A stretch of DNA of 64,000 nt. It comes from Candidatus Campbellbacteria bacterium (GTDB lineage Bacteria > Patescibacteriota > Minisyncoccia > Phycocordibacterales > JAXHMZ01). The position numbers and the translations under genes are program-made. Every line of letters begins with the position of its first letter. Positions within the stretch are counted from its first letter, which is position 1. The stretch is from positions 197,176-261,175 of the forward strand of contig JAXHMZ010000005.1 of the NCBI GenBank assembly GCA_034521025.1. The letters are read 5' to 3'. A model generated the notes under the pieces. It was not told the DNA's origin. It searched no databases and saw nothing but the letters and a program-made list of their open reading frames with translations. Shown piece after piece: positions 1 to 64,000 of the stretch.

Positions 1-871
1 CGGCTTTACTTTGGAGGGATTGGGATTTCACGGAGAATCGCTGGAGCGCATTCATCATGCCACCAATCAGAGAACCGGAATGATCCTTACCACCGGTCCG
101 ACCGGGTCAGGAAAGACAACAACTCTATATACAGTTTTGGATATTTTAAATACGCCCGAGGTCAACATTTCCACAGTAGAAGATCCTATTGAATACCAAA
201 TGGATCGCATCAACCAAACACAAGTAAAGCCCGACATTGGATTTGATTTTAGCGTAGGACTTCGAACGCTTGTGCGCCAAGATCCGGATATAATTATGGT
301 GGGTGAGGTTCGCGACCAAGAGACAGCCAGCCTAGCAGTAAACGCCGCTTTAACGGGACACTTGGTTTTGTCTACTTTGCACACCAACTCGGCGGCTGGA
401 GCCATACCTCGTCTGATCGATATGAAAGTAGAACCGTTTCTGATCGTTTCAACCGTCAAAGTAATCATTGGTCAGCGTCTTGTACGTAAATTATGCAAAG
501 ATAAAGAGGAGTACAACCTAACTCCCGAAGAAATTGAAACGCTTAGAGAGTCGGTGGATCTAGATAAGGTTTTGAGCTTCCTAAAAGAAGAGCGCATTGT
601 ATCCGAAAGCTCTACTTGGGAAGATATTCCTTTCTATAGACCCAAAGAAACCGATGAATGTGAAGATGGTTTCAGTGGTCGAGTGGGCATTCACGAGGTC
701 CTCAAGGTCACAGAAACTATTCGCAATATGGTGATGAGTGGATCCAGTACCGAAGAGCTCGAAGAGCAAGCCAGAAAAGAGGGAATGATGACAATGATAG
801 AAGATGGCATTTTTAAGGCAGCGCAAGGCGAAACCTCTATTGAAGAAGTTCTGCGTGTTATTTCTGAGTAA
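1..871 (+). CDS. pilB: Type IV pilus assembly / type II secretion ATPase (PilB/GspE family), 5'-truncated; C-terminal ATPase part
   Basis: Frame 2 is open from position 2. Walker A 'TTGPTGSGKTTTL', then 'DPDIIMVGEVRD' and 'LVLSTLHTN', all typical of GspE/PilB secretion ATPases. The ORF track's 'M' at 11 is a TTG inside the reading frame. Confidence 0.85.
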   Translation, partial: GFTLEGLGFHGESLERIHHATNQRTGMILTTGPTGSGKTTTLYTVLDILNTPEVNISTVEDPIEYQMDRINQTQVKPDIGFDFSVGLRTLVRQDPDIIMVGEVRDQETASLAVNAALTGHLVLSTLHTNSAAGAIPRLIDMKVEPFLIVSTVKVIIGQRLVRKLCKDKEEYNLTPEEIETLRESVDLDKVLSFLKEERIVSESSTWEDIPFYRPKETDECEDGFSGRVGIHEVLKVTETIRNMVMSGSSTEELEEQARKEGMMTMIEDGIFKAAQGETSIEEVLRVISE

Positions 872-876
872 ATATT

Positions 877-2100
877 ATGAAATATAAATATGTAATAGAG
901 CGTCATGGTGAGAGAATCGAAGGTGTAGAAAACGCTGAAGATAAAGCGGATCTTTTTGACAAGGTGAAACAGCCCGGTGACACCCTTATTTCCATAGAGG
1001 AAACGGAAAGAAGTGGGCTGTCAAAGTTCAATATTTCTTTAGATCCTATTCTTCGAAAACTGAATCGAGTTAAAACGCAAGAAAAGATCCTTTTTGCTAA
1101 AAACATTAGCGCTATGATCGACTCGGGGCTACCTATATCGCGAGCCCTTTCTGTGGTCAGGCGACAAGCGCGCAACCCAAAGTTCAAAGAAGTGGTTGAA
1201 GATCTAGAAAATAGTATTTCCAAAGGCAAAACTTTTTATGATGCTCTCCAAGAACACCAGGGCGTATTCTCTGATCTGTTTATAGCTATGGTTCGCGCCG
1301 GGGAAGAGTCGGGGCAGTTAGCACAAGCGCTTTCGGTAGTTGGTGAGCAGATGGAGCGAACTCATACGCTCAAAAAGAAGGTAAAAGGAGCAATGATGTA
1401 TCCATCGGTTATTATTGCCGCCATGATAATAATCGCGATCTTGATGCTGATCTATGTCGTACCTTCCCTAACGGCGACCTTTGAAGACCTGGACACGGAA
1501 CTGCCCGCTTCCACCAAATTTATTATTTTCGTAAGTGATATGTTTAAAAACCACACCCTAGAGGTCTTTCTCGGTACTGTCGCGTTAATTGGTGGGTTTA
1601 TATTCAGCTTGCGTACGGAGCGTGGGAAAAAGGTATTCGATACAGTTACATTACACCTTCCTGTCGTTTCGGGCTTGGTCAAGGAGTCTAATTCAGCCGC
1701 TACAGCTCGTACTTTGTCATCTCTGCTTTCTTCGGGGGTGGAGGTAGTTGAGGCGTTAGATATCACGGAGGAAGTTATCCAGAATCATCATTACCGCAGT
1801 GTCTTAGCAGAAGCCAAAAAAGCCATTCAAAAAGGAAAACCACTGTCTGATGTGTTTACAGATAATGAAAAAATATATCCGATATATGTAGGCGAAATGA
1901 TCGCTGTCGGAGAAGAAACGGGAAAGCTTTCGGAAATGCTTTCAAACGTCGCTGACTTTTATGAAGAGGACGTACAGCAAAAGACCAAAGACCTATCTAC
2001 CATAGTTGAGCCGGTTTTGATGATAGTGGTTGGTGCGGCAGTTGGCTTTTTCGCGCTTTCAATGATCACTCCTATGTATTCTATAGCTAACAGTATTTAG
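877..2100 (+). CDS. pilC: Type IV pilus assembly platform protein PilC/GspF family
   Basis: 407 aa with duplicated T2SS-F-like regions and three hydrophobic segments, immediately downstream of pilB. Confidence 0.85.
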   Translation: MKYKYVIERHGERIEGVENAEDKADLFDKVKQPGDTLISIEETERSGLSKFNISLDPILRKLNRVKTQEKILFAKNISAMIDSGLPISRALSVVRRQARNPKFKEVVEDLENSISKGKTFYDALQEHQGVFSDLFIAMVRAGEESGQLAQALSVVGEQMERTHTLKKKVKGAMMYPSVIIAAMIIIAILMLIYVVPSLTATFEDLDTELPASTKFIIFVSDMFKNHTLEVFLGTVALIGGFIFSLRTERGKKVFDTVTLHLPVVSGLVKESNSAATARTLSSLLSSGVEVVEALDITEEVIQNHHYRSVLAEAKKAIQKGKPLSDVFTDNEKIYPIYVGEMIAVGEETGKLSEMLSNVADFYEEDVQQKTKDLSTIVEPVLMIVVGAAVGFFALSMITPMYSIANSI

Positions 2101-2103
2101 GGT

Positions 2104-2571
2104 ATGAAATATACATCCAAAGGTTTTACTTTAATAGAATTGCTGGTTGTAGTGGCCATAATAGCCATACTATCAACTATTTTACTTTCAAGTTTTGTTA
2201 ACTATAGATCTAGGCAAGCTTTGGAGCTGGCAACCAAAGAAGCCAGGCAGATATTTGAAACTGCTCGTTCTCAGACTCTTGCCTCTACCGGAGATAGCTC
2301 CTACGGAGTTTTTATAGATTCAGATAGCTTTGTGTTATTTGAAGGCGGTACTTATGACCCTACTGATCCAGATAACACTTCTTTTGATCTGGATAGCACT
2401 GTAGAAATTTCAGATGTTTCACTGAGTCCTGATACTGATACGGTAACTTTTGAGAGGGGAACGGGTGAGCCGAGTGCCTCGGGGGTAATTGAGCTTTCTC
2501 TCACCGGCGCGTCAAGTGCTAGCCGATCGATTACTATTTCACCAACTGGTATAATTAATTCAAATGAGTAA
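2104..2571 (+). CDS. Prepilin-type N-terminal cleavage/methylation domain protein (type IV pilin)
   Basis: N-terminus 'KGFTLIELLVVVAIIAIL' is the canonical G|FTLIE class-III signal plus hydrophobic helix. Confidence 0.75.
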   Translation: MKYTSKGFTLIELLVVVAIIAILSTILLSSFVNYRSRQALELATKEARQIFETARSQTLASTGDSSYGVFIDSDSFVLFEGGTYDPTDPDNTSFDLDSTVEISDVSLSPDTDTVTFERGTGEPSASGVIELSLTGASSASRSITISPTGIINSNE

Positions 2572-3055
2572 GCATTCTTTGCAAAAAGGAATAGGACTGA
2601 TTGAAGTATTAATTGCTACGACCATATTAACTTTAATAGTTTTTGCTTTTACCTCTTCTTTGTCTTTGTATTCCTCCGCTAGCGTTGATGCTACTAAGCG
2701 TACTCAGGCTACTTTTTTAGCGGAAGAGGGTTTAGAAGTAGTCAGAATGCTACGAGACGAAAGTTGGAGTAATAATATAGAACCCCAAAGTTCTGATACC
2801 GATTACGGGTTCTCCTTTGATACGTCTACGTCTGATTGGTCGATCACGAGCGGTCCTGAAACTTTCGGAGAATTTACGCGTACCCTGGTGTTTGGAGATG
2901 TCTACAGGGACAGTAATGACGATATAGTAACTGACGGTTCGGGAACGTTTGATCCGGATTCTCGTTTTGTAACGGTTGAAGTTACCTGGGATAGCAGGCG
3001 CGGAGAGCAGCGGGTGGTCCTTGAGTCTTTAGTCAATAATACCTTTGATAATTAA
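2564..3055 (+). CDS. Pseudopilin / minor pilin (prepilin-like N-terminus)
   Basis: N-terminus 'KGIGLIEVLIATTILTL' is prepilin-like. Its start overlaps the previous gene's stop. Confidence 0.65.
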   Translation: MSKHSLQKGIGLIEVLIATTILTLIVFAFTSSLSLYSSASVDATKRTQATFLAEEGLEVVRMLRDESWSNNIEPQSSDTDYGFSFDTSTSDWSITSGPETFGEFTRTLVFGDVYRDSNDDIVTDGSGTFDPDSRFVTVEVTWDSRRGEQRVVLESLVNNTFDN

Positions 3056-3564
3056 TGAAAAAACGACTGAACGCGGGAATAACAATAATGGAACTTTTGA
3101 TTTATATAGGGATAATGACCCTTGCGCTTGTTTCGATAGTCTCTCTTCTCATTAACGCTACGGACATTATTACCGCTGTTAAACAAGACAAAGAGATACG
3201 CTCTTCGGCTTTTACCGCTTTGGACAGAATTGGCAGGGAAGTAAAAGGCGCGACAGAGATAGTGAAAGCCGAGAGCAGCTTTGACTCAGACCCCGGGGTG
3301 CTGACAATAAATGCAGTGGACGAAAATGGCGATCAATATGAAGCAACTTTTGAGGTTAGTGGTGATGATCTTAATATATCTTACGACGATACTGTGTTGG
3401 GAAGTCTGATATCAGAGGACGTAACCGTTGAAAGTCTAACTTTCTATCTTTCAGAAACCGCGACTTCACGTTCTGTTCGTACAGAGTTAACTCTTTCGCA
3501 CTTAGACGACCCTTCAAAACAAAAAACGTTTTATTTAACGACTGTCCCTCGTGGAATGTATTAA
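3055..3564 (+). CDS. Pseudopilin / minor pilin (prepilin-like N-terminus)
   Basis: N-terminus 'AGITIMELLIYIGIMTLAL'. Start overlaps the previous stop (TAATG). Confidence 0.6.
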   Translation: MKKRLNAGITIMELLIYIGIMTLALVSIVSLLINATDIITAVKQDKEIRSSAFTALDRIGREVKGATEIVKAESSFDSDPGVLTINAVDENGDQYEATFEVSGDDLNISYDDTVLGSLISEDVTVESLTFYLSETATSRSVRTELTLSHLDDPSKQKTFYLTTVPRGMY

Positions 3565-3573
3565 TTTTGACCT

Positions 3574-4365
3574 ATGAAAATTTTTGAGAAAAAAATTCAA
3601 GACAAGTCTATTTTGAATAAAAGAAAGCCACAGGAAAGCGGTTTTGTGATGTTAACGGTTGTTGTAATATTCCTCTTTATTTCTCTGGGAGCGGCTTTGT
3701 CTATAGCGGCTGTGGTTTATCGGCAACATCAAATTGTCAATAACGGGGTACGTTCAGCCCAGAGTTTGTATGCCTCGGAGTCACTTCAAGATGATATATT
3801 TTATCGTTTTACAACCGGAAAAGATGTTTCTCCAAACGAGACGCTAGAATTAAACGGCGCGGTAGCTAACGCTACAATTGAAGATATTTCTGACGGAAAA
3901 CGCTCTACTAGCATTGGCGACGCGGAGAACCGAATAAGAAAGACGGAAATGGTTGTAAATGAAGGTAGTGGCGCCTCGTTTTTTTATGGAGTTCAATCGG
4001 GAAGGGGCGGTTTTACTTTGCAAAACAACGCCGAAGTTATCGGCAATATATACTCTAACGGTACAGTTGAAGGCGCGGGGAATAATGTAGAGGGAGACGT
4101 TGTCTCCGCGACAGATTCAGGGCTTATAAGTGGTATAACCACTAACTATTCTGCCTATGCGCATAGGATAGAGGATTCTGATATAGGACAAGACGCATAT
4201 TACCAAAGTATCTTCAATACCAGCGTGGGAGGCAATGAATATCCGGGCAGTGATGATCTTCCGGAAATTGACTTGCCGATTTCTGATGAGCAAATTGAGG
4301 ATTGGGAGGAAGGAGCCGAAAGCGGCGGGGTTATTTCCTCGCCATGTCCCTTATCAAGTAGGTGA
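3574..4365 (+). CDS. Large pilin-like protein, N-terminal part (probably continues in the +1 frame into 4235..4891)
   Basis: Hydrophobic N-terminal segment after 'QESGFVMLTVVV'. Contains a 'LQNNAE' motif that recurs in the downstream overlapping ORF. Ends just after a GGCGGGG run. Confidence 0.5.
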   Translation: MKIFEKKIQDKSILNKRKPQESGFVMLTVVVIFLFISLGAALSIAAVVYRQHQIVNNGVRSAQSLYASESLQDDIFYRFTTGKDVSPNETLELNGAVANATIEDISDGKRSTSIGDAENRIRKTEMVVNEGSGASFFYGVQSGRGGFTLQNNAEVIGNIYSNGTVEGAGNNVEGDVVSATDSGLISGITTNYSAYAHRIEDSDIGQDAYYQSIFNTSVGGNEYPGSDDLPEIDLPISDEQIEDWEEGAESGGVISSPCPLSSR

Positions 4366-4891
4366 TTCAGAGGTTTTAGGTCCCGTGAAGATAACTTGCG
4401 ATGTCGAGGTAAGCGGAAATGATGTGTGGTTAGAAGGTCCGGTATGGGTAGAAGGAAACATCGAATTTACCGGTAATTCTGCTATCAATATCGATCCGTC
4501 GCTCGGAGAGAAGAGCGTAGCTATCATAGCCGACAAACAGAGCGACAGAGAATCTTCGAGCAGGATCCAAATTAGCAACAACCTAGAGTTCAATGGATCT
4601 GGTGAAGATAGTTCTTATATCCTTTTGATCTCGCAAAACAATAGTGCCGAAAACGGAGGCGGCACTGACGCTATAAAACTTCAAAACAACGCCGAAGGTG
4701 ATCTTCTTTTGTACGCGGGGCATGGTTCAATTACAATTGATAACAACACCGATCTCACCGAAGTCACTGCTTATCGTATACACATCCAAAACAATGCTAC
4801 GGTCAGATACGAATCTGGATTGGCAGACTTGGTTTTTTCTACGGGTCCTTCCGGTGGTTATTCTTTAAAGTCACTCGAGGAAATACAGTAA
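4235..4891 (+). CDS. C-terminal part of the same pilin-like protein in the +1 frame (frameshift, sequencing error or pseudogene); real coding content probably begins near 4343
   Basis: The first ~35 aa in this frame look non-protein-like. From ~4343 the sequence is protein-like, with 'IKLQNNAEGD' and 'IHIQNNATV' repeats matching the upstream ORF. Confidence 0.4.
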   Translation: MNIRAVMIFRKLTCRFLMSKLRIGRKEPKAAGLFPRHVPYQVGDSEVLGPVKITCDVEVSGNDVWLEGPVWVEGNIEFTGNSAINIDPSLGEKSVAIIADKQSDRESSSRIQISNNLEFNGSGEDSSYILLISQNNSAENGGGTDAIKLQNNAEGDLLLYAGHGSITIDNNTDLTEVTAYRIHIQNNATVRYESGLADLVFSTGPSGGYSLKSLEEIQ

Positions 4892-4930
4892 AGACAGCTC
4901 CCAAAAAACACATTTCTCGTGGTAAACTAA

Positions 4931-5815
4931 TTGCATATGCCCAAAAACAACGTCTATTCCTCTCAAAAGAAAAAGAAAACGAAATCAGTAGAAGTTAAGA
5001 AAAAACAAACTAAACCAAGCGTCTCCGGGGTGGAGACAAAGAAAAAAGATATGCTAGTAGCGGCAAACTGGAAGATGAATCCGGGCGAAATCGCTCTAGC
5101 CAAGAAGCTTTTCCTCGGAGTAAAGGAGGGAATGCGCAAGATCAAAAAGACCGAGGTGGTGGTATGTCCGCCTTTTGTCTATTTGGATACTTTGCTAGAT
5201 CTCTATACGGGGAAAAAGATAGGATTTGGAGCGCAAACTTGCTTTTCGGAGAAAGAAGGATCTTACACCGGAGAAGTCAGCGCCGGAATGATACAAAGCT
5301 TGGGAGCAAGATATGTCATATTAGGACACTCGGAACGTCGGGCTATGGGGGAAACGGATAAGGATGTGCGAGAGAGAGTTCAGCGGGTGCTCGAAGTTGG
5401 TCTTACTCCGATAGTTTGCATAGGTGAGCATGAACGCGACAATGACGGAAAGTATCTTGAGGTTATAAAGGATCAACTACAAGAGCTTTTTTATGGAATG
5501 TCTCGTGATTGGATGAAAAATGTCATCATCGCCTATGAGCCTATTTGGGCTATTGGCAAAAGTAGTAACGAGTCGGTAACTCCGCACGCCCTACACGAAA
5601 CAGCTATATATATTCGCAAGGTACTAGCAGGTCTGTTTGATAAAAAATCAGCAATAAGCCAGACAATTCTTTATGGTGGATCGGTAGAACCTAACAACGC
5701 CTCAGAGTTAATAGACGGAACGCAGGTGAACGGATTTCTCGTCGGCCACGCTTCGCTTGAATCTCAAGACTTTTTACAAATTGTGGAGGAAGTTGAAAAA
5801 TATGCACAACGATAA
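4931..5815 (+). CDS. tpiA: Triosephosphate isomerase (alternative start at ATG 5050 would remove a Lys-rich 40-aa extension)
   Basis: 'AANWKMN', 'ILGHSERR', 'CIGE', 'IAYEPIWAIG' and 'YGGSV' motifs. The conserved core begins at 'MLVAANWKMN' (5050). Confidence 0.85.
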   Translation: MHMPKNNVYSSQKKKKTKSVEVKKKQTKPSVSGVETKKKDMLVAANWKMNPGEIALAKKLFLGVKEGMRKIKKTEVVVCPPFVYLDTLLDLYTGKKIGFGAQTCFSEKEGSYTGEVSAGMIQSLGARYVILGHSERRAMGETDKDVRERVQRVLEVGLTPIVCIGEHERDNDGKYLEVIKDQLQELFYGMSRDWMKNVIIAYEPIWAIGKSSNESVTPHALHETAIYIRKVLAGLFDKKSAISQTILYGGSVEPNNASELIDGTQVNGFLVGHASLESQDFLQIVEEVEKYAQR

Positions 5816-6926
5816 CGATTTGCCATTACTCAGAAATGCGGATATATCTAGTGGACAAAAAGTTCTAGTCAGGGTTGATTTTAATGTTCCGGTTGATAAG
5901 GACGAAGTTAGAAGCGACTTTAGGATCAAACGTTCTCTAGAGACCATTGATTTTTTGCGTGAGAAAGGTGCCAAGGTAATTTTAATGAGCCATATCACTG
6001 ACGTTGATACTTTAGAGCCGGTATCGCACTATTTAAAGGACTTTATTCCCCATATATTTATAGAGGATCTTTATGACGAAAAAGACAGGTCGGCCTTAGA
6101 CGGGCTTGAGAACGGAGAAGTAGCTCTACTGGAAAATCTGCGCAGAAACTCCGGCGAAAAAGAAAACAATGAAGATTTTTCTCGCGATCTTGCAGATCTA
6201 GCAGATGTATATGTAAACGACGCTTTCGCGGTGTCGCACCGAGAGCATGCCTCGGTTGTAGGAGTACCCAAGCTTATGAAAGGTTGCGCGGGGTTCCTCA
6301 TTGAAGAAGAAGTAAAGGAGCTTTCGCGAGCGATTGACCCAAAGCACCCTTTTTTGTTCATTTTGGGAGGAGCTAAGTTCGAAACAAAAATGCCTCTTAT
6401 AGAGCGCTTTCTTGATATAGCGGACACTCTTTTAGTCGGAGGAGCTCTAGCAAATGATCTATATAAAGCCGAAGGCCTCGGTATTGGCCAGTCTCTTACC
6501 TCAAAGGCCGTTGATCTTGAAAAGGTATTCACTGATCCTAAGGTTCTCACTCCAAAAGAGGTGATCGTAGAGCGTGACGGAGAAGCTCACAAGATAAATG
6601 TTCAAGACGTGCGCGAAGAAGATATCATATCCGACGTGTCGGCGGAGTGGATTCGTACTCTGGAGGAAAAAATGGCCGACTCTGAAACCATTCTCTGGAA
6701 TGGTCCTTTTGGCAACTATGAAGCGGGTTACTCCGAAGGTTCGGAAATGATCGCCAAGCTCATTGCCGAATCCAATGCGCATTCCATTGTTGGGGGAGGA
6801 GACACTCTTGCTATAATCGGCAATCTCGGGATCAGCGATAAGCTCGGATTTATCTCCACCGGCGGCGGTGCTATGCTTGACTTCCTAGCCAACGGCACGT
6901 TGCCAGGGATCGAGGTGTTGAAATGA
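5802..6926 (+). CDS. pgk: Phosphoglycerate kinase
   Basis: 'VLVRVDFNVP' N-terminal motif and C-terminal 'GGGD...ISTGGGA' typical of PGK. GGAGG sits 12 nt upstream of ATG 5802. The longer 5757 start would overlap tpiA by 59 nt. Confidence 0.9.
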   Translation: MHNDNDLPLLRNADISSGQKVLVRVDFNVPVDKDEVRSDFRIKRSLETIDFLREKGAKVILMSHITDVDTLEPVSHYLKDFIPHIFIEDLYDEKDRSALDGLENGEVALLENLRRNSGEKENNEDFSRDLADLADVYVNDAFAVSHREHASVVGVPKLMKGCAGFLIEEEVKELSRAIDPKHPFLFILGGAKFETKMPLIERFLDIADTLLVGGALANDLYKAEGLGIGQSLTSKAVDLEKVFTDPKVLTPKEVIVERDGEAHKINVQDVREEDIISDVSAEWIRTLEEKMADSETILWNGPFGNYEAGYSEGSEMIAKLIAESNAHSIVGGGDTLAIIGNLGISDKLGFISTGGGAMLDFLANGTLPGIEVLK

Positions 6927-6955
6927 TATCCGAGGATCTTATCCTGTCGCGAGCT

Positions 6956-7363
6956 CTACAATTTGGAAGATATTTTTTCTCTAAATTCCTCTGCCTCTCC
7001 TTCCGCATATTCTTTTTTAGGCCAGTGCGATAGACCGTCGTTTGTATATCTCGGTATTACGTGTACGTGGTAGTGAAAAACTTCTTGTCCGGCCGCGGGG
7101 CCATTGTTGTTTGAGATATTTGTTCCCTCGGAATCCAGGGCTTCTTTCTGTGCTAGAGCTATTTTCTTTGCTGTTCTGTATACGTGCGAATACGTATCAA
7201 ACTCGGCATCGAAAATATTTACTACGTGTTCTTTGGGAACCACCAGTGTATGCCCTTTGTTCACGGGTTTTATATCAAGAAAAGCGAGCGTATGTTCATC
7301 CTCATAAACTATATCTGCCGGAAATTCTTTTTTAACTATTTTGCAAAAAATACAATCATTCAT
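6956..7363 (-). CDS. HIT-family (histidine triad) nucleotide hydrolase
   Basis: 'HYHVHVIP' histidine-triad motif; 135 aa. Confidence 0.85.
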   Translation of the reverse strand: MNDCIFCKIVKKEFPADIVYEDEHTLAFLDIKPVNKGHTLVVPKEHVVNIFDAEFDTYSHVYRTAKKIALAQKEALDSEGTNISNNNGPAAGQEVFHYHVHVIPRYTNDGLSHWPKKEYAEGEAEEFREKISSKL

Positions 7364-7406
7364 ACATAAAGTATACCAAATACAACATTTTAATACTAAA
7401 AAACGA

Positions 7407-7445
7407 AAATAAATGCTTCAATCTATAGATTGAAGCATTTATTTT
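7407..7445. repeat. 39-bp perfect palindrome 'aaataaatgcttcaatctatagattgaagcatttatttt' (copy 1 of 2)
   Basis: Identical to 42693..42731. Lies in the divergent region between the HIT gene and recJ. Confidence 0.8.
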
Positions 7446-7499
7446 GGCTTATTTAAGCCCTTTTTCAAGCTAAGCATTAAGGCGTTCGGTCGTGCTACA

Positions 7500-9236
7500 A
7501 TGGCTCCTATGGGTAAGTCTATTATATTTGAGGAGAAGTCTAAAAAAGTTCCGAAGGGGGTATTGAAAGGCTATTCAGCGGTAGCTAGAACGCTTCTTTA
7601 CAATCGTGGCTTCACCGACGAAAGAGAAGTCGAAGATCTTTTAAAAGGAAACTACGAAGAAGGAACGCACGATCCTTATCTTATGCTGGGAATGGATGTT
7701 GCGGTTGAAAGAATAGTGAAAGCCCTAAAGAACGATGAAAAGATCGCTATCTTTTCTGACTATGACGCTGACGGGGTGCCGGGAGCCGTAGTTCTGCGGG
7801 AGTTTTTAGAGAAGATCGGTTTTAGCAATATAGAGTCTTATATTCCGCATCGTGGCATTGAAGGTTTCGGACTGAATAATACGGCTATCGCTGAATTAAA
7901 GGACAAGGGGGTGACACTTTTGATCACGGTTGATTGTGGCATTGCTGATATTGAGGAGGTCTCATACGCTCAAAGCGAAGGAATAGACGTCATTATAAGT
8001 GATCACCACATCTCTCCCGAGGAACCGCCGCCTGCTATTGCGATACTTAACCCCAAGCAACCGTCTTGCAAATATCCGTTTGATGAACTTTGCGGAGCAG
8101 GTGTGGTGTATAAATTAGTTCAAGCTCTGATAGCTCACGAAGAAGTTTCGTTTTCGATTGGGCAGGAAAAATGGTTGCTTGATCTGGTCGGTATAGCAAC
8201 TCTTGCCGATATGGTTCCGTTGGTGGACGAGAACAGAATATTCGCTCGCTATGGCCTTCTGGTGCTAAATAAGGGACGTCGTCTGGGTCTGCGAGAGTTG
8301 CTTTCACAAGCCAAGGTGGACTATCGGACTATCTCAGAGGATGATGTTTCGTTTACCATCGCGCCGAGAATAAACGCCGCCAGTCGAATGTCGCATCCTG
8401 ATATTGCCTTCGGTCTCCTGTTTGCCAAGACTCGCAAAGAAGCGATGGAACAAGCGGCAAAGCTCGAAGAGATAAACAAAGAGCGCAAAACTTTGGTTGC
8501 TCGTATAGCAAAGGAGGTCAAAAAGAAATTTGCTGATCGCAAGCCCGGACCGGTATTGGTAACCGGCAATCCGCGCTGGAAACCGGGCATACTCGGACTT
8601 ATTGCCAACTCGCTCTCTGACAGTTTCGAGCGGCCGGCTTTTGTTTGGGGCAGAGAAGGAGAATCGGGAAGTATAAAGGGTTCGGTTCGCTCAGACGGAA
8701 TTATGAATGTGGTTGAAATTATGAAGTCTTTGCCCGAAGAGACCTTCATAAACTATGGCGGACACGCTTTTTCCGGAGGATTTTCAATAGAGCTTGAAAA
8801 GGTACATTCTCTAGAGGGTCTTTTAAATGATGCGGCACGCACCACAAAAGAAACGGACGAAGAGGAGCTGTCGTCCGCCAAACGATATTTTGATATGAGC
8901 GTCAAATCGGAAGAAATAGAATCTGGTCTTTTTGAGGAAGTTCTTTCCTTGTCACCGTTTGGAGTAGGATTTGAAAAACCGATATTTAAGATAGAAGACG
9001 TAGAAGTTGTTTCGGTCAAAGAGTTTGGTAAAGATAAGAATCATCTAGGGATCGATTTCAAAGGAAAAAACGGCAAAGTTTTCAACGCGATAGGATTTTT
9101 TATGACAAAAGACAGCTTTTCTTTAGATATTGAGCCTGGCAAAACAATAACTATTTATGGTGCATTAGAAAAGAGTTTCTTTAGGGGTAGAGCAGAATAT
9201 CGTGTCCGGATCGAACACCTAGAAGAGCATATTTAA
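7500..9236 (+). CDS. recJ: Single-stranded-DNA-specific exonuclease RecJ
   Basis: DHH motifs ('IAIFSDYDADG', 'DHH') and a DHHA1-like C-terminal region; 578 aa. Confidence 0.85.
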   Translation: MAPMGKSIIFEEKSKKVPKGVLKGYSAVARTLLYNRGFTDEREVEDLLKGNYEEGTHDPYLMLGMDVAVERIVKALKNDEKIAIFSDYDADGVPGAVVLREFLEKIGFSNIESYIPHRGIEGFGLNNTAIAELKDKGVTLLITVDCGIADIEEVSYAQSEGIDVIISDHHISPEEPPPAIAILNPKQPSCKYPFDELCGAGVVYKLVQALIAHEEVSFSIGQEKWLLDLVGIATLADMVPLVDENRIFARYGLLVLNKGRRLGLRELLSQAKVDYRTISEDDVSFTIAPRINAASRMSHPDIAFGLLFAKTRKEAMEQAAKLEEINKERKTLVARIAKEVKKKFADRKPGPVLVTGNPRWKPGILGLIANSLSDSFERPAFVWGREGESGSIKGSVRSDGIMNVVEIMKSLPEETFINYGGHAFSGGFSIELEKVHSLEGLLNDAARTTKETDEEELSSAKRYFDMSVKSEEIESGLFEEVLSLSPFGVGFEKPIFKIEDVEVVSVKEFGKDKNHLGIDFKGKNGKVFNAIGFFMTKDSFSLDIEPGKTITIYGALEKSFFRGRAEYRVRIEHLEEHI

Positions 9237-9617
9237 AAGAATTACCCCGAGAAATAGTCCCGGGGCAATTGAAGCTTGGGTTCTTGGCGCCGTAGGGCGC
9301 TTCACCTCCCTACGGCGTTTCCCTTTTGGGGTATCACCGACCTTCCACAGCCTGGTTTCGGGGTGATATTTCGGTTTGAAGATGCGGACGTCGTGGCTCC
9401 GCACAAACCTTCCGTTCCCAGTTTTGACGGTTTCAATAAATGATCCGTCCTCTGCGTAGGTCATATATTTGGGATCATTTCCGATTCCGCCACTTGGGTG
9501 CAGTACGATATCACCCGGCTCCAGAAACTTAGCACATGTCCAGATTAGTACCTCTTCTCCAAACGAATGTTGGGTTTGCTCTTCTCGAGTCATCGGACTT
9601 GCTAGTCTTGGATCCAT
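9219..9617 (-). CDS. Hypothetical protein
   Basis: GAGGAG sits 8 nt upstream of the ATG at 9617. No recognisable family. The C-terminal ~35 codons overlap the recJ terminator hairpins. Confidence 0.4.
   Translation of the reverse strand: MDPRLASPMTREEQTQHSFGEEVLIWTCAKFLEPGDIVLHPSGGIGNDPKYMTYAEDGSFIETVKTGNGRFVRSHDVRIFKPKYHPETRLWKVGDTPKGKRRREVKRPTAPRTQASIAPGLFLGVILLNMLF
9287..9327 (+). terminator. Intrinsic terminator after recJ
   Basis: Stem gcgccgtaggg / ccctacggcg with a 10-nt loop, followed by 'tttcccttttgggg'. A second weaker hairpin precedes it at 9246..9266. Confidence 0.6.
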
Positions 9618-9724
9618 TTAAAGATCTCCTCTCGGTCTTTATAAAAACATTTTTTGTGAATATGTCAAATATTATCTAGCGATAAAAGGACCCAACCTAT
9701 GATAAGGTCGGGCCCGAATGTTTC

Positions 9725-9943
9725 TTATGCGCTCATCTCAGGGAGTAGCCCAGCATAATCCATCTGTGGGAATTCGGGAATTTGGTCCTCGTTCTCAACT
9801 CTACGAAGGATTTTCAAGTATCCAGCGTTAAAGCAAAAGTCAACAAAACAGACTTCGTGCTCTTCATCGAGGCCAATCACCTTCCCAATTTCCGGCAGTC
9901 GATAAGCTTTGCCAGGCTTCATCTTGTTAGCGCACTTGAACAT
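9725..9943 (-). CDS. Hypothetical small protein (72 aa) with a long structured 5' leader
   Basis: GGGAGGA immediately upstream of the ATG. A TTGACC-N18-TATAAA promoter on the minus strand at ~10095..10125 gives a ~145-nt leader. Confidence 0.45.
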   Translation of the reverse strand: MFKCANKMKPGKAYRLPEIGKVIGLDEEHEVCFVDFCFNAGYLKILRRVENEDQIPEFPQMDYAGLLPEMSA

Positions 9944-10145
9944 GAGTCCTCCCGGACTTCGCGGTCAATAACCGCGAGGCGTGTACCAGTAAGACCCCTA
10001 TTGTCCTACTCGTCTCACGCACTTGAGGTTCTCTCTAAAACGTTTCCTGTGCGAATATCATTCACACGAGGGCCTATATATTGAAACCTCCTTTCCGAGC
10101 TTTTTATAGCATATTTTTGGAAATATGGTCAATTTTTTGACGTGA

Positions 10146-10177
10146 ATAAAAAGAGCGCAAGGTTGTCCTTGCGCTCA
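10146..10177 (-). terminator. Intrinsic terminator for the 10185..10430 gene
   Basis: Perfect stem gagcgcaagg / ccttgcgctc, followed on the minus strand by TTTTTATT. Confidence 0.7.
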
Positions 10178-10184
10178 GAGTGAC

Positions 10185-10430
10185 TCAATTGTCATTTTCC
10201 TCTTCTTCCAACTTATTTTCCTCTTCTGCTATTTCTTTTTTTACGTCCTCAAGCTCTCTTCGAAGCTTGCTGTTGGTCTTGCCGAGTCCCTTGATCTTGA
10301 TCCGATAGTCATGGATCTTCTTTTGAATGCCGGCGAGGCGCTCTCTCAATTCGTCTTTGTGGCGCCGTAGGTTACTTATGTGCTGCCGCCTCTTTTCTTT
10401 TTCGTTAAGCGCCTCTGCGACGACAATCAC
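10185..10430 (-). CDS. Small coiled-coil protein (hypothetical); the ORF-track start at 10478 is TTG, and the GTG at 10430 has a better RBS
   Basis: AGGAGG sits 5 nt upstream of the GTG. K/E/R-rich heptad-like sequence. Confidence 0.5.
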   Translation of the reverse strand: MIVVAEALNEKEKRRQHISNLRRHKDELRERLAGIQKKIHDYRIKIKGLGKTNSKLRRELEDVKKEIAEEENKLEEEENDN

Positions 10431-10553
10431 CGTGACCTCCTTTCCCAGGACTAGACCTTCTCCTATTAAAAGGAACAAATCAGAGTTATTTTTATCATAC
10501 CACGGTTTTTTGTCAAAATGAGCTTCTCTGGCTTGTAATGATATACTGAAAAA

Positions 10554-11282
10554 ATGAAAACGATTTATATTTTTACTGATGGCGCGTCAAAGGGGAATCC
10601 TGGTCCGGGTGGCTGGGGAGCGGTTTTGGTTGCCGGAAACGAAGTTAAAGAAATAGGTGGCTTTGAAGAGAACACGACCAATAATCGTATGGAATTGATC
10701 GCGGCAATAAAAGCTTTGGAAGAGGTAAGAAGCAACGAAACAAACTCAAAAGAAATAAACGTCTTTTCTGATTCTTCTTACCTTATAAACGGGATCACGA
10801 AATGGATCTATGGCTGGCAGAAAAAGAATTGGAAAACTACAACTAAAAAGGATGTCGCAAACAGCGGTCTTTGGGAGCGCCTTTGGGAGGTCCAAAAAAA
10901 CAGGAATATAAACTGGAAATACGTTCCCGGACACAGTGATGTTGCCGGAAACGAAAGAGCGAATGATATCGCCGAAGAGTTTGCTAGAGGAAAAGACCCC
11001 GATCTCTTCAGAGGTCCGGAAGAGTCTTACCAGATCGGGCTAGTCAGTAACGAGAAGCCCCTAGGAAGGGACGGGCAAATTTCTGATCTAGAAAAAGCGA
11101 GGGAGAGTAAAGGCAAGAATAAAGGCAAGGCGTATTCTTATGTATCGCTCTTAGATGGCAAGATAAAGACGCATAGTACTTGGCAAGAGTGCGAAAAAAG
11201 AGTAAAAGGCAAACCGGCTCTTTATAAAAAAGCAATGTCAAAGGAAGACGAAAAAAATATCATCAGTGAGTTTCGCGGTTAA
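10554..11282 (+). CDS. rnhA: Ribonuclease HI with a C-terminal extension
   Basis: 'FTDGASKGNPGPGGWGAVL', 'TNNRMEL', 'SDSSYLINGI' and 'GHSDVAGNERAD'-like motifs. Confidence 0.85.
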   Translation: MKTIYIFTDGASKGNPGPGGWGAVLVAGNEVKEIGGFEENTTNNRMELIAAIKALEEVRSNETNSKEINVFSDSSYLINGITKWIYGWQKKNWKTTTKKDVANSGLWERLWEVQKNRNINWKYVPGHSDVAGNERANDIAEEFARGKDPDLFRGPEESYQIGLVSNEKPLGRDGQISDLEKARESKGKNKGKAYSYVSLLDGKIKTHSTWQECEKRVKGKPALYKKAMSKEDEKNIISEFRG

Positions 11283-11290
11283 AAGTATAT

Positions 11291-12850
11291 ATGCTGAAAT
11301 TCAGATTCTTTATTCTTCCAATTTCTCTTTTTGGGGTGGCTTCAGGTCTGTTTTTGTTTGAATTTTTGGGATTGGGAGAATATTTTATCCTTTTCCTCCT
11401 TTTAATAATTTTTAGCGTAGTTTTTATAGCTTTTGCGTTCAGGGCTGAAAGAAATCTGAAAGTTTTGATCGTTTTCTCATCACTGTTTTTTCTCAGCGTC
11501 ATTTTTGGTTTAATTCGCGCCAATTTATCTGAAAAAGAGTTTATTCTGTCTCGTCATTCGGGTGAAAGGATCGAAGTAATGGGTACTGTTATGAACGACC
11601 CGGAAGACCGCGGGTCTTATTTATTTGTGATCTTGGAAGCTGATTTTATCCGGACGGATAAAGTGTGCGCCTCTGTTAGTGAGCGAGTGCTAGTCAGGAC
11701 GGATCGTTTTGAACCGATATCTTATGGTGACAATTTGCGTGTTCGGGGGTTAATTGAAAGGCCGGAGCCGTTCGTTACTGACACTGATAGAGTATTTGCT
11801 TATGATGAGTTTTTAGAAAAAGATAATATCGGCGCGGTAATTTCTTTTGCTTCCGTGGACGTTATTTCTTCTGGCGATGGTAATCTTATAAAACAAATGC
11901 TTTTTTCTCTAAAGAATGAATATCTAGATACGGTGTCTCGCTATGTTCCGGACCCGGAGTCATCTCTCCTCGGTGGTTTAACGGTAGGTGCCAAGCAGTC
12001 TCTCGGCGAAGAGTTAGAAAAAGACTTTCGCTCAACCGGCATCATTCATATTGTCGTTCTTTCCGGATACAACGTAGTGATAATAGCTGAAGCAATTTTT
12101 ATTTTATTGCGATATTTTTCAACCAGAGTCAGAGTGTCGTTGGGGATCATTGCGGTGAGCTTCTTTGCCGTTCTTGTTGGCGGAGGAGCTACTGTGGTGC
12201 GCGCTTCTATAATGGCGATAGCCGCTTTAGTTGGAAGGGCGTTGGGGCGGGAAGTTCTTGCGATCCAGACATTGTTTTTTGCCGCCATTGCTATGCTAAT
12301 TTTTAATCCATCTCTCTTGCTTTATGATCCGTCTTTTCAACTATCTTTTATGGCGACTCTCGGCCTCATTCTTTTATCAAAACCCCTTGAGAAATATCTC
12401 CATTGGGTACGATACAAGTGGCTTCGCGACATAACGACCGCAACGGTAGCGACACAGTTGGCGGTTTTGCCTTTGCTAATTTACTTAGTCGGAGAAGTTT
12501 CTCTTGTTGCTCTGCCGGTCAATCTTCTGGTTCTGCCAAGTGTACCACCGGCTATGTTACTCGGATTCCTTACCGGAATTTTCGGCTCTATTCCGTTTAT
12601 CTCTCTTGTTCTCGGACCCGTATTCGGGGCTCTGTCCTTTTTCTTCTTGAGTTATGAGTTGTTAGTAATTGAAGTTTTTGCTGCTCTGCCTTTCGCTTCT
12701 CTAAGATTGCCCCACTTTCCCTTTGTGTTTGTGTTGAGTTTATACGCGTTACTCGGTTTTTTCACTTTGGTGGTTTCTCGTCCTGGCGCGGTCAGAAAAA
12801 ATATACTACTAGATGTTTCTCATTTATTTTTGGGAAAAAGAGAAAAATGA
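11291..12850 (+). CDS. comEC: ComEC/Rec2-family DNA internalisation channel protein (DUF4131 plus competence domain; no MBL domain)
   Basis: Multiple TM helices, with 'GIIHIVVLSGYNVVIIAEA' in the competence-domain region. Confidence 0.75.
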   Translation: MLKFRFFILPISLFGVASGLFLFEFLGLGEYFILFLLLIIFSVVFIAFAFRAERNLKVLIVFSSLFFLSVIFGLIRANLSEKEFILSRHSGERIEVMGTVMNDPEDRGSYLFVILEADFIRTDKVCASVSERVLVRTDRFEPISYGDNLRVRGLIERPEPFVTDTDRVFAYDEFLEKDNIGAVISFASVDVISSGDGNLIKQMLFSLKNEYLDTVSRYVPDPESSLLGGLTVGAKQSLGEELEKDFRSTGIIHIVVLSGYNVVIIAEAIFILLRYFSTRVRVSLGIIAVSFFAVLVGGGATVVRASIMAIAALVGRALGREVLAIQTLFFAAIAMLIFNPSLLLYDPSFQLSFMATLGLILLSKPLEKYLHWVRYKWLRDITTATVATQLAVLPLLIYLVGEVSLVALPVNLLVLPSVPPAMLLGFLTGIFGSIPFISLVLGPVFGALSFFFLSYELLVIEVFAALPFASLRLPHFPFVFVLSLYALLGFFTLVVSRPGAVRKNILLDVSHLFLGKREK

Positions 12851-12892
12851 AAGCCCGCTTTTACGGACTTTTAAAATTGAATCGCTCGGGGT

Positions 12893-13516
12893 TTAGGATC
12901 GCGCGCTTTGGAATCTCTCTTCCGGAACTCGCCAGTTGGTGTTTTTCATTACTGCTTCAACGTAACTGCTCTTTTCGCTCGGAGCGTAGTCCAGCATAAA
13001 GGCGTGCTCCCACATATCAATTCCAAAGATGAATTGCGCGCTGTTTAGGTGTCCAAGGTGTTGCTCATCTATCCAGCTGTTTAGCAACCTGTCTTTTTCA
13101 CGATCGTAATAAAGGATCGCGAATCCGATGCCGCGCATACCTGTTAAGTAAACGATGTCCTCCTTCCAGGTCTCGACAGAACCAAAGTCCTCTTCAAGTT
13201 TTTGAGCAAGGGGGCTTTCCGGATCTATCTCCTGAATACCTTCCGTGAACTGCTCAAAGAAATATTCGTGGTTGCGCATTCCTCCGAATTCAAAGGCGAA
13301 ACGCCTGCGCGCCTCTAGAAGAGCGTATTTGTTATTCTCATCGCCACGAAGGGACTCTATAAGATCCAGAACTTTATTGGTATTCTTTACGTAACCTGAG
13401 TAGAGACCCAGGTGGGTGTCCATTGTTTTCTCGGAGATCCCTTCGAGCGCGTGGAACTCGAATTGTTGTTCGCTATAGTGATTCATAAGTTTTACTGTTA
13501 GCTTGTAATTAATCAC
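12893..13516 (-). CDS. sodA: Fe/Mn-family superoxide dismutase
   Basis: C-terminal 'IFGIDMWEHAFMLDY' matches the GIDVWEHAYY SOD signature. N-terminal helical hairpin with His residues. 207 aa. Confidence 0.8.
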   Translation of the reverse strand: MINYKLTVKLMNHYSEQQFEFHALEGISEKTMDTHLGLYSGYVKNTNKVLDLIESLRGDENNKYALLEARRRFAFEFGGMRNHEYFFEQFTEGIQEIDPESPLAQKLEEDFGSVETWKEDIVYLTGMRGIGFAILYYDREKDRLLNSWIDEQHLGHLNSAQFIFGIDMWEHAFMLDYAPSEKSSYVEAVMKNTNWRVPEERFQSARS

Positions 13517-13537
13517 ATTGTAACACGCTTACCACCT

Positions 13538-14416
13538 ATGAGATCCTTCAGGTCTTTATTAATACTCCTTACTTTCATCTCCTTTTTTGTAGCGGTGGCG
13601 TTGTGGCTCGTCCTATTTATTCACTCAATAGAGAAACCGCTGGAGGTGGTTTTTCTCGATGTAGGGCAGGGAGACGCTATTTTTATAGAAACACCCAAGG
13701 GCGAAGAAATTCTAATAGATGGCGGTAGAGATAACTCGGTGTTGCGTGGGCTTTCGCAAGTTATGCCGTTCTGGGATCGCTCGATCGATCTTGTCATAGC
13801 GACTCACCCGGACGCTGATCATATCGGCGGAATTGTTGACGTCCTAAGAAGGTATAAAGTGAAAGCTATTCTTGATACAGAAGTAGAAAACGACACCCCG
13901 GCCTTCATTTCATATTCTCAAGAAGTTCAAAAGGAAAAAGCTCGATCGATAGATCCTGTGCGAGGCTCGCAGTTATTTTTTGACAATGTTGTTCTGACTA
14001 TTTTGTCAAAAGAATCTAGTGTGACAAGCGACCCCAACGATGCTTCGATCATTGTCCGTCTTGACTATGGCGAGACAAGCTTTTTGTTAACTGGTGACGC
14101 GGACAAGAAGACGGAGCGAGAGTTGTTGGGTTTTTACGATGCTCTTGAAGCAGATGTTTTAAAGGTGGGACACCACGGCTCAAGTACTTCTACCGCGAGC
14201 GAATTCGTCTCGGCTGTTTCACCGGAGTTCGCTGTTATATCAGTGGGCGAAGACAATTCCTATGGCCACCCAACCGATGAAGTGCTCAATACTTTAGAGA
14301 AACAAGAAGTAGAAATTCTGCGGACCGACGAAGACGGTATGATCAGATTTGAAAGTAATGGCGATATTCTCGTACAAAAGGACCCCGGATTTTTCCAAAA
14401 GTTAATAGGAATATAA
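13538..14416 (+). CDS. Metallo-beta-lactamase-fold domain protein (ComEC C-terminal nuclease-like domain encoded as a separate gene)
   Basis: N-terminal TM segment; 'LDVGQGDAIFIE', 'HPDADHIGG' and 'GHHGS' MBL motifs. Confidence 0.75.
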   Translation: MRSFRSLLILLTFISFFVAVALWLVLFIHSIEKPLEVVFLDVGQGDAIFIETPKGEEILIDGGRDNSVLRGLSQVMPFWDRSIDLVIATHPDADHIGGIVDVLRRYKVKAILDTEVENDTPAFISYSQEVQKEKARSIDPVRGSQLFFDNVVLTILSKESSVTSDPNDASIIVRLDYGETSFLLTGDADKKTERELLGFYDALEADVLKVGHHGSSTSTASEFVSAVSPEFAVISVGEDNSYGHPTDEVLNTLEKQEVEILRTDEDGMIRFESNGDILVQKDPGFFQKLIGI

Positions 14417-14430
14417 TTATTTAATCACAC

Positions 14431-14459
14431 TTGACAAAAGTATGCTTATGATATATAAA
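14431..14459 (+). promoter_or_regulatory. Sigma70-like promoter TTGACA-N17-TATAAA
   Basis: Near-consensus -35/-10 with 17-nt spacing, directly upstream of the GC-rich element. Confidence 0.55.
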
Positions 14460-14465
14460 GTAGAC

Positions 14466-14786
14466 CGACGTCCTTTTCAAACGGGAGGAGAAGAAGATGC
14501 GCGGAAGCAATAACTCGCACAAAGGTGTTCCTCGGGACGCGGATTGCGCTGTAAAGCCAACCTGCGCTCGCCCAAAGCCCTCTGGCCAAGCGAAGCGTGA
14601 TGCCGCTCGTAGGCTGCGCCAGGGGCTTAAGCAGAGAGATCGTCTCGTAACAGAGACGGCTTTCGAGGAAACCCCAAGAGAGGATACCGCAGAGCCGCGT
14701 CGCTCCACTTCCGCGATGTCTGTCTGAGCGTATACATAACGTTCTGACATCAGATAGCCCCGAGTTTAACAGCTCGGGGTTTTTTA
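14466..14786 (+). ncRNA. Unidentified GC-rich structured element (candidate ncRNA, or a 76-aa Arg-rich ORF 14497..14727)
   Basis: Bounded by a strong promoter and a hairpin (ccccgag...gctcgggg) plus T-run terminator at 14757..14786. Locally elevated GC with long-range complementarity (CGCGGAAG/CUUCCGCG). GGAGGA sits 9 nt upstream of an ATG at 14497. Confidence 0.3.
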
Positions 14787-14838
14787 TTTAGGCAACTTTA
14801 GTGTTCGATTTTCGCGCAAATTTATATATAATGGCGGT

Positions 14839-16023
14839 ATGGAACAAATGCCCCAACATCCGGATCGTCCCGACCACAATGAGCACATACCATATGATGA
14901 GTCGCCGGCGGCTAGAATAGAAAATCCATACTTTTTTTCTGAAAGTAAAGAAGGTGGCAAGGGTCTTAACTCCTACATTGAAAAGCGTTCTCTAAAGCGC
15001 GTAGAAAAAGAACGCAAAGGAGAAGAGAGCCAAGAAGAATACACGTCTCGTATGGGAAGGGCACTTGACTACACGATGGGTTTTCTCCCTAAAGCCGCCG
15101 GTAGTCTATATGAATTTCGTCAACAAAATAAAGCCAAAGAAAGCGGTGAACGTCGTCGCGTGGACGCCGAAAAACTTCTCCCGATAGTAGAGTTCCAAAA
15201 CAAGATAGTCTCAATACTTTCCGGGCTTAGTCCGGAGGATCGTTATAAATATGTGAAAGCTTCTCGGGTCGCTCTAAACGAATGGTTTGAAAAGGAAAAC
15301 ATAGACAAAGAAATTCGATCAGAAATGCGCACTACATTTGATGGTTGCGAGGCGGTTTGCGGGTATATGGATAAACGCAAAGAAGAACTGGGTGAAAATG
15401 TGAGCTTTTTTACTGATGTCTATTTGGATTGGAAGTATGGGATTGACCTGGTGGAGTTTAGTCCTCGTGAGAATAAAGAGGCGCTAGATATGCGGCTTGT
15501 ACAGAATAAGTCTTCATTCGGATCAAATGAAGATGTGGCAAAAGATCAAGAACGCCACTATTCTTGGGTTCAAAATGAACTTCTCGGTATGAACGATGTT
15601 CTGGATCGATTTTCCGAAGTGGTTGAAGCTGAATATAACTCGGAGCACCAAAAAGATCTGCGTAAGGTTTTGGCGGACTCGTTTGCTGACTCGGCGCTCG
15701 CAGCGCTTGAAATAAAACAGGGGGAGAATGAAGTCGGCTCGGAGTCAAACAAAGATAGACAGTTCTTAGAAAACGAAAGTGAATTATCCCGACTTGCCTT
15801 TGCGCTCTCTTTCCAGGAAGACGGCGAAAAGGAGAGTACCTTAGGAAATATAGCTGAGGAAATTAAAAATGAAGAGAGCGAGGACTTCATAAACAAAATT
15901 CCGATATCTAGGATATACTCTGTCTTTGCGGTGAATGATGAAACGCCAGGAAATCCGGCTTTGTTGTACTCAGAAGGTAGAGATGGAAGAAATTTGTTCA
16001 CGGGAGTTGAGCAAAGTGTATAA
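14839..16023 (+). CDS. Hypothetical protein (acidic, 394 aa)
   Basis: Long ORF with no recognisable motifs. Confidence 0.5.
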   Translation: MEQMPQHPDRPDHNEHIPYDESPAARIENPYFFSESKEGGKGLNSYIEKRSLKRVEKERKGEESQEEYTSRMGRALDYTMGFLPKAAGSLYEFRQQNKAKESGERRRVDAEKLLPIVEFQNKIVSILSGLSPEDRYKYVKASRVALNEWFEKENIDKEIRSEMRTTFDGCEAVCGYMDKRKEELGENVSFFTDVYLDWKYGIDLVEFSPRENKEALDMRLVQNKSSFGSNEDVAKDQERHYSWVQNELLGMNDVLDRFSEVVEAEYNSEHQKDLRKVLADSFADSALAALEIKQGENEVGSESNKDRQFLENESELSRLAFALSFQEDGEKESTLGNIAEEIKNEESEDFINKIPISRIYSVFAVNDETPGNPALLYSEGRDGRNLFTGVEQSV

Positions 16024-16070
16024 CTTTACAAATCTTTATTTTTATAGTATAAATGTTCATGGAGGACACA

Positions 16071-16268
16071 ATGAATAACAAGCCAGCAAACCAAAATGGA
16101 AACGAGGCAGACACTGCCTCGTCTCGAAGTGAGATAAAGATCGCGGTAGATGAGCTTATGGAGAAAATGGTGCCCGAGCTTAAGGCGGTAATTGATAACG
16201 ATGAACTCAGCGACGAAGCAGGGCGCGAGAAAATTGAAGCCATTCGCGAACGATTTACATCTCAGTAG
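16071..16268 (+). CDS. Hypothetical small acidic protein
   Basis: GGAGGA sits 6 nt upstream of ATG 16071. The ORF-track start at 16053 is further upstream. Confidence 0.45.
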   Translation: MNNKPANQNGNEADTASSRSEIKIAVDELMEKMVPELKAVIDNDELSDEAGREKIEAIRERFTSQ

Positions 16269-16280
16269 ACGGAGGTAAAT

Positions 16281-16865
16281 GTGAAGGCAAAGCGATTGCT
16301 CTTGCTGAAGACTGTGATATTGATCCCACTTGTCCTGTCGTTTGTTTCATTTGCAATCCAAATGAGCCCTAGGTTCGAGCTGTTTTTCCCGGACATAGGT
16401 GCCCATATCAGAGGCACGGTCCAGCTGTCCATTCCAGAAGTTGAGGTTGTCAGGAACGCGACTGAATTACCGGTTCCGGAAGTTCAAGTTGCCTACGTTT
16501 TGAGATCAACCGCGTACAACTCCGTATCCGGGCAAACTGACTCAACACCTAATATTACCGCGACAGGTGAACGCACTCAGCATGGAATTGTAGCACTATC
16601 TCGAGATATGCTCGAGATGTTCCCTTACGGAACAACGGTCAAGATACTTGATATTCGTTCCATGGATGGAGCGCCGAATGGTTGCGGAGCAACTCCAAAG
16701 ACCATCGAGCGTCTACCAACCCTTCCAGGGTTGAGTCCGGGCGAATTTCGGGTAGCGGATACGATGCATCCCCGCAAACAAAGACAGGTGGATGTCTGGC
16801 TCGACAGGGTAGAGTACGCACGCAACTGGGGAGTTTGTGAAGTTGTGTTGGCCAAAGCCAACTAG
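16281..16865 (+). CDS. 3D-domain (MltA/YuiC-like) cell-wall-associated protein
   Basis: N-terminal signal/TM; C-terminal 'TATGERTQHGIVALSRD...YGTTVKILD...FRVADTMHP...VDVWLD' resembles a 3D domain. Confidence 0.55.
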   Translation: MKAKRLLLLKTVILIPLVLSFVSFAIQMSPRFELFFPDIGAHIRGTVQLSIPEVEVVRNATELPVPEVQVAYVLRSTAYNSVSGQTDSTPNITATGERTQHGIVALSRDMLEMFPYGTTVKILDIRSMDGAPNGCGATPKTIERLPTLPGLSPGEFRVADTMHPRKQRQVDVWLDRVEYARNWGVCEVVLAKAN

Positions 16866-16890
16866 TTCTTTCTGAAAGATCAGAGTGAAA

Positions 16891-16930
16891 CAAAAAGACC
16901 GCACCATTTAGGTAGCGGTCTTCTTTTATA
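16891..16930. terminator. Bidirectional intrinsic terminator between the 3D-domain gene and rpmB
   Basis: Stem aagaccgc / gcggtctt, flanked by an A-run and a T-run. Confidence 0.6.
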
Positions 16931-16946
16931 TAAATATTCAGAGCTA

Positions 16947-17189
16947 TTAGATAATGCCGGCTTTTTTGAGTGTTTCAAAGGCTCCGTTTTTTTGTATGGT
17001 TTTTAGCCCCTTGGTTGAAACGTTAACCGTAACGTATTTTTCCAACTCAGGAACAAATATCCTCTTCTTCTGGATATTGGCTCTCTTTCTTTTCTTGCCG
17101 GTAGGGTTGAACTGGGTAGCACGAGTGCGGTTAGAATACCCGCCTCCTATTTGTGAACTTTTTCCTGTGATCTCGCAAACTTTTGACAT
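16947..17189 (-). CDS. rpmB: 50S ribosomal protein L28
   Basis: 'MSKVCEITGK...TRATQFNP...VSTKGLKTI' matches L28. Confidence 0.85.
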   Translation of the reverse strand: MSKVCEITGKSSQIGGGYSNRTRATQFNPTGKKRKRANIQKKRIFVPELEKYVTVNVSTKGLKTIQKNGAFETLKKAGII

Positions 17190-17251
17190 AATAATGAGTT
17201 TTTCTTACGCAAGCTACTTTAGCATATCTACCCATTTATGCAATATTTGAT

Positions 17252-17887
17252 ATGATACACTACATCATTATGACTATAGGAGCTCTCATTGGGATCATTG
17301 TACTGATACTTTCCGTGGTGGTGCACGAGGTGGCGCATGGCTTTGTGGCAAACAAACTCGGCGACCCTACGGCGCGTCTTGAGGGGCGTTTGACACTCAA
17401 TCCGATAAAACACATCGATCCGGTCGGCTCTATTCTGATCCCCGGTCTCCTTATGATAACTAACGCGCCATTTCTTTTTGGTTGGGCGAAACCTGTACCG
17501 TACAATCCGTATAACCTCAGAGATCCCAATCGTGATGAAGCGCTTATCGCTGTTGCCGGTCCGGTTTCAAATATTATCTTGGCGACTTTGGGCGCCGTGT
17601 TGTTCAGAGTATTGGTAATGGGAGGAGAGGTCGGCTTGTTTGCCGAAATACTGATCCCGTTTGTCATCATAAACCTGGTTTTGGCTTTGTTTAACCTGGT
17701 TCCTATACCGCCGCTTGATGGCTCCAAAATTCTTTTCTCAATTTTGCCGGTCTCTATGTATCACATTCGGCAAACACTAGAGAGCTTTGGTTTCTTTATA
17801 GTGATCGCCTTCATTGTTCTCTTTGGAGGATTTATTGGACCGGCCGTTTTCAGTCTTGCCGAATTGATGCTTGGTGTTGCAATATAG
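17252..17887 (+). CDS. Site-2 protease family (M50) zinc metalloprotease
   Basis: 'HEVAHG' HExxH within a TM helix and a downstream 'NLVPIPPLDGSKIL' LDG motif. Confidence 0.8.
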   Translation: MIHYIIMTIGALIGIIVLILSVVVHEVAHGFVANKLGDPTARLEGRLTLNPIKHIDPVGSILIPGLLMITNAPFLFGWAKPVPYNPYNLRDPNRDEALIAVAGPVSNIILATLGAVLFRVLVMGGEVGLFAEILIPFVIINLVLALFNLVPIPPLDGSKILFSILPVSMYHIRQTLESFGFFIVIAFIVLFGGFIGPAVFSLAELMLGVAI

Positions 17888-17984
17888 ACATATTATGAGA
17901 CTTGCATTCTCACTTCGCCTGTAGTACTGTACTCTCTGTTGAAGCTCAATACGGGCTAGATTTTAATGTATACGAAAATTTGTA

Positions 17985-18389
17985 ATGGCAACAATTAATC
18001 AATTAACGAGAAAAGGGCGTAGCAAAAAACCACAGAAATCCAAAACTGTGGCTCTTGCTCGTGGGTTTAATACTCTTAAAAACCGCCCTTCTCTCTATAA
18101 CTCTCCTTTTAAAAGAGGCGTTTGCACAAAAGTAACAACCACAACTCCTCGCAAGCCGAACTCCGCGGTCAGAAAGATCGCTCGTGTTCGTTTGACGAAC
18201 GGTATGGAAGTGACCGCGTATATCCCGGGTATGGGACACTCGCTACAGGAACACTCGGTAGTGATGCTACGTGGTGGTGGTCCGAAAGACATTGGCGCCA
18301 ACTATACGGTAGTTCGCGGAGTTCTCGACTCTGGCGGAGTAGATGGGCGCAAAAAAGGACGCAGTAAATATGGAGCTAAGAGAGAATAA
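17985..18389 (+). CDS. rpsL: 30S ribosomal protein S12
   Basis: '[12 protein letters not shown]...PKKPNSA.RK...VTAYIPG' matches S12. Confidence 0.95.
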
Positions 18390-18397
18390 ATAATATT

Positions 18398-18865
18398 ATG
18401 CGAAGACCAGTCAAAAAAACGCCACAGCCTGTCGCGGATTCAGTCTACAACTCTGTACGGCTTTCGAGGTTCGTAAACTATATTATGTTAGACGGTAAGA
18501 AGAGTACCGCGCGCAAGATAGTCTATGATGCTCTGGATAGGATCAAGAAAAACACCAAAAAAGACCCGCTTGAGGTCTTTGAGACGGCTCTACACAATGT
18601 TGGCCCAACTATGGAAGTACGCAGCCGTCGGGTCGGAGGAGCTAACTATCAGGTCCCTCGAGAGGTACGTCCGGAAAGACGCGACCAACTCGCTATGCGG
18701 TGGATCGTAAATGCCGTGCGCGCGGAAACTGGTCGCCCTATGTACGAACGATTGGCCGACGAGATCCTAGCCGCCGCGAACGAAGAAGGAACCGCTTTTG
18801 CCAAGAAAGAAAATACCCACAAGATGGCCGAAGCCAACAAGGCATTTGCTCACTTCGCTTGGTAA
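18398..18865 (+). CDS. rpsG: 30S ribosomal protein S7
   Basis: Conserved S7 sequence, directly after rpsL. Confidence 0.95.
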
Positions 18866-18913
18866 CAGAGTTAGTAAAATTATATAAACAGTTTTTATTA
18901 TCAATTTATTTGT

Positions 18914-39115: not shown

Positions 39116-39445
39116 ATGACACGATCACTTAAAAAAGGACCATATGTAGACGAAAAGCTCCTCAAGAAAATCGAGGGGAAGAAGCCGTCTGATGTCAAAG
39201 TAGTAAAAACTTGGGCTCGGAACTCTCAGATATCTCCGGAGATGGTAGGGTTTACATTTGGTGTACATAACGGGAAAGATCATATAGAAGTTCTCGTTAC
39301 GGAAGAAATGGTCGGTCATAGACTTGGCGAATTCGCTCCAACGCGCAAATTCTACAGGCACGGAGGTAAGATGCAGAAAGAGCTTGAAATAAAGAAACGC
39401 GAAGCCGAGATCGCGGCCGCCAAAGCGGCTAAAGCCACGGAGTAA
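39116..39445 (+). CDS. rpsS: 30S ribosomal protein S19
   Basis: '[12 protein letters not shown]' and '[13 protein letters not shown]' motifs. Confidence 0.9.
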
Positions 39446-39459
39446 AGTAAGTTTGACTG

Positions 39460-39795
39460 ATGAATATGAAAGCAAATCTAAAAAACTACAGACAATCTCC
39501 CCGCAAAGTCAGACTTCTAGCTGATTTGATTCGTGGTAAGCGGGCGGACGAAGCGCAGAGAACGCTTGAGTTTACGCCCAAGCGAGCCAGTCAGACACTA
39601 AATAAATTGATAGATTCGGCAGTAGCTAACGCGCGCCACAATGATAATAAAAAGCCGGAAGATCTATATGTGAGCGAAGTTCGCGTAGACGAGGGTTTCA
39701 CTCTTAAAAGATTCCGTCCGCGAGCTAGGGGTCGGGCAACTCGGCTCAGAAAACGCACTTCGCACATATATCTAACGCTTGACGAGAAAAAATAG
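39460..39795 (+). CDS. rplV: 50S ribosomal protein L22
   Basis: Conserved L22 sequence. Confidence 0.9.
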   Translation: MNMKANLKNYRQSPRKVRLLADLIRGKRADEAQRTLEFTPKRASQTLNKLIDSAVANARHNDNKKPEDLYVSEVRVDEGFTLKRFRPRARGRATRLRKRTSHIYLTLDEKK

Positions 39796-39801
39796 AATTT
39801 T

Positions 39802-40476
39802 ATGACACACACTGTACACCCATACGCACATAGAATTGGAATTATCCGTGATTGGAAATCACGCTGGTTCGGTTCAAAGAAATCATATCCCGAGTATTTG
39901 CGCTCGGATGTGGTTATTCGTGAGCACCTTGAAAAAAAGTTGCGTGGGTTGTATGTTTCTTCAGTAGATATTGAGCGCAGTGAAAAAGTTCTTCGCGTAA
40001 TAGTAAAAACTTCACGCCCCGGTCTTATAATAGGCCGAAACGGAGAAGAGATACAAAAGCTAAAAACATCTTTAATAAAAGCTCTACGGAAAGCAGAATC
40101 TAATATTCCCGAAGAAGTACGAATTGATGTCGAAGAGATCAAATCTCCTGAGTCCGACGCCGGCATAGTAGCGGAGATGGTACGTGAAGGACTTGAGCGC
40201 CGTCTGCCGTTTCGACGTGTGTTGAAACAGACAGCAGATAAAGTAATGGCGAATCGAAACGTTCTGGGCGTTCGTATTCGCGTAGCCGGTCGTCTTGGCG
40301 GAGCTGACATGGCAAGAACTGAAGAAATAATGAAGGGTCGAGTTCCTCTTCAGACTTTTCGCTCAGACATTGATTTCACCGAGACTCGAGCCGGAATAGC
40401 CCAAGGAACGCTTGGTATTAAGGTCTGGATATATCGCGGTGAGGTATTTGAAGAAGATAAAGAGAGCTCACGATAA
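39802..40476 (+). CDS. rpsC: 30S ribosomal protein S3
   Basis: KH-domain region and conserved S3 C-terminus. Confidence 0.9.
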   Translation: MTHTVHPYAHRIGIIRDWKSRWFGSKKSYPEYLRSDVVIREHLEKKLRGLYVSSVDIERSEKVLRVIVKTSRPGLIIGRNGEEIQKLKTSLIKALRKAESNIPEEVRIDVEEIKSPESDAGIVAEMVREGLERRLPFRRVLKQTADKVMANRNVLGVRIRVAGRLGGADMARTEEIMKGRVPLQTFRSDIDFTETRAGIAQGTLGIKVWIYRGEVFEEDKESSR

Positions 40477-40487
40477 TTAATACGCTT

Positions 40488-40904
40488 ATGTTATTCCCTA
40501 AGAAAGTAAAGTTCAGAAAGTGGCAAAAACAGCGCAAGCACCCTGAGAAAACGGGAGTGGCTAGCCGTGGAATAGACATTGATTTTGGTTCTCACGGAAT
40601 GAAGTCGGTGGATTATGGGCGAATCCGATCTTTTCAAATAGAAGCGGCGCGAAAGATTATATCGCGAACTATCGGCAAAACAGGGCGTATGTGGATCCGT
40701 GTTTTTCCCGACCGACCCTATACCGAGAAACCACCCGAGGTAGGTATGGGTAAAGGTAAAGGCGATCCGCAGGGGTATGAATTCGAAGTTACTCCGGGGC
40801 GCGTTCTTTTCGAAGTAGACGGAGTTACCGAAGAAGTAGCGCGAGAAGCGCTTCGTAAAGGAGCAGCCAAATTACCGGTAGCTATAAAAATTGTTGCTCG
40901 CTAG
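40488..40904 (+). CDS. rplP: 50S ribosomal protein L16
   Basis: Conserved L16 sequence. Confidence 0.9.
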   Translation: MLFPKKVKFRKWQKQRKHPEKTGVASRGIDIDFGSHGMKSVDYGRIRSFQIEAARKIISRTIGKTGRMWIRVFPDRPYTEKPPEVGMGKGKGDPQGYEFEVTPGRVLFEVDGVTEEVAREALRKGAAKLPVAIKIVAR

Positions 40905-40908
40905 TATT

Positions 40909-41100
40909 ATGAAAATGAAAGAAATACAAAAAAAGAAAGACAACGATCTGAAAAAGCTTCTTTTAGAGAAGCGCGAGGAACTGCGGGAATACCGTTTTGG
41001 CGCGACCGGGAGCAAGGCCAGCAATACGAATCTTGGAAATCAGATAAAAAAGGATGTGGCTCGTATTCTAACGGAGATAAACGCCAGAGCTCAGAAATAA
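40909..41100 (+). CDS. rpmC: 50S ribosomal protein L29
   Basis: 'MKMKEIQKKKDNDLKKLLLEKREELREYRF' matches L29. ATG 40909 is just after the rplP stop. The ORF-track start at 40891 is non-ATG. Confidence 0.85.
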   Translation: MKMKEIQKKKDNDLKKLLLEKREELREYRFGATGSKASNTNLGNQIKKDVARILTEINARAQK

Positions 41101-41109
41101 ACTAAACGT

Positions 41110-41370
41110 ATGGAAAAGACAAAGGAACAAACAAATAAAAGAAACAAAACCACGCTAAAAGGCACGGTAGTTTCGGACAAAACGAAAGACACGGTAGTGG
41201 TTTTGGTTAATCGTTATGTAAAGCATCCAAAGTACAAAAAGTATATGAAGATAGGCAGGCGTATTAAAGCCGCGGACGTAGGTAATACGCGCTCGGTTGG
41301 AGATACTATCTTTATAGAAGAATGTGCTCCGATATCCAAAGATAAGCGTTTTAAGGTGATCGATAAGTAG
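41110..41370 (+). CDS. rpsQ: 30S ribosomal protein S17
   Basis: Conserved S17 sequence. Confidence 0.9.
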   Translation: MEKTKEQTNKRNKTTLKGTVVSDKTKDTVVVLVNRYVKHPKYKKYMKIGRRIKAADVGNTRSVGDTIFIEECAPISKDKRFKVIDK

Positions 41371-41395
41371 AAGTCACCTATTTAGCAAAAATATT

Positions 41396-41767
41396 ATGAT
41401 TCAGACTCAAACACTCGTAAAAATAACAGATAACTCAGGCGGAAAGATCGGCCGTGTGTTCAAGATACTCGGTGGGTCAAAGAAGCGATACGCACAGATA
41501 GGTGACGTTGTTGTTTTGTCGGTGCAGTCAGCGGAACCACGCAAGCAAGTCAAGAAAAAAGATGTTTTGCATGCCGTGGTTGTAAGACAAGCCAAACCAA
41601 TGCGACGTGATGATGGATCATATATTCGCTTCGATGAAAACGCGGTGGTGGCAATCGAGAAAGGCGGCAAGGAGCCTCGCGCTGGACGTGTCTTTGGGCC
41701 TATTCCACGCGAGATATCCGAAAAAGGATTTCAGCGTATCGCTTCGCTTGCCCCAGAAGTACTCTAG
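41396..41767 (+). CDS. rplN: 50S ribosomal protein L14
   Basis: 'MIQTQTLVKITDNSGGK' matches L14. Confidence 0.9.
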   Translation: MIQTQTLVKITDNSGGKIGRVFKILGGSKKRYAQIGDVVVLSVQSAEPRKQVKKKDVLHAVVVRQAKPMRRDDGSYIRFDENAVVAIEKGGKEPRAGRVFGPIPREISEKGFQRIASLAPEVL

Positions 41768-41784
41768 TGATAAACTCATCCTCT

Positions 41785-42096
41785 ATGAAGATCAAGAAAA
41801 ACGACAACGTTACAGTGGTTTCAGGAAAAGATAAAGGAGTAACCGGAAAAGTTACAGAGGCTTTTCCTCGTCGAAACAAAGTTGTCGTTGAAAGTGTAAA
41901 CGTGGTGAAGCGTCACGCTAAGTCGAGCAAAAAAGGGGAAAGTGGGGAGATAATTGAGAAATCTCTACCGATCGACGTTTCCAACGTAATGCTACTCGAT
42001 CCAAAAGAAAACAAACCGACAAGAATAGGCTACTCTACGAACAAGGAGGGCAAAAAGGTCCGCGTGGCGAAAAAGAGCGGCCAGAACATAGACTAA
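41785..42096 (+). CDS. rplX: 50S ribosomal protein L24
   Basis: 'MKIKKNDNVTVVSGKDKG' KOW motif. The ORF-track start at 41767 is GTG overlapping the rplN stop; the ATG at 41785 is more plausible. Confidence 0.85.
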   Translation: MKIKKNDNVTVVSGKDKGVTGKVTEAFPRRNKVVVESVNVVKRHAKSSKKGESGEIIEKSLPIDVSNVMLLDPKENKPTRIGYSTNKEGKKVRVAKKSGQNID

Positions 42097-42106
42097 TTTA
42101 GATATT

Positions 42107-42664
42107 ATGACAACGACTTTAAGAGAAAAACAAAGCAAGGCATTTGAGGAGTTGAAAGGTGATCTTGGATACGAAAACAAGATGCAGGCTCCGCGTATTG
42201 AAAAGATAGTTATATCAAGCGGTATCGGTAAAGTGGACGATAAGAACAAAATTGAACTTATCGAGGATCGGTTGGCTCGTATTACCGGCCAAAAACCCGC
42301 TCCACGCCAGGCGAAAAAATCCATTGCTAGCTTTAAAGTACGTGAAGGCGACAAGGTTGGCTATCAGGTCACTCTGCGCGGACCCGAGAAGGAGGCGTTT
42401 TTTGACAAGCTGATAAATGTCGCCATTCCGCGTATGCGCGACTTTCGTGGGCTGTCTCGCGAATCGGTAGACGAAATGGGTAATTATACTGTCGGAGTCA
42501 GGGAGCACACTATTTTTCCCGAGACGTCAGATGAAGAGCTGCGCAATGTGTTTGGTTTTTCAGTTACTATCGTGACAACCGCAAAGAGCGGCGAAGAAGC
42601 TTTGAGGTATTTAGAGTACCTAGGTTTGCCGATAAAAAAAGAGGAAACCGAAACTGAACAATAA
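42107..42664 (+). CDS. rplE: 50S ribosomal protein L5
   Basis: Conserved L5 sequence. Confidence 0.9.
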   Translation: MTTTLREKQSKAFEELKGDLGYENKMQAPRIEKIVISSGIGKVDDKNKIELIEDRLARITGQKPAPRQAKKSIASFKVREGDKVGYQVTLRGPEKEAFFDKLINVAIPRMRDFRGLSRESVDEMGNYTVGVREHTIFPETSDEELRNVFGFSVTIVTTAKSGEEALRYLEYLGLPIKKEETETEQ

Positions 42665-42692
42665 AACAACGCAAAACGGCCTAAAATAAGGG

Positions 42693-42731
42693 AAATAAAT
42701 GCTTCAATCTATAGATTGAAGCATTTATTTT
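42693..42731. repeat. 39-bp perfect palindrome (copy 2 of 2), likely a bidirectional terminator after rplE
   Basis: Identical to 7407..7445. Confidence 0.8.
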
Positions 42732-42793
42732 GTCATTATTACTTAACTCAATTGTTAACAATCGAAGCATATGGTTGTGATACAATTTAGCCC

Positions 42794-42976
42794 ATGGAAG
42801 GCAAAGAATCATTTCCGCAAAATCCAGAAGGTGAGAGCGAAGAGAGTTCTCCGGAAAGCGGTCCGGAGGCTATCGAGGGTGATAAAACAGAGAGCGGAGA
42901 AGTTCCAGAATTTGACCCAGAGAGAGTCGATACAGATAAATTAAGGGAAGCGATCAGAAGAGCAAAAAATAGTTAA
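42794..42976 (+). CDS. Hypothetical small acidic protein (60 aa)
   Basis: ORF only; E/S/P-rich. Confidence 0.35.
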   Translation: MEGKESFPQNPEGESEESSPESGPEAIEGDKTESGEVPEFDPERVDTDKLREAIRRAKNS

Positions 42977-43043
42977 TAGCGAACTTAAGGGCTTTTTGAG
43001 AGCATAAGTTCGATTGATCTATAACTAAGAAAGTTTATATAAA

Positions 43044-43448
43044 ATGGAAAATTTTAACGATCAACTCGAAGACAACGAAGAAGATCTAAGGCAAGCTAGC
43101 GTAAATAAAACCCCGGAAGAGGTGAGAGAGCGAATGAGAGAACTCTCAGAAGAGATCAAGGATGAAAATAGCGAAAGAGAAGGAGATATGAATGCGGATG
43201 AATTGAGACAAAGACAAGAAGAAGCGGGGGACACAACCGGGGACGAAGACTTTGGTAAACCAGCTGGGGTTAATATGACTCCCGAGGAGGTTAGAAAAAA
43301 ACAGGAAGAAGAGGAAAGTAAACTCTCCCAAGCTAAAGGTAGATTGGTGGACGCCGCGGTTGAAAAAAGCCCCGAAGAGCTTAGGCGAGACGCGGCCGAG
43401 GGAGGAGACGAAGAAGACGGTGACGAAGAGATGAAAAAAGCCGCTTAA
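43044..43448 (+). CDS. Hypothetical acidic protein with triple '(T/S)PEE(V/L)R' repeats
   Basis: ORF only. Internal repeats 'TPEEVRERMRE', 'TPEEVRKKQEE' and 'SPEELRRDAAE'. Confidence 0.4.
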   Translation: MENFNDQLEDNEEDLRQASVNKTPEEVRERMRELSEEIKDENSEREGDMNADELRQRQEEAGDTTGDEDFGKPAGVNMTPEEVRKKQEEEESKLSQAKGRLVDAAVEKSPEELRRDAAEGGDEEDGDEEMKKAA

Positions 43449-43613
43449 TAAAGCATTTTGCGCAGGTACATAAACATCGCAAGGGGTCAAAAAGGCATTT
43501 GACAATAATCTACTATCTTGCTAATCTTCTGTGGTAAAGCTCACGGGCTTTTTACTTTTGTCTTTATAACAAGACTTATATTTGTTAGTAATTATTTATT
43601 TGCAAGTTAATTT

Positions 43614-43799
43614 ATGGCTAAAAAGTCAGTAATCGCACGAAGCCAAAAGAAGCCGAAACACTCGACGCGCGTAGTGCGGCGTTGTTTTAAGTGCGGTCGC
43701 AAGCGCGGCTATATGCGAGATTTTGACCTTTGCCGTATCTGCTTTAGAGAACTTGCAAATGAAGGGAAAATTCCCGGAGTTAGAAAATCGTCATGGTAA
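43614..43799 (+). CDS. rpsN: 30S ribosomal protein S14 (type Z, zinc-binding)
   Basis: 61 aa with 'CFKCGR...CRICFRE' Cys pairs. Confidence 0.9.
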
Positions 43800-44188
43800 C
43801 AGACCCTATTGGAGACTTTTTAACGCGTATTGAGAACGCAGGAAACGCCCGTCAGAATACGACAACGGTGCCGTTTTCGTCGCTGAAAGAAAATATAGCC
43901 AAAGTTCTTGAGCGCGAAGGATACATTGCAAGTGTTGAAACGTCAGGTAAGAACACCTCAAAGACTCTCGAGGTTGGGATCAAGTATAGTGCCGACAAAA
44001 CACCTCGAGTGAATAAAACCGAACGAGTGTCCAAGCCGTCACGCAGAATGTATACTTCTTATGAAGATATAAAGCCGTTCAAATTCGGGAAAGGCAATAC
44101 GATCCTTTCAACCCCCAAAGGCATCCTTACTGATATGGAGGCCAAAAAACAAGAAGTGGGAGGAGAGATACTTTTTTCAATCTGGTAA
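43793..44188 (+). CDS. rpsH: 30S ribosomal protein S8
   Basis: Conserved S8 sequence. Confidence 0.9.
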
Positions 44189-44197
44189 GAGAAATAT

Positions 44198-44731
44198 ATG
44201 TCACGAGTAGGAAAACAAGAATTAAAAATACCTAATGGTACGACCGTCGAACTAAACGGCGATACTGTTGTTGTTAAGGGGCCAAAGGGAACTTTGGAGA
44301 GGACTCTGAATCCCAAGGTAAACGTTTCGGTAGAAGATGGTGAGGTTAAAGTTACTCCTGTCGATGACGAACTTCCTACTCAAGCGCTGTGGGGTACTTT
44401 TGCCTCGCACATAAAAAATATGATAGACGGGGTAAACGATCCCTTTGAGAAGAAACTAGAAGTAGAGGGCGTGGGATATCGAGCGGAAATGCAAGGTAGC
44501 GACTTGGTTTTGAATGTCGGGTATTCGCATCCTATAAAGATGCCGATACCGGAAGGCGTTGAGGTTTCAGTTGAAAAAAATGTCATTTCGGTATCTGGTC
44601 CCAACAAAGAGACTGTCGGACAATTCGCCTCCTCGATCCGGTCTATGAGGAAGCCGGAGCCGTACAAAGGCAAAGGAATTCATTATGAAGATGAGTATGT
44701 CCGCCGTAAGCAAGGTAAGAAATCTGTATAA
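44198..44731 (+). CDS. rplF: 50S ribosomal protein L6
   Basis: Conserved L6 sequence. Confidence 0.9.
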   Translation: MSRVGKQELKIPNGTTVELNGDTVVVKGPKGTLERTLNPKVNVSVEDGEVKVTPVDDELPTQALWGTFASHIKNMIDGVNDPFEKKLEVEGVGYRAEMQGSDLVLNVGYSHPIKMPIPEGVEVSVEKNVISVSGPNKETVGQFASSIRSMRKPEPYKGKGIHYEDEYVRRKQGKKSV

Positions 44732-44736
44732 CCTTT

Positions 44737-45081
44737 ATGACCACTCTTAGAAACAAAAAAAGACTCAACCGACATAATCGCATTCGTGCGAGAATAATGG
44801 GAACTGCCGAGCGTCCTCGCCTTGCTGTTTTTCGTTCAAATAAACAGTTCTACGCGCAGCTTGTTGATGATGAGGCGGGAGAAACACTTATCGGAGTAAC
44901 CTCCCTTAATATCAAGAACAAATCTTCCAAAGAAAAAGCACAGGATGTGGCAAAAGAGATAGCGAAAAAGGCGAAGGAAAAAGGTATAGAGAAAGTAGTT
45001 TTTGATCGCGGTGGTTTTCTTTACACCGGTAACATTAAGCTTTTCGCTGATACCGCTCGGGAAGCAGGGTTAATTTTTTAG
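44737..45081 (+). CDS. rplR: 50S ribosomal protein L18
   Basis: Conserved L18 sequence. Confidence 0.9.
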   Translation: MTTLRNKKRLNRHNRIRARIMGTAERPRLAVFRSNKQFYAQLVDDEAGETLIGVTSLNIKNKSSKEKAQDVAKEIAKKAKEKGIEKVVFDRGGFLYTGNIKLFADTAREAGLIF

Positions 45082-45086
45082 ATTTT

Positions 45087-45827
45087 ATGCAGATGACTAC
45101 GGACAAAACAAAAGAAGATATGACTGAAAAAACCAATTCGCCAAAGCCAAAGAGTGAAGGTAAAGAAGGCTCAGAACGAACTAGCTCTCAGAGCTATAAT
45201 AAAGATAGCGCGCGAGTGTCGCGATACGGAGATCCGAGCAAGCGCCAATCAAAAGAAGGGGCAGAAAACCGCAGAGGTGGAGGCAGAAAACAAGGAAAGC
45301 GTTTTAATAAAAAAGGAGATCGTCCTCGTCCTGAATTTGATCAGAAAATTGTTTCAATTCGTCGAGTTACGCGTGTAGTAGCAGGAGGTAGGCGTTTTAG
45401 CTTTTCTGTTTCACTGGTAGCAGGTGATAGAAAAGGATCGGTTGGAGTCGGTATCGGCAAGGCATCTGATACTGCTCTCGCCATCGAAAAAGCATTTCGT
45501 GACGCCAAAAGTTCAATGGTTAAGATAAAACGAACAGAAGAAGGTTCTATTCCTCATGACGTGGAAGCAAGGTATACTTCTTCGCACGTTCTACTGCGTC
45601 CTTCTAAGGGCAAGGGACTCGTCGCGGGTAGCTCAGTCAGGACCGTTCTAGATTTTGCCGGTATCAAAGACGTATCAGGAAAACTTATTTCACGTAGTAA
45701 GAACAAACTGAACAACGCACGGGCTACCGTTAAAGCTTTGGAGAAGTTTGGGGTTGTTGAAAGACAGGAAAAGCCCGCTTCCTCAGAGGAGAGTGAGAAT
45801 AAAGAGGAGACGCAAAGTAGATCTTAA
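45087..45827 (+). CDS. rpsE: 30S ribosomal protein S5 (with ~75-aa N-terminal and C-terminal low-complexity extensions)
   Basis: S5 core 'IVSIRRVTRVVAGGRRFSFSVSLVAGD...GVGIGKA'. Confidence 0.9.
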   Translation: MQMTTDKTKEDMTEKTNSPKPKSEGKEGSERTSSQSYNKDSARVSRYGDPSKRQSKEGAENRRGGGRKQGKRFNKKGDRPRPEFDQKIVSIRRVTRVVAGGRRFSFSVSLVAGDRKGSVGVGIGKASDTALAIEKAFRDAKSSMVKIKRTEEGSIPHDVEARYTSSHVLLRPSKGKGLVAGSSVRTVLDFAGIKDVSGKLISRSKNKLNNARATVKALEKFGVVERQEKPASSEESENKEETQSRS

Positions 45828-45838
45828 TATTAAAAATT

Positions 45839-46270
45839 ATGCAGATAAATTCACTAGAGAGAAAACATCCGAATAAAACGTCACGACAGTTGGGACGTGG
45901 AGGCAAGCGTGGCAAGACTTCCGGGCGTGGTCACAAAGGTCAAAAGGCGCGCGCGGGGCACCGTATTCGTCCTGAAATACGCGACGAGATCAAGAGTATG
46001 CCAAAATTGCGCGGTTATAGGTTCTCTAGCTTCACAGCAAAACCAATACCCGTGAATTTGGCTCTTCTAGAAAAGCACTACAAGGAGGGTGAGGCAGTTA
46101 CGGTAGTTTCTTTAATGGAAAAAGGTCTTGTTAAAAAACAAGGAGGCAAAGCGCCGGCCGTAAAAATTCTTGGCAATGGCGATATTACCAAAAAATTAAA
46201 TGTAGAAGGTATCGAAGTATCGACTACAGCTAGAGAAAAAATAGAAAAAGCCGGAGGTAAGATCTCATAG
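45839..46270 (+). CDS. rplO: 50S ribosomal protein L15 (no L30 gene between S5 and L15)
   Basis: 'GRGGKRGKTSGRGHKGQKAR' matches L15. Confidence 0.9.
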   Translation: MQINSLERKHPNKTSRQLGRGGKRGKTSGRGHKGQKARAGHRIRPEIRDEIKSMPKLRGYRFSSFTAKPIPVNLALLEKHYKEGEAVTVVSLMEKGLVKKQGGKAPAVKILGNGDITKKLNVEGIEVSTTAREKIEKAGGKIS

Positions 46271-46273
46271 AGT

Positions 46274-47545
46274 ATGAACTTTTTTGTTACATTCCAGAAA
46301 GCGTTTAAAGATCCGCAAATAAAAAAGCGAATATTTTTCGTATTATTTGCTCTTTTTATATTTCGGGTTTTAGCCGCTATACCGATTCCGGCTATCGATC
46401 AGGCGGAACTTTCTACTCTTTTGTCCGGTAACCAATTCTTAGGTTTGCTCAACCTGTTTTCAGGTGGCGGACTTTCATCGCTTTCGATCGTTATGCTCGG
46501 AGTTGGTCCTTTCATTACCGCCTCTATTGGTATGCAGCTTCTAACGACCGTTATTCCCCAGCTTAAAACGATGTACCACGAAGAGGGGGACGCGGGACGT
46601 CGCAAGTTTTCCCAGATCTCTCGTATGATCACGGTTCCACTAGCTCTTTTCCAGGCTTTTGGATTTCTGATCTTTCTTCAACAACAAGGTATTCTTAGCG
46701 GGCTTTCGATCCCGGAGCTTGTTACGAACGCAGTCATAGTGGCCACCGGCTCGGTGCTTATTATGTGGGTCGGAGAGCTTATCTCAGAATTTGGAATAGG
46801 TAATGGAGTATCAATGATAATTTTTGCCGGTATTGTTGCCGGTTTGCCGTCCACGGTTCAACAGTTGGCTTTCACTTACACTCCGGCCGATCTTCCAATT
46901 TACATCGCTTTCGCGTTTGCGGCGATTGCTATCGTATCTGGAGTTGTGGCGATCTCTGAGGCGGAGCGTCCGATCCCGATCACTAATTCTAAACAAGCAC
47001 GAGGGGGCGCGCGCAGTGCCGGTCAAATTTCTACCTACCTACCATTAAAGGTAAATCAGGCCGGAGTTATGCCCATAATCTTTGCTTTGGCGATACTTTT
47101 GTTCCCGCAGTTCGTGTTCGGCTTTCTCTCCGGCCTTGATAACGCGGCGCTCGCATCTTTTGGTGATCAAGCTACGCAATTATTCCAAAACGCTATATTC
47201 TACTCGTTGTTTTACTTTGGTTTGGTATTCTTTTTCACTTACTTCTATACGGCTATTACGTTCGACCCTGAATCTATAGCGGAGAATCTGCAGAAGAGCG
47301 GTTCATATGTTCCTGGAGTGCGTCCAGGCACAGCCACCGAAAAATATATCGGCTCGGTTTTGACAAGAATTACTTTTGTCGGCGCGACCTTCTTGGGCGT
47401 TATAGCCGTACTGCCTCTCATTATGCAGGGGATCACAGGTAATCCGAATCTGGCCATCGGCGGTACCGCGCTCCTGATCGTTGTCTCGGTAGTTTTGGAC
47501 TTCATCAAAAAAGTGGATGCGCAGGTCTCAATGCGCGAATATTAA
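46274..47545 (+). CDS. secY: Preprotein translocase subunit SecY
   Basis: 10-TM protein with a conserved SecY N-terminus. Confidence 0.9.
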   Translation: MNFFVTFQKAFKDPQIKKRIFFVLFALFIFRVLAAIPIPAIDQAELSTLLSGNQFLGLLNLFSGGGLSSLSIVMLGVGPFITASIGMQLLTTVIPQLKTMYHEEGDAGRRKFSQISRMITVPLALFQAFGFLIFLQQQGILSGLSIPELVTNAVIVATGSVLIMWVGELISEFGIGNGVSMIIFAGIVAGLPSTVQQLAFTYTPADLPIYIAFAFAAIAIVSGVVAISEAERPIPITNSKQARGGARSAGQISTYLPLKVNQAGVMPIIFALAILLFPQFVFGFLSGLDNAALASFGDQATQLFQNAIFYSLFYFGLVFFFTYFYTAITFDPESIAENLQKSGSYVPGVRPGTATEKYIGSVLTRITFVGATFLGVIAVLPLIMQGITGNPNLAIGGTALLIVVSVVLDFIKKVDAQVSMREY

Positions 47546-47549
47546 AAAC

Positions 47550-47575
47550 AAAACGTGCCACGGCACGTTTTTTTG
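47550..47575 (+). terminator. Intrinsic terminator after secY
   Basis: Stem aacgtgcc / ggcacgtt followed by TTTTTTT. Confidence 0.6.
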
Positions 47576-47590
47576 TATACTATAGACACA

Positions 47591-48190
47591 ATGGAAGGGA
47601 CATTCATTCTCATCATGGGGCCATCCGGAAGCGGTAAGGGTACTTTGCTTTCGCATATACGCAAGCGTTTCTCCGAAGAAGCTGAGGTGGTTTTCCCGGT
47701 TTCGTGTACTACGCGCGCTATCCGACCGGGCGAGAAAGATGGCGAGACTTACTATTTTATATCTCGAGAGGAATTTAACGAAAGGATCAATAACGATGAG
47801 TTTTTGGAGTGGGCTGAATATGGAGGCAATCTTTACGGAACTCTTAAATCGGAAATAATGTCACCTTTAAAAGACGACCTTGTGGTGGTCAGAGAGGTTG
47901 AAGTTCAAGGAGTTCGTTCGATACTGTCGATCTTTCCGCGCCCTAACCTTCATTTGGTATATGTTGACGCGGGAGAATGGAGTGATTTTGAAAAAAGAAT
48001 AAAGTCACGCGCACCCATTGAGGATAAAGAATTGAAAGAAAGACAAGAGCGTTATAAGGATGAATTGTCCTTTAGAGAAAAAGCGGACGAAGTTATCTCT
48101 AATAGAGATGGAGAACTTGGTGAGGCAAAGAAAAGAATGGAGAAAATAGTTTCTTCTAAATTGAGCGATAGAGTTCAACGAGAAAGTTGA
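47591..48190 (+). CDS. gmk: Guanylate kinase
   Basis: 'GPSGSGKGTL', 'CTTR..RPGE.DG..YYF' and 'EWAEYGGNLYGT' motifs. The ATG at 47591 follows a TATACT -10 box; the 47555 start would overlap the terminator. Confidence 0.8.
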   Translation: MEGTFILIMGPSGSGKGTLLSHIRKRFSEEAEVVFPVSCTTRAIRPGEKDGETYYFISREEFNERINNDEFLEWAEYGGNLYGTLKSEIMSPLKDDLVVVREVEVQGVRSILSIFPRPNLHLVYVDAGEWSDFEKRIKSRAPIEDKELKERQERYKDELSFREKADEVISNRDGELGEAKKRMEKIVSSKLSDRVQRES

Positions 48191-48225
48191 ATTGAATAAC
48201 GCGATCAGATAGACTGTCTACTAGT

Positions 48226-48819
48226 ATGAATCAACACACTATAATATTTATCGGAAGCCAAGGGAGCGGAAAGGGTACTCAAGCCCAGCGCCTAACAGAA
48301 TATTTGGAAGTAGAATATCCGGAAGTGCCGGTATTTCTTTTTGGTACGGGAGAAGGATTTCGGAATTTTGCGAAAGAAGAAGGTTATACGAACAAAATCG
48401 TTGCTGACTATCTTTCGCGGGGAGAGATATTGCCGGTCTTTTTGCCGATTTGGTTATGGACAAAGATGTGTATAGAGAACTTAAAGGGCAACGAGCATAT
48501 AGTTTTTGAGGGTTCTCCGCGCACGAAATTGGAGGCGCAAGTAATGGAAAGCGCGTTTGATTTTTATGCCCGAGATTCGGTAACTGTGATAAAGCTTGAG
48601 GTTTCCAAAGAAGAGGTGGTCAGGCGGCTCTTGGAGCGCGGACGCTCAGATGATACAAGAGAAGCTATTGAAGAGCGTCTTAGTTGGTACGAGGAAAATG
48701 TAAATCCCGCGCTTGAATTTTTTGCAGAAAATTCTCGTTATGATCTTGTTTCTATAGACGGTGAAAAAACGCCTGATGAAGTATTTGAAAGTATTTTAGA
48801 AAAAACTAACTTGAGTTAA
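48226..48819 (+). CDS. adk: Adenylate kinase, short (LID-less) type, paralog 1
   Basis: 'GSQGSGKGTQA' P-loop and 'EGSPRT' NMP-binding motif; 197 aa. Confidence 0.75.
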   Translation: MNQHTIIFIGSQGSGKGTQAQRLTEYLEVEYPEVPVFLFGTGEGFRNFAKEEGYTNKIVADYLSRGEILPVFLPIWLWTKMCIENLKGNEHIVFEGSPRTKLEAQVMESAFDFYARDSVTVIKLEVSKEEVVRRLLERGRSDDTREAIEERLSWYEENVNPALEFFAENSRYDLVSIDGEKTPDEVFESILEKTNLS

Positions 48820-48821
48820 TT

Positions 48822-49451
48822 ATGGATCTCCAAACTTTTATTATTCTAGGAAGTTCGGGAAGTGGTAAGGGAACGCAAACACGAATGTTGAATCAATATC
48901 TGGAAGAGGTAGACAAAGAAAGGGGTGTGATAGAGCTTGTGATGGGAGACAATCTTCGCGAGTTGTGGAGAAGGCAAGGGTATACAGAAGAAAGGTCAAA
49001 AGAACTAATGGAGCTCGGGAAATTGCAACCGAGCTTTTTACAGATCTATACTTGGACGCAATTCTTTATTGATAATTTGGAAGGGAATGAACATTTGATC
49101 GTTGACGGTACTCCGCGAAGAATTGAGGACGCTATTGCTATGGATTCTGCCTTCCGTTTTTATGAAAGACCAAAGCCGAAATTTATTTTTCTTGATATTT
49201 CGCGTGAAGAAGCAAAGAAGAGGTTATTAGAAAGATCCGCGCAGTCTAAAAATAAAACAGACTTGCGTTCAATTGAGGACGAGGAGGAAAAAATTGAATC
49301 ACGTCTCGACTGGTTTGAAGAATTTGTACTACCGGCTGTTGACTTTTTTAAGAATAATCCGGATTATAAATTTATTAATATAGATGGAGAGCTTCCAGTT
49401 GAAGAGGTGCATAGAAGTATAATCAAAAAAGCATTCGAAGATGATCTGTAA
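48822..49451 (+). CDS. Adenylate kinase-like, short type, paralog 2 (tandem duplicate)
   Basis: 'GSSGSGKGTQT' and 'DGTPRR' motifs, collinear with paralog 1. Confidence 0.7.
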   Translation: MDLQTFIILGSSGSGKGTQTRMLNQYLEEVDKERGVIELVMGDNLRELWRRQGYTEERSKELMELGKLQPSFLQIYTWTQFFIDNLEGNEHLIVDGTPRRIEDAIAMDSAFRFYERPKPKFIFLDISREEAKKRLLERSAQSKNKTDLRSIEDEEEKIESRLDWFEEFVLPAVDFFKNNPDYKFINIDGELPVEEVHRSIIKKAFEDDL

Positions 49452-50208
49452 AACAGAACAAGAAAAAGAGATCTTGCGAGAGGGAGGCAAGCGCCTTGCC
49501 GAAATCCGCTCTGTTCTAGCCGAGAAAACTAAAGCTGGTGTCTCTACAGTGGAATTGGATGAGTTGGCTTATCAATTGTGTACTAAGGACGGAGATCTGC
49601 CCGCGTTTCTGAACTATACTCCTTTTGGAGCGCCCAGACCCTTTCCTTCCAGTATATGTGTTTCCGTAAACGACGTCGTGGTACACGGAATTCCGACTGA
49701 AGATCCGCGAGTCATAAAAGAAGGAGATTTGGTTACTATTGACGTAGGTTTAGTTCACAAAGGGCTGATAACAGACAGTGCTATTACGGTAGAAGTGGGA
49801 GAGGTAAAAGATAGAGAACACAGAATGGTTGTGGCTGCGAGAGAAGCGCTCGATAAGGCCATAAAAAAGGTTCGTGCCGGTGTGCGCGTAGGAGAGATAT
49901 CAAAAGTCATAGAACAGACCGTTAAAGAACAAGGTTTTGGCGTGCCCCAGGAATTGGGAGGCCACGGAGTTGGCAAGTCAATACACGAAGAACCAAGTAT
50001 CACGAACGTTTTCTTTGGGAACCTTGGTCCTTCCTTGCGAGAAGGAGAGGTAATAGCCATAGAGCCGATCATTACTATGGGCAAGGGAGATATAGTTTTC
50101 GATCACAAGGATGGATACACGATAACCACCAAAGATGGTTCAAAAAGCGCGCATTCAGAACACACCTTAATTGTAACCAAGAACGGATCTGAGATCTTGA
50201 CTGTTTAA
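49441..50208 (+). CDS. map: Methionine aminopeptidase type I
   Basis: Pita-bread motifs: 'HGIP', 'DVG', 'GHGVG' and 'EP..T'. Confidence 0.9.
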   Translation: MICKTEQEKEILREGGKRLAEIRSVLAEKTKAGVSTVELDELAYQLCTKDGDLPAFLNYTPFGAPRPFPSSICVSVNDVVVHGIPTEDPRVIKEGDLVTIDVGLVHKGLITDSAITVEVGEVKDREHRMVVAAREALDKAIKKVRAGVRVGEISKVIEQTVKEQGFGVPQELGGHGVGKSIHEEPSITNVFFGNLGPSLREGEVIAIEPIITMGKGDIVFDHKDGYTITTKDGSKSAHSEHTLIVTKNGSEILTV

Positions 50209-50253
50209 AGAATTCACATGGCGTAGTTTTTCCTATGGTACAATTGAGAGTAT

Positions 50254-51780
50254 ATGGTGGACGCATCTAACCAAGGAACAACATCGCAAGATATTTCACG
50301 TGCCGCGAATGTAGATTCGCATGACGTGGAGGACATAGATCGAGAACTGGAGGCCTATTTAGAGGAAAAACGCTCCGGTAAATCAATGAACTTTGATCAT
50401 TCTGTGGATGAGCAGTTATCCAATATAAGACAAAAAATGAAATCGGGTGGCCGAGAAAACAAATCTTCTTCAGTGGGCGGAGGGGTGCCACAGAAAGCTG
50501 ATTCTAAAAATTCTAGTAACAATAGCTCGGCTCATTCTGCTGACGTGAAAAGTTCAGACTCCGAGCACGAGAATATCATTCGGTCGCTCGAAGAGAAATA
50601 TAGTGTTGGCAAAGAAAAAGCCAAAGATAACAAAGCACCAGATCAGCCGAAGGAAAGAGAGGATTCAAACGGGGAAGATAAAAAAGACACTAAAGATACT
50701 AAAGCGACCAAAGAAACCGAAGAAAACGCAAAAAAAGATCAAGCTGGCGGCGACTCACCCGACATTTCTCTAGGCAGGTTAATGGATAATATTGAAGGTT
50801 TGGATGAGCCACACGCCAAAACTTTATATGAAAAGATCAAGCAATTGCCCGAAAGATCCCAAGGAAAGATCATTGATGATTTTCTGCCTAAGTTACGGCG
50901 CAACAAAGAACGCAAAGAACTTTTCGAAAGAACTCAATCAGAACTGGAAAACGAACTGAAAAACTTTTTGGATAATAATGCATCTCCTAACACCTCGACA
51001 GACGACGAAAGTTTGGCTAAACCGCTGACTTTCTCAAAAGACACTCCTAACGAGGAAGCCACAGTATCGGAAAAATCGAAAGGATTTGATGTCCTTGATA
51101 GACAGAAAAATACCACTGAGAATGTTCATAGATTCTCAGAAAATCAGGACTCTGGGCAAAAAGAAAAGGCTAGTGAAGAAGAAACCGTATCTAGTAGTAC
51201 AAGTGTAGATGAGAAAGATTCAAAGGAGGAAGGTGAAGCCGACGAGAAGATAAAAGAAAACCAAGATACTCTTTCTGAAGCGAGAGATACTAAAACGAAA
51301 GAAACAAACGAAGTAGAAGAAGCAAGTCAAGCGAACGAGATCGATGAGAAAAAGTCTGAAGTATTCGAAGCTGCGCAAGAAGAAAAGGTTAAAAAAGAAC
51401 CGAGAGAAGAAGAGCGTCCAGAAGGACAGGAAAGCCCAGATAAAGTCAGCCTAAAAGACGAATCCAAAGATAAAGAAGAAACACCTGGAGAGAAAGCCGA
51501 AGGATTTGAAAAAGCTGCAAAAGAGGAAAGTCAAGATACAGAGGACAATATCATAGAAGAATATAAGCAATATTTGGCAGGACTTGATAAAAAGCCGGTG
51601 GTGCTAGTTTATGAACCAGAGAACGGCTTTGTGAGGAAAGAAGTTAATCCAGAAGATTCTTCTCTCAACCTTTCCTATTCCTACGACAAAGAATCAGATT
51701 CGGTAGTTCTTTCAATATTTGACACTGAAGGTAACGAGCTTGGCTCCCAAAGGACTCCACGGAGCAAGATCAAATCCTAG
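50254..51780 (+). CDS. Low-complexity acidic K/E/D/S-rich protein (508 aa), hypothetical
   Basis: Long ORF after a TGGTACAAT extended -10. Mostly disordered-looking, with a short globular-looking C-terminus. Confidence 0.5.
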   Translation: MVDASNQGTTSQDISRAANVDSHDVEDIDRELEAYLEEKRSGKSMNFDHSVDEQLSNIRQKMKSGGRENKSSSVGGGVPQKADSKNSSNNSSAHSADVKSSDSEHENIIRSLEEKYSVGKEKAKDNKAPDQPKEREDSNGEDKKDTKDTKATKETEENAKKDQAGGDSPDISLGRLMDNIEGLDEPHAKTLYEKIKQLPERSQGKIIDDFLPKLRRNKERKELFERTQSELENELKNFLDNNASPNTSTDDESLAKPLTFSKDTPNEEATVSEKSKGFDVLDRQKNTTENVHRFSENQDSGQKEKASEEETVSSSTSVDEKDSKEEGEADEKIKENQDTLSEARDTKTKETNEVEEASQANEIDEKKSEVFEAAQEEKVKKEPREEERPEGQESPDKVSLKDESKDKEETPGEKAEGFEKAAKEESQDTEDNIIEEYKQYLAGLDKKPVVLVYEPENGFVRKEVNPEDSSLNLSYSYDKESDSVVLSIFDTEGNELGSQRTPRSKIKS

Positions 51781-51783
51781 CGT

Positions 51784-54537
51784 ATGGAAAGAAATCCATT
51801 CGAGGGAAAGAAATTTGATAGTACCGAAGAGGAACTCGCGTTCCTTCGCGAGGAGCTGCGCAAAAGAGAGAGTGCTCTTGAAACGCTACCTGGTGAGAGT
51901 CAAGAAGTAGAAAGAGAAAACAGAGAAGCCAAAGCGCGTGAGGTTGTATCTGAATACGCGAATAACTCTTTTGCTTTAAATGAAGAGAGACCGGAAGAAA
52001 TCACTCAGTCGCCGGAAATTAAGGAGCTTGGTTTAGCTCCGGAAAAACACGACGAAAAAGTCTCCGAATTGCTGAATTTGGCCAAGGAGAAAGGCATCAA
52101 ACAGACTCTAAGAGAAGTTCGAGCTCTCAATGATCCGCATCTCGAAGACGACTTTCACCGTCTTTTAGCGGAATATATAAAGACAGACCATCAGTTATCA
52201 GGGGTTGAAAATAACAAACGACTTTCCAGGGGTCTAAATCTCTCTCTTTTTGAGGTTAAGGTATCAAAGTCGGACCTCGACGACGGCAAAGATGAAACTT
52301 TTAAATCAAATCATTCCCTTATGCAGGAGTTGTTCTCCGGTCTTCGCTCTATTGCAGAAGGTGGCATAGAAGGAGGAAAAAAAGGTTTTTACTTTGGAAT
52401 AGAAATTGCTCTTGAGTACATTGGATCTCAAGTGAGATTTTTTGTAGCTATTCCCAAAGAAAAAATAGAGATGTTCGAGAAACAATTTTCTGCTTTATTT
52501 CCGAATGCGCACATCTCTTACGTAAAGGATGACTATAATATCTTTAATGAAAACGGCAAAGCAAGTGTTTCCAGAGGGTTCCTGAAATCTTCTGAAATTT
52601 TACCTATACGCACTTTTGATCTTTTCGAAACCGACCCTCTTAATACCATTTTGAATTCTTTTACTGAACTTGAACGCGAAGGTGAAGGGGCGGCGTTACA
52701 GTTCTTATTTTCTCCTCGTGGAGAAGGGGCGAACAAAAATTTTCGAGAGGTTAAAGAAAGGGTAGAAAAAGGGTCCAGTTTAGACAAAGCATTAGAAGAG
52801 GGCACTTTAGCCGGAGAATTCAAGAAACTTTTTCTACCCGGAAAGAAAAAGTCTAAAAACGAAGATGAACGAGAAGAGGTTTCAGAAAACGAGGAATTGG
52901 TAGAAAAGATAGAAAATAAAATATCTTCTCCTTTGTATAAAGTTAACATTCGCGTAATTACTTCAGCTAACGAAGTAGGCAGGGCAAAAGTTATTCGCGA
53001 GAACATAGAGTCGGCTTTCAATCAATTTGACCTTGAAGGATCGAACGCTATTCGTTTCAAAGAAGTTAAAGGCAACGCATTACGGAAGTTTGAGAACAAA
53101 TATTCTTTTAGATTGTTTGATGAGAGCAATGCCTTTTCGTTAAATACAAGAGAAGCGGCAACGCTTGTTCATATTCCCGGGCTTGGTACACATGTTTTAA
53201 GATCTTCGGGTTCACCTGGTCGTGAATCAGGAGCGCCTCCGAATGATATGCCGGAAGAGGGACTTTTGGTTGGCACTAATGATTATAGAGGGCGTGAACG
53301 CAAGATATTCCTTTCTCCCGACGATCGTCTGCGTCACTTGTATGTAGTAGGGCAAACCGGCACCGGTAAGACCACTATGTTAAAAAATATGATCACTCAA
53401 GACATATTGGATGGAGAAGGTGTCTGTATGATAGATCCGCACGGCTCAGATATAGAAGACATTCTAGCGGTTGTACCCGAAGAAAGATATGACGATGTCA
53501 TATATTTTGATCCGAGCGATCAGTCTCGTCCGATGGGACTTAATATGCTTGAGTTTGACAGCACTAGACCCGAAGAGAAAACGTTCGTTGTGAACGAAAT
53601 GTTATCTATATTTAACAAACTCTTCGATATGAAGACGGCGGGAGGTCCTATGTTTGAGCAGTATTTCCGCAACGCCGTACTATTGGCTCTAGGAGGAGAT
53701 GAGCCGGCTACTCTCTTTGATGTTTCGCGAGTCTTATCCGACGCTGATTTTCGCAACAAGAAAATTTCTGTTTCTAATAATCCGCCAGTAATACAATTTT
53801 GGAATGAGATAGCAAACAAAGCGGGCGGAGAAGCGTCGTTGCAAAATATAGTTCCTTACATTACTTCAAAATTTGATGTCTTTCTTTCTAATGACGTAAT
53901 GCGGCCTATTATTGCCCAGAAGCAATCATCCTTTAGTTTTCGTGAAGTTATGGATGAGAGAAAAATTCTCTTGGTCAATCTTTCCAAAGGAAAATTGGGC
54001 GATATAAACTCTTCTCTTATCGGCCTTATAATCGTCGGGAAATTGCTCCTAGCGGCGCTATCGCGAGCGGATTCGCAAAGAGAAGAATTTCCTCCTTTCT
54101 ATTTATACTTAGATGAGTTCCAAAACATAACCACCGACTCCATATCTACGATCCTTTCTGAGGCGCGCAAATATAAGCTTTCTCTCACGGTGGCGCACCA
54201 GTTCATAGCTCAACTTTCCGAACCCATTCGTGATGCGGTATTTGGCAACGTCGGGTCACTTGCAAGTTTTAGGGTGGGTGCCGATGATGCTGAATATTTG
54301 GAAAAATTATTTTCACCGACTTTTGATGCTCAAGATATTATGAATATTCAAAATCGTCAGGCAATACTGAAGCCGTTGGTCAGCGGCACCCCTCGTGATC
54401 CGTTTTTGATAAATACGCAGGCGCCAGTTGAAGGTAATGAGGGCCAAATAGAGAAACTCAAGGATCTTTCTAAAGACAGATTCGGGCGTGATCGTACAGA
54501 AATCGAAAGAGAGATCATAGAGAACTATAGAAAATGA
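51784..54537 (+). CDS. P-loop NTPase of the TraG/VirD4/HerA (AAA_10/DUF87) family with a ~480-aa N-terminal extension
   Basis: Walker A 'VVGQTGTGKTTML', 'CMIDPHGSD', Walker B 'LYLDEFQNI', then 'ARKYKLSLTVAHQF...QL' resembling coupling-protein C-terminal motifs. Start is 4 nt after the upstream gene. Confidence 0.7.
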   Translation: MERNPFEGKKFDSTEEELAFLREELRKRESALETLPGESQEVERENREAKAREVVSEYANNSFALNEERPEEITQSPEIKELGLAPEKHDEKVSELLNLAKEKGIKQTLREVRALNDPHLEDDFHRLLAEYIKTDHQLSGVENNKRLSRGLNLSLFEVKVSKSDLDDGKDETFKSNHSLMQELFSGLRSIAEGGIEGGKKGFYFGIEIALEYIGSQVRFFVAIPKEKIEMFEKQFSALFPNAHISYVKDDYNIFNENGKASVSRGFLKSSEILPIRTFDLFETDPLNTILNSFTELEREGEGAALQFLFSPRGEGANKNFREVKERVEKGSSLDKALEEGTLAGEFKKLFLPGKKKSKNEDEREEVSENEELVEKIENKISSPLYKVNIRVITSANEVGRAKVIRENIESAFNQFDLEGSNAIRFKEVKGNALRKFENKYSFRLFDESNAFSLNTREAATLVHIPGLGTHVLRSSGSPGRESGAPPNDMPEEGLLVGTNDYRGRERKIFLSPDDRLRHLYVVGQTGTGKTTMLKNMITQDILDGEGVCMIDPHGSDIEDILAVVPEERYDDVIYFDPSDQSRPMGLNMLEFDSTRPEEKTFVVNEMLSIFNKLFDMKTAGGPMFEQYFRNAVLLALGGDEPATLFDVSRVLSDADFRNKKISVSNNPPVIQFWNEIANKAGGEASLQNIVPYITSKFDVFLSNDVMRPIIAQKQSSFSFREVMDERKILLVNLSKGKLGDINSSLIGLIIVGKLLLAALSRADSQREEFPPFYLYLDEFQNITTDSISTILSEARKYKLSLTVAHQFIAQLSEPIRDAVFGNVGSLASFRVGADDAEYLEKLFSPTFDAQDIMNIQNRQAILKPLVSGTPRDPFLINTQAPVEGNEGQIEKLKDLSKDRFGRDRTEIEREIIENYRK

Positions 54538-54629
54538 TAGTCACTCATAAGAAATTTTTCGTTCGCATCTAGAAGAATTTGTTTATTGGTGTATAATCGA
54601 ATGCAAAGTTTTAACTAATAATAAGATAT

Positions 54630-55232
54630 ATGGATCATCCTAAAAAAGAACAAACGTTTGTAATGGTAAAACCCGATGGCGTACAACGTTCGCTTGTCGG
54701 AGAGATAGTTTCTCGCATTGAAAGAACTGGTTTGAAACTAGTCGGGCTTAAAATGCTTGTGCCCGGTCGATCCCAGGCGGCAGAGCATTACGGCAAGGAC
54801 GAAGCATGGTGCGAGAAAGTAGGAAACCGAATAATTGAAAACATAAAAGACAGTGGAGAAAAGCCGGGTAAATCGGCTCTCGAATACGGACAAGAAGTTT
54901 TGGAAGGGTTATATGATTTTCTTACCGCGGGACCTGTAGTTCAGATGGTGTTTGAAGGCAATCAAGCCGTTGGAGTAGTTAAAAAAATTGTTGGTGACAC
55001 AGAACCGCTATCGTCTGACGTCGGAACTATTCGCGGAGACCTGACCGTTGACTCTTATGAAATAGCTAATGTAGATGGTCGTGCGGTAAGGAATTTGATC
55101 CACTGCTCAGATGAACGGGAAGAAGCCAAGCGTGAAATACAAGTTTGGTTTAGCAAAGATGAGCTGGTGCGCTATCGTCATATCAATGAGCGTATGCTCT
55201 ATGACGTCAACATAGACGGGATTCTCGAGTAG
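54630..55232 (+). CDS. ndk: Nucleoside diphosphate kinase (with insertions)
   Basis: 'TFVMVKPDGVQR', 'GTIRGD' and 'NLIHCSD' active-site His region. Confidence 0.8.
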   Translation: MDHPKKEQTFVMVKPDGVQRSLVGEIVSRIERTGLKLVGLKMLVPGRSQAAEHYGKDEAWCEKVGNRIIENIKDSGEKPGKSALEYGQEVLEGLYDFLTAGPVVQMVFEGNQAVGVVKKIVGDTEPLSSDVGTIRGDLTVDSYEIANVDGRAVRNLIHCSDEREEAKREIQVWFSKDELVRYRHINERMLYDVNIDGILE

Positions 55233-55288
55233 ACGAGTTGCTATTGTCGCCTATCTGTTGTATAAAGCGAGAGGAGAGAGGTGTTTTT

Positions 55289-55669
55289 ATGTCGGAGAAA
55301 ACCGTGAGTTTCGATAAGCGCTTGTTGCGTCTTGAAGGCTGTAACAGTAATGTCGCAACTAGACATCTGCGCAATGCCCGCTTCAGTGTCTACGGCAGAG
55401 TTCAAAAAGGGGATAACAACGCTATAAGTGATCGCAAAAAAGCCGCGATGTATCTTAGAAAAGTATTAGATGCGCGCGTGCTCCAAGTAAAGCTTAGCAA
55501 AGAGGAGTGGCAAGATTATGTTCCGGATATGCTGGAGCATTTGTTTGCCAGACACGCGATTCGAAAAGAAATCAACGGAGAAGCACCAATTAGAGAACTG
55601 GCCGAAGAGATCGAGACCTTGGCAGCCCGTCTAAGGGAAAGGTTTGTTCCTGATCCGGTTAGTAAATAA
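55289..55669 (+). CDS. Hypothetical protein
   Basis: GAGAGGAGAGAGG purine tract upstream of ATG 55289. The ORF-track start at 55238 is further upstream. No known motif. Confidence 0.4.
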   Translation: MSEKTVSFDKRLLRLEGCNSNVATRHLRNARFSVYGRVQKGDNNAISDRKKAAMYLRKVLDARVLQVKLSKEEWQDYVPDMLEHLFARHAIRKEINGEAPIRELAEEIETLAARLRERFVPDPVSK

Positions 55670-55678
55670 GTTTCCAAT

Positions 55679-55705
55679 CGAGGCGCACACATGTGCGCCT
55701 TTTGT
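55679..55705 (+). terminator. Intrinsic terminator upstream of prfB
   Basis: Stem aggcgcaca / tgtgcgcct followed by TTTT, then a TATAAT box. Confidence 0.55.
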
Positions 55706-55721
55706 TATAATACTAGGTAAT

Positions 55722-56603
55722 ATGAGTGATTCGAAAGATAAAGTCGCATTGCAAAAACGCCTTGATGAGATAATGAAAGGGATGTCATCGCCGGACTTTT
55801 GGAGTAACAAAGAACGCGCGCAAGAAACGGTTCGTGAGATGGAAGAAATAAAAGCTAAGATAGAGGGTGTGGGTAAGTACGATCGTGGTAACGCGATCCT
55901 TCATATTTATTCCGGCGCCGGAGGGGATGACGCGGACGATTTTGCTCGAATGTTGCTTAATATGTACCGAAACTACGCGGAAAAAATGGGATGGGGAGTT
56001 CAAGTACTTTCAAAAAGTGAATCAAACATAGGAGGAATAAAAACTCTATTTGTCGAGATTGTTGGCAAGGGTGCATATGGTACACTAAAGAGCGAGTCTG
56101 GGGTTCATAGACTAGTCCGGACTTCGCCGTTTAACAGTAAAGGTCAGAGGCATACCTCGTTTGCGATGGTTGAAGTTTTGCCTGTATTTGAAAAAACCGG
56201 TGAGATAGAGATCAATTCTGATGATGTTGAAATAGAGTTTTCAAAATCCAGCGGTCCGGGAGGTCAGAATGTTAACAAGAGAGAAACGGCGGTCAGGGTG
56301 ATCCATAAAGATACCGGTATCGCGGTTCAGGTTAGCTCTGAGCGCAGTCAAGCTCAGAATCGTGAAAAGGCTATGCAGATATTGGCGGCGCGCCTATGGG
56401 AGAAACAGGAAGAAGACCGAGAACGACTAGGAAAAGGACTTTCGCCGAGTACAAACACCGAGCCTGAATGGGGATCACAAATACGTTCGTACGTACTCCA
56501 TCCTTACAAAATGGTAAAAGACCACCGAACGGATACAGAGGTAAGGAATGTAGAAGGAGTACTCGAAGGAGACATTGAACCTTTCTTAAGAGCACAACAA
56601 TAA
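55722..56603 (+). CDS. prfB: Peptide chain release factor 2, N-terminally short, with no programmed frameshift site
   Basis: 'SPF' motif, 'SGPGGQNVNK' (GGQ) and 'RLVRTSPFNS'. ATG 55722 follows a TATAAT box. The upstream reading is interrupted by the terminator. Confidence 0.85.
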   Translation: MSDSKDKVALQKRLDEIMKGMSSPDFWSNKERAQETVREMEEIKAKIEGVGKYDRGNAILHIYSGAGGDDADDFARMLLNMYRNYAEKMGWGVQVLSKSESNIGGIKTLFVEIVGKGAYGTLKSESGVHRLVRTSPFNSKGQRHTSFAMVEVLPVFEKTGEIEINSDDVEIEFSKSSGPGGQNVNKRETAVRVIHKDTGIAVQVSSERSQAQNREKAMQILAARLWEKQEEDRERLGKGLSPSTNTEPEWGSQIRSYVLHPYKMVKDHRTDTEVRNVEGVLEGDIEPFLRAQQ

Positions 56604-56608
56604 AAAGC

Positions 56609-57289
56609 ATGATAATTTTTGATAATGTAACGAAAATATACGGCAACGGCGTACCGGCGATCGAAAAAGTCGCTTTTGGGGTCGAGCCGGGCGAGTTTGT
56701 CTCTATTGTCGGCCATTCGGGCGCCGGGAAATCTACCCTCGTAAAGCTTTTGTTAGCCGAAGAGATGCCTAGCGAAGGAACGGTACTTTTTGACAAGGTG
56801 GATATACATAATTTACGCAAGCGCGACATAAACCTTCTACGTAGGCGGTTGGGTGTGGTATTTCAGGATTTTCGTCTGCTTCCGCACAAAACCGTATTTG
56901 AGAATGTGGCTTTTGCGATGGAGGTCTCGGAGCGCACCGACAGTGAGATCGAATCTGATGTTCCTTACGCGTTGGAGTTGGTGGGACTCGAAAACAAAGA
57001 AGAGAATTTCCCTAACGAGTTATCCGGCGGTGAGGCGCAACGTCTCGCTATAGCTCGCGCGATCGTAACCCAGCCGGATGTATTAATAGCTGACGAGCCT
57101 ACAGGAAACTTGGATCCGGTAAATATTCACGACATAATACGAATCCTGGAGAAGATAAACAGTTTGGGTACAACAATTTTGTTGACTACTCATAATAAAG
57201 GAGTCGTGGATTCGTTGGATCAGCGCGTCATAACAATGGAAAACGGCCGGATCGTTCGTGACGATAGAAAGGGGCGATACATTATTTAA
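56609..57289 (+). CDS. ftsE: Cell division ATP-binding protein FtsE
   Basis: ABC motifs 'GHSGAGKST', 'LSGGEAQR' and '[11 protein letters not shown]'. Confidence 0.9.
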
Positions 57290-57297
57290 CTAATAGT

Positions 57298-58221
57298 ATG
57301 GAAATGTTCTTTACCAATCTAAGAAGAATTATACGATCAGGTTTTGTGGGCTTTTGGAGAAACGCTTTTGTTTCGCTTTCTTCGATGCTAGTTATGGCTG
57401 TTACTATATTTGTGGTAGGAGCTCTTTATTTTACTGGAATTATTCTCGAAGAAACACTTGAAAATATCCGCGAGCGAGTTGACATCAATGTATATATTAC
57501 CCAGGAAGCTACGGAGGAAGAGACCTTGTCGCTTCAAAGTAAGCTTGAGAATTTGGAGCAAGTAGAATCCGTTGAATACACATCGCGAGATCAGGCTCTA
57601 GCGGAATTCCAGGAAGAGAACCCCGACTTCAATGAAGCTTTTGATGTTCTGGAGAAAAACCCGTTAAATGCCTCACTAAATGTTTTAGCAACCGATACTT
57701 CAGAGTATGATCAAATACAATCTTTCCTTGAAAGTAACGCCGCTTTAACAGAAGACGGAGAGAATATAGTAGAGCGCAGTAACTACAACAATAATCAGGT
57801 TGTTATTGAGAGACTAACTTCGATTATGGAGACCACGGAAAGGGTAGGTATATATGCGACGATACTTCTGTTCGTTCTATCAATTATCATTACCTTTAAT
57901 ACAATTCGTTTGGCGATATTTACCTCCCGGGAAGAAATATCTGTTATGCGTCTAGTGGGGGCCAGTAACACTTATATTCGGGGGCCTTTTGTAATTACCG
58001 GGATCATTGGAGGTATATTTGCCGGAACGATAGTCTTGATGATCTTCTACCCTCTGACTTTGTGGTTGGGTCCCCAGGCCCAAAACTTCTTTGGAAGCGT
58101 GAACATTTTCGATCACTATATTGATAACTTCTTGGAACTTGCTCTTATTTTTGTAGGTCTAGGTATAATTCTCGGCGCGCTTTCCAGTTTCCTCGCGGTG
58201 CGTCGTTACCTCTATTATTAA
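57298..58221 (+). CDS. ftsX: Cell division permease-like protein FtsX
   Basis: 4-TM topology with a large periplasmic loop, directly after ftsE. Confidence 0.8.
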   Translation: MEMFFTNLRRIIRSGFVGFWRNAFVSLSSMLVMAVTIFVVGALYFTGIILEETLENIRERVDINVYITQEATEEETLSLQSKLENLEQVESVEYTSRDQALAEFQEENPDFNEAFDVLEKNPLNASLNVLATDTSEYDQIQSFLESNAALTEDGENIVERSNYNNNQVVIERLTSIMETTERVGIYATILLFVLSIIITFNTIRLAIFTSREEISVMRLVGASNTYIRGPFVITGIIGGIFAGTIVLMIFYPLTLWLGPQAQNFFGSVNIFDHYIDNFLELALIFVGLGIILGALSSFLAVRRYLYY

Positions 58222-58260
58222 AATCAACCAAAGCCACACTAATACCTAATATATTCTGTA

Positions 58261-59907
58261 ATGCCACACGATGACCACAAATATGTATTTGTAATTGGAG
58301 GAGTTATGTCTGGTGTCGGCAAAGGTATTACGTCCGCTTCGATCGGTAGTATCTTGCAGGATAAGGGTTATAAAGTAAATTTGGTCAAAGTTGATCCGTA
58401 TCTAAACGTTGATGCGGGAACTATGAACCCCACCGAACACGGCGAAGTGTTCGTTCTAAATAGTGGCCTGGAAACAGATCAAGACCTTGGGAATTACGAG
58501 AGATTTATGGATCGTGACCAAGCGCACGAGGACTATATTACAAGCGGTATGGTCTATAGGGATGTTATAGAGCGCGAGCGCCGGCTTGAGTACGGCGGTA
58601 AATGCGTCGAGGCGGTTCCTCATATTCGTGATGAAATCATTTCTCGTTTTCAGAGAGCGGCGAATAAAAATGATTCCGATGTTTCCGTTATAGAGATAGG
58701 AGGTACGGTAGGAGATTATCAGAATATTATGTTCATTGAAGCGGCTCGTGTTTTGAAGATCTATAATCCCAAGAATGTACAATTTGTTCTTGTTTCCTAT
58801 CTTCCTATTCCGGACAAAATCGGAGAAATGAAAACCAAGCCGACGCAAAATGCCGTGCGGCAGCTTAATTCATACGGAGTACAAACTGATCTATTGATCG
58901 CAAGAAGCGAGAAAGCGCTCGATCAAAAAAGGAAAGAGAAGATAGCTATTTCTTGTAACATATATCCTGACAAGGTGATCTCAGCTCCTGATATAGAAAG
59001 TATTTATGATGTACCGATCAATTTTGAAGCAGATTCTCTGGGTCAAATTCTTTTGGACGGCTTGAAACTAGAGTCGCGTTCAGAAAATGGGTTGATAAAG
59101 TGGCGTGAATTCGTAGATAAAACAAAAAGCGCCGAAAAGAAAGTAAAAATAGCTGTCGTTGGAAAGTACTTTGACAGCGGAGAGTTCCTCCTTTCTGACG
59201 CTTATGTGTCGGTTATAGAAGCTATCAAGTTTTCTTCTTATGAAATGAATGCCGAACCGGAGATCTTTTGGTTGAACTCAAAAGAGTTTGGTAAAGATCC
59301 TGAAAAGGTTGAAGAGCTTCGCGAATATGACGGCATTATAGTACCAGGTGGATTCGGAGAAAGGGGTATAGAAGGGAAGATAAATGTTATTCGGTTTGCC
59401 CGAGAGGAAAGAACTCCTTACTTCGGACTTTGTTATGGAATGCAACTGTTGTTAGTTGAGTACGCTCGCAATGTTCTTGGTCTCGATGATGCCAACACAG
59501 CTGAGATCGATCCAGACGCCGATCATTTGATAATAGACGTAATGGAGTCGCAAAAAGATAATATCGAAAACTCAAAAATGGGCGGGACGATGCGTCTGGG
59601 TACATATGAGGCTAAACTGAAAGAAGGGTCTATGGTACGTCGCGCCTACGGCAAGGACTCAATAGAGGAGCGCCACCGTCACCGCTATGAAGTCAATCCG
59701 GCTTATCGAGAGCAGTTAGAAAAAAGCGGTATGATCTTTTCCGGAGTTTCTCCAGACGGTTCTTTGGCAGAAATTTCTGAACTTCCAGAAACAGAACACC
59801 CGTTTTTTGTTGGTACTCAGTTTCACCCTGAGTTTCTCGCTCGACCTCTCCGACCACATCCTCTCTTTAATCTTTTCATAAAAACAGCTTTGGACAGGCA
59901 AAAATAG
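58261..59907 (+). CDS. pyrG: CTP synthase
   Basis: 'KYVFVIGGVMSGVGKGI' N-terminus and C-terminal GATase ('GLCYGMQ'). Confidence 0.95.
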   Translation: MPHDDHKYVFVIGGVMSGVGKGITSASIGSILQDKGYKVNLVKVDPYLNVDAGTMNPTEHGEVFVLNSGLETDQDLGNYERFMDRDQAHEDYITSGMVYRDVIERERRLEYGGKCVEAVPHIRDEIISRFQRAANKNDSDVSVIEIGGTVGDYQNIMFIEAARVLKIYNPKNVQFVLVSYLPIPDKIGEMKTKPTQNAVRQLNSYGVQTDLLIARSEKALDQKRKEKIAISCNIYPDKVISAPDIESIYDVPINFEADSLGQILLDGLKLESRSENGLIKWREFVDKTKSAEKKVKIAVVGKYFDSGEFLLSDAYVSVIEAIKFSSYEMNAEPEIFWLNSKEFGKDPEKVEELREYDGIIVPGGFGERGIEGKINVIRFAREERTPYFGLCYGMQLLLVEYARNVLGLDDANTAEIDPDADHLIIDVMESQKDNIENSKMGGTMRLGTYEAKLKEGSMVRRAYGKDSIEERHRHRYEVNPAYREQLEKSGMIFSGVSPDGSLAEISELPETEHPFFVGTQFHPEFLARPLRPHPLFNLFIKTALDRQK

Positions 59908-59943
59908 TTCTGGTTTTTTAATTTTACAATCTTTTTTGCATAG

Positions 59944-59978
59944 AAATAAAAATCCTTGGCATTACTAATGCCAAGGAT
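59944..59978 (-). terminator. Intrinsic terminator (12-bp stem atccttggcatt / aatgccaaggat) for the DUF1653 gene; may also terminate pyrG
   Basis: Perfect 12-bp stem with a 3-nt loop, followed on the minus strand by TTTTTATTT. Confidence 0.7.
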
Positions 59979-59986
59979 TCAAGTAT

Positions 59987-60325
59987 CTATGGATACATTT
60001 CCTGACGGATCCTTGCTAGCTCTGCGGTGGTTATGGGATCGGTAATTTTTTGAAAAAGCAAAACTATCTCCCCGCTTTCCTTTGCGGTTTCTAGCCACAT
60101 TTCAAGAGGTCGTATGTAAAAACAAGGAACTCCGAACTCTTTTGATGCTTTGTAGGCCGGAGATTCATACAAGGGACGATAGACGAGGAACATCCTGTCG
60201 TTCTCGGTGTGGAAACCAATTCCGGTTACTTCGTAAGCGTAGTTGTTTATTGATTCCTGTGGATCGTGCTTTTGGTGGTAGTAGAAACCAGGTTCCGGCA
60301 CTCGCGAAAACGTCTTCAGTGACAT
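59987..60325 (-). CDS. DUF1653-family protein
   Basis: 'GFYYHQKH...FLVYRPLY...FYIRPLEMW' resembles DUF1653. GGAGGG sits 5 nt upstream of ATG 60325. Confidence 0.6.
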   Translation of the reverse strand: MSLKTFSRVPEPGFYYHQKHDPQESINNYAYEVTGIGFHTENDRMFLVYRPLYESPAYKASKEFGVPCFYIRPLEMWLETAKESGEIVLLFQKITDPITTAELARIRQEMYP

Positions 60326-60545
60326 CAAGTCCCTCCTTTCGTCTGCCTCTTTGATAATACTAGCACGTCTACTATGCCTGAGAAAATACTAAAGGAGTAC
60401 CTGCCCGAACGGCCAGGCGGTTCTGGTCGGGTGGGTCCGCTCGAACGCCCCCTGAATGAAATTTATTTCGGGCAGGTGCCGTTCGGTACGGGCGGGCTGA
60501 ATCTGTAAGATTCAAGTCTCGCCCTTTTCAATAAAATTTCTCACA
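60326..60545 (-). promoter_or_regulatory. Long GC-rich structured 5' leader of the DUF1653 gene (candidate cis-regulatory RNA)
   Basis: Alternative, mutually exclusive pairings between 'CCGAACGGC'/'CUGCCCGAA' and a downstream 'GCCGUUCGGGCAG'. Contains a 'GAACCGCCUGGCC' segment. Confidence 0.3.
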
Positions 60546-60648
60546 GTATTTATACAATACACGCCGCTGGATAGATGCACTATCCACATTGCTTTCGAAG
60601 AAGAGGTTATATAACTATGCTATAGTCAAGGAAACATAAATTAAAAAA

Positions 60649-60815
60649 GCGGTTTGTATGGTGAAGTAGGGTGAAAGTCCCTCACTGTCGCGCAACGGTT
60701 AGAGTCCGATCCCATACAATGCCTCCCAAGTGGAGCTGCTTATGATGCGCGTGACGTCCTGGTGAACACCTTTCGTATATCACCGAATGCACACGCATCG
60801 GTGATTTATGTTTTA
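60649..60815 (+). promoter_or_regulatory. Cobalamin-riboswitch-like element with an intrinsic terminator expression platform, upstream of nrdB
   Basis: P1 stem 'UUGUAUGG...CCAUACAA' enclosing 'GGUGAAAGUCCC...CACUGUCGCGCAACGGUUAGAG'. This closely parallels the E. coli btuB core 'GGAGCUGACGCGCAGCGGUAAGG' and the 'GGUGnAAnUCC' motif. It is followed by hairpin caccgaatgc / gcatcggtg plus a U-run. Confidence 0.5.
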
Positions 60816-60827
60816 AACACATAGCGT

Positions 60828-62141
60828 ATGCAAAAGACTTCCATCACAACAATAATTAAACGAGACGGTTCCGAGGAAGCCTTTGATCTTTCCAAGATCA
60901 CCGCAGCGATCTCAAAGGCTTTTGATGCGACCGATACAGGTTCGGCAGAAGAGGCGAAAAAAGTTGCCAATACAGTATATGAAAAGATCGCTACTTTATG
61001 CGATCACGCTTCTGCTGACAGAGACGCAGACGAGCGCTGCAACGATGGCAAGCCCGCCGTCGAGACCATTCAGGATCTTGTCGAAGAATCTCTTATGGAG
61101 CATAACTACCATGAGATAGCCAAACGCTATATCCTCTATCGCAACGAGCGTGCCAAACAGCGTGAACCCGACCTCTTCGAGAAGCGCACAAACCTACGCC
61201 CGTATGAATACCCTGATCTAGTTGAATATGTAGATGCTATTCGGCACTCCTACTGGCTCCATACCGAGTTTAATTTTACGAGTGACGTGCAAGATTTTAA
61301 GGTCAATGTTTCCGACAAGGAGCGTAGTGCGATCAAAAACGCTATGCTTGCAGTCGCTCAGGTTGAAGTAGCGGTTAAGACGTTCTGGGGAGATATTTAT
61401 AAAAAGATGCCAAAGCCCGAGGTAGGTGCTGTTGGCTATACGTTTGCGGAAAGCGAGGTGCGACATATGGACGCGTACGCACATCTTTTGGAAATACTTG
61501 GACTCAACGACGAATTCAAGCGCATAAAAGAGATTCCGGCTATACACGAGCGTCTCACGTATCTCGAAGACATCCTGCAAAGATCCCGCACCAATGACAA
61601 TCGTGAATATACGGAGGCGATTTTGTTATTCTCGCTTTTCACCGAGCACGTATCGCTCTTCTCGCAGTTCCTCATCATTATGTCCTTCAATAGACATAGG
61701 AATCTATTCAAGGGCATATCCAATGCGGTGGAGGCAACCTCGAAAGAGGAACAGATCCATGGACTTTTCGGGAGCGAACTTATTAATCAAATAAAGCGCG
61801 AACACCCCGAATGGTTTGACGATGAACACAAAGAGACGATCTATCAAGTGTGTCGCGACGCGTACGCCGCAGAAGAAAAGATCATTGACTGGATCTACGA
61901 GAAAGGCGAGTTGGATTTCTTGCCGGCTGTTACCGTTAAAGAGTTTGTTAAAAATCGGCTCAACAACTCGCTCGAGAGAATCGGAATGGAAAGACCCTTC
62001 GAGGTAGACGAAAAGCGTATCGAGGAGACCGATTGGTTTGACGATGAAGTGATCGCTACTAAACACAACGACTTTTTCTTCAAACGATCGATCAATTACA
62101 ACAAACGTTCCGCAAGCGTTACCAGTGATGACTTATTTTAA
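60828..62141 (+). CDS. nrdB: Class I ribonucleotide reductase beta subunit with an N-terminal ATP-cone domain
   Basis: N-terminal 'IIKRDGSEEAFDLSKITAAISKA' ATP-cone. Ferritin-like core with 'ESEVRHMDAY' (ExxH plus radical Tyr) and 'EEQIHGLF' (ExxH). Confidence 0.85.
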   Translation: MQKTSITTIIKRDGSEEAFDLSKITAAISKAFDATDTGSAEEAKKVANTVYEKIATLCDHASADRDADERCNDGKPAVETIQDLVEESLMEHNYHEIAKRYILYRNERAKQREPDLFEKRTNLRPYEYPDLVEYVDAIRHSYWLHTEFNFTSDVQDFKVNVSDKERSAIKNAMLAVAQVEVAVKTFWGDIYKKMPKPEVGAVGYTFAESEVRHMDAYAHLLEILGLNDEFKRIKEIPAIHERLTYLEDILQRSRTNDNREYTEAILLFSLFTEHVSLFSQFLIIMSFNRHRNLFKGISNAVEATSKEEQIHGLFGSELINQIKREHPEWFDDEHKETIYQVCRDAYAAEEKIIDWIYEKGELDFLPAVTVKEFVKNRLNNSLERIGMERPFEVDEKRIEETDWFDDEVIATKHNDFFFKRSINYNKRSASVTSDDLF

Positions 62142-62151
62142 ATAGTATATT

Positions 62152-63828
62152 ATGTCGTACCAATGGCTAAATGAAAACTCTCGTACTTTTCTTGAACGTG
62201 GATACCTCCAGAAGGGAGCTACCCCGGAGAGCCGCGTTCGTGAGATCGCTGAGACCGCTGAAAAGATCCTTGAAAAACCCGGTTTTGCTGATAAATTTGA
62301 AAAATACATGGCCGCCGGCTATTACTCGCTCGCTACGCCGGTCTGGATCAACTTTGGCTTAAATACCGGTTTACCGATAAGCTGTTTTGGTTCTTACATT
62401 CCGGATGATATGGCGAACATTCTCTATACTCAGGCGGAGGTGGGAATGATGAGTAAGTTCGGCGGCGGAACGTCGGCTTACTTTGGTGAGCTGCGCGGTC
62501 GTGGCGCGACGATCAAAGATCGCGGGCATTCATCCGGTTCCGTCCATTTTATGCAGCTGTTTGAGACGATCACTAATATTGTCAGTCAGGGCTCGGTACG
62601 GCGCGGACAGTTTTCTCCATATTTGCCGATCGATCATCCGGACATTGAAGAATTCCTTGATATTGGTTCAGAAGGGAATCCTATCCAGAAGCTCACTCAC
62701 GGTGTCACCGTTGATGACAAGTGGCTGCAGGGGATGATCGACGGCGACGAGGATAAGCGCCGTATTTGGGCGAAACTCATCGAACGGCGCGGACAAATGG
62801 GCTATCCCTATATTTTCTTCACTGACAATGTGAACAACAATACCGTTGATGTTTATAAAGATAAGGATCTCAAAATCTACGCGAGCAATCTCTGCACAGA
62901 GATCATGCTTCCGTCGCGGTCAGATTGGTCGTTTGTCTGCGATCTCTCCTCAATGAACCTGCTGTACTATGACGAATGGAAGGACACGGATGCCGTCGAG
63001 ACAATGACGCAACTTCTCGACGCTGTTATGAGCGAGTTTATACAAAAGCTAGAGGCTTTGCGTGATTCGGACGATAAAGATGATCGACTCGCATTCTTGT
63101 TTATGGAGCGCGCGTACAATTTCGCAACCGCGAACCGCGCGATCGGACTCGGCGCACTCGGCTGGCATTCTCTGCTGCAATCGAAAATGATCCCACTCGA
63201 GAGCGATGAAGCGAATGAGATAAATGCTGAGATCTTCAAAACCATTCGTGACAAAGCTTATGCCGCTTCTTCCCAGATGGCTAAGGATTATGGCGAACCC
63301 GAAATTCTCAAAGGCTATGGCCGCCGCAACACAACCGTTATGGCGGTTGCACCGACCACGTCCTCGGCTTTTATTATCGGTCAAGTGTCTCAGAGTATCG
63401 AACCCTACTTCTCTAACTGCTATGTCAAAGACATCGATAAGATGAAGGTAACGATCCGCAATAGCTCGCTTGAGAAGCTGCTTGAAGAAAAAGGAAAAAA
63501 TGATCGCGAAACCTGGAGCAGTATCCGTGACAACGACGGTTCCGTCCAGCACCTCTCATTCCTTAACGAGAATGAAAAAGCTGTCTTTCGCACGTTCGCC
63601 GAGATCGACCAATCTGTGATCATCAAGCAGGCGGCAGATAGGCAAGAGTACATTGATCAGGCCCAGTCTCTCAATCTAATGATCCCGCCGGATATGTCCG
63701 CCAAGGAAATAAACGAACTCTATCTCTTGGCCTGGCGTCAAGGAGTAAAAACACTGTACTACCAACATAGCATGAATGCAGCCCAACAACTCAGCCGAGC
63801 AAAGGTGTGCATTGCGTGTGAAGCATAA
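62152..63828 (+). CDS. nrdA: Class I ribonucleotide reductase alpha subunit, short form without an ATP-cone
   Basis: 'NLCTEIMLPS' active-site region and a C-terminal 'CIAC' cysteine pair. 558 aa, with no N-terminal ATP-cone. Confidence 0.85.
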   Translation: MSYQWLNENSRTFLERGYLQKGATPESRVREIAETAEKILEKPGFADKFEKYMAAGYYSLATPVWINFGLNTGLPISCFGSYIPDDMANILYTQAEVGMMSKFGGGTSAYFGELRGRGATIKDRGHSSGSVHFMQLFETITNIVSQGSVRRGQFSPYLPIDHPDIEEFLDIGSEGNPIQKLTHGVTVDDKWLQGMIDGDEDKRRIWAKLIERRGQMGYPYIFFTDNVNNNTVDVYKDKDLKIYASNLCTEIMLPSRSDWSFVCDLSSMNLLYYDEWKDTDAVETMTQLLDAVMSEFIQKLEALRDSDDKDDRLAFLFMERAYNFATANRAIGLGALGWHSLLQSKMIPLESDEANEINAEIFKTIRDKAYAASSQMAKDYGEPEILKGYGRRNTTVMAVAPTTSSAFIIGQVSQSIEPYFSNCYVKDIDKMKVTIRNSSLEKLLEEKGKNDRETWSSIRDNDGSVQHLSFLNENEKAVFRTFAEIDQSVIIKQAADRQEYIDQAQSLNLMIPPDMSAKEINELYLLAWRQGVKTLYYQHSMNAAQQLSRAKVCIACEA

Positions 63829-64000
63829 ATATATGAAAATCGACACCTCGCCCAATGTGACTCGGTCCTTTTTCCTTGGCCTTTTCCCATAACGATCGTA
63901 CCCGGTTTTAAAGAGAGCGTATCAGAAGTCTGTCGGTTAACTAGCTTGCTTAGAGCGTACCACAAACGTCTCAGAAGCTATCTCAATATTGCTATCCTTC

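What the first reader, a model, noticed from the sequence alone, without database searches (positions are those of the whole stretch)
7407..42731. Identical 39-bp palindrome present at two distant loci
'aaataaatgcttcaatctatagattgaagcatttatttt' occurs at 7407-7445, in a divergent promoter region between the HIT gene and recJ where a terminator is not needed. It occurs again at 42693-42731, directly after rplE. It is fully self-complementary (17-bp stem, 4-nt loop) with A/T-rich flanks. Exact identity at 39 bp argues for a dispersed repeat family, such as a REP/MITE-like or bidirectional-terminator element, or a conserved operator, rather than convergence.
Basis: seen in the sequence. Interest (0 to 1): 0.5.

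Follow-up and report, generated by a model that had tools for sequence, protein, structure and literature searches.

The report
Terminator hairpin copied to second site
A 40-base perfect palindrome in a Campbellbacteria (CPR) genome looks like an ordinary two-way transcription terminator sitting in its usual place after the ribosomal gene rplE, and one exact extra copy of it has landed between two back-to-back promoters 35 kb away.

Summary
The same 39 nt occur at 7407-7445 and 42693-42731, and none is expected by chance. Copy A is a perfect 40-nt palindrome (18-bp stem, 4-nt loop, about -20 kcal/mol) and the strongest hairpin in the window.

The source is a Candidatus Campbellbacteria MAG. 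Copy B lies 27 nt after the rplE stop. Four relatives each carry a long perfect hairpin with A- and T-tracts at that slot, each with a different stem sequence. A leaderless promoter and a conserved small acidic-protein gene follow, then rpsN. Copy B is therefore a classical bidirectional intrinsic terminator.

Copy A lies between the divergent leaderless promoters of HIT and recJ. Three relatives have no hairpin there, and their spacer is 59-77 nt shorter, so A is a lineage-specific insertion.

I found no third copy or half-site in the window. Phage, plasmid, viral, metagenome and GTDB collections gave only unrelated hairpins.

Best reading: a terminator hairpin was recently duplicated to an ectopic site. 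There it may stop read-through from the pgk operon, which has no terminator of its own. A multi-copy REP/MITE-like family cannot be excluded, because only 64 kb of the genome could be read. An operator is unlikely. The finding is of modest interest.

The parts
7406..7445 (.). Palindrome copy A: perfect 40-nt palindrome (18-bp stem, 4-nt loop) with A-tract and T-tract arms
   Evidence: (I4)
7446..7464 (+). Tail of copy A: mini-hairpin GGCTTATTTAAGCC followed by CTTTT. It is terminator-like on the plus strand. It matches the reverse complement of 42673-42691 at 15 of 18 positions.
   Evidence: I1; p about 0.01, suggestive only
42692..42731 (.). Palindrome copy B: 39 nt identical to copy A, with an outermost G-U pair. 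It starts 27 nt after the rplE stop.
   Evidence: (I19)
42673..42691 (-). Possible tail of copy B, in inverted orientation relative to copy A. It lies within the rplE 3' untranslated stretch.
   Evidence: (I1)
7370..7378 (-). Extended -10 promoter of the HIT gene (TGGTATACT), 6 nt before its ATG (leaderless). The palindrome spans about -43 to -82 of this promoter.
7493..7501 (+). Extended -10 promoter of recJ (TGCTACAAT), 7 nt before the ATG at 7509. It is conserved in relatives. The palindrome ends 50 nt before the TACAAT hexamer.
   Evidence: P0001 starts at the fourth codon of the ORF
42778..42786 (+). Extended -10 promoter (TGATACAAT), 7 nt before the ATG of the 60-aa acidic protein. The palindrome ends 49 nt before the hexamer.
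6956..7363 (-). HIT-family hydrolase gene, divergent from recJ
7509..9236 (+). recJ
5757..6926 (+). pgk, the last gene of the plus-strand pilus-tpiA-pgk operon. No terminator-like structure lies between its stop and palindrome A.
   Evidence: (synteny with Pfam labels)
42107..42664 (+). rplE (L5), the last gene before palindrome B
42794..43448 (+). Two small acidic-protein genes (60 aa and 134 aa) between rplE and rpsN. They form a separate transcription unit, and homologues sit at the same place in relatives.

Best explanation
The palindrome is a Rho-independent, bidirectional transcription terminator. It has a 9-bp core stem containing G and C (GCUUCAAUC/GAUUGAAGC) and a UAUA loop. The stem is extended by pairing of an upstream AAAAUAAAU tract with the downstream AUUUAUUUU tract, so it reads the same on both strands.

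Copy B is the native terminator. It ends the S10-to-rplE ribosomal-protein transcript, ahead of a separately promoted, leaderless small acidic-protein gene. This arrangement is conserved in the clade.

Copy A is a recent ectopic duplicate of that hairpin. It may include about 19 nt of the rplE 3' tail, which would make a roughly 59-nt unit inserted in inverted orientation. It sits in the spacer between the divergent leaderless promoters of HIT and recJ.

At site A the hairpin is not needed by either flanking gene. It is, however, the first terminator met by plus-strand read-through from the pilus-tpiA-pgk operon. I infer that it acts, if at all, as an insulator that keeps that read-through out of recJ.

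Shown: the sequence identity, the hairpin anatomy, the conserved slot at B, and the extra DNA at A. Inferred: termination activity, the direction of copying (B to A), and the insulator role. The copying mechanism is unknown.
For: - Identity and non-randomness.
- Terminator anatomy on both strands: called terminator-like on both strands at both sites; z -5 to -7; -20 kcal/mol with 5-6 T in the 10-nt tails. It is the same A-tract/stem/T-tract design as the hairpins after fusA (21114), secY (47550) and in the convergent gap at 59951.
- Conserved slot at B. L020, L021/L022 and L023/L024 each have a 13-18-bp perfect hairpin with A- and T-tracts directly after rplE, all with different stems. TGnTACAAT leaderless promoters follow. 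Searches show the conserved acidic protein.
- Long perfect AT-rich palindromes serve as terminators elsewhere in the clade. L018 has a 44-nt palindrome after rpsG.
- A is an insertion. HIT(-)/recJ(+) synteny is kept in L014, L015 and L018. Their -10 to -10 spacers are 41, 37 and 55 nt against 114 nt here, and they hold no hairpin.
- The 59-nt inverted unit: (I1).
- No terminator after pgk: (z +0.64).
- Promoter assignments: 9 of 14 TGnTAYAMT motifs in the window lie 6-10 nt before an ORF start.
Against: - No transcript data exist, so termination is inferred from sequence only.
- The stem is AT-rich, with 4 G-C pairs of 18.
- Copy A does not follow the end of either adjacent gene, and relatives manage without a hairpin there.
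- The palindrome is 39/40 identical, whereas the putative tail is only 15/18 identical with a 1-nt offset. That is odd for a single recent 59-nt duplication. Either the tail similarity is chance (p about 0.01 before correcting for four comparisons) or the palindrome itself is kept identical by some sequence-specific constraint.
- Only about a quarter of the 267-kb contig, and perhaps a tenth of the genome, could be read. 'Two copies' is therefore a lower bound.
Confidence: 0.58

Rival explanations
1. The palindrome is one member of a lineage-specific family of small mobile palindromic elements, REP-like or a minimal MITE. Such an element would spread through intergenic DNA by a transposase acting in trans and happen to work as a terminator. 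The copy after rplE would then be an insertion that replaced or supplied the terminator there.
For: - Two exact copies lie in 64 kb of a small genome.
- One copy sits where no terminator is required and is extra DNA relative to relatives.
- Perfect identity of the palindrome against diverged flanks is what a recently active element would show.
- A TA target duplication cannot be excluded, because TA...TA is part of the palindrome.
Against: - The window holds no third copy, degenerate copy or solo half-site.
- No match with the same loop and arms exists in GTDB genomes, JGI metagenomes, IMG/VR, phages or plasmids.
- No transposase, RAYT or recombinase domain appeared among the 30 window proteins scanned.
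- The element is AT-rich and perfect, unlike G+C-rich REPs (PMC3184786).
- It has no core between the inverted repeats and no direct-repeat target duplication outside the palindrome.
- Relatives show no repeated hairpins in the roughly 20-30 kb read from each.
Confidence: 0.22
2. The palindrome is the operator of a dimeric DNA-binding regulator, acting as an activator or a distal repressor. This regulator would co-regulate recJ/HIT and the acidic-protein genes from a fixed upstream position.
For: - It is a perfect dyad.
- Both copies end 49-50 nt upstream of the -10 hexamer of a leaderless TGnTACAAT promoter, and copy A also ends 30 nt from the HIT -10. The equal spacing is a coincidence of a few per cent.
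- Strict identity of all 39 nt would fit sequence-specific recognition.
Against: - Forty bp is long for an operator.
- It is absent from the orthologous HIT-recJ spacer in three relatives.
- In relatives the hairpin after rplE has unrelated stem sequences and ends 17-25 nt from the -10 hexamer (14-22 nt from the start of the extended motif), so neither sequence nor spacing is conserved.
- The window holds no isolated half-sites.
- No DNA-binding regulator appeared among the neighbouring small proteins. The only hit was a sub-threshold Myb-like match on a low-complexity acidic protein.
Confidence: 0.1
3. The two copies are recombination sites or scars. They could be att-like borders of an inserted 35-kb island, the ends of an invertible segment, or an assembly artefact.
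For: - Identical 39-40-bp repeats bracket 35.2 kb.
- With the tails included, the 59-nt units are inverted relative to each other (I1).
Against: - The enclosed DNA is core genome (recJ, comEC, rpsL, rpsG, fusA, tuf, the S10 operon).
- It has the same order and orientation as in relatives. L018 and L021 lie on one contig.
- Cumulative GC skew rises steadily across both sites.
- No integrase or invertase was found.
- A 39-nt repeat is shorter than the k-mers usually used in final assemblies. That last point is my own knowledge and was not tested.
Confidence: 0.04

Closest known systems
Bidirectional Rho-independent (intrinsic) terminators
   Same: A stable hairpin is flanked by an A-tract upstream and a T-tract downstream, so a hairpin with a U-tract is presented on both strands. 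Copy B lies just after a stop codon, at a slot that holds such a hairpin in every relative examined.
   Different: An exact second copy lies in a divergent promoter spacer, whereas terminators are normally unique in sequence. The stem is unusually long (18 bp), perfect and AT-rich. Activity is untested.
REP/BIME elements of proteobacteria (mobilised by RAYT transposases)
   Same: It is a short extragenic palindrome of about 35-40 nt, repeated within one genome, and it can sit in 3' untranslated regions and influence termination or mRNA decay.
   Different: REPs are G+C-rich, usually imperfect, present in hundreds of copies and associated with RAYT genes (PMC3184786). Here the element is AT-rich and perfect, only two copies were seen, and no RAYT was found in the window.
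MITEs such as Neisseria Correia elements
   Same: Inverted-repeat ends are present, the location is intergenic, such elements can carry terminator or promoter activity, and a TA target duplication is possible.
   Different: There is no core between the inverted repeats. The size is 40-60 nt, against typically 100-400 bp. No demonstrable target-site duplication exists and no family was shown.
DNA uptake sequences arranged as inverted pairs in terminators (Neisseria DUS, Haemophilus USS; PMC1852404, seen as title and abstract only)
   Same: Identical sequence recurs inside terminator stems of a bacterium that is probably competent. ComEC and type IV pilus genes are in the window (by synteny with the Pfam labels).
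   Different: Uptake sequences are 9-12-mers that are heavily over-represented, also as single copies and inside genes. Here the 13-nt half-site occurs only in the two palindromes.

Membership tests
Bidirectional intrinsic terminator | Stable stem-loop followed by a T/U-rich tract, on both strands | tested here: met
   called on both strands at both sites; z -5 to -7; -20 kcal/mol; 5-6 T in each 10-nt tail, plus the UUUAUUUU of the stem's 3' arm
Bidirectional intrinsic terminator | Lies at the 3' end of a transcription unit | tested here: inconclusive
   Copy B meets this: it starts 27 nt after the rplE stop and lies before an independent promoter. Copy A does not for either adjacent gene, since it lies between divergent promoters. 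Copy A is only the first plus-strand terminator after pgk, 480 nt downstream.
Bidirectional intrinsic terminator | Terminator present at the orthologous position in relatives | tested here: met
   Met for copy B: (L020, L021/L022, L023/L024 each have a perfect hairpin of a different sequence). Not so for copy A.
Bidirectional intrinsic terminator | Transcripts end at the U-tract | not testable with these tools
   No transcriptome data are available. Term-seq or a reporter assay is needed.
REP/BIME | Tens to hundreds of copies per genome | tested here: inconclusive
   Two copies in 64 kb. The rest of the 267-kb contig and the genome could not be retrieved.
REP/BIME | G+C-rich, usually imperfect palindrome | tested here: not met
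   4 G-C pairs of 18, and a perfect palindrome. The definition is from PMC3184786.
REP/BIME | Associated RAYT (HUH tyrosine transposase) gene | tested here: inconclusive
   None among the 30 window proteins scanned with Pfam. The remainder of the genome was not seen.
MITE | Terminal inverted repeats around a core, flanked by direct target-site duplications | tested here: not met
   The whole element is one palindrome with no core. The flanks outside it show no direct repeat. A TA duplication hidden inside the palindrome cannot be excluded.
DNA uptake sequence pair | Half-site strongly over-represented across the genome, including single copies | tested here: not met
   ATGCTTCAATCTA with up to 2 mismatches gave only the four arm matches plus one hit at chance level.
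Transcription-factor operator | Site conserved at orthologous promoters, or a fixed position relative to promoters | tested here: not met
   Absent from the HIT-recJ spacer of L014, L015 and L018. Hairpins after rplE in relatives differ in sequence and end 17-25 nt from the -10 hexamer, not 49. The equal 49/50-nt spacing within this genome rests on two sites only.
att sites of an island, or ends of an invertible segment | Enclosed DNA is accessory or mobile, or found in both orientations | tested here: not met
   The enclosed DNA consists of core genes in the same order and orientation as in relatives. GC skew is monotonic.

The most novel reading that the evidence does not exclude
The palindrome belongs to a lineage-specific family of terminator-like mobile palindromes in a CPR/Patescibacteria genome. 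As far as I know, no REP- or MITE-like elements have been described for this group, and one literature search found none. Such a family would install ready-made bidirectional terminators or insulators at new intergenic sites. It would also create 40-bp homologies able to rearrange core operons.
Probability: 0.2. Interest if true: 0.5.

Novelty: new member of a known kind. Interest (0 to 1): 0.25.

Why it matters
The stakes are modest.
- It gives a clean example of how a terminator hairpin can be copied to a new place in a streamlined genome. Such a copy could rewire transcription boundaries, here by stopping pgk-operon read-through before recJ.
- The comparison also maps the transcription grammar of this Campbellbacteria clade: leaderless TGnTACAAT promoters, long perfect palindromic terminators, and a ribosomal-protein operon split after rplE.
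- Two identical 40-bp palindromes 35 kb apart are a potential substrate for recombination across essential operons.
- If the full genome holds many copies, this would be a repeat family in a group thought to be repeat-poor.

Tried and rejected
- **Genome-wide count.** The source contig could not be fetched. Exact look-ups of RecJ, L5, HIT and P0001 found nothing on record.
- **Pattern scans.** I scanned GTDB genomes, JGI metagenomes and IMG/VR with TGCTTCAATCNNNNGATTGAAGCA. They gave 13 loci, all with other loops and flanks, and mostly ordinary terminators of unrelated organisms.
- **Nearest near-match.** L011 shares 31 nt with one mismatch, but it lies in G+C-rich unrelated DNA. I judge it a chance match.
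- **BLAST.** BLAST of the 73-nt unit against phages and plasmids gave nothing meaningful.
- **Closest rplE relative.** P0122 (82% identity) lies on a contig that ends 33 nt after the stop, before any hairpin could appear, so it is uninformative.
- **Prophage or island borders and inversion scar.** Rejected on synteny and GC skew.
- **DNA uptake sequence.** Rejected on half-site counts.
- **Known RNA family.** Rfam gave nothing at either site, and there are no tRNAs.
- **Direct-orientation flank similarity to the right of both copies (p = 0.005).** This is explained by the shared promoter consensus GTGnTACAAT, not by duplication.
- **Preprint on coupled promoters and terminators (10.64898/2026.08.19.745784).** It could not be opened. 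I saw only its title and the first lines of its abstract.
Full report
**Observation.** Nothing else in the window lies within three mismatches, and none of 100 dinucleotide-preserving shuffles produced a match. Copy A is a perfect 40-nt palindrome at 7406-7445. Copy B differs only at the outermost position (G at 42692), which still gives a G-U pair. As RNA, either strand folds into an 18-bp stem with a UAUA loop at about -20 kcal/mol, with z-scores of -5 to -7. It is the longest perfect hairpin in the 64 kb.

**Source and context.** RecJ (7509-9236) and L5 (42107-42664) are 100% identical to MDZ7726621.1 and MDZ7726656.1. Both come from a Candidatus Campbellbacteria MAG, on a 266,769-bp contig. 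That contig could not be retrieved, so only this window could be searched for further copies. The nearest relatives in the databases are distant: RecJ at 61-63% identity and L5 at 75-82%.

**Transcription signals in this genome.** The motif TGnTAYAMT occurs 14 times in the window, and 9 of those lie 6-10 nt upstream of an ORF start. These 9 include HIT (7378-7370, minus strand), recJ (7493-7501) and the 60-aa ORF (42778-42786). The recJ motif is conserved in relatives at the same distance from the ATG. These are extended -10 promoters that give leaderless mRNAs. That is inferred from spacing only.

Terminators in the window share one design: an A-tract, a stem with some G and C, a loop, and a T-tract that pairs with the A-tract. 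Examples lie after fusA (21114), after secY (47550) and in the convergent gap at 59951. The palindrome has exactly this design and is called terminator-like on both strands at both sites.

**Site B is a conserved terminator slot.** In L020, L021/L022 and L023/L024 (L5 at 75-79% identity), a long perfect hairpin with A- and T-tracts lies directly after the rplE stop. The perfect stems are 13, 18 and 13 bp, and all have unrelated sequences. A promoter and a hypothetical gene follow, then rpsN.

The gene after the promoter encodes a small acidic protein with a shared motif, PEF-x-E-x-R-I/V-D-x-E/D-K-L-R-x-A-I. This protein is the window's 60-aa ORF at 42794-42976. The split of the ribosomal-protein operon after rplE, with a terminator there, is therefore ancestral to this clade, and copy B is that terminator in this genome. 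The distance from hairpin to -10 hexamer is 17-25 nt in relatives and 49 nt here, so it is not conserved.

L018 also has a 44-nt perfect AT-rich palindrome in the terminator slot after rpsG. Very long perfect palindromic terminators are thus a habit of the group.

**Site A is an insertion between divergent promoters.** The order tpiA-pgk-HIT(-)-recJ(+) is kept in L014, L015/L016/L017 and L018/L019. The stretch between the two extended -10 motifs is 41, 37 and 55 nt in those relatives and holds no hairpin. In the window it is 114 nt.

The extra 59-77 nt matches the size of the palindrome plus the short hairpin and T-run that follow it (7446-7464). The repeat finder reports 7406-7464 and 42673-42731 as a 59-nt inverted pair at 86% (I1). 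Outside the palindrome, the only flank similarity beyond the promoter consensus is CTTATTTAAGCCCTTTTT against CTTATTTTAGGCCGTTTT, which is 15 of 18 with p about 0.01 against shuffles. This suggests, but does not prove, that about 59 nt of the rplE 3' end was copied in inverted orientation. The contrast between a near-identical palindrome and a diverged tail remains unexplained.

**What copy A could do.** Neither HIT nor recJ needs a terminator there. On the plus strand, however, pgk ends at 6926, only 29 nt from the convergent HIT gene. Nothing terminator-like lies between the pgk stop and 7406 (one search gives z +0.64). The palindrome is therefore the first stop signal for read-through from the pilus-tpiA-pgk operon, and it would keep that read-through out of recJ.

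Minus-strand read-through is less of an issue. A 13-bp hairpin followed by CUUUU is predicted near 9230-9270 on the minus strand. The insulator role is inference, and the copy may equally be neutral.

**Alternatives.**
- *Mobile REP/MITE-like family.* This is not excluded, because only part of the genome was read. Against it, the window has no third, degenerate or half copy. No related copy turned up in GTDB genomes, JGI metagenomes, IMG/VR, phages or plasmids. No transposase or recombinase domain appeared among 30 window proteins. The element fails the compositional and structural definitions of REPs and MITEs.
- *Operator.* Only the equal 49/50-nt spacing to two promoters supports it. The lack of conservation of sequence, presence and spacing in relatives speaks against it.
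- *Island borders, inversion or artefact.* These are contradicted by conserved synteny of the enclosed core genes and by the monotonic GC skew.

**Verdict.** The element is best read as an ordinary bidirectional intrinsic terminator in its conserved place after rplE, with one recent exact copy at an ectopic site. Its kind is known. The duplication is a small curiosity whose meaning depends on the genome-wide copy number, which could not be obtained here.

Noticed in passing
window 42665-43613; L020 4583-5480; L021 4562-6470; L023 4553-5501: The ribosomal-protein operon is interrupted between rplE and rpsN in this whole clade. The insert is a separately promoted cassette of 0.9-2 kb. It always contains a small acidic protein with the motif PEFxExRIDxEKLRxAI (60 aa here, fused into a 442-aa protein in L021) and has no Pfam match. 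rpsN then has its own TTGACA-17-TAATCT promoter at 43500-43528, overlapping a leader hairpin at 43528-43547.
   Followed up: partly
window 2547, 7378(-), 7493, 10539, 13525(-), 17253, 42778, 50236, 55703: Extended -10 motifs (TGnTAYAMT) lie 6-10 nt before start codons, so leaderless mRNAs appear to be common in this Campbellbacteria genome.
   Followed up: partly
window 32186-32349: Three perfect hairpins sit in the 258-nt gap between convergent genes. Two of them (32186-32204 and 32323-32349) share the arm GTCAACCTG/CAGGTTGAC, which makes a second small repeated hairpin motif in the window.
   Followed up: no
window 21134-21433 and 29076-29375: A 300-nt direct repeat at 99% identity covers the upstream region and 5' end of two giant repeat-rich ORFs (1992 aa and 1009 aa). 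The 1009-aa protein has a Peptidase_S74 'chaperone of endosialidase' domain. The region 21.2-32.2 kb is full of internal repeats of about 150 nt and appears to be larger than in the relative L018/L021.
   Followed up: no
window 60651-60722: An AdoCbl-II (B12) riboswitch (41.3 bits, above the gathering score) lies upstream of a class I-type ribonucleotide reductase pair: a small chain with an ATP-cone at 60828-62141 and a large chain at 62152-63828.
   Followed up: partly
L018 12872-12915: A 44-nt perfect AT-rich palindrome lies after rpsG in a relative. The Logan contig of the same organism (L019) ends inside it, which suggests that such palindromes break short-read assemblies.
   Followed up: no
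window 51784-54537: A 917-aa protein has weak TraG/TrwB/VirD4-type coupling-protein and HerA-like ATPase matches, and it is encoded next to nucleotide kinase genes.
   Followed up: no
window 9219-9617(-): A terminator-like hairpin for the minus strand (about 9230-9270) lies inside the 3' end of this 132-aa ORF, which also overlaps the recJ stop. The real gene is probably shorter than the mechanical ORF.
   Followed up: no

What the first reader, a model, noticed from the sequence alone, without database searches (positions are those of the whole stretch)
11291..14416. ComEC encoded as two separate genes with an antisense superoxide dismutase gene between them
The membrane/competence-domain protein (11291-12850) lacks the usual C-terminal metallo-beta-lactamase nuclease domain. 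A stand-alone TM-anchored MBL protein with matching motifs (13538-14416) lies 690 bp downstream on the same strand, with sodA inserted antisense between them. This may be an ancestral split form or a disruption of ComEC. It matters for whether DNA uptake via the adjacent type IV pilus genes is functional.
Basis: partly seen in the sequence, partly recalled or inferred. Interest (0 to 1): 0.5.

Follow-up and report, generated by a model that had tools for sequence, protein, structure and literature searches.

The report
Two-gene ComEC conserved across CPR bacteria
In this Campbellbacteria-like genome the DNA-uptake protein ComEC is encoded as a channel protein plus a separate membrane-anchored nuclease, an intact arrangement conserved across many CPR bacteria rather than a broken gene, with a superoxide dismutase gene lodged between the halves in one subgroup.

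Summary

The two halves map onto adjoining parts of full-length N. carbonis ComEC (15-466 and 517-788). The break lies in the cytoplasmic TM10-TM11 loop, and the MBL protein's anchor corresponds to TM11.

This is not a disruption. Among 44 CPR loci none is fused. In 28 of 37 informative loci ComEC-N lies upstream on the same strand, always with the same break point and invariant catalytic motifs. Fused homologues were found only in Chloroflexota and Gemmatimonadota.

In seven CPR loci the two genes abut or overlap (ATGA-type junctions in several). The antisense SOD occurs in only one Paceibacteria subclade, and other genes occupy the slot elsewhere.

Most likely this is a two-subunit ComEC. 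Méheust 2019 already noted that the fusion is absent in CPR, and PGAP names both halves ComEC. An unfused ComEC is required for transformation in Southlakia. I rate it a new variant of a known kind, of moderate interest.

The parts
11291..12850 (+). ComEC channel subunit ('ComEC-N'), 519 aa. It has three N-terminal TM helices, an OB fold (DUF4131), a Competence channel domain, a last TM helix at about residues 475-498, and then a basic tail that is probably cytoplasmic. It has no MBL domain.
   Evidence: Pfam PF03772 E 2.1e-51 and PF13567 E 2.5e-15. It matches TIGR00361 positions 82-369 of 663. Residues 18-469 align to N. carbonis ComEC 30bt_A residues 15-466. It is 100% identical to an NCBI protein named 'ComEC/Rec2 family competence protein [Candidatus Campbellbacteria bacterium]'.
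12850..12871 (.). GC-rich hairpin with flanking T/A runs, in the 42-nt spacer between the convergent ComEC-N and SOD stop codons. It looks like a terminator and may act in both directions.
   Evidence: The terminator scan found 9 pairs with a loop of 4 on the - strand. The sequence was read directly. Its function is inferred.
12893..13486 (-). Fe/Mn-family superoxide dismutase, 197 aa from the ATG at 13486. The ORF extends to a GTG at 13516. It is antisense to both ComEC genes.
   Evidence: Pfam Sod_Fe_C E 3.1e-19 and Sod_Fe_N E 1.2e-6, both above their gathering scores. The best PDB match is Aquifex FeSOD 1coj (E 4e-19), and the His, His, Asp and His positions align with conserved residues. 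Relatives are mostly 195-198 aa.
13487..13537 (.). 51-nt divergent intergenic region between the SOD start and the MBL start. It must hold or overlap the start signals of both genes.
   Evidence: Sequence read. No convincing sigma-70-like promoter for the MBL gene was found. There is no nucleotide conservation with relatives.
13538..14416 (+). ComEC nuclease subunit, 292 aa: an N-in single-pass TM anchor followed by an extracytoplasmic MBL (beta-lactamase-like) domain.
13556..13624 (+). Codons for the TM anchor (residues 7-29), the counterpart of TM11 in fused ComEC. It includes the conserved Trp23.
   Evidence: Hydropathy peak 2.84 with R2 and R5 on the N-terminal side. It aligns in register with the last TM helix of fused Chloroflexota ComECs. 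The Trp is present in 29 of 44 CPR stand-alone proteins and 14 of 21 fused proteins. The helix is absent from the aligned part of 15 of 15 stand-alone MBLs of Firmicutes and other non-CPR lineages.
13805..13822 (+). Codons for the H-P-D-A-D-H metal-binding motif (residues 90-95), the ComEC-type HxDxDH variant of the MBL motif.
   Evidence: H90, P91, D94 and H95 are invariant in 17 stand-alone homologues, together with D41/G43/Q44/G45, D187, H212/H213 and H244. The stretch is nearly identical to N. carbonis ComEC ('sthpdadhigg'). The HxDxDH motif of ComEC is described in PMC12455585.
7500..11282 (+). Conserved upstream neighbours on the same strand: RecJ (7500-9236) and RNase H (10554-11282). 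The RNase H stop is 8 nt before the ComEC-N start.
   Evidence: Pfam DHH/DHHA1/RecJ_OB and RNase_H. The order RecJ - RNase H - ComEC-N recurs in relatives.

Best explanation
This is a two-subunit ComEC, the normal form of the DNA-uptake channel in a large part of the CPR (Patescibacteria).

Subunit 1 (11291-12850) carries the DNA-binding OB fold and the TM4-TM10 single-strand DNA channel, and it ends in the cytoplasm after TM10.

Subunit 2 (13538-14416) starts in the cytoplasm and crosses the membrane once, through a helix that corresponds to TM11 of fused ComEC. It displays the Mn/metal-dependent MBL nuclease domain outside the cell.

I infer that the two proteins associate in the membrane through the peripheral TM10/TM11 packing and the OB-MBL contact seen in full-length ComEC. 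The nuclease would then degrade the non-transported strand while the other strand enters through the channel. Once inside, that strand is available for recombination or nucleotide salvage; RecJ is encoded next door.

The break sits in a structurally permissive cytoplasmic loop. In some CPR lineages the two genes still abut or overlap and look translationally coupled. In the Paceibacteria subclade that includes this organism, an Fe/Mn SOD gene was inserted antisense into the gap, so the nuclease gene must now be transcribed separately.

Shown here: gene identities, the break point, conservation and the synteny series. Inferred: physical association, nuclease activity and independent transcription.
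For: 1. The halves are complementary. ComEC-N maps to TIGR00361 positions 82-369 and the MBL protein to 415-663. On N. carbonis ComEC 30bt_A they map to 15-466 and 517-788.

2. The MBL protein is ComEC-type.
- The top NCBIfam match is ComEC_Rec2 at 168 bits, against 100 bits for the best non-ComEC family.
- All 6 PDB sequence matches are ComEC.
- In an NJ tree the CPR stand-alone MBLs sit next to the fused Chloroflexota ComEC CTDs.

3. The catalytic motifs are invariant in 17 homologues: DVGQGD, HP[DE]xDH, TGD, GHHGS and YGHP.

4. The anchor corresponds to TM11. It aligns in register with fused proteins and shares a conserved Trp. It is absent from the stand-alone MBLs of Firmicutes and other non-CPR lineages.

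5. Conservation is strong.
- The top 120 database homologues of each half are all single-part proteins: 255-325 aa for the MBL and 425-548 aa for ComEC-N.
- Among 88 loci (87 fetched loci plus the window), 0 of 44 CPR loci are fused.
- 28 of 37 informative CPR loci have ComEC-N upstream on the same strand.
- The break point is the same everywhere. The ComEC-N profile match ends at about position 467-498, mostly 489-498, and the MBL match starts at about position 1-11.

6. Five of the seven abutting CPR loci have overlapping stop and start codons (e.g. ATGA in L050); in the other two the ORFs lie 4-6 nt apart.

7. A pseudo-fusion AlphaFold model has mean pLDDT 89.4 and pTM 0.71. Low confidence is confined to the junction, residues 498-517.

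8. In the cryo-EM structure, TM10 and TM11 are peripheral, TM11 is poorly ordered, and a cytoplasmic helix CH1 lies between them. The break is therefore at a tolerant site (PMC13539106).

9. An unfused 482-aa ComEC is required for transformation in a cultured CPR bacterium (PMC10633639).
Against: - No direct evidence shows that the two proteins bind each other.
- The structure model joins them covalently. The tool gives no inter-domain error estimate, and no full-length ComEC structure was available in the fold libraries for comparison.
- The unpaired alignment smeared 26-44 tail residues of the ComEC-N rows into the MBL half.
- In 9 of 37 informative CPR loci, no ComEC-N lies within 4.7-8 kb upstream of the MBL gene. 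Linkage is therefore not obligatory.
- In vitro, OB and MBL domains mixed in trans gave no rate enhancement, whereas a fusion gave about 7-fold (PMC12455585). A split enzyme would have to compensate by docking in the membrane.
- In Southlakia the only annotated MBL-fold protein is a 211-aa PF13483 protein, not obviously ComEC-type. Some CPR bacteria may therefore manage without this subunit.
- No promoter for the MBL gene was identified.
Confidence: 0.7

Rival explanations
1. The MBL protein is an autonomous, membrane-anchored extracellular nuclease. It would cut environmental or host DNA for nucleotide scavenging or pre-processing, like NucA or EndA. It descends from a ComEC CTD but no longer works as a docked ComEC subunit, and its linkage to ComEC-N is historical.
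For: - 9 of 37 informative CPR loci lack ComEC-N nearby.
- Stand-alone ComEC-type MBL proteins without the TM11-like helix exist in Firmicutes (Cohnella, Heyndrickxia, Clostridia), with no ComEC-N within about 8 kb upstream.
- In this clade the nuclease gene is transcriptionally separated from ComEC-N by an antisense gene and a hairpin.
- S. pneumoniae uses a separate membrane nuclease, EndA (PMC8579336).
- CPR bacteria are thought to scavenge DNA for nucleotides (PMC6744442).
Against: - The anchor helix is conserved in register with TM11 of fused ComEC, including a Trp. That is more than a generic anchor needs.
- Gene order and orientation are kept in 76% of informative loci, and translational coupling occurs in several lineages.
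- The isolated ComEC MBL domain binds DNA very weakly without the OB fold (PMC12455585).
Confidence: 0.2
2. The locus is a disrupted, decaying ComEC. A formerly fused gene was broken by insertion of the SOD gene, leaving non-functional remnants.
For: A gene lies between the two halves on the opposite strand. Each half alone scores below the TIGR00361 equivalog cut-off: 95.9 and 168.1 bits against 190.
Against: - Both ORFs are full length and have their own start codons.
- The same two-gene architecture with the same break point occurs in dozens of species, with 36-62% identity in the MBL subunit (41-62% in the SOD-containing loci).
- The catalytic residues are invariant in the 17 aligned homologues.
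- The split exists without any inserted gene in other CPR lineages.
- No fused CPR homologue was found among 44 loci.
- Méheust 2019 reports that the fusion is essentially absent from CPR.
Confidence: 0.03
3. The MBL protein is an unrelated MBL-fold hydrolase, such as a B3-like beta-lactamase or a Pce-like phosphorylcholine esterase, that merely happens to lie near ComEC.
For: There are weaker NCBIfam matches to the AHM B3-like MBL (E 1e-28, 100 bits against a cut-off of 590) and to defence-system MBLs. Pce is the second-best structural neighbour. A paper on CPR MBL-like genes treats such proteins as potential multifunctional or resistance enzymes without mentioning ComEC (PMC10459063).
Against: - The best sequence, profile and structural matches are all ComEC CTD.
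- The protein has the ComEC-type HxDxDH motif.
- Its TM helix corresponds to TM11.
- Linkage with ComEC-N is conserved.
- Pce is also the nearest non-ComEC neighbour of authentic ComEC CTD.
Confidence: 0.05

Closest known systems
Canonical three-domain ComEC/Rec2 (B. subtilis ComEC; Neomoorella carbonis ComEC cryo-EM 30bt; B. halodurans and Shewanella ComEC 9vc6/9vcb/9vcf)
   Same: The domain content and order are the same: three TM helices, OB fold, Competence channel, TM11, MBL nuclease. Both window proteins align end to end with adjoining parts of 30bt_A. The metal-binding motifs are identical.
   Different: Here the polypeptide is broken in the cytoplasmic TM10-TM11 loop into two separately encoded proteins. 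In this clade an antisense SOD gene lies between the genes. Neither half alone reaches the TIGR00361 equivalog cut-off.
'DC-profile' ComEC (DUF4131 + Competence, no Lactamase_B) of Pimentel & Zhang 2018, and the unfused CPR ComEC family fam000603 of Méheust et al. 2019
   Same: The 519-aa protein is exactly this type. [quoted passage not shown] Southlakia epibionticum ComEC (482 aa, the same two domains) is required for natural transformation.
   Different: Those studies count domains per protein and do not report a separately encoded, TM11-anchored ComEC-type nuclease next to the channel gene. No such statement appears in the passages I searched. Here the 'missing' CTD is present in trans.
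EndA of Streptococcus pneumoniae (a separate membrane-bound nuclease that degrades the non-transforming strand)
   Same: It is a functional analogue: a membrane-anchored extracytoplasmic nuclease encoded separately from the ComEC channel (PMC8579336).
   Different: [quoted passage not shown] The CPR protein is a bona fide ComEC CTD homologue that keeps the TM11 helix.
Stand-alone ComEC-like MBL proteins of Firmicutes and other phyla (e.g. Cohnella, Heyndrickxia coagulans, Clostridia loci L054, L070, L074)
   Same: The MBL core and motifs are the same, and they are also encoded apart from any Competence domain.
   Different: They lack the TM11-like helix in the aligned region, are 290-509 aa with other extensions, have no ComEC-N within about 8 kb upstream, and form a separate group in the tree.

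Membership tests
ComEC/Rec2 DNA internalisation protein (TIGR00361; three-domain architecture) | Competence (PF03772) transmembrane channel domain | tested here: met
   In the 519-aa protein, E 2.1e-51, covering profile positions 1-269 of 270.
ComEC/Rec2 DNA internalisation protein (TIGR00361; three-domain architecture) | N-terminal OB fold (DUF4131, PF13567) | tested here: met
   E 2.5e-15, residues 34-190. The model shows a beta-rich domain at residues 93-193.
ComEC/Rec2 DNA internalisation protein (TIGR00361; three-domain architecture) | MBL nuclease domain at the C-terminus of the same polypeptide | tested here: not met
   The channel protein stops at 12850. The MBL domain is in a separate ORF 687 nt downstream, with an antisense gene between them.
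ComEC/Rec2 DNA internalisation protein (TIGR00361; three-domain architecture) | Score at or above the curated equivalog cut-off (190 bits) | tested here: not met
   The scores are 95.9 bits (ComEC-N) and 168.1 bits (MBL) individually. They cover non-overlapping model positions 82-369 and 415-663, so a rough sum of 264 bits would pass.
ComEC/Rec2 DNA internalisation protein (TIGR00361; three-domain architecture) | Required for uptake of DNA across the cytoplasmic membrane | not testable with these tools
   There is only indirect support: an unfused CPR ComEC is required for transformation in S. epibionticum (PMC10633639).
ComEC beta-lactamase-like nuclease domain (CTD) | MBL fold closest to the ComEC CTD | tested here: met
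ComEC beta-lactamase-like nuclease domain (CTD) | Metal-binding motifs, including the ComEC-type HxDxDH | tested here: met
   HPDADH at residues 90-95. DVGQGD, TGD, GHHGS and YGHP are invariant in 17 homologues and aligned with N. carbonis and M. glycerini ComEC.
ComEC beta-lactamase-like nuclease domain (CTD) | Extracytoplasmic location, following the last TM helix (TM11) | tested here: met
   This is prediction only. There is a single N-terminal TM helix with R2 and R5 on the N-side (positive-inside rule), and it aligns with TM11 of fused proteins.
ComEC beta-lactamase-like nuclease domain (CTD) | Metal-dependent DNase activity | not testable with these tools
   This needs biochemistry.
Fe/Mn superoxide dismutase | Sod_Fe_N and Sod_Fe_C domains with the His, His, Asp, His metal ligands | tested here: met
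   Both Pfam domains score above their gathering thresholds. The ligand positions align with conserved residues of Aquifex FeSOD 1coj. Fe versus Mn specificity is not determined, and NCBIfam equivalog scores are far below their cut-offs.
Unrelated MBL hydrolases (B3-like beta-lactamase AHM; Pce phosphorylcholine esterase) | Best profile or structure match to that family, reaching its cut-off | tested here: not met

The most novel reading that the evidence does not exclude
Splitting ComEC may let these cells control the nuclease subunit independently of the channel.

In this clade it has its own transcription unit, diverging from an SOD gene. Its recruitment to the channel could then be conditional, for example on redox or metal state. 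That would switch DNA uptake between strand-preserving transformation and plain nucleotide scavenging.

The recurrent placement of SOD, or elsewhere of metal-homeostasis and HTH regulator genes, in the slot between the halves would then reflect functional coupling to a Mn/Fe-dependent extracytoplasmic nuclease and not neutral synteny.

More broadly, part of the 'CTD-less' half of bacterial ComECs may have their nuclease supplied in trans. This bears on an open question stated in the ComEC literature.
Probability: 0.12. Interest if true: 0.65.

Novelty: new variant of a known kind. Interest (0 to 1): 0.4.

Why it matters
ComEC is the universal DNA-import channel of natural transformation. Structural work from 2021 to 2026 treats it as one three-domain polypeptide and leaves open how the non-transported strand is degraded in the roughly half of ComECs that lack the nuclease domain.

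This locus and its relatives show that in a large part of the CPR the 'missing' nuclease is not missing. It is encoded as a separate protein that keeps the TM11 helix. Three consequences follow:
- Per-protein domain censuses misclassify these organisms.
- The split provides a natural version of the 'same polypeptide versus in trans' experiment on OB-nuclease cooperation.
- It identifies the TM10-TM11 loop as a permissive site for engineering split ComEC.

For CPR biology, it supports the view that the DNA-uptake machinery next to the pilus genes is complete and not degenerate.

Tried and rejected
I used an unpaired block-diagonal alignment instead (A3).
- The promoter scan gave no more hits than shuffled sequence and none suitable for the MBL gene.
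- blastn of the non-coding stretches against all relatives found nothing, because the relatives are too divergent.
- Rfam found nothing near the locus.
- Literature searches for 'split ComEC' and similar phrases found no description of this arrangement.
- The CPR MBL paper (PMC10459063) does not mention ComEC.
- I rejected pseudogene/disruption, assembly artefact and unrelated MBL hydrolase as explanations (see rivals).
- I considered a mirror-tree co-evolution test but did not run it. Any two vertically inherited neighbouring genes would correlate, so it would not discriminate.
Full report
**Observation**

- 11291-12850(+) encodes 519 aa with a full-length Competence domain (PF03772, E 2.1e-51) and the OB fold DUF4131 (E 2.5e-15), and nothing else.
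- 13538-14416(+) encodes 292 aa with a Lactamase_B domain (E 1.6e-19).
- 12893-13516(-) matches both Fe/Mn SOD domains above their gathering scores.
- The SOD probably starts at the ATG at 13486, giving 197 aa. Most relatives are 195-198 aa.
- The SOD's four metal-ligand positions align with those of Aquifex FeSOD.
- The gap between the two + strand genes is 687 nt.
- Both ComEC-like proteins are 100% identical to NCBI entries from a Candidatus Campbellbacteria MAG. NCBI already names both of them 'ComEC/Rec2 family competence protein'.

**Are the two proteins the two halves of ComEC?**

Yes.
- On the NCBIfam equivalog model TIGR00361, the first protein covers positions 82-369 and the second covers 415-663 of 663. 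ComEC_Rec2 is the best family for the MBL protein, at 168 bits against 100 bits for the next unrelated family.
- Against PDB sequences, all six matches of the MBL protein are ComEC. Its residues 17-275 align to residues 517-788 of the Neomoorella carbonis full-length ComEC (E 5.7e-39). ComEC-N residues 18-469 align to residues 15-466 of the same chain.
- The ComEC-type metal motif HxDxDH is present as HPDADH. Together with DVGQGD, TGD, GHHGS and YGHP it is invariant in 17 stand-alone homologues.
It is not met.

**Where is the break?**

- ComEC-N ends with a last TM helix at about residues 475-498, followed by a basic tail.
- The MBL protein begins MRSFRS and then has one TM helix at about residues 7-29. 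This predicts an N-in, C-out topology.
- That helix aligns in register with the last TM helix of fused Chloroflexota ComECs. A Trp is conserved in it in 29 of 44 CPR stand-alone proteins and 14 of 21 fused proteins.
- The stand-alone MBLs of Firmicutes and other non-CPR lineages lack the helix in the aligned region.
- In the cryo-EM structure, TM10 and TM11 are peripheral and do not line the channel. They are separated by a short cytoplasmic helix, and TM11 is poorly ordered (PMC13539106).
- The split therefore falls in the cytoplasmic TM10-TM11 loop, a structurally tolerant place.

**Is it a disruption or a stable architecture?**

It is stable.
- The top 120 database homologues of the MBL protein are all 255-325 aa. 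The top 120 homologues of ComEC-N are all 425-548 aa, with only DUF4131 and Competence domains.
- Neighbourhoods of relatives show the order RecJ - RNase H - ComEC-N - [slot] - MBL - ... - L28(-) - M50 - S12 - S7 - EF-G. This includes a complete Kaiserbacteria genome whose MBL protein is only 47% identical.
- A scan of GTDB species genomes gave 80 more loci. I classified all 88 loci (87 fetched plus the window) with profile HMMs:
  - 21 are fused, all from Chloroflexota or Gemmatimonadota, 669-967 aa.
  - 14 are split with an antisense SOD, and 2 more short contigs have an SOD upstream.
  - 9 are split with something else in the gap.
  - 9 are split and abutting.
  - 35 have the MBL gene alone.
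- I restricted the set to the 44 loci that are CPR by record title and tree position. Some automated titles are unreliable.
  - None is fused.
  - 28 of the 37 with enough upstream sequence have ComEC-N upstream on the same strand.
  - 9 have no ComEC-N within 4.7-8 kb.
- The profile coordinates show the same break point in all split loci.
- Of the seven abutting CPR loci (including Magasanik-, Giovannoni- and Paceibacterota), five have overlapping stop and start codons (e.g. ATGA in L050), as in translationally coupled operon genes; in L045 and L072 the ORFs lie 4-6 nt apart.
- One Chloroflexota 'split' (L063) looks like a frameshift.

**The SOD**

- In a crude NJ tree of the MBL core, all 16 SOD-containing loci fall in one CPR clade. 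This clade includes the window and the Kaiser-, Taylor-, Nomura- and Yonath-bacteria.
- The CPR groups sit next to the fused Chloroflexota ComEC CTDs. The Firmicutes stand-alone MBLs form a separate group.
- Within and around the SOD clade, the slot can instead hold other genes:
  - an antisense 196-aa membrane protein (two Yonathbacteria);
  - an HTH_5 regulator;
  - a methyltransferase;
  - SOD plus a Trp-repressor-like gene.
- The SOD is therefore a secondary insertion into an already split gene pair. The slot is a small hot spot for gene turnover.
- SOD is a common CPR gene, found in 66-83% of groundwater MAGs (PMC8672522).
- A hairpin lies between the convergent ComEC-N and SOD stop codons (12850-12871). 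Only 51 nt separate the SOD and MBL starts.
- I infer that the nuclease gene is transcribed independently, but no promoter was identified.

**Mechanism**

The best-supported reading is a two-subunit ComEC (confidence 0.7).
- The channel/OB subunit and the TM11-anchored nuclease subunit would reassemble in the membrane into the canonical architecture.
- A pseudo-fusion AlphaFold model (811 aa, unpaired block-diagonal MSA) is confident overall, with pLDDT 89.4 and pTM 0.71. Only the junction at residues 498-517 is disordered.
- That model has limits.
  - The covalent link biases it.
  - The alignment was slightly smeared at the junction.
  - No inter-domain error estimate was available.
  - No full-length experimental ComEC was available for comparison.
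- Published biochemistry shows that OB and nuclease domains cooperate only when tethered: about 7-fold when fused, and no boost when mixed in trans (PMC12455585). The split system would therefore need membrane docking.
- The main rival (0.2) is that the nuclease acts on its own as an anchored scavenging nuclease.
- The disruption hypothesis (0.03) and the unrelated-hydrolase hypothesis (0.05) are essentially excluded.

**Function of DNA uptake**

- Type IV pilus genes lie at the window start: a T2SSE ATPase at 11-871, PilC at 877-2100 and a pilin at 2104-2571.
- RecJ and RNase H immediately precede ComEC-N, and this is conserved in relatives.
- In Southlakia epibionticum, ComEC (SEML1_0777) is 482 aa with only PF03772 and PF13567, and it is required for natural transformation.
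- The absence of a fused nuclease therefore does not imply a dead system.

**Novelty**

- Méheust et al. [quoted passage not shown] PGAP labels both halves as ComEC.
- I found no paper that describes the separately encoded, TM11-anchored nuclease partner, the conserved break point, the abutting-to-interrupted synteny series, or the SOD insertion.
- The ComEC literature still lists strand degradation in CTD-less ComECs as an open question.
- I rate it a new variant of a known kind, with moderate interest (0.4).

Noticed in passing
window 14417-14838: This is a 420-nt stretch after the MBL gene with no convincing gene call. It is richer in GC than its surroundings (0.48-0.51). It is predicted to be strongly structured (MFE -134 kcal/mol, z -3.9) and ends in a strong terminator hairpin at 14756-14781. 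Two overlapping mechanical ORFs (14497-14727(+), 76 aa; 14421-14750(-), 109 aa) were listed here and not evaluated. There was no Rfam match above noise and no nucleotide conservation in relatives. It could be a 3' UTR or a small RNA.
   Followed up: partly
window 51784-54537: A 917-aa protein has weak matches to type IV secretion coupling proteins (TrwB/TraG/VirD4: T4SS-DNA_transf, TraG-D_C). It may belong to the conjugation-like T4SS recently described in Patescibacteria (PMC12102498).
   Followed up: no
window 60651-60722: An AdoCbl-II (cobalamin) riboswitch (41.3 bits, above the gathering score) lies just upstream of the ribonucleotide reductase genes at 60828-63828. The first of these carries an ATP-cone.
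   Followed up: no
window 21204-32175: Three very large consecutive ORFs (1992, 626 and 1009 aa) are present. Two carry Peptidase_S74 (intramolecular chaperone of endosialidase or tail-spike) domains. These are typical of giant CPR surface proteins, or possibly phage-derived fibres.
   Followed up: no
window 10554-11282: The RNase H has a C-terminal extension of about 100 aa (…YSYVSLLDGKIKTHSTWQECEKRVKGKPALYKKAMSKEDE…). From memory it resembles the RNase H1/caulimovirus hybrid-binding domain, but placed C-terminally. Pfam did not report it. The gene ends 8 nt before ComEC-N, and the RecJ - RNase H - ComEC order is conserved in relatives.
   Followed up: partly
Southlakia epibionticum SEML1_0131-0134 (supplement of PMC10633639): The only annotated MBL-fold protein of this transformable Saccharibacterium is 211 aa (PF13483). 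It lies between an arsR-type HTH regulator and L28(-)/site-2 protease. This is the same syntenic slot as the ComEC-type MBL gene here and in L004 (HTH_5 - MBL - ... - L28). It may be a replaced or degenerate counterpart.
   Followed up: partly
L006 1-6864: In one relative the MBL gene is preceded by a metal-homeostasis block instead of ComEC-N: a CsoR-like repressor, an HMA P-type ATPase and a Zip transporter. Together with the SOD and the metal-type HTH regulators seen in the slot elsewhere, this hints at a metal theme around the nuclease gene. It could also be coincidence.
   Followed up: no
L071 6389-8831 and L046 2850-3758: Split or stand-alone ComEC-type MBL genes also appear in contigs labelled Armatimonadota/Chthonomonadales. 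In L071 a 527-aa ComEC-N overlaps a 294-aa MBL by 17-26 nt, depending on the start chosen. This suggests the two-gene form may not be confined to CPR, unless these are frameshifts or mislabelled bins.
   Followed up: no

What the first reader, a model, noticed from the sequence alone, without database searches (positions are those of the whole stretch)
14431..14786. Autonomous ~320-nt GC-rich transcription unit of unknown identity (ncRNA or small Arg-rich protein)
A near-consensus TTGACA-N17-TATAAA promoter sits ~360 nt upstream of a strong hairpin plus U-run terminator (14757-14786). The enclosed sequence is much more GC-rich than its surroundings. It has long-range complementary segments (CGCGGAAG...CUUCCGCG) and a 'CAAAGCCCUCU / AGAGACGGCUUU' pairing reminiscent of an RNase P P4 helix, but the spacing does not fit RNase P, tmRNA or SRP RNA. 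A 76-aa Arg-rich ORF (14497-14727) with GGAGGA 9 nt upstream is also embedded. The unit is flanked by the ComEC MBL gene and a hypothetical gene, each with its own signals.
Basis: seen in the sequence. Interest (0 to 1): 0.6.

Follow-up and report, generated by a model that had tools for sequence, protein, structure and literature searches.

The report
Small basic protein gene, structured mRNA
This is a self-contained gene for a 76-residue, positively charged protein known only from a few close relatives of this ultra-small (CPR, Campbellbacteria-like) bacterium; it is not an RNase P-like or other stand-alone RNA, although its messenger is unusually GC-rich and rich in hairpins.

Summary
The transcription unit is real. 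It has a TTGACA-N17-TATAAA promoter (14431-14459), a GGAGGA ribosome-binding site, a 76-codon ORF (14497-14727) and an intrinsic terminator (14756-14786). Its GC content is 0.60 against about 0.44 around it.

It is a protein gene, not a stand-alone ncRNA:
- Seven distinct relatives carry a promoter, ribosome-binding site, 80-89-codon ORF and terminator in the same slot after the ComEC MBL gene.
- A profile built from those seven, without the window, picks the window's ORF frame as the best of 1862 six-frame pieces (E = 2.4e-6).
- The closest pair of relatives differs 9/9/33 times by codon position (dN 0.09, dS 0.83).
- Only the sense frame is open in all members.
- Rfam, ARAGORN and RNAalifold find no RNA family and no conserved fold apart from the terminator.
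- The "P4-like" and 8-bp long-range pairings are at chance level and not conserved.

The protein is basic (pI 10.5). It is predicted to form one long helix flanked by disorder, and it matches no known family.

One unexpected feature is that GC3 is far above that of neighbouring genes in the seven family members compared. The mRNAs also fold better than synonymous-codon permutations, and two hairpins recur at the same codon positions. The function is unknown; I infer nucleic-acid binding. Interest is low to moderate.

The parts
14431..14459 (+). Sigma-70-type promoter: -35 TTGACA (14431-14436), 17-nt spacer, -10 TATAAA (14454-14459). The inferred transcription start is near 14466-14468.
   Evidence: Sequence. 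There are 2 matches in 64 kb against 0.34 expected. A perfect TTGACA with a TATAAT-like -10 lies at the same place in L005, L009, L010, L011, L013, L097 and L101.
14484..14489 (+). Shine-Dalgarno sequence GGAGGA, 7 nt before the start codon.
   Evidence: Every relative has GGAGG, GGAG or AGGAG 6-9 nt before its start codon.
14497..14727 (+). Coding sequence of a 76-aa basic protein: MRGSNNSHKGVPRDADCAVKPTCARPKPSGQAKRDAARRLRQGLKQRDRLVTETAFEETPREDTAEPRRSTSAMSV.
   Evidence: ORF. A profile of 7 relatives hits this frame at E = 2.4e-6, the best of 1862 six-frame pieces. Purifying selection is seen in the relatives. pI is 10.5. AlphaFold2 predicts a helix at residues 31-57 (pLDDT about 88) with the rest disordered.
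14533..14570 (+). mRNA hairpin A. Its 3' arm contains the invariant Cys codon (UGC, 14563-14565).
   Evidence: Local fold of -18.1 kcal/mol. The Cys codon lies in a hairpin in all 8 family members: in the 3' arm in seven and mostly in the loop in L097, with different stem sequences. The family mean z against synonymous permutations is -1.19 in this alignment bin.
14634..14664 (+). mRNA hairpin B (GAGAG-A-UCGUCUC GUAACA GAGACGG-CUUUC).
   Evidence: A hairpin is centred at the same codon-alignment position (about column 173) in window, L005, L009, L013, L010 and L011, and within 16 nt of it in L101 and L097. The family mean z is -1.57 in this bin, and -2.9 for the window.
14756..14786 (+). Intrinsic terminator: an 11-bp stem with 6 G-C pairs and a 4-nt loop, followed by a U-run.
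   Evidence: It is the only element in the RNAalifold consensus of 8 homologous transcripts. The weak Rfam matches at E = 0.02-0.5 cover only this hairpin.

Best explanation
The unit is a monocistronic gene for a small basic protein.

Shown:
- A near-consensus sigma-70 promoter, a GGAGGA ribosome-binding site, a 76-codon ORF and an intrinsic terminator.
- The same arrangement sits in the same slot (after the separate ComEC MBL-domain gene) in close relatives of this Campbellbacteria-like CPR bacterium.
- The ORFs form one small, fast-evolving family with the shared motif T-C-x-x-P-K-L-x-G-x-x-K-x-x-A-x-R-x-x-R-x-x-x-K-x-x-D-R.
- The family is under purifying selection in the sense frame.

Inferred: the transcript is about 320 nt with a 5' UTR of about 30 nt. 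The protein has a disordered basic N-terminus, then one amphipathic helix of about 27 residues with a stripe of conserved Lys/Arg, then an acidic disordered tail. Such a protein most likely binds nucleic acid or an acidic partner.

Shown: synonymous sites are GC-enriched, and the mRNAs fold more stably than synonymous-codon permutations, with two hairpins at conserved codon positions.

Inferred: these hairpins act in cis on the gene's own mRNA, through stability or translation rate, and do not make it a trans-acting RNA.
For: Synteny: the order RNase H, ComEC, SOD(-), MBL, small unit, then L28(-), M50, S12, S7 and EF-G is kept in relatives whose MBL protein is 56-62% identical.

Each small unit has a TTGACA -35 box, a ribosome-binding site 6-9 nt before the start codon, an ORF of 76-89 aa and a terminator.

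Homology: a profile of 5 relatives without the window gives E = 0.0031. A profile of 7 relatives gives E = 2.4e-6. In both searches the window frame (14464-14724, +) is the top hit in the six-frame translation of all 64 kb.

Selection: L009 and L013 differ 9/9/33 times by codon position, with dN 0.092 and dS 0.83. For the neighbouring MBL gene the values are 0.046 and 0.58.

Frames: the sense frame is open in all members. Each antisense frame is either interrupted by stops in several members, or has dN/dS of about 1.9.

No RNA family was found. Apart from the terminator there is no consensus RNA fold.

Protein properties: pI 9.2-10.9 across the family; helix at residues 31-57 with pLDDT about 88.

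mRNA properties: GC3 is 0.56-0.81, against 0.30-0.56 in neighbouring genes including S12, S7 and EF-G. Synonymous-permutation z is -2.45 for the window, -3.45 for L009, -2.69 for L010 and -4.29 for L011. Position-specific dips occur at alignment columns of about 72 and 168.
Against: There are no expression or proteomic data.

The window's own copy cannot be tested for selection, because the only other copy (L002) is 100% identical.

The window copy is the most divergent member. It shares 20-32% identity with the others. It lacks the C-terminal A-A-H...G..[YF][FL]..K motif of the L009, L010, L011 and L101 type. Its GC by codon position is atypical (0.64/0.58/0.56). Searched alone, it finds no homologue.

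The family comprises only 5 clusters among 5.8 billion proteins and has no functional annotation. The proposed nucleic-acid binding therefore rests only on charge and predicted helix.

The excess mRNA structure and elevated GC3 are not typical of an ordinary small gene, so an added RNA-level role remains possible.
Confidence: 0.82

Rival explanations
1. Dual-function RNA. The transcript encodes the small protein and also acts as a structured RNA, for example by being bound by its own arginine-rich helix for autoregulation, or by acting on other targets.
For: GC3 is raised in the seven family members compared, well above ribosomal-protein genes of the same contigs. Native mRNAs are more stable than synonymous permutations in 8 of 8 members, and clearly so in 5. 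Two hairpins recur at the same codon positions with different stem sequences. L011 has a perfect 17-bp inverted repeat inside the coding sequence.
Against: There is no conserved global fold. The ORF fills 72% of the transcript. The hairpin registers shift between members, so strict covariation could not be scored. L005, L097 and L101 show little or no excess stability. The window ORF alone has z = -2.43, which is within the background range. No target or binding partner is known.
Confidence: 0.1
2. Stand-alone structured ncRNA, either a reduced RNase P-like RNA or a new class, in which the ORF is fortuitous.
For: The whole transcript folds with z = -4.83. ACAGAGACGGCUUU resembles the 3' strand of RNase P helix P4; this comparison is from my own knowledge of the E. 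coli M1 sequence. The GC content resembles that of structural RNAs in AT-rich genomes.
Against: No Rfam match to the body was found at E <= 10. The codon-position bias and dN/dS of 0.11 in relatives, the conserved ribosome-binding site, start codon and open frame, and the protein-level profile match in frame all point to translation. The proposed pairings are at chance level and not conserved. The two P4-like strands are about 80 nt apart, against about 290 nt in E. coli M1 RNA. The unit is absent from L003 and replaced by unrelated short ORFs in L008 and L015, which does not fit an essential RNA.
Confidence: 0.03
3. Type I toxin-like module: a small toxic protein translated from a highly structured, stable mRNA that is held in check by RNA structure or an antisense RNA.
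For: It is a monocistronic small ORF with a strong promoter and terminator, excess mRNA structure, patchy presence among relatives and rapid sequence divergence.
Against: The protein is strongly hydrophilic (GRAVY -1.23) and basic, with no hydrophobic segment. No antisense promoter or terminator is evident: the only minus-strand promoter-like site, at 14437-14410, points away from the unit. There is no PADLOC match. The ribosome-binding site is not obviously sequestered in a conserved way.
Confidence: 0.03
4. Leader peptide or attenuator that controls the downstream 394-aa gene (14839-16023).
For: The terminator lies 52 nt before the next start codon. In L011 the next ORF starts directly after the terminator.
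Against: The downstream slot holds two unrelated genes in different relatives: a protein of about 400 aa, or a ClpP-like protein of about 170 aa. The small ORF stays the same throughout. In L005, L009, L013 and L014 the downstream gene has its own TTGACA/TATAAT promoter. In the window a TATAAT lies at 14826-14831. An ORF of 76-89 aa under purifying selection is not leader-peptide-like.
Confidence: 0.02

Closest known systems
Unannotated or 'hypothetical' lineage-specific small proteins of Patescibacteria (clusters P0123-P0126; JGI calls P0126 'hypothetical protein')
   Same: Same syntenic slot, same promoter / ribosome-binding site / ORF / terminator layout, and the shared motif T-C-x-x-P-K-L-x-G...K..A.R..R...K..D-R.
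   Different: The window copy lacks the C-terminal A-A-H...G..[YF][FL]..K segment, which is predicted as a beta-hairpin in the L011 type. It ends in an acidic disordered tail and shares only 20-32% identity with the others.
Dual-function small RNAs (SgrS/SgrT, RNAIII/hld, SR1/SR1P); comparison from general knowledge
   Same: A short autonomous transcript with its own promoter and terminator, a structured RNA, and a small protein encoded within it.
   Different: Here the ORF fills most of the transcript. No base-pairing target or conserved non-coding domain was found, and the only consensus structure is the terminator.
Arginine-rich-motif RNA-binding helices (lambda N, HIV Rev); comparison from general knowledge
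   Same: A single basic helix with Lys/Arg spaced 3-4 residues apart, and RNA hairpins present in its own mRNA.
   Different: There is no sequence relationship and binding was not tested. This is a lead only.
Type I toxin mRNAs (hok, tisB and others); comparison from general knowledge
   Same: A small ORF within a stable, highly folded monocistronic mRNA.
   Different: The protein is hydrophilic and basic rather than a membrane peptide, and no antisense RNA is evident.
Bacterial RNase P RNA (Rfam RF00010 / RF00011)
   Same: Only a 14-nt resemblance of ACAGAGACGGCUUU to the 3' strand of P4.
   Different: There is no covariance-model match. The spacing is wrong. The segment is part of a local hairpin. 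The pairing is not conserved. The region is translated in relatives.

Membership tests
Bacterial RNase P RNA (type A/B) | Match to the Rfam covariance models RF00010 / RF00011 (P1-P4 core with conserved regions CR-I to CR-V) | tested here: not met
   No match at the gathering score over the whole window, and none at E <= 10 over 14350-14860.
Bacterial RNase P RNA (type A/B) | A P4 helix formed by distant strands and conserved in relatives | tested here: not met
   The strands are about 80 nt apart. The 3' strand pairs locally in hairpin B. No such pair appears in the consensus fold of 8 homologues.
Bacterial RNase P RNA (type A/B) | Essential and therefore present in all close relatives | tested here: not met
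   L003 has no unit at this locus. This does not exclude a copy elsewhere in that genome.
tmRNA / tRNA-like | tRNA-like domain and tag reading frame | tested here: not met
   ARAGORN finds no gene in the window.
SRP RNA, 6S RNA and other curated ncRNA families | Rfam covariance-model match | tested here: not met
   Only terminator-type matches were found, well below the gathering scores.
Protein-coding gene (new small-protein family of the Campbellbacteria-like clade) | Open frame with start codon and ribosome-binding site kept across diverged homologues, with other frames not kept | tested here: met
Protein-coding gene (new small-protein family of the Campbellbacteria-like clade) | Purifying selection at the amino-acid level (third-position bias, dN/dS well below 1) | tested here: met
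   L009 against L013: 9/9/33 differences by codon position, dN 0.092, dS 0.83. This could not be tested for the window copy itself, because L002 is identical.
Protein-coding gene (new small-protein family of the Campbellbacteria-like clade) | The window ORF is recognised by a profile of the other members, in frame | tested here: met
   E = 2.4e-6, the top hit of 1862 six-frame pieces. The family profile retrieves P0001 at 1.5e-19 in the large database, but there the window sequence was part of the query.
Type I toxin | Hydrophobic or membrane-active small peptide | tested here: not met
   GRAVY -1.23, pI 10.5.
Type I toxin | Cognate antisense RNA | tested here: inconclusive
   The consensus scan finds no antisense promoter or terminator. 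No transcript data are available.
Dual-function sRNA | RNA-level activity independent of translation | not testable with these tools
   Only indirect signs are available: raised GC3 and excess folding.
Known protein families (Pfam, NCBIfam, PHROGs, PADLOC, PDB) | Profile or fold match | tested here: not met
   Searches gave no significant match.

The most novel reading that the evidence does not exclude
The transcript is a genuinely bifunctional, structure-selected mRNA. Selection has driven synonymous sites to high GC in an AT-rich CPR genome so as to keep two or more hairpins inside the coding sequence. The encoded arginine/lysine-rich helix binds those hairpins, or similar ones elsewhere. 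This would make a compact protein-RNA autoregulatory or RNA-chaperone module specific to this clade.
Probability: 0.12. Interest if true: 0.5.

Novelty: new member of a known kind. Interest (0 to 1): 0.25.

Why it matters
The main value is a correction. A GC-rich, well-folding, promoter-to-terminator unit in an AT-rich genome looks like a new ncRNA, but comparative data show a small protein gene. NCBI's annotation of this MAG appears not to list it: the only source for the protein is Logan.

The work adds one small, clade-restricted family to the many uncharacterised small proteins of Patescibacteria. It also gives a clear example of synonymous sites shaped by mRNA structure (GC3 up to 0.81 against 0.3-0.5 in neighbouring genes). 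That example could be worth a reporter experiment. No long-standing question depends on it.

Tried and rejected
- **RNA family searches.** Rfam at gathering score and at E <= 10 gave only terminator look-alikes. ARAGORN found nothing.
- **Window ORF searched alone.** The word-index search found only the ORF itself. Full phmmer against 1.84 billion representatives found only the ORF itself plus a compositional hit to a 1518-aa protein.
- **Genome-collection scan with the MBL protein.** It returned one Nomurabacteria locus (L001, 42% identity) in which L28 directly follows MBL and there is no unit.
- **Metagenome scan with the MBL alignment.** None carries a family member.
- **blastn against phages and plasmids.** No match.
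- **Protein family and structure searches.** Pfam, NCBIfam, PADLOC, PHROGs and PDB sequence searches found nothing. The AlphaFold2 models give only a helix, or a helix plus a beta-hairpin at pLDDT 71. Foldseek against PDB gave nothing below E = 5.
- **RNAalifold on 8 full transcripts.** Only the terminator is in the consensus.
- **Second profile hit at 41958-42098.** It lies inside ribosomal protein L24 and is compositional.
- **Minus-strand 109-aa ORF (14421-14750).** It is a shadow ORF: that frame has 1-5 stops in the relatives.
- **Idea that the 394-aa downstream protein and the ClpP-like protein of relatives are homologous.** Rejected.
- **Literature.** Searches for RNase P in Patescibacteria and for small proteins in Campbellbacteria found nothing relevant.

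Full report
**1. What is in the sequence**

- TTGACA at 14431-14436, a 17-nt spacer and TATAAA at 14454-14459.
- GGAGGA at 14484-14489, 7 nt before an ATG at 14497.
- A 76-codon ORF ending at 14727.
- A hairpin of 11 pairs at 14756-14781 followed by a T-run.

The promoter pattern TTGACA-N16-18-TANAAW occurs only twice in the 64-kb window on both strands, against 0.34 expected.

GC content is 0.60 in the ORF, against 0.42-0.47 on either side.

The whole transcript folds with z = -4.83 on the + strand and -2.66 on the - strand. The terminator contributes much of this. The ORF alone gives z = -2.43. Arbitrary 231-nt pieces of the same window have mean -0.47 and sd 1.15, and 7.5% of them reach -2.43.

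The 8-bp long-range complement (14500-14507 / 14707-14714) is the only one in the transcript. In 37% of dinucleotide shuffles there is at least one.

**2. Not a known RNA**

Rfam at gathering score finds only an AdoCbl-II riboswitch elsewhere in the window. A permissive scan of 14350-14860 at E <= 10 finds only families that consist largely of a terminator hairpin, all far below their thresholds. ARAGORN finds no tRNA or tmRNA.

The 'P4-like' 3' strand (14652-14663) is predicted to be the 3' arm of a local hairpin at 14634-14664. The proposed 5' partner (14573-14583) pairs with 14622-14627.

**3. Source and relatives**

The flanking MBL-domain protein is 100% identical to a protein that NCBI names as from a Candidatus Campbellbacteria MAG. 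Its nearest relatives are only 56-62% identical.

I fetched their contigs. The gene order is kept: RNase H, ComEC, SOD on the minus strand, MBL, a variable segment, then L28 on the minus strand, M50 peptidase, S12, S7 and EF-G.

Directly after MBL, seven distinct relatives (L005, L009, L013, L010, L011, L097, L101) carry four elements in order:
- a perfect TTGACA with a TATAAT-like -10 box;
- a ribosome-binding site 6-9 nt before an ATG;
- an ORF of 80-89 codons;
- a terminator.

These are shown.

L003 lacks the unit. L008, L014 and L015 carry shorter or very divergent ORFs in the same place. A more distant Nomurabacteria locus and 80 metagenome loci with MBL at 38-49% identity have no family member.

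**4. It is a protein gene**

The ORF products align with a shared motif, T-C-x-x-P-K-L-x-G-x-x-K-x-x-A-x-R-x-x-R-x-x-x-K-x-x-D-R, followed by an acidic stretch.

A profile built from five relatives, without the window, ranks the window's ORF frame first among 1862 six-frame pieces of the whole window (E = 0.0031). With seven relatives the E-value is 2.4e-6, and the alignment covers the motif and the helix. The second hit lies inside ribosomal protein L24 and is compositional.

The closest pair, L009 and L013, differs at 9, 9 and 33 sites in codon positions 1, 2 and 3. This gives dN 0.092 and dS 0.83, comparable to the neighbouring MBL gene at 0.046 and 0.58.

The periodicity alone could also fit one antisense frame, so I checked all frames. 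Only the sense frame is open in every member. The antisense frame that matches the window's 109-aa minus-strand ORF has 1-5 stops in the relatives. The fully complementary frame has dN/dS of about 1.9.

RNAalifold on the eight full transcripts puts only the terminator in the consensus structure. There is therefore no conserved global RNA architecture.

**5. What the protein looks like**

The family is tiny. A profile search of 5.8 billion proteins returns five clusters, none with a Pfam domain and one labelled 'hypothetical protein'. The window ORF alone finds nothing. Pfam, NCBIfam, PADLOC, PHROGs and PDB sequence searches are empty.

All members are basic (pI 9.2-10.9) and hydrophilic.

AlphaFold2 predicts for the window protein one helix, residues 31-57 (pLDDT about 88), flanked by low-confidence regions. 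For the L011 type it predicts the same long helix plus a C-terminal beta-hairpin at moderate confidence, with no Foldseek match in the PDB.

The window copy lacks that C-terminal segment and ends in an acidic tail.

From charge, the 3-4 residue spacing of conserved Lys/Arg and the single helix, I infer a nucleic-acid-binding protein, or one that binds an acidic partner. This step is inference, not a result.

**6. The unusual part: the mRNA**

GC3 of the small ORF is well above all neighbouring genes in six of the seven family members compared, including S12, S7 and EF-G where those are present. In the window it exceeds every neighbour but only narrowly (0.56 against SOD at 0.54):

| Member | GC3, small ORF | GC3, neighbouring genes |
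|---|---|---|
| window | 0.56 | 0.39-0.54 |
| L005 | 0.66 | 0.30-0.42 |
| L009 | 0.71 | 0.46-0.68 |
| L010 | 0.78 | 0.36-0.46 |
| L011 | 0.58 | 0.39-0.43 |
| L097 | 0.81 | 0.51-0.52 |
| L101 | 0.73 | 0.42-0.43 |

Dinucleotide-shuffle z-scores of the ORFs range from -0.2 to -5.7.

Against permutations of synonymous codons within each gene, which keep the protein and the codon usage, the native mRNA is more stable in all eight members:

| Member | z against synonymous permutations |
|---|---|
| window | -2.45 |
| L009 | -3.45 |
| L013 | -3.87 |
| L010 | -2.69 |
| L011 | -4.29 |
| L005, L097, L101 | weak or no excess stability |

A sliding 36-nt profile mapped onto the codon alignment shows two family-wide dips, and about 0 in most other bins:
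- Around column 72, mean z is -1.19. Here the invariant Cys codon lies in a hairpin in all eight members, in the 3' arm in seven and mostly in the loop in L097.
- Around column 168, mean z is -1.57. This region encodes L-x-E-E-L.

The stem sequences differ between members. L011 even carries a perfect 17-bp inverted repeat inside the coding sequence.

In the window the two hairpins are at 14533-14570 and 14634-14664. Because the registers shift between members, I could not score strict covariation. The evidence is positional recurrence plus excess stability at synonymous sites.

I read this as selection on the mRNA's own stability or translation. A separate RNA-level function is possible but unsupported.

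**7. Alternatives**

- *Stand-alone ncRNA or RNase P-like RNA.* Contradicted by sections 2 and 4 and by the unit's absence from L003.
- *Type I toxin.* The protein is hydrophilic. The consensus scan shows no antisense promoter or terminator, and PADLOC is empty.
- *Leader or attenuator for the next gene.* The next slot holds unrelated genes in different relatives. In L005, L009, L013 and L014, and probably in the window, the downstream gene has its own promoter.
- *Degenerating copy in the window.* This cannot be excluded, because only an identical second copy exists and the window member is the most divergent. Its frame, ribosome-binding site, promoter and terminator are nevertheless all intact.

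**8. Verdict**

The unit is a previously undescribed, clade-restricted small basic protein gene with a GC-enriched, hairpin-rich mRNA. It is a new member of a known kind, and interest is low to moderate.

Noticed in passing
window 60651-60722 (+), with genes at 60828-62141 and 62152-63828: An AdoCbl-II (cobalamin) riboswitch aptamer (41.3 bits, above its gathering score) lies directly upstream of class I ribonucleotide reductase genes: an ATP-cone plus small-chain protein, then the large chain. I would guess that B12 represses a B12-independent RNR, which would be notable in a reduced CPR genome.
   Followed up: partly
window 11291-14416; also L003-L015, L097, L101: ComEC is split in this clade. 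The DUF4131 + Competence gene (11291-12850) and a separate MBL-domain gene (13538-14416) are separated by an Fe/Mn superoxide dismutase gene on the opposite strand (12893-13516). The arrangement is kept in all relatives fetched whose contigs reach that far.
   Followed up: partly
window 14826-14841: The 394-aa hypothetical gene (14839-16023) has a TATAAT at 14826-14831, only 7 nt before its ATG, and no ribosome-binding site. It may therefore be a leaderless mRNA. The protein has no Pfam or PADLOC match.
   Followed up: no
slot after the small ORF: window 14839-16023; L009 11412-11930; L003 9287-9793: The gene that follows the small ORF is either a hypothetical protein of about 380-430 aa (window, L008, L010, L011, L015, L101) or a protein of about 170 aa (L003, L009, L013, L014), which has a weak ClpP match in L009 and L013. 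The window's 394-aa protein and the L009 ClpP-like protein show no similarity.
   Followed up: partly
L011 4100-4136 (inside the small ORF): There is a perfect 17-bp inverted repeat inside the coding sequence (UCGACCGCAAGUUCUU-UGCU-GAAGAACUUGCGGUCGA, encoding LDRKFFAEELAVD). This is far beyond what the protein sequence requires.
   Followed up: partly
terminators after the small ORF in L005, L009, L010, L011, L013 and L101: The terminator stems share the sequence CCAGC(Y)TCT...AGA(R)GCTGG across lineages whose coding sequences are only about 30% identical. The window's terminator (AGCCCCGAG...CUCGGGGUU) is different.
   Followed up: no
window 14421-14750 (-): The 109-aa minus-strand ORF that overlaps the whole unit is a shadow ORF of the GC-rich gene. 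The same frame has 1-5 stop codons in every relative.
   Followed up: yes

What the first reader, a model, noticed from the sequence alone, without database searches (positions are those of the whole stretch)
60649..60827. Cobalamin-riboswitch-like leader with a terminator platform upstream of class I RNR genes
The leader contains a P1 helix (UUGUAUGG...CCAUACAA) around a core carrying 'GGUGAAAGUCCC' and 'CACUGUCGCGCAACGGUUAGAG'. This matches the conserved 'GGUG.AA.UCC' and 'GCUGACGCGCAGCGGUAAGG' elements of cobalamin riboswitches. It is followed by a hairpin plus U-run terminator ending 13 nt before the nrdB ATG. B12 riboswitches on class I or III RNR operons are known where a B12-dependent class II RNR is also present. 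This compact, class-II-like variant would imply B12-responsive repression of nrdBA. It would also predict a B12-dependent RNR, or at least B12 uptake, elsewhere in the genome.
Basis: partly seen in the sequence, partly recalled or inferred. Interest (0 to 1): 0.6.

Follow-up and report, generated by a model that had tools for sequence, protein, structure and literature searches.

The report
B12 riboswitch controlling class I RNR
The leader of this candidate-phylum bacterium's oxygen-dependent ribonucleotide reductase operon is a genuine compact vitamin-B12 riboswitch, a known kind of control that most likely stops transcription when B12 is available.

Summary
Window 60651-60722 scores above Rfam's curated threshold for the compact cobalamin riboswitch RF01689 (41.3 bits, cutoff 36.5). 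It is the only riboswitch hit in the 64 kb.

The element is larger than Rfam's model. An outer helix encloses the aptamer and a small hairpin. A 4-bp hairpin follows whose loop (CGCGUGA) can kiss the aptamer's L5 loop (CGCG).

I collected about 65 related leaders from metagenomes. 57 of 63 have this CGCG-loop hairpin (about 3.5 expected by chance), and all helices covary.

In the window, that hairpin's 5' strand and loop are also complementary to the loop and 3' arm of a terminator ending 13 nt before the start codon. The two folds are mutually exclusive and nearly isoenergetic. This gives a B12-OFF transcription attenuator.

The regulated genes are an ATP-cone::NrdB fusion and a short NrdA. 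The host is a Campbellbacteria (CPR) MAG.

Only 2 of 80 orthologous nrdB loci carry the element, but the closest relative does. In two separate lineages the riboswitch-nrdBA locus also holds B12-dependent NrdJ. Whether this genome has NrdJ could not be checked.

B12 riboswitches on B12-independent RNR genes are already known, so this is a new member of a known kind.

The parts
60618..60626 (+). Probable extended -10 promoter element TGCTATAGT. This would put the transcript start about 15 nt before the outer helix.
   Evidence: Sequence. Related leaders have TGGTAAGAT, TGTTAATAT or TGCTATGCT at the same relative position. The sigma-70 scan found no full -35/-10 pair, so this is inference only.
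60649..60652 (+). P0 outer helix, 5' strand (GCGG). It pairs with 60736-60739 (CUGC) and encloses the aptamer plus Px.
   Evidence: Alignment A2 columns 6-9 with 100-103: all 4 pairs show changes on both sides, 82.7% of cells paired. Also present in the MFE fold.
60654..60661 (+). P1 (merged with P3), 5' strand UUGUAUGG. It pairs with 60712-60719.
   Evidence: Rfam alignment. A2 columns 11-18 with 69-76: 6 of 8 pairs have compensatory changes.
60668..60682 (+). P4 hairpin AGGG-UGAAAGU-CCCU, the 'GGUG.AA.UCC' loop.
   Evidence: Rfam alignment. A2 columns 25-28 with 36-39: 100% paired, and the two outer pairs covary (AU/CG/GC/UA).
60686..60694 (+). P5 hairpin UGU-CGC-GCA. The L5 motif CGCG (60689-60692) is the proposed kissing-loop partner of L13.
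   Evidence: Rfam alignment. The middle pair is G-C in 32 sequences, A-U in 9 and G-U in 1, although the search pattern allowed R and Y independently.
60696..60708 (+). P6 hairpin CGG-UUAGAGU-CCG, short, with no peripheral extension.
   Evidence: Rfam alignment. These pairs are invariant in A2, partly because the search pattern fixed them.
60709..60719 (+). J6/3 (AUC, a degenerate B12-box 3' end) followed by the P1 3' strand CCAUACAA.
   Evidence: Rfam alignment: the consensus GAGcGCCaC is matched by GAUC-CCAUA.
60723..60735 (+). Px hairpin CUCC-CAAGU-GGAG, between P1 and the P0 3' strand.
   Evidence: A2 columns 80, 83 and 84 with 97-99: all 3 pairs have compensatory changes, 71% paired. Homologous hairpins occur in L001, L033 and L200.
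60736..60739 (+). P0 outer helix, 3' strand (CUGC).
   Evidence: helix 1.
60744..60758 (+). P13 regulatory hairpin GAUG-CGCGUGA-CGUC. The L13 loop (60748-60754) carries CGCG, complementary to L5. Positions 60744-60753 double as the antiterminator strand 'A'.
   Evidence: 57 of 63 related leaders have a CGCG-loop hairpin here, against a mean of 3.5 (max 9) in 200 shuffles. A2 columns 110-113 with 121-124: all 4 pairs covary, 89% paired.
60761..60765 (+). GGUGA, which can pair with UCACC 60780-60784 in the terminator 5' arm. This is an auxiliary part of the antiterminated fold.
   Evidence: Present in the MFE of the transcript truncated at the U-run.
60779..60805 (+). Intrinsic terminator hairpin: AUCACCGA(A)UGC, loop ACAC, GCAUCGGUGAU. 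Positions 60790-60799 (CACACGCAUC) are strand 'B', which pairs with A in the antiterminator.
   Evidence: Hairpin -14.6 kcal/mol. The best A:rest duplex is -16.1 kcal/mol, with the segment AAUGCACACGCAUCGG. L200 has the homologous hairpin, and its A:B pairing is kept through a U-A to C-G change.
60806..60814 (+). U-run UUAUGUUUU of the terminator.
   Evidence: Sequence.
60828..62141 (+). nrdB encoding an ATP-cone::NrdB fusion (437 aa), the first regulated gene.
   Evidence: Pfam ATP-cone 1e-21 and Ribonuc_red_sm 2.5e-60. 60% identical to the Leeuwenhoekiella blandensis orthologue (L061).
62152..63828 (+). nrdA (558 aa, no ATP-cone), the second regulated gene.
   Evidence: Pfam Ribonuc_red_lgN and lgC. 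NCBIfam TIGR02510 at 756 bits, cutoff 602.

Best explanation
Window 60644-60814 is a cobalamin (B12) riboswitch of the compact class II type (Rfam RF01689, AdoCbl-II). It sits in the 5' leader of an nrdB-nrdA operon in a Candidatus Campbellbacteria genome and most likely works as a B12-OFF transcription attenuator.

Shown:
- The aptamer helices P1, P4, P5 and P6 are real and covary.
- An outer helix P0 encloses the aptamer and a small hairpin Px.
- Immediately downstream, a 4-bp hairpin P13 presents the loop CGCGUGA, whose CGCG is complementary to the CGCG of L5.
- The P13 5' strand plus loop (GAUGCGCGUG) is also complementary to the loop and 3' arm of a terminator (CACACGCAUC).

Inferred:
- With corrinoid bound, the L5-L13 kissing loop locks P13 shut. 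The terminator 60779-60805 plus its U-run then forms, and transcription stops 13 nt before the nrdB start.
- Without ligand, P13 opens and its strand pairs with the terminator loop and 3' arm. GGUGA (60761-60765) pairs with the 5' arm. The terminator cannot form and nrdBA is transcribed.
- Biologically, when B12 is available the cell shuts off its oxygen-dependent, B12-independent class I RNR and presumably relies on a B12-dependent class II enzyme.

Which corrinoid form is sensed (AdoCbl, or MeCbl/HyCbl) is unknown.
For: Membership:
- RF01689 scores 41.3 bits against a gathering score of 36.5, over the full model.
- On a 42-sequence alignment, 90.4% of cells pair against 76.1% in shuffles. 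The covariation score is 0.36 against 0.147, reached by 0 of 500 shuffles. Slid controls give 0.06-0.10.
- Compensatory changes occur in P0, P1, P4, P5, Px and P13.
- My model R1 scores the window at 111 bits.

Kissing loop:
- The search pattern fixed L5 but said nothing about the downstream sequence.
- 57 of 63 leaders nevertheless have a CGCG-loop hairpin 15-45 nt after P1, with a 7-nt loop in 53. Shuffles give a mean of 3.5 and a maximum of 9.
- The literature establishes the L5-L13 kissing loop, with L13 presented in a stem-loop, as the switch of this class (PMC5028336).

Platform:
- For the transcript ending at the U-run, the MFE (-21.3 kcal/mol) is the antiterminator.
- Enforcing P13 with L13 unavailable gives the terminator fold (-20.4 kcal/mol).
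- The closest relative L200 behaves the same way (-37.2 and -31.1 kcal/mol) and keeps the A:B pairing through a U-A to C-G change.
- In related nrdD and nrdA leaders, 25 of 27 have a hairpin plus U-run. In 24 of those 25 the P13 segment can pair with that hairpin at -8 kcal/mol or better.
- In btuB leaders the P13 3' strand is instead the Shine-Dalgarno sequence.

Logic:
- The same subfamily sits in front of class III nrdD, class I nrdA, ATP-cone nrdB and btuB.
- NrdJ is encoded in the same locus in L033 (PRK08665, 1139 bits, cutoff 961) and in the L116/L132/L169 clade (PRK08115, 1337 bits, cutoff 854).
- B12-riboswitch control of class I nrd operons is experimentally known in Streptomyces (Borovok 2006, as cited in PMC12528414).
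Against: - No ligand binding or termination was measured. Everything is computational.
- The L5:L13 pairing is invariant (CGCG with CGCG), so it cannot be supported by covariation, only by co-occurrence.
- L5 was fixed by my search pattern, so the collected set is ascertained for it.
- The B12-box 3' end is degenerate in the window (GAUC-CCAUA against the consensus GAGcGCCaC), and the Rfam score is only 4.8 bits above threshold.
- The two platform folds differ by under 1 kcal/mol. Kinetically, the local terminator hairpin could outcompete the long-range A:B helix.
- The whole-leader fold is not unusually stable (z = -1.16).
- 78 of 80 orthologous nrdB loci lack the element.
- No nrdJ, btu or DUF4430 gene is present in the 64-kb window. 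The rest of the genome could not be read.
- No Shine-Dalgarno sequence is visible before the ATG, so a translational component cannot be assessed.
Confidence: 0.8

Rival explanations
1. It is a genuine cobalamin aptamer, but control is mainly translational or acts through mRNA stability. Start-site occlusion or ribosome access would be the regulated step, and the hairpin plus U-run would play little role in the decision.
For: In the best-studied class II member, and in the btuB leaders of this same subfamily, P13 carries the ribosome-binding site and control is translational (PMC5028336). In the full-length window leader the MFE pairs AUGCGC (60745-60750) with GCGUAU (60823-60828), which touches the start codon. 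The terminator ends only 13 nt before the AUG.
Against: The window has no recognisable Shine-Dalgarno sequence in or near P13. The AUGCGC:GCGUAU pairing would occlude the start in the ligand-free state, which is the wrong polarity for repressing a B12-independent enzyme. In RNR leaders of the subfamily, 25 of 27 nrdD and nrdA examples have a clear hairpin plus U-run that P13 can invade. L200 keeps the terminator/antiterminator pair.
Confidence: 0.1
2. It is a B12-activated (ON) switch. Kissing-loop formation would remove a structure that otherwise terminates transcription, so nrdBA would be induced by B12.
For: Activating corrinoid riboswitches exist (reference list of PMC12528414). In the AT-rich nrdB clade (L116/L132/L162) the ligand-free A:B helix is itself a long hairpin ending 2-4 nt before the U-run, and could in principle terminate.
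Against: In the window and in L200, the fold with P13 locked is the one that contains the terminator, and the free fold destroys it. Inducing a B12-independent RNR with B12 has no obvious rationale. The same element also precedes btuB and uptake genes, where repression by B12 is the rule.
Confidence: 0.05
3. It is a decaying or non-functional relic, or a chance resemblance. The aptamer-like sequence would no longer bind ligand and the hairpin would be an unrelated attenuator.
For: The Rfam score is close to threshold and the B12-box 3' end is degenerate. The whole-leader fold has z = -1.16. Most orthologous leaders lack the element.
Against: The window scores 111 bits on a model that also includes P0, Px and P13. 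All helices are intact in the window and covary across the family. The element is preserved, with compensatory changes, in a relative whose NrdB is only 76% identical. The E-value is 1.9e-6 for the whole 64-kb window.
Confidence: 0.05

Closest known systems
Class II cobalamin riboswitches (Rfam RF01689, AdoCbl-II, formerly AdoCbl-variant; type example env8HyCbl, Johnson et al. 2012; Polaski et al. 2016, PMC5028336)
   Same: It has the compact four-way-junction aptamer without a P6 extension and passes the family's gathering score. It has a regulatory hairpin P13 downstream of P1 whose loop is complementary to L5, the feature the literature identifies as the switch.
   Different: L5 and L13 carry a palindromic CGCG, whereas the Rfam consensus L5 is aCCU. 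The single-stranded J1/13 linker is replaced by a hairpin (Px) and an outer helix (P0) that encloses the aptamer. P13 controls a terminator through an antiterminator instead of holding the ribosome-binding site. Several clear relatives score below Rfam's threshold (L200, L132, L102, L179, L113, L130) or carry large insertions that Rfam misses (L001, L033).
Streptomyces coelicolor nrdABS B12 riboswitch (Borovok et al. 2006, J Bacteriol 188:2512, PMC1428431; cited in PMC12528414)
   Same: A cobalamin riboswitch lies in the leader of a class I RNR operon and acts at the level of transcription, in an organism that also has B12-dependent NrdJ. The physiological logic is the same.
   Different: From my own knowledge, not tested here: the Streptomyces element is the long classical type (RF00174) in an actinomycete, and it regulates a class Ia enzyme with the ATP-cone on NrdA. 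Here the element is the compact class II type in a CPR bacterium, and the operon is nrdB-first with the ATP-cone on NrdB.
Classical cobalamin riboswitch (RF00174; E. coli btuB) and RF01482 AdoCbl
   Same: They belong to the same clan CL00101, share the GGUG.AA.UCC and ACGGU...AGUCCG core elements, and use an L5 pseudoknot or kissing loop.
   Different: The window has no P6 peripheral extension, and these two models score lower on it than RF01689 (one search kept only the best of the clan). One relative, L134, is instead called RF01482 at 50.2 bits against a cutoff of 50. L033 has a 51-nt insertion in P6. The subfamily therefore sits at the borders of Rfam's three models.
ATP-cone::NrdB class I RNR of Leeuwenhoekiella blandensis (Rozman Grinberg et al. 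2018, PMC5794259; class Id Mn2 cofactor, PMC6754362)
   Same: The regulated enzyme has the same architecture: an ATP-cone on NrdB and a short NrdA without an ATP-cone. It is 60% identical to the L. blandensis NrdB (L061).
   Different: The flavobacterial orthologues have no cobalamin riboswitch in front of nrdB. The metal cofactor of the window's enzyme was not examined.

Membership tests
Rfam RF01689 AdoCbl-II (class II cobalamin riboswitch) | Score at or above the curated gathering threshold of the family covariance model | tested here: met
   41.3 bits against 36.5, model positions 1-81 of 81, E = 1.9e-6 over the whole window.
Rfam RF01689 AdoCbl-II (class II cobalamin riboswitch) | Helices P1/P3, P4, P5 and P6 around a four-way junction, supported by covariation | tested here: met
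   All are formed in the window. On 42 sequences, P1 has 6 of 8 pairs with compensatory changes, P4 has 2 of 4 and P5 has 1 of 3. P6 is invariant. The overall covariation score is 0.36 against 0.147 in shuffles, reached by 0 of 500.
Rfam RF01689 AdoCbl-II (class II cobalamin riboswitch) | Conserved core sequence including the B12 box in J6/3 | tested here: inconclusive
   GGUGAAAGUCC and ACGGUUAGAGUCCGA match the consensus. The 3' end reads GAUC-CCAUA against the consensus GAGcGCCaC, with one deletion and two substitutions. The same GAUCCC is typical of the whole subfamily.
Rfam RF01689 AdoCbl-II (class II cobalamin riboswitch) | No peripheral P6 extension | tested here: met
   P6 is CGG-UUAGAGU-CCG, a 7-nt loop. 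Some relatives do carry insertions: 51 nt in P6 in L033 and 37 nt in L4 in L001.
Rfam RF01689 AdoCbl-II (class II cobalamin riboswitch) | A regulatory hairpin P13 whose loop can form a kissing loop with L5 | tested here: met
   GAUG-CGCGUGA-CGUC at 60744-60758, with L5 CGCG at 60689-92. 57 of 63 relatives have such a hairpin, against 3.5 expected, and the P13 stem covaries. The loop-loop pairing itself is invariant, so it is supported by co-occurrence only.
Rfam RF01689 AdoCbl-II (class II cobalamin riboswitch) | Binds a corrinoid (HyCbl/MeCbl or AdoCbl) | not testable with these tools
   Requires in-line probing, ITC or a reporter assay.
B12-repressed B12-independent RNR operons (Streptomyces nrdABS type) | A cobalamin riboswitch in the 5' leader, on the same strand, directly upstream of a class I or III RNR gene | tested here: met
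   The aptamer lies at 60651-60722 (+) and nrdB starts at 60828 (+).
B12-repressed B12-independent RNR operons (Streptomyces nrdABS type) | The same genome encodes a B12-dependent class II RNR (NrdJ) and/or corrinoid uptake | not testable with these tools
   None is present in the 64-kb window. The source contig is not indexed, and a search with NrdJ found no hit from this contig in the top 120. The feature is met in relatives: NrdJ in the same locus in L033 and in L116/L132/L169, and DUF4430 behind a second riboswitch-like hit in L001.
B12-repressed B12-independent RNR operons (Streptomyces nrdABS type) | B12-dependent reduction of nrd transcript | not testable with these tools
   Only the bistable terminator/antiterminator fold was computed.
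ATP-cone::NrdB class I RNR (L. blandensis type) | N-terminal ATP-cone on NrdB, and NrdA lacking an ATP-cone | tested here: met
   In NrdB, Pfam ATP-cone covers residues 8-109 and Ribonuc_red_sm covers 120-394. NrdA is 558 aa with only lgN and lgC and matches TIGR02510.
ATP-cone::NrdB class I RNR (L. blandensis type) | Mn2(IV,III) class Id cofactor and its ligand set | not tested
   Metal ligands were not examined.

The most novel reading that the evidence does not exclude
The window's element belongs to a distinct, largely unannotated sub-class of compact cobalamin riboswitch. Its marks are a palindromic CGCG:CGCG kissing loop, an outer P0 helix and a Px hairpin in place of the J1/13 linker. 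Members tolerate large insertions and partly escape all three Rfam models. The sub-class is specialised for switching between RNR classes (nrdD, nrdA, ATP-cone nrdB) in Patescibacteria/CPR and allied uncultured bacteria. On this reading, ultra-small bacteria that are presumed not to make B12 would use host- or community-derived B12 as the signal that decides which RNR class they express.
Probability: 0.3. Interest if true: 0.5.

Novelty: new member of a known kind. Interest (0 to 1): 0.35.

Why it matters
The regulatory principle is textbook: B12 represses the B12-independent isozyme. The value here is in the context and the detail.

First, it indicates that a Campbellbacteria (CPR) genome senses a cofactor it presumably has to obtain from its surroundings, and ties dNTP synthesis to it. 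I found no paper in the held library that combines riboswitches, cobalamin and Patescibacteria or Parcubacteria. That library is incomplete, so this is not proof of novelty.

Second, the comparative set gives a clean, testable expression-platform model: a CGCG kissing loop, with P13 doubling as the antiterminator. It also shows that Rfam's three cobalamin models miss a good fraction of this subfamily, which matters for annotating B12 regulons in metagenomes.

Third, a compact natural ligand-responsive terminator from a CPR organism could be a starting point for the inducible-expression tools that the Patescibacteria field says it lacks (PMC11665869).

Tried and rejected
1. L4 pairing idea. My first idea was a kissing loop between the L4 loop GAAAG (60674-78) and CUUUC (60770-74). 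I dropped it. A 5-mer complement within about 100 nt is roughly a 10% chance event, it is not conserved in relatives, and by homology with Rfam and the literature the kissing partner is L5, not L4.

2. Regex scan. A regex for the core motif across the 80 orthologous leaders found nothing. nhmmer then revealed L001 and L033, whose insertions break simple patterns.

3. Rfam on orthologues. Rfam at gathering threshold on 20 CPR orthologous loci found no cobalamin hit. This would have wrongly suggested the element is unique to the window. The custom model R1 corrected that.

4. Viral contigs. One pattern match (L081), which is a chance hit inside coding sequence.

5. False positives. About 49 of the 120 pattern matches were chance hits. 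Most had long gaps and lay in coding sequence, for example an FtsX-like gene. I filtered them out by requiring the P6 3' strand.

6. Source contig. Attempts to reach the rest of the source contig through the look-up of encoding contigs failed, both with the window's NrdB and with P0001.

7. NrdJ search. One protein search with the L033 NrdJ, looking for a hit on the 266,769-bp contig, found none in the top 120. This is inconclusive, not negative.

8. Terminator scanners. The built-in scanner misses the window's terminator, which I attribute to the bulged A in its stem. My own U-run heuristic also missed it. I evaluated it explicitly instead.

9. AT-rich nrdB clade. In L116/L132/L162 the ligand-free A:B helix ends close to the U-run, so their polarity is less clear-cut than in the window and L200. 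I did not resolve this.

10. NrdR boxes. I did not establish whether the palindromes at 60547-60586 are NrdR boxes.
Full report
**1. The observation**

- P1 is UUGUAUGG (60654-60661) paired with CCAUACAA (60712-60719).
- GGUGAAAGUCCC lies at 60670-60681.
- CACUGUCGCGCAACGGUUAGAG lies at 60683-60704.
- A bulged hairpin spans 60779-60805, followed by UUAUGUUUU up to 60814.
- The first start codon of the downstream ORF is at 60828, 13 nt later.

Rfam's covariance-model scan of the whole 64-kb window returns a single hit at gathering threshold. RF01689 (AdoCbl-II) matches 60651-60722 on the + strand at 41.3 bits against a cutoff of 36.5. The E-value is 1.9e-6 and the full model is matched. A permissive scan of 60330-60900 adds nothing credible.

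**2. The surroundings**

The downstream genes are a class I RNR.
- 60828-62141 encodes a 437-aa protein with an N-terminal ATP-cone fused to the small subunit.
- 62152-63828 encodes a 558-aa large subunit without an ATP-cone. It matches NCBIfam TIGR02510 at 756 bits against a cutoff of 602.

This is the architecture characterised in Leeuwenhoekiella blandensis (PMC5794259), whose orthologue is 60% identical (L061).

The NrdB sequence is identical to a protein annotated in an NCBI MAG of Candidatus Campbellbacteria, on a 266,769-bp contig. The window's gene content fits a small-genome CPR bacterium: a ribosomal-protein operon, pilin-like genes, several nucleotide kinases, DHFR-ThyA and a Fe/Mn SOD. 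The upstream neighbours are a DUF1653 gene on the other strand, pyrG and ftsEX.

**3. Is the element conserved?**

I fetched 80 orthologous ATP-cone-nrdB loci from species-representative genomes, both CPR lineages and Flavobacteriia.

Rfam at gathering threshold finds no cobalamin riboswitch in 20 CPR loci. However, nhmmer with the window's aptamer detects clear homologues just upstream of nrdB in L001 (Parcubacteria) and L033 (Kerfeldbacteria). Each has a large hairpin insertion, in L4 and in P6 respectively.

I then searched metagenome contigs with a pattern built from two conserved stretches, GGTGAAG N{15,45} CTRTCGCGYAACSGT. This returned 118 stretches. About 70 are genuine aptamers and the rest are chance matches in coding sequence.

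**4. What the subfamily regulates**

- 8 loci have ATP-cone nrdB plus nrdA, like the window.
- About 19 have class III nrdD (PRK08270).
- About 10 have class I nrdA with an ATP-cone (PRK07207/PRK06539).
- 8 have btuB (TIGR01779).
- The remainder have DUF4430-type secreted proteins (Pfam), BtuF-like binding proteins and a small membrane protein.

These are B12-independent RNRs and corrinoid-uptake genes, which is the classical B12 regulon.

**5. Anatomy beyond the Rfam model**

Nearly every genuine leader carries, 15-45 nt after P1, a 3-4 bp hairpin with a 7-nt loop beginning CGCG. Typical is GGCU-CGCGUCA-AGCC. In the window it is GAUG-CGCGUGA-CGUC at 60744-60758.

This sequence was not in the search pattern. 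57 of 63 leaders have it, against a mean of 3.5 (maximum 9) in 200 shuffles. The aptamer's L5 in this subfamily is also CGCG, where Rfam's consensus has aCCU. The two loops are therefore self-complementary partners.

In class II cobalamin riboswitches the ligand-dependent L5-L13 kissing loop is the regulatory switch, and L13 must be presented in a stem-loop (PMC5028336). This hairpin is therefore P13.

Many members, including the window, also have a small hairpin Px (60723-60735) between P1 and P13. An outer helix P0 (60649-60652 with 60736-60739) encloses the aptamer plus Px.

**6. Covariation**

On a 42-sequence alignment (A2) I counted pairs for the structure P0, P1, P4, P5, P6, Px and P13.
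- 90.4% of cells pair, against 76.1% in shuffles.
- The covariation score is 0.36 against 0.147, reached by 0 of 500 shuffles.
- Slid controls give 0.06-0.10.
- Compensatory changes occur in every helix except the pattern-fixed P6.
- The middle pair of P5 is G-C in 32 sequences, A-U in 9 and G-U in 1, although the pattern allowed all four combinations.

A covariance model built from this alignment (R1) gave these results against the orthologous loci:

| Locus | Score (bits) |
|---|---|
| window | 111 |
| L033 | 68 |
| L001 | 64 |
| other 78 orthologous nrdB leaders | no hit upstream of nrdB |

The closest relative of the window's NrdB (76% identity, L200) carries the full element at 87.8 bits. 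A more distant homologue, L201, does not.

Rfam's own models catch only part of the subfamily.
- L171, L115, L105, L160 and L149 pass RF01689.
- L134 passes RF01482.
- L200, L132, L102, L179, L113, L130, L001 and L033 pass none.

**7. Mechanism in the window**

The 5' strand and loop of P13 (GAUGCGCGUG, 60744-60753) are complementary in 9 of 10 positions to CACACGCAUC (60790-60799). That segment is the loop and first half of the 3' arm of the terminator. GGUGA (60761-60765) can pair with UCACC in the terminator 5' arm.

For the transcript ending at the U-run:

| Fold | Window (kcal/mol) | L200 (kcal/mol) |
|---|---|---|
| Unconstrained MFE (antiterminator, no terminator) | -21.3 | -37.2 |
| P13 closed with L13 unavailable (terminator forms) | -20.4 | -31.1 |

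The terminator hairpin alone in the window is -14.6 kcal/mol. L200 keeps the A:B pairing through a U-A to C-G exchange.

In related nrdD and nrdA leaders, 25 of 27 have a hairpin plus U-run. In 24 of those 25 the P13 segment can pair with that hairpin at -8 kcal/mol or better. In btuB leaders the P13 3' strand is instead the Shine-Dalgarno sequence.

The best-supported model is a B12-OFF transcription attenuator. Ligand stabilises the L5-L13 kiss, P13 stays shut, and the terminator forms. Without ligand, P13 melts into the antiterminator and nrdBA is transcribed. The helices and alternative pairings are shown. Ligand binding, the kiss itself and termination are inferred.

**8. Physiological logic**

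The window has neither. I could not reach the rest of the genome. A protein search with a CPR NrdJ did not surface a hit from this contig among the top 120.

The prediction holds in relatives.
- In L033 the gene immediately upstream of the riboswitch-nrdBA is NrdJ (PRK08665, 1139 bits against 961).
- In the L116/L132/L169 clade an NrdJ (PRK08115, 1337 bits against 854) lies a few kb downstream of nrdBA.
- In L001 a second, weaker R1 hit (25 bits) precedes a DUF4430 protein right after nrdA.
- Among the 80 species-representative loci, the only one with an adjacent NrdJ-like gene is L033, one of the two that have the riboswitch.

**9. Comparison with what is known**

Cobalamin riboswitches in front of B12-independent RNR genes are established, experimentally for the Streptomyces class Ia nrdABS operon (Borovok 2006, cited in PMC12528414).

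The aptamer is a member of Rfam RF01689, and the kissing-loop switch is the known mechanism of that class. The differences are matters of detail:
- a CGCG palindromic kiss;
- a structured P0/Px junction instead of a single-stranded linker;
- a terminator rather than a ribosome-binding-site platform;
- an ATP-cone-NrdB type operon;
- a CPR host.

I found no paper in the held library linking riboswitches, cobalamin and Patescibacteria or Parcubacteria. The library is incomplete, so I do not claim priority.

**10. Verdict**

This is a new member of a known kind. Interest is moderate to low for the principle and somewhat higher for the CPR context and the incompletely annotated subfamily.

Noticed in passing
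window 60397-60530 (+): A GC-rich block (66% GC against about 45% for the window) lies between the DUF1653 gene and the nrd promoter. It folds into a long hairpin (60399-60413 with 60467-60486), then a second GC-rich hairpin (about 60490-60526) followed by UUUUC, which looks like a terminator. MFE is -62.7 kcal/mol, z = -3.8, and 0 of 200 shuffles fold as well. There is no Rfam match even at E<=10. It overlaps a 44-aa ORF (60374-60508). It may be an unannotated small RNA.
   Followed up: partly
window 60547-60586: Two palindromes lie upstream of the putative nrd promoter: TGGATAG-N5-CTATCCA (60568-60586) and GTATT-TATAC-AATAC (about 60547-60561). They could be a regulator-binding site. Some riboswitch-free orthologous leaders (L026, L030) have ATAGATAAGTATCTAT-type palindromes that look like NrdR boxes. 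No NrdR-like ATP-cone gene is in the window.
   Followed up: no
L001 6147-6258 (+): A second, weaker cobalamin-riboswitch-like hit (25.4 bits with R1) lies directly after nrdA. It precedes a secreted DUF4430 protein (Pfam 3.8e-15), so riboswitch-controlled RNR and putative B12-binding genes are adjacent in this Parcubacteria relative.
   Followed up: partly
L033 about 207-2729; L132 5831-8401; L116 (minus strand); L169 10251-12554: B12-dependent class II RNR genes (NrdJ; PRK08665 in L033, PRK08115 in L132) are encoded in the same locus as the riboswitch-controlled nrdBA operons. L116 and L169 are close homologues of the L132 protein and were not scanned separately.
   Followed up: yes
L080 2587-2690 (-) and L054 2434-2539 (-): In two Flavobacteriaceae genomes a cobalamin-riboswitch-like element (about 23 bits with R1) lies on the opposite strand upstream of the ATP-cone nrdB locus. 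It presumably serves a divergently transcribed gene rather than nrdB.
   Followed up: no
L001, L033, L200, L132, L102, L179, L113, L130: Clear members of this riboswitch subfamily fall below the gathering scores of all three Rfam cobalamin models. L134 is called RF01482 rather than RF01689. Rfam-based annotation would therefore under-count B12 regulons in these lineages.
   Followed up: partly
L128 1882-1999 and 3257-3375 (-): Two tandem copies of the riboswitch lie on one 3.5-kb contig. One precedes a class I nrdA, and the other precedes a 291-aa protein I did not identify.
   Followed up: no
L201 9764-11707: A 568-aa ATP-cone NrdB homologue (P0003) with a separate glutaredoxin gene immediately upstream. 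The contig also carries PTS, LacI-family and glycosyl-hydrolase genes and has no riboswitch.
   Followed up: no
window 12893-13516 (-), 33851-34441 (-): A Fe/Mn superoxide dismutase and a GGDEF diguanylate cyclase are encoded in this small-genome CPR window. The SOD is of note because class Id RNRs have been proposed, for Flavobacterium johnsoniae, to be activated by superoxide. That point comes from my own knowledge and was not tested here.
   Followed up: no

What the first reader, a model, noticed from the sequence alone, without database searches (positions are those of the whole stretch)
60828..63828. ATP-cone fused to the RNR radical-generating subunit (NrdB), with the catalytic subunit lacking one
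NrdB begins with a clear ATP-cone ('IIKRDGSEEAFDLSKITAAISKA...') ahead of the di-iron/Tyr-radical core. NrdA is short (558 aa) and has no N-terminal cone. Allosteric overall-activity control is normally exerted through cones on the alpha subunit. Cone-on-beta RNRs are a known but uncommon subclass. The gene order is beta then alpha.
Basis: partly seen in the sequence, partly recalled or inferred. Interest (0 to 1): 0.55.

Follow-up and report, generated by a model that had tools for sequence, protein, structure and literature searches.

The report
ATP-cone NrdB class Id reductase operon
This is a ribonucleotide reductase operon from a Candidate Phyla Radiation bacterium in which the ATP/dATP on-off domain sits on the small (radical-generating) subunit instead of the large one; the design was already characterised in a marine flavobacterium, and here a vitamin-B12 riboswitch sits in front of it.

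Summary
nrdB (60828-62141, 437 aa) has a Pfam ATP-cone at residues 8-109 (77.7 bits) ahead of the RNR small-chain domain. nrdA (62152-63828, 558 aa) starts 10 nt later and has no cone. The pair belongs to the NrdAi/NrdBi (class Id) type. NrdB aligns end to end with the crystallised ATP-cone NrdB of Leeuwenhoekiella blandensis (5OLK, E 1.5e-176, 62% identity). All cone-interface and metal-site residues named for that enzyme are conserved. The likely mechanism is therefore the published one, in which dATP drives inactive beta4 tetramers and ATP drives active beta2. The protein is already in NCBI (Candidatus Campbellbacteria MAG). The architecture is widespread in Patescibacteria. Three things go beyond the finding:
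- An AdoCbl-II cobalamin riboswitch (60651-60722) plus a terminator-like hairpin precede nrdB. This is found in only 4 of 163 related loci.
- One of those four loci has the B12-dependent nrdJ next door.
- Patescibacterial cones carry a 10-13-residue insert flanked by two cysteines that flavobacteria lack.
Verdict: a new member of a known kind, of modest interest.

The parts
60616..60626 (+). Candidate extended -10 promoter element (TATGCTATAGT) for the nrdB leader
   Evidence: Inference only. The block TATGCTAT...AAGGAAACAT is conserved with the closest relative L081. The simple sigma-70 scan did not call it.
60651..60722 (+). Cobalamin riboswitch aptamer, compact class (Rfam RF01689 AdoCbl-II)
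   Evidence: Rfam scores 41.3 bits against a gathering score of 36.5, E 1.9e-6 for the whole window, covering the full model 1-81. A homologous element occupies the same position in L081, L001 and L047. On the alignment, 95.7% of cells are paired, 6 pairs change on both sides, and 0 of 500 shuffles reach this.
60774..60814 (+). Terminator-like hairpin plus U-rich tract (UUUAUGUUUU), the presumed expression platform; it ends 14 nt before the nrdB ATG
   Evidence: The fold is -17.9 kcal/mol, z -5.1. An equivalent hairpin plus U-tract sits at the same place in L081. Function as a terminator is inferred, not shown.
60828..62141 (+). nrdB, radical-generating subunit of class Id RNR with an N-terminal ATP-cone (437 aa)
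   Evidence: Against 5OLK: E 1.5e-176, 62% identity, aligned over residues 4-437.
60849..61154 (+). ATP-cone domain (residues 8-109)
   Evidence: PF03477 scores 77.7 bits. The residues Lb D73, M80, K89, I92, R95 and R102 correspond to D83, M90, K99, I102, R105 and R112 and are conserved. They are invariant or nearly so in 202 homologs. The AF2 model folds this region at pLDDT 74-91.
60999..61046 (+). Insert in the cone between helix alpha2 and the following strand, flanked by Cys58 and Cys73
   Evidence: The insert is absent from L. blandensis and the Flavobacteriales loci. It is present with two or three Cys in 161 of 202 homologs, mostly Patescibacteria. The AF2 loop 64-67 has low confidence. 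Its function is unknown.
61185..62009 (+). Ferritin-like metal-binding core (residues 120-394) with class Id site residues E180, K184, W187, E210, H213, Y217, E273, T304, E308, H311
   Evidence: PF00268 scores 204.7 bits. The residues are mapped on 5OLK and invariant in 202 sequences.
62010..62141 (+). C-terminal tail with conserved Tyr424 and the ...SVTSDDLF end, the expected NrdA-binding and radical-transfer tail
   Evidence: The tail is nearly identical to the L. blandensis tail SINYSKRTQSITSDDLF. Y424 and F437 are invariant. The role is inferred from class I RNR knowledge.
62152..63828 (+). nrdA, minimal cone-less catalytic subunit (NrdAi, 558 aa)
   Evidence: TIGR02510 scores 756 bits against a cutoff of 602. 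The best solved relatives are 6DQX (E 9.8e-208; class Id NrdA of Actinobacillus ureae according to PMC8350387) and 6DQW. The motifs PISC78FGS, SNLC248TE, FVC263DLSS, LY536Y537Q and the C-terminal C553IAC556EA are present.

Best explanation
This is a two-gene class Id (NrdAi/NrdBi) aerobic ribonucleotide reductase operon from a Candidatus Campbellbacteria (Patescibacteria/CPR) genome.

NrdA is the minimal catalytic subunit and has no overall-activity site. The ATP/dATP master switch is carried instead by an N-terminal ATP-cone on NrdB.

By close homology to the L. blandensis enzyme, the mechanism is inferred as follows:
- ATP-loaded cones leave NrdB as a beta2 dimer, which forms the active alpha2beta2 complex.
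- dATP-loaded cones, probably with two dATP per cone bridged by Mg2+, pair through helices alpha3/alpha4 into beta4 tetramers.
- The tetramers bind NrdA only in non-productive alpha2beta4 or alpha4beta4 complexes, which shuts off dNDP synthesis.
- The radical-initiating oxidant is most likely a Mn2(IV,III) centre rather than Fe2-Tyr radical.

A second control layer sits on top of this protein-level switch. A compact-class cobalamin riboswitch followed by a terminator-like hairpin lies in the ~195-nt leader. It most likely lowers nrdBA transcription when a corrinoid is available, so that a B12-dependent class II reductase encoded elsewhere can take over.

What is shown here: the domain architecture, the homology, residue conservation, the riboswitch match and its conservation and covariation. 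What is inferred: nucleotide-driven oligomerisation, the metal identity, the direction of the riboswitch response, and the existence of nrdJ in this genome.
For: Architecture:
- ATP-cone plus small chain on NrdB, none on NrdA.

Orthology to the characterised enzyme:
- 5OLK at E 1.5e-176, aligned over residues 4-437, 62% identity (44% in the cone, 67% in the core).
- Foldseek on the AF2 model ranks the four 5OLK chains first, followed by dimanganese class Id NrdBs.
- NrdA is closest to the class Id NrdA structures 6DQX and 6DQW.

Functional residues:
- The tetramer-interface residues (Lb D73, M80, K89, I92/I93, R95) and the gamma-phosphate contact (Lb R102) are conserved.
- So are the class Id metal-site residues.

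Published mechanism for the ortholog: PMC5794259, PMC8350387, PMC6754362.

Riboswitch:
- Rfam RF01689 scores above gathering, on the nrdB strand, about 105 nt before the ATG.
- Homologous aptamers lie upstream of nrdB in L081, L001 and L047, with compensatory changes.
- The terminator-like hairpin is conserved in L081.
- In L047 a B12-dependent nrdJ (NF006417, 1138.6 bits against a cutoff of 961) lies directly upstream of riboswitch-nrdB-nrdA.
- In L001 a second copy of the riboswitch precedes DUF4430 and cobalamin-binding-like genes.
- B12 riboswitch control of class Ia nrdABS in Streptomyces is an established precedent, as summarised in PMC12528414.
Against: - There is no biochemical evidence for this protein.
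- The cone is only 44% identical to the L. blandensis cone. It carries a 10-residue insert with two cysteines whose effect on nucleotide binding or tetramerisation is unknown.
- The AF2 model is only moderate (mean pLDDT 70), and the linker and parts of the core are poorly predicted.
- No second RNR is present in the 64-kb window. The rest of the source contig could not be fetched, so the isozyme-switch logic is untested for this genome.
- The riboswitch is absent from 159 of 163 related loci. It is therefore not a general feature of this enzyme family.
- I could not derive an unambiguous OFF-switch pairing scheme. One candidate hairpin (GGUGA/UCACC, with a loop complementary to the aptamer loop) would compete with the terminator and so argue for the opposite polarity.
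Confidence: 0.78

Rival explanations
1. The ATP-cone on this NrdB is a vestigial or purely structural appendage, and the enzyme has no overall-activity switch.
For: Some RNR ATP-cones are known to be inactive (general knowledge). This cone is only 44% identical to the characterised one and has an insert.
Against: K11, R12, D83, E86, M90, K99, I102, R105 and R112 are invariant or nearly so across 202 homologs. That indicates purifying selection on the nucleotide-binding and interface positions. The Pfam score is three times the cutoff.
Confidence: 0.07
2. The cone is functional but works differently in the Patescibacteria clade. The Cys58...Cys73-flanked insert would change the oligomer formed, or would add redox or metal gating to the dATP switch.
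For: The insert with its two cysteines is present in 161 of 202 homologs and absent from the Flavobacteriales and L. blandensis sequences. It sits between alpha2 and the strand that precedes interface helix alpha3.
Against: The alpha3/alpha4 interface residues themselves are unchanged. Some Patescibacteria members (L001, L047) lack the cysteines. Nothing links the loop to ligand or interface contacts, and AF2 confidence is low there.
Confidence: 0.1
3. The core is a conventional di-iron/tyrosyl-radical (class Ia-like) NrdB.
For: A Tyr (Y217) occupies the position of the radical tyrosine, and the E/EXXH/E/EXXH ligand set is generic to class I.
Against: The class Ia beta model NF006576 scores 18.3 bits against a cutoff of 346. 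All close solved relatives are dimanganese class Id proteins. The Lys184 and Thr304 hallmarks are invariant. In the orthologs the Tyr is about 6-7.6 A from the metal site and no tyrosyl radical is seen (PMC5794259, PMC6754362).
Confidence: 0.05
4. The cobalamin-riboswitch match upstream of nrdB is a chance hit or a decayed relic with no regulatory role.
For: The score is only about 5 bits above gathering. The P1 stem has two non-canonical pairs. Most relatives lack it: 159 of 163.
Against: E is 1.9e-6 for the whole window. Strand and position are right for a leader. The element recurs upstream of nrdB in three independent relatives, with compensatory changes in P1 and inner helices. One of those has nrdJ adjacent. 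A conserved terminator-like hairpin follows.
Confidence: 0.12

Closest known systems
Leeuwenhoekiella blandensis NrdAi/NrdBi class Id RNR (ATP-cone::NrdB; PDB 5OLK, 6SF4/6SF5; Rozman Grinberg et al. eLife 2018, PMC5794259)
   Same: - N-terminal ATP-cone on NrdB, with a cone-less short NrdA encoded next to it.
- 62% identity over the full length.
- Conserved alpha3/alpha4 tetramer interface, the gamma-phosphate arginine, the Lys/Trp/Tyr-Thr metal-site signature and the C-terminal tail.
   Different: - The host is a Patescibacteria (CPR) MAG, not a flavobacterium.
- The cone carries a 10-residue insert bracketed by two cysteines.
- NrdA is 558 aa; the L. blandensis construct is 600 aa (PMC8350387).
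- A cobalamin riboswitch lies in the leader. Apart from one weak opposite-strand match in L075, my model found none upstream of nrdB in the Flavobacteriales loci examined.
- Nothing has been tested biochemically here.
Facklamia ignava Grx::ATP-cone::NrdB class Id RNR (PMC6187632, PMC6754362)
   Same: An ATP-cone on a class Id NrdBi, and the Mn2(IV,III) cofactor family.
   Different: There is no glutaredoxin domain on this NrdB and no Grx gene adjacent in the window. A relative, L082, does have a separate Grx gene immediately upstream.
Flavobacterium johnsoniae, Actinobacillus ureae and Aggregatibacter class Id RNRs without a cone (PDB 6CWO-Q, 8DQ3-5, 6DQW, 6DQX)
   Same: The same NrdAi/NrdBi core. 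NrdB core E values run from 5e-115 to 1e-88 and NrdA reaches 9.8e-208.
   Different: In those structures the solved NrdB chains match only the core of this protein (from residue ~108), not the cone.
Cobalamin riboswitch control of B12-independent RNR operons (Streptomyces nrdABS, Borovok et al. 2006, as cited in PMC12528414)
   Same: A B12-sensing leader lies in front of a class I RNR operon. The logic of repressing the B12-independent isozyme applies when a B12-dependent NrdJ can work. The nrdJ-riboswitch-nrdBA layout is seen directly in relative L047.
   Different: Here the aptamer is the compact RF01689 class rather than the classic RF00174. The operon is class Id with the cone on beta. The host is a CPR bacterium. 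No nrdJ has been seen for this genome.
P. aeruginosa NrdA N-terminal ATP-cone (two-dATP type, alpha4 inhibition)
   Same: According to PMC5794259 the NrdB-borne cone uses the same two-dATP binding mode and the same cone-cone interface. 5IM3 is the best non-NrdB cone hit here (E 2.9e-7).
   Different: In P. aeruginosa the cone is on the catalytic subunit; here it is on the radical-generating subunit.

Membership tests
NrdBi with N-terminal ATP-cone (class Id beta, L. blandensis type) | ATP-cone domain at the N-terminus of an RNR small-chain protein | tested here: met
   PF03477 covers residues 8-109 at 77.7 bits (cutoff 25.8). PF00268 covers 120-394 at 204.7 bits.
NrdBi with N-terminal ATP-cone (class Id beta, L. 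blandensis type) | Closest relatives are NrdBi / class Id proteins rather than class Ia, Ib, Ic or Ie | tested here: met
   5OLK gives E 1.5e-176, followed by 6SF4, 8DQ3 and 6CWO. Chlamydia Ic gives only 6e-16, NrdF 4e-5, and class Ia NF006576 scores 18 bits against a cutoff of 346.
NrdBi with N-terminal ATP-cone (class Id beta, L. blandensis type) | Class Id metal-site signature: Glu/Glu-x-x-His/Glu/Glu-x-x-His ligands, a Lys projecting to the metals, a conserved Trp on helix 1, and Tyr held away by a Thr | tested here: met
   E180, E210/H213, E273, E308/H311, K184, W187, Y217 and T304 align to Lb E170, K174, W177, Y207, E263 and T294. They are invariant in 202 sequences.
NrdBi with N-terminal ATP-cone (class Id beta, L. 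blandensis type) | Mn2(IV,III) cofactor with no tyrosyl radical | not testable with these tools
   This needs EPR and metal analysis. It is inferred from orthologs (PMC6754362).
NrdBi with N-terminal ATP-cone (class Id beta, L. blandensis type) | Partner NrdAi catalytic subunit lacking an ATP-cone, encoded adjacent | tested here: met
   nrdA starts 10 nt downstream. TIGR02510 scores 756 bits against a cutoff of 602, full length. There is no PF03477 hit and no in-frame upstream extension.
NrdBi with N-terminal ATP-cone (class Id beta, L. blandensis type) | dATP-induced beta4 tetramer through cone helices alpha3/alpha4, and ATP-induced beta2 | not testable with these tools
   Only the residues can be checked. 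D83, E86/E87, M90, K99, I102, L103 and R105 match Lb D73, E76/D77, M80, K89, I92, I93 and R95. The oligomerisation itself is untested.
NrdBi with N-terminal ATP-cone (class Id beta, L. blandensis type) | Two (d)ATP bound per cone | not testable with these tools
   R112 (Lb R102, the gamma-phosphate contact) and the KRDG motif are conserved. Stoichiometry needs ITC or a structure.
Grx::ATP-cone::NrdB (F. ignava type) | Glutaredoxin domain N-terminal to the cone | tested here: not met
   There is no glutaredoxin hit on NrdB, and the cone begins at residue 8.
Class Ia NrdB (Fe2-Tyr radical) | Match to class Ia beta models, with the Tyr adjacent to a di-iron site | tested here: not met
   NF006576 scores 18.3 bits against a cutoff of 346. 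E. coli R2 structures are only distant fold matches at 16-17% identity.
Cobalamin riboswitch, compact class (Rfam RF01689 AdoCbl-II) | Covariance-model score at or above Rfam gathering over the full model | tested here: met
   41.3 bits against 36.5, model positions 1-81 of 81, E 1.9e-6.
Cobalamin riboswitch, compact class (Rfam RF01689 AdoCbl-II) | Structure supported by conservation and covariation in homologous leaders | tested here: met
   There are six aligned copies (window, L081, L001 twice, L047, L075). 95.7% of cells are paired, 6 pairs have double changes, and 0 of 500 shuffles reach this. Caveats: the sample is small and the alignment was fitted to the model.
Cobalamin riboswitch, compact class (Rfam RF01689 AdoCbl-II) | Binds a corrinoid and switches expression | not testable with these tools
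   A terminator-like hairpin follows the aptamer. The ligand and the polarity of the response are inferred.
NrdR regulon | Tandem NrdR boxes in the nrd promoter | tested here: not met
   No match to ACACWATATATWGTGT with up to 3 mismatches lies near nrdB. No NrdR-like cone gene is in the window.

The most novel reading that the evidence does not exclude
In Patescibacteria the NrdB-borne ATP-cone has gained a clade-specific loop bracketed by two conserved cysteines. This loop would add a redox- or metal-sensitive input to the dATP/ATP oligomerisation switch. In a few lineages, including this one, the same operon is additionally placed under a compact cobalamin riboswitch. Together these would make a three-input control (dATP/ATP, thiol state, corrinoid supply) of the oxygen-dependent reductase in an ultra-small symbiont that must scavenge B12 from its host.
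Probability: 0.1. Interest if true: 0.5.

Novelty: new member of a known kind. Interest (0 to 1): 0.27.

Why it matters
The core phenomenon, an allosteric on/off domain moved from the catalytic to the radical-generating subunit, was discovered and solved in 2018. This locus therefore adds no new principle. Its value is incremental, in three respects.

1. Distribution. The cone-on-beta class Id design is not a rarity of marine flavobacteria. It is the prevailing form among this protein's relatives in Patescibacteria, where genomes are tiny and regulators are scarce.

2. Layered regulation. This locus is an example of an RNA-level B12 input stacked on a protein-level dATP input. It implies that this CPR bacterium has access to corrinoids and probably owns a B12-dependent reductase.

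3. A testable variant. The clade-specific Cys-flanked loop in the cone is a cheap feature to test for anyone studying ATP-cone modularity.

Tried and rejected
- Fetching DNA beyond the window end with the look-up of encoding contigs, for both NrdA and NrdB: neither sequence is on record. The search for nrdJ in the same genome could therefore not be done.
- A crude regex for the aptamer in 80 upstream regions found nothing useful.
- Rfam at gathering threshold on 20 related loci found only tRNAs.
- nhmmer and blastn with the leader then revealed L081, L047 and L001.
- A purpose-built covariance model (R1) found no further copies upstream of nrdB in 162 related loci. The idea that the riboswitch is a family-wide feature is rejected.
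- NrdR boxes: none.
- A second RNR or a second ATP-cone gene in the window: none.
- The GC-rich stretch at 60374-60540 was considered as a tandem riboswitch of the nrdB leader. I rejected that reading for two reasons. It ends in its own terminator-like hairpin, and the sequence block conserved with L081, including the candidate -10 element, begins downstream of it.
- The same stretch has no Rfam, Pfam or tblastn match, either as RNA or as a 44-aa ORF.
- I tried to derive an explicit antiterminator/terminator scheme from folds of the window and L081 leaders. No unambiguous model resulted.
- Look-ups of Vitreschak 2003 and Borovok 2006 failed because the papers are not held. That precedent is cited only through PMC12528414.
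Full report
**Observation**

The two ORFs are exactly as reported. nrdB is 60828-62141 (+), 437 aa. nrdA is 62152-63828 (+), 558 aa. The two genes are separated by 10 nt.

Pfam scores NrdB as an ATP-cone (PF03477, residues 8-109, E 1e-21, 77.7 bits against a cutoff of 25.8). This is followed by the RNR small-chain domain (residues 120-394, 204.7 bits). NrdA has only the all-alpha N-domain and the barrel.

NCBIfam places NrdA in TIGR02510. It matches full length: residues 3-558 on profile positions 15-560 of 560, at 756 bits against a cutoff of 602.

NrdA cannot have a hidden cone, for two reasons:
- The reading frame upstream of its ATG is closed two codons earlier.
- A tblastn of the cone against all six frames of the window finds only nrdB. 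The same search finds no second RNR large subunit.

**What it is**

NrdB aligns end to end (residues 4-437) with chain 5OLK_A at E 1.5e-176. 5OLK is the crystal structure of the ATP-cone-containing NrdB of Leeuwenhoekiella blandensis.

Identity counted from that alignment is 62% overall, 44% in the cone and 67% in the core.

The next-best solved relatives are all dimanganese class Id NrdBs: 6SF4/6SF5, 8DQ3 and 6CWO-Q.

NrdA is closest to 6DQX (E 9.8e-208) and 6DQW. PMC8350387 identifies 6DQX as the class Id NrdA of Actinobacillus ureae.

An AlphaFold2 model of NrdB was built on 40 homologs. Its mean pLDDT is 70, and the cone blocks score 74-91. In a Foldseek search the four 5OLK chains are its top hits.

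The pair is thus an NrdAi/NrdBi class Id reductase of the L. blandensis type.

**How it most likely works**

The mechanism is published for the ortholog.
- In L. blandensis, ATP favours beta2 dimers and active alpha2beta2.
- dATP loads two molecules per cone. It drives cone-cone pairing through helices alpha3 and alpha4 into beta4, which forms inactive alpha2beta4 and alpha4beta4 complexes.
- Deleting the cone abolishes both effects (PMC5794259).
- SAXS and cryo-EM suggest that the tetramer sterically blocks the asymmetric active complex (PMC8350387).

I mapped every residue that paper names onto this protein.
- Cone interface and internal salt bridge: D73, E76/D77, M80, K89, I92, I93 and R95 become D83, E86/E87, M90, K99, I102, L103 and R105.
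- Gamma-phosphate contact: R102 becomes R112.
- Metal-site residues: E170, K174, W177, Y207, E263 and T294 become E180, K184, W187, Y217, E273 and T304.

All are conserved here. In an alignment of 202 homologs, nearly all of them are invariant. So are the KR of the KRDG motif, the EXXH histidines, Y424 and the C-terminal F437.

NrdA carries the expected catalytic motifs: PISC78, NLC248TE, FVC263, Y536Y537 and a C-terminal C553xxC556.

These are sequence-level demonstrations. Nucleotide-driven oligomerisation and the cofactor are inferred.

In class Id the tyrosine is held about 6-7.6 A from the metals by the conserved threonine. No tyrosyl radical is seen, and a Mn2(IV,III) centre, probably generated by superoxide, is the oxidant (PMC5794259, PMC6754362). 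The class Ia beta model scores 18 bits against a cutoff of 346.

**Host and distribution**

The identical protein is already in NCBI. It is annotated 'MAG: ribonucleotide-diphosphate reductase subunit beta [Candidatus Campbellbacteria bacterium]', on a 266,769-bp contig.

The window's other genes fit a small Patescibacteria genome: EF-G, RecJ, ComEC, SecY, FtsE/FtsX and CTP synthase.

The distribution evidence is as follows:
- All of the best 120 protein clusters (66-76% identity) carry both Pfam domains.
- The best 80 of those are mostly Parcubacteria/Paceibacteria and other Patescibacteria. There are also Flavobacteriales and a few MAGs labelled as DPANN archaea or Firmicutes.
- In every one of the 80 loci with downstream DNA, the order is cone-nrdB then nrdA.

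The 2018 paper counted 93 such proteins in RefSeq, 70 of them from Flavobacteriales, and called them rare (PMC5794259). In metagenomic space they are not rare.

**A clade-specific difference**

Relative to L. blandensis and the Flavobacteriales loci, most Patescibacteria cones carry a 10-13-residue insert. It lies between helix alpha2 and the strand preceding alpha3, and it is bracketed by two cysteines (C58 and C73 in this protein).
- 161 of 202 homologs have the long loop with two or three cysteines.
- Flavobacterial sequences have a short, cysteine-free loop.
- A few Patescibacteria members, such as L001 and L047, have a loop without cysteines.

AlphaFold places C58 at the end of an extended alpha2 and gives the loop low confidence. 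I have no evidence for what the insert does.

Rfam finds a single family in the whole 64-kb window. It is an AdoCbl-II cobalamin riboswitch aptamer (RF01689) at 60651-60722, on the nrdB strand, about 105 nt before the ATG. It scores 41.3 bits against a gathering score of 36.5, at E 1.9e-6, over the full-length model.

Homologous elements occur in the same position in three relatives:
- L081, the closest relative found (NrdB 76% identical, NrdA 81%), has one that Rfam scores below gathering (30.9 bits, E 0.0016).
- L001, a Parcubacteria MAG, has one with a 32-nt insertion in a loop.
- L047, a Kerfeldbacteria MAG, has a classic RF00174-like version.

The P1 stems differ by compensatory changes:
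- window: UUGUAUGG / CCAUACAA
- L081: AUACUC.GG / CC.GAGUAU
- L001: GUGUG.CGG / CCG.CACA

On the six aligned copies, 95.7% of cells pair and six pairs change on both sides. None of 500 shuffles reaches these values. The caveats are a small sample and an alignment fitted to the model.

The aptamer is followed by a strong hairpin (60774-60810, -17.9 kcal/mol, z -5.1) and a U-rich tract that ends 14 nt before the ATG. L081 has the equivalent hairpin and U-tract. This suggests control by transcription termination.

Two relatives give functional context:
- In L047 a B12-dependent class II reductase gene lies immediately upstream of riboswitch-nrdB-nrdA (nrdJ; NF006417 at 1138.6 bits against a cutoff of 961, plus a TSCPD domain).
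- In L001 a second copy of the riboswitch precedes DUF4430 and cobalamin-binding-like genes.

Repression of a class I operon by a B12 riboswitch when NrdJ can operate is an established pattern, seen in Streptomyces nrdABS as cited in PMC12528414. L. blandensis itself has a class II enzyme, and the 2018 paper states that all species with cone-bearing NrdBs also encode other RNRs (PMC5794259).

I therefore infer corrinoid-dependent down-regulation of nrdBA here, and an nrdJ elsewhere in the genome. Three caveats apply:
- The direction of the switch is not established, because I could not derive an unambiguous pairing scheme.
- nrdJ was not observed for this genome.
- The riboswitch is exceptional within the family. 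My covariance model found it upstream of nrdB in only 4 of 163 loci: the window, L081, L001 and L047.

No NrdR boxes are present.

**Comparison with the known, and novelty**

Every defining feature of the L. blandensis-type cone-bearing NrdBi/NrdAi pair that can be read from sequence is met here. The biochemical features cannot be tested with these tools.

This locus is not the Facklamia type, because NrdB has no Grx domain. It is not class Ia.

It is a new, uncharacterised member of a known kind, and the exact protein is already deposited and generically annotated. It departs from the characterised enzyme in three ways: the Patescibacteria host, the Cys-flanked cone insert and the B12 riboswitch leader.

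A specialist would not be surprised by the main finding. The riboswitch-plus-cone layering and the abundance of this design in CPR genomes are mildly interesting. Interest is 0.27.

Noticed in passing
window 60374-60540 (+): A GC-rich stretch lies between the divergent DUF1653 gene and the nrdB promoter. It folds unusually well (-68.6 kcal/mol, z -4.6) and ends in a terminator-like hairpin plus UUUUC. It also contains a 44-aa ORF (60374-60508, MPEKILKEYLPERPGGSGRVGPLERPLNEIYFGQVPFGTGGLNL). It has no Rfam, Pfam or tblastn match and is absent from the related loci checked by blastn and tblastn (L001-L082). It may be a small RNA or a small-protein gene.
   Followed up: partly
L047 3240-9000: A Kerfeldbacteria MAG carries nrdJ (B12-dependent class II RNR with a TSCPD domain), then a cobalamin riboswitch (5737-5903), then cone-nrdB and nrdA, all on one strand. 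This is a compact illustration of B12-dependent isozyme switching in CPR.
   Followed up: partly
L001 9148-12145: A second AdoCbl-II-like riboswitch lies downstream of nrdA. It precedes a 219-aa DUF4430 protein and a 746-aa protein with weak squalene-cyclase and eukaryotic cobalamin-binding-like matches. This is probably a corrinoid capture or uptake module in a Parcubacteria MAG.
   Followed up: partly
L075 5468-5533 (-): A weak hit of my riboswitch model (27.6 bits) lies on the strand opposite to nrdB in Flagellimonas sp. C4. It would serve a divergently transcribed gene. Not examined.
   Followed up: no
L082 5764-7707: A relative encodes a 75-aa glutaredoxin ending 9 nt before a longer (568 aa) cone-bearing NrdB. 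This resembles an unfused version of the Facklamia Grx::cone::NrdB arrangement. The extra ~130 aa of that NrdB were not examined.
   Followed up: no
window 21204-32175 (+): Three large consecutive ORFs (1992, 626 and 1009 aa) lie in a region of raised GC (0.50-0.54 against about 0.44). The first and third carry Peptidase_S74 (endosialidase chaperone / tailspike-like) domains. The second carries a CarboxypepD_reg domain. They are probably surface or adhesin-like proteins.
   Followed up: no
window 51784-54537 (+): A 917-aa protein has weak TraG/VirD4/TrwB-type coupling-protein and HerA-like ATPase matches.
   Followed up: no
window, gene starts at 56609, 57298, 58261, 60828, 62152: None of the five start codons inspected has a recognisable Shine-Dalgarno sequence upstream; the upstream regions are A/T-rich. 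Apart from the riboswitch, no Rfam family, and in particular no tRNA, is found in 64 kb.
   Followed up: no
loci L060, L061, L063, L054, L066, L068, L079: Cone-bearing NrdBi genes at 62-64% identity appear in MAGs labelled Woesearchaeota, Methanosarcinales, Erysipelothrix, Clostridiales, Oscillospiraceae and Gammaproteobacteria. This suggests either horizontal transfer or binning contamination.
   Followed up: no
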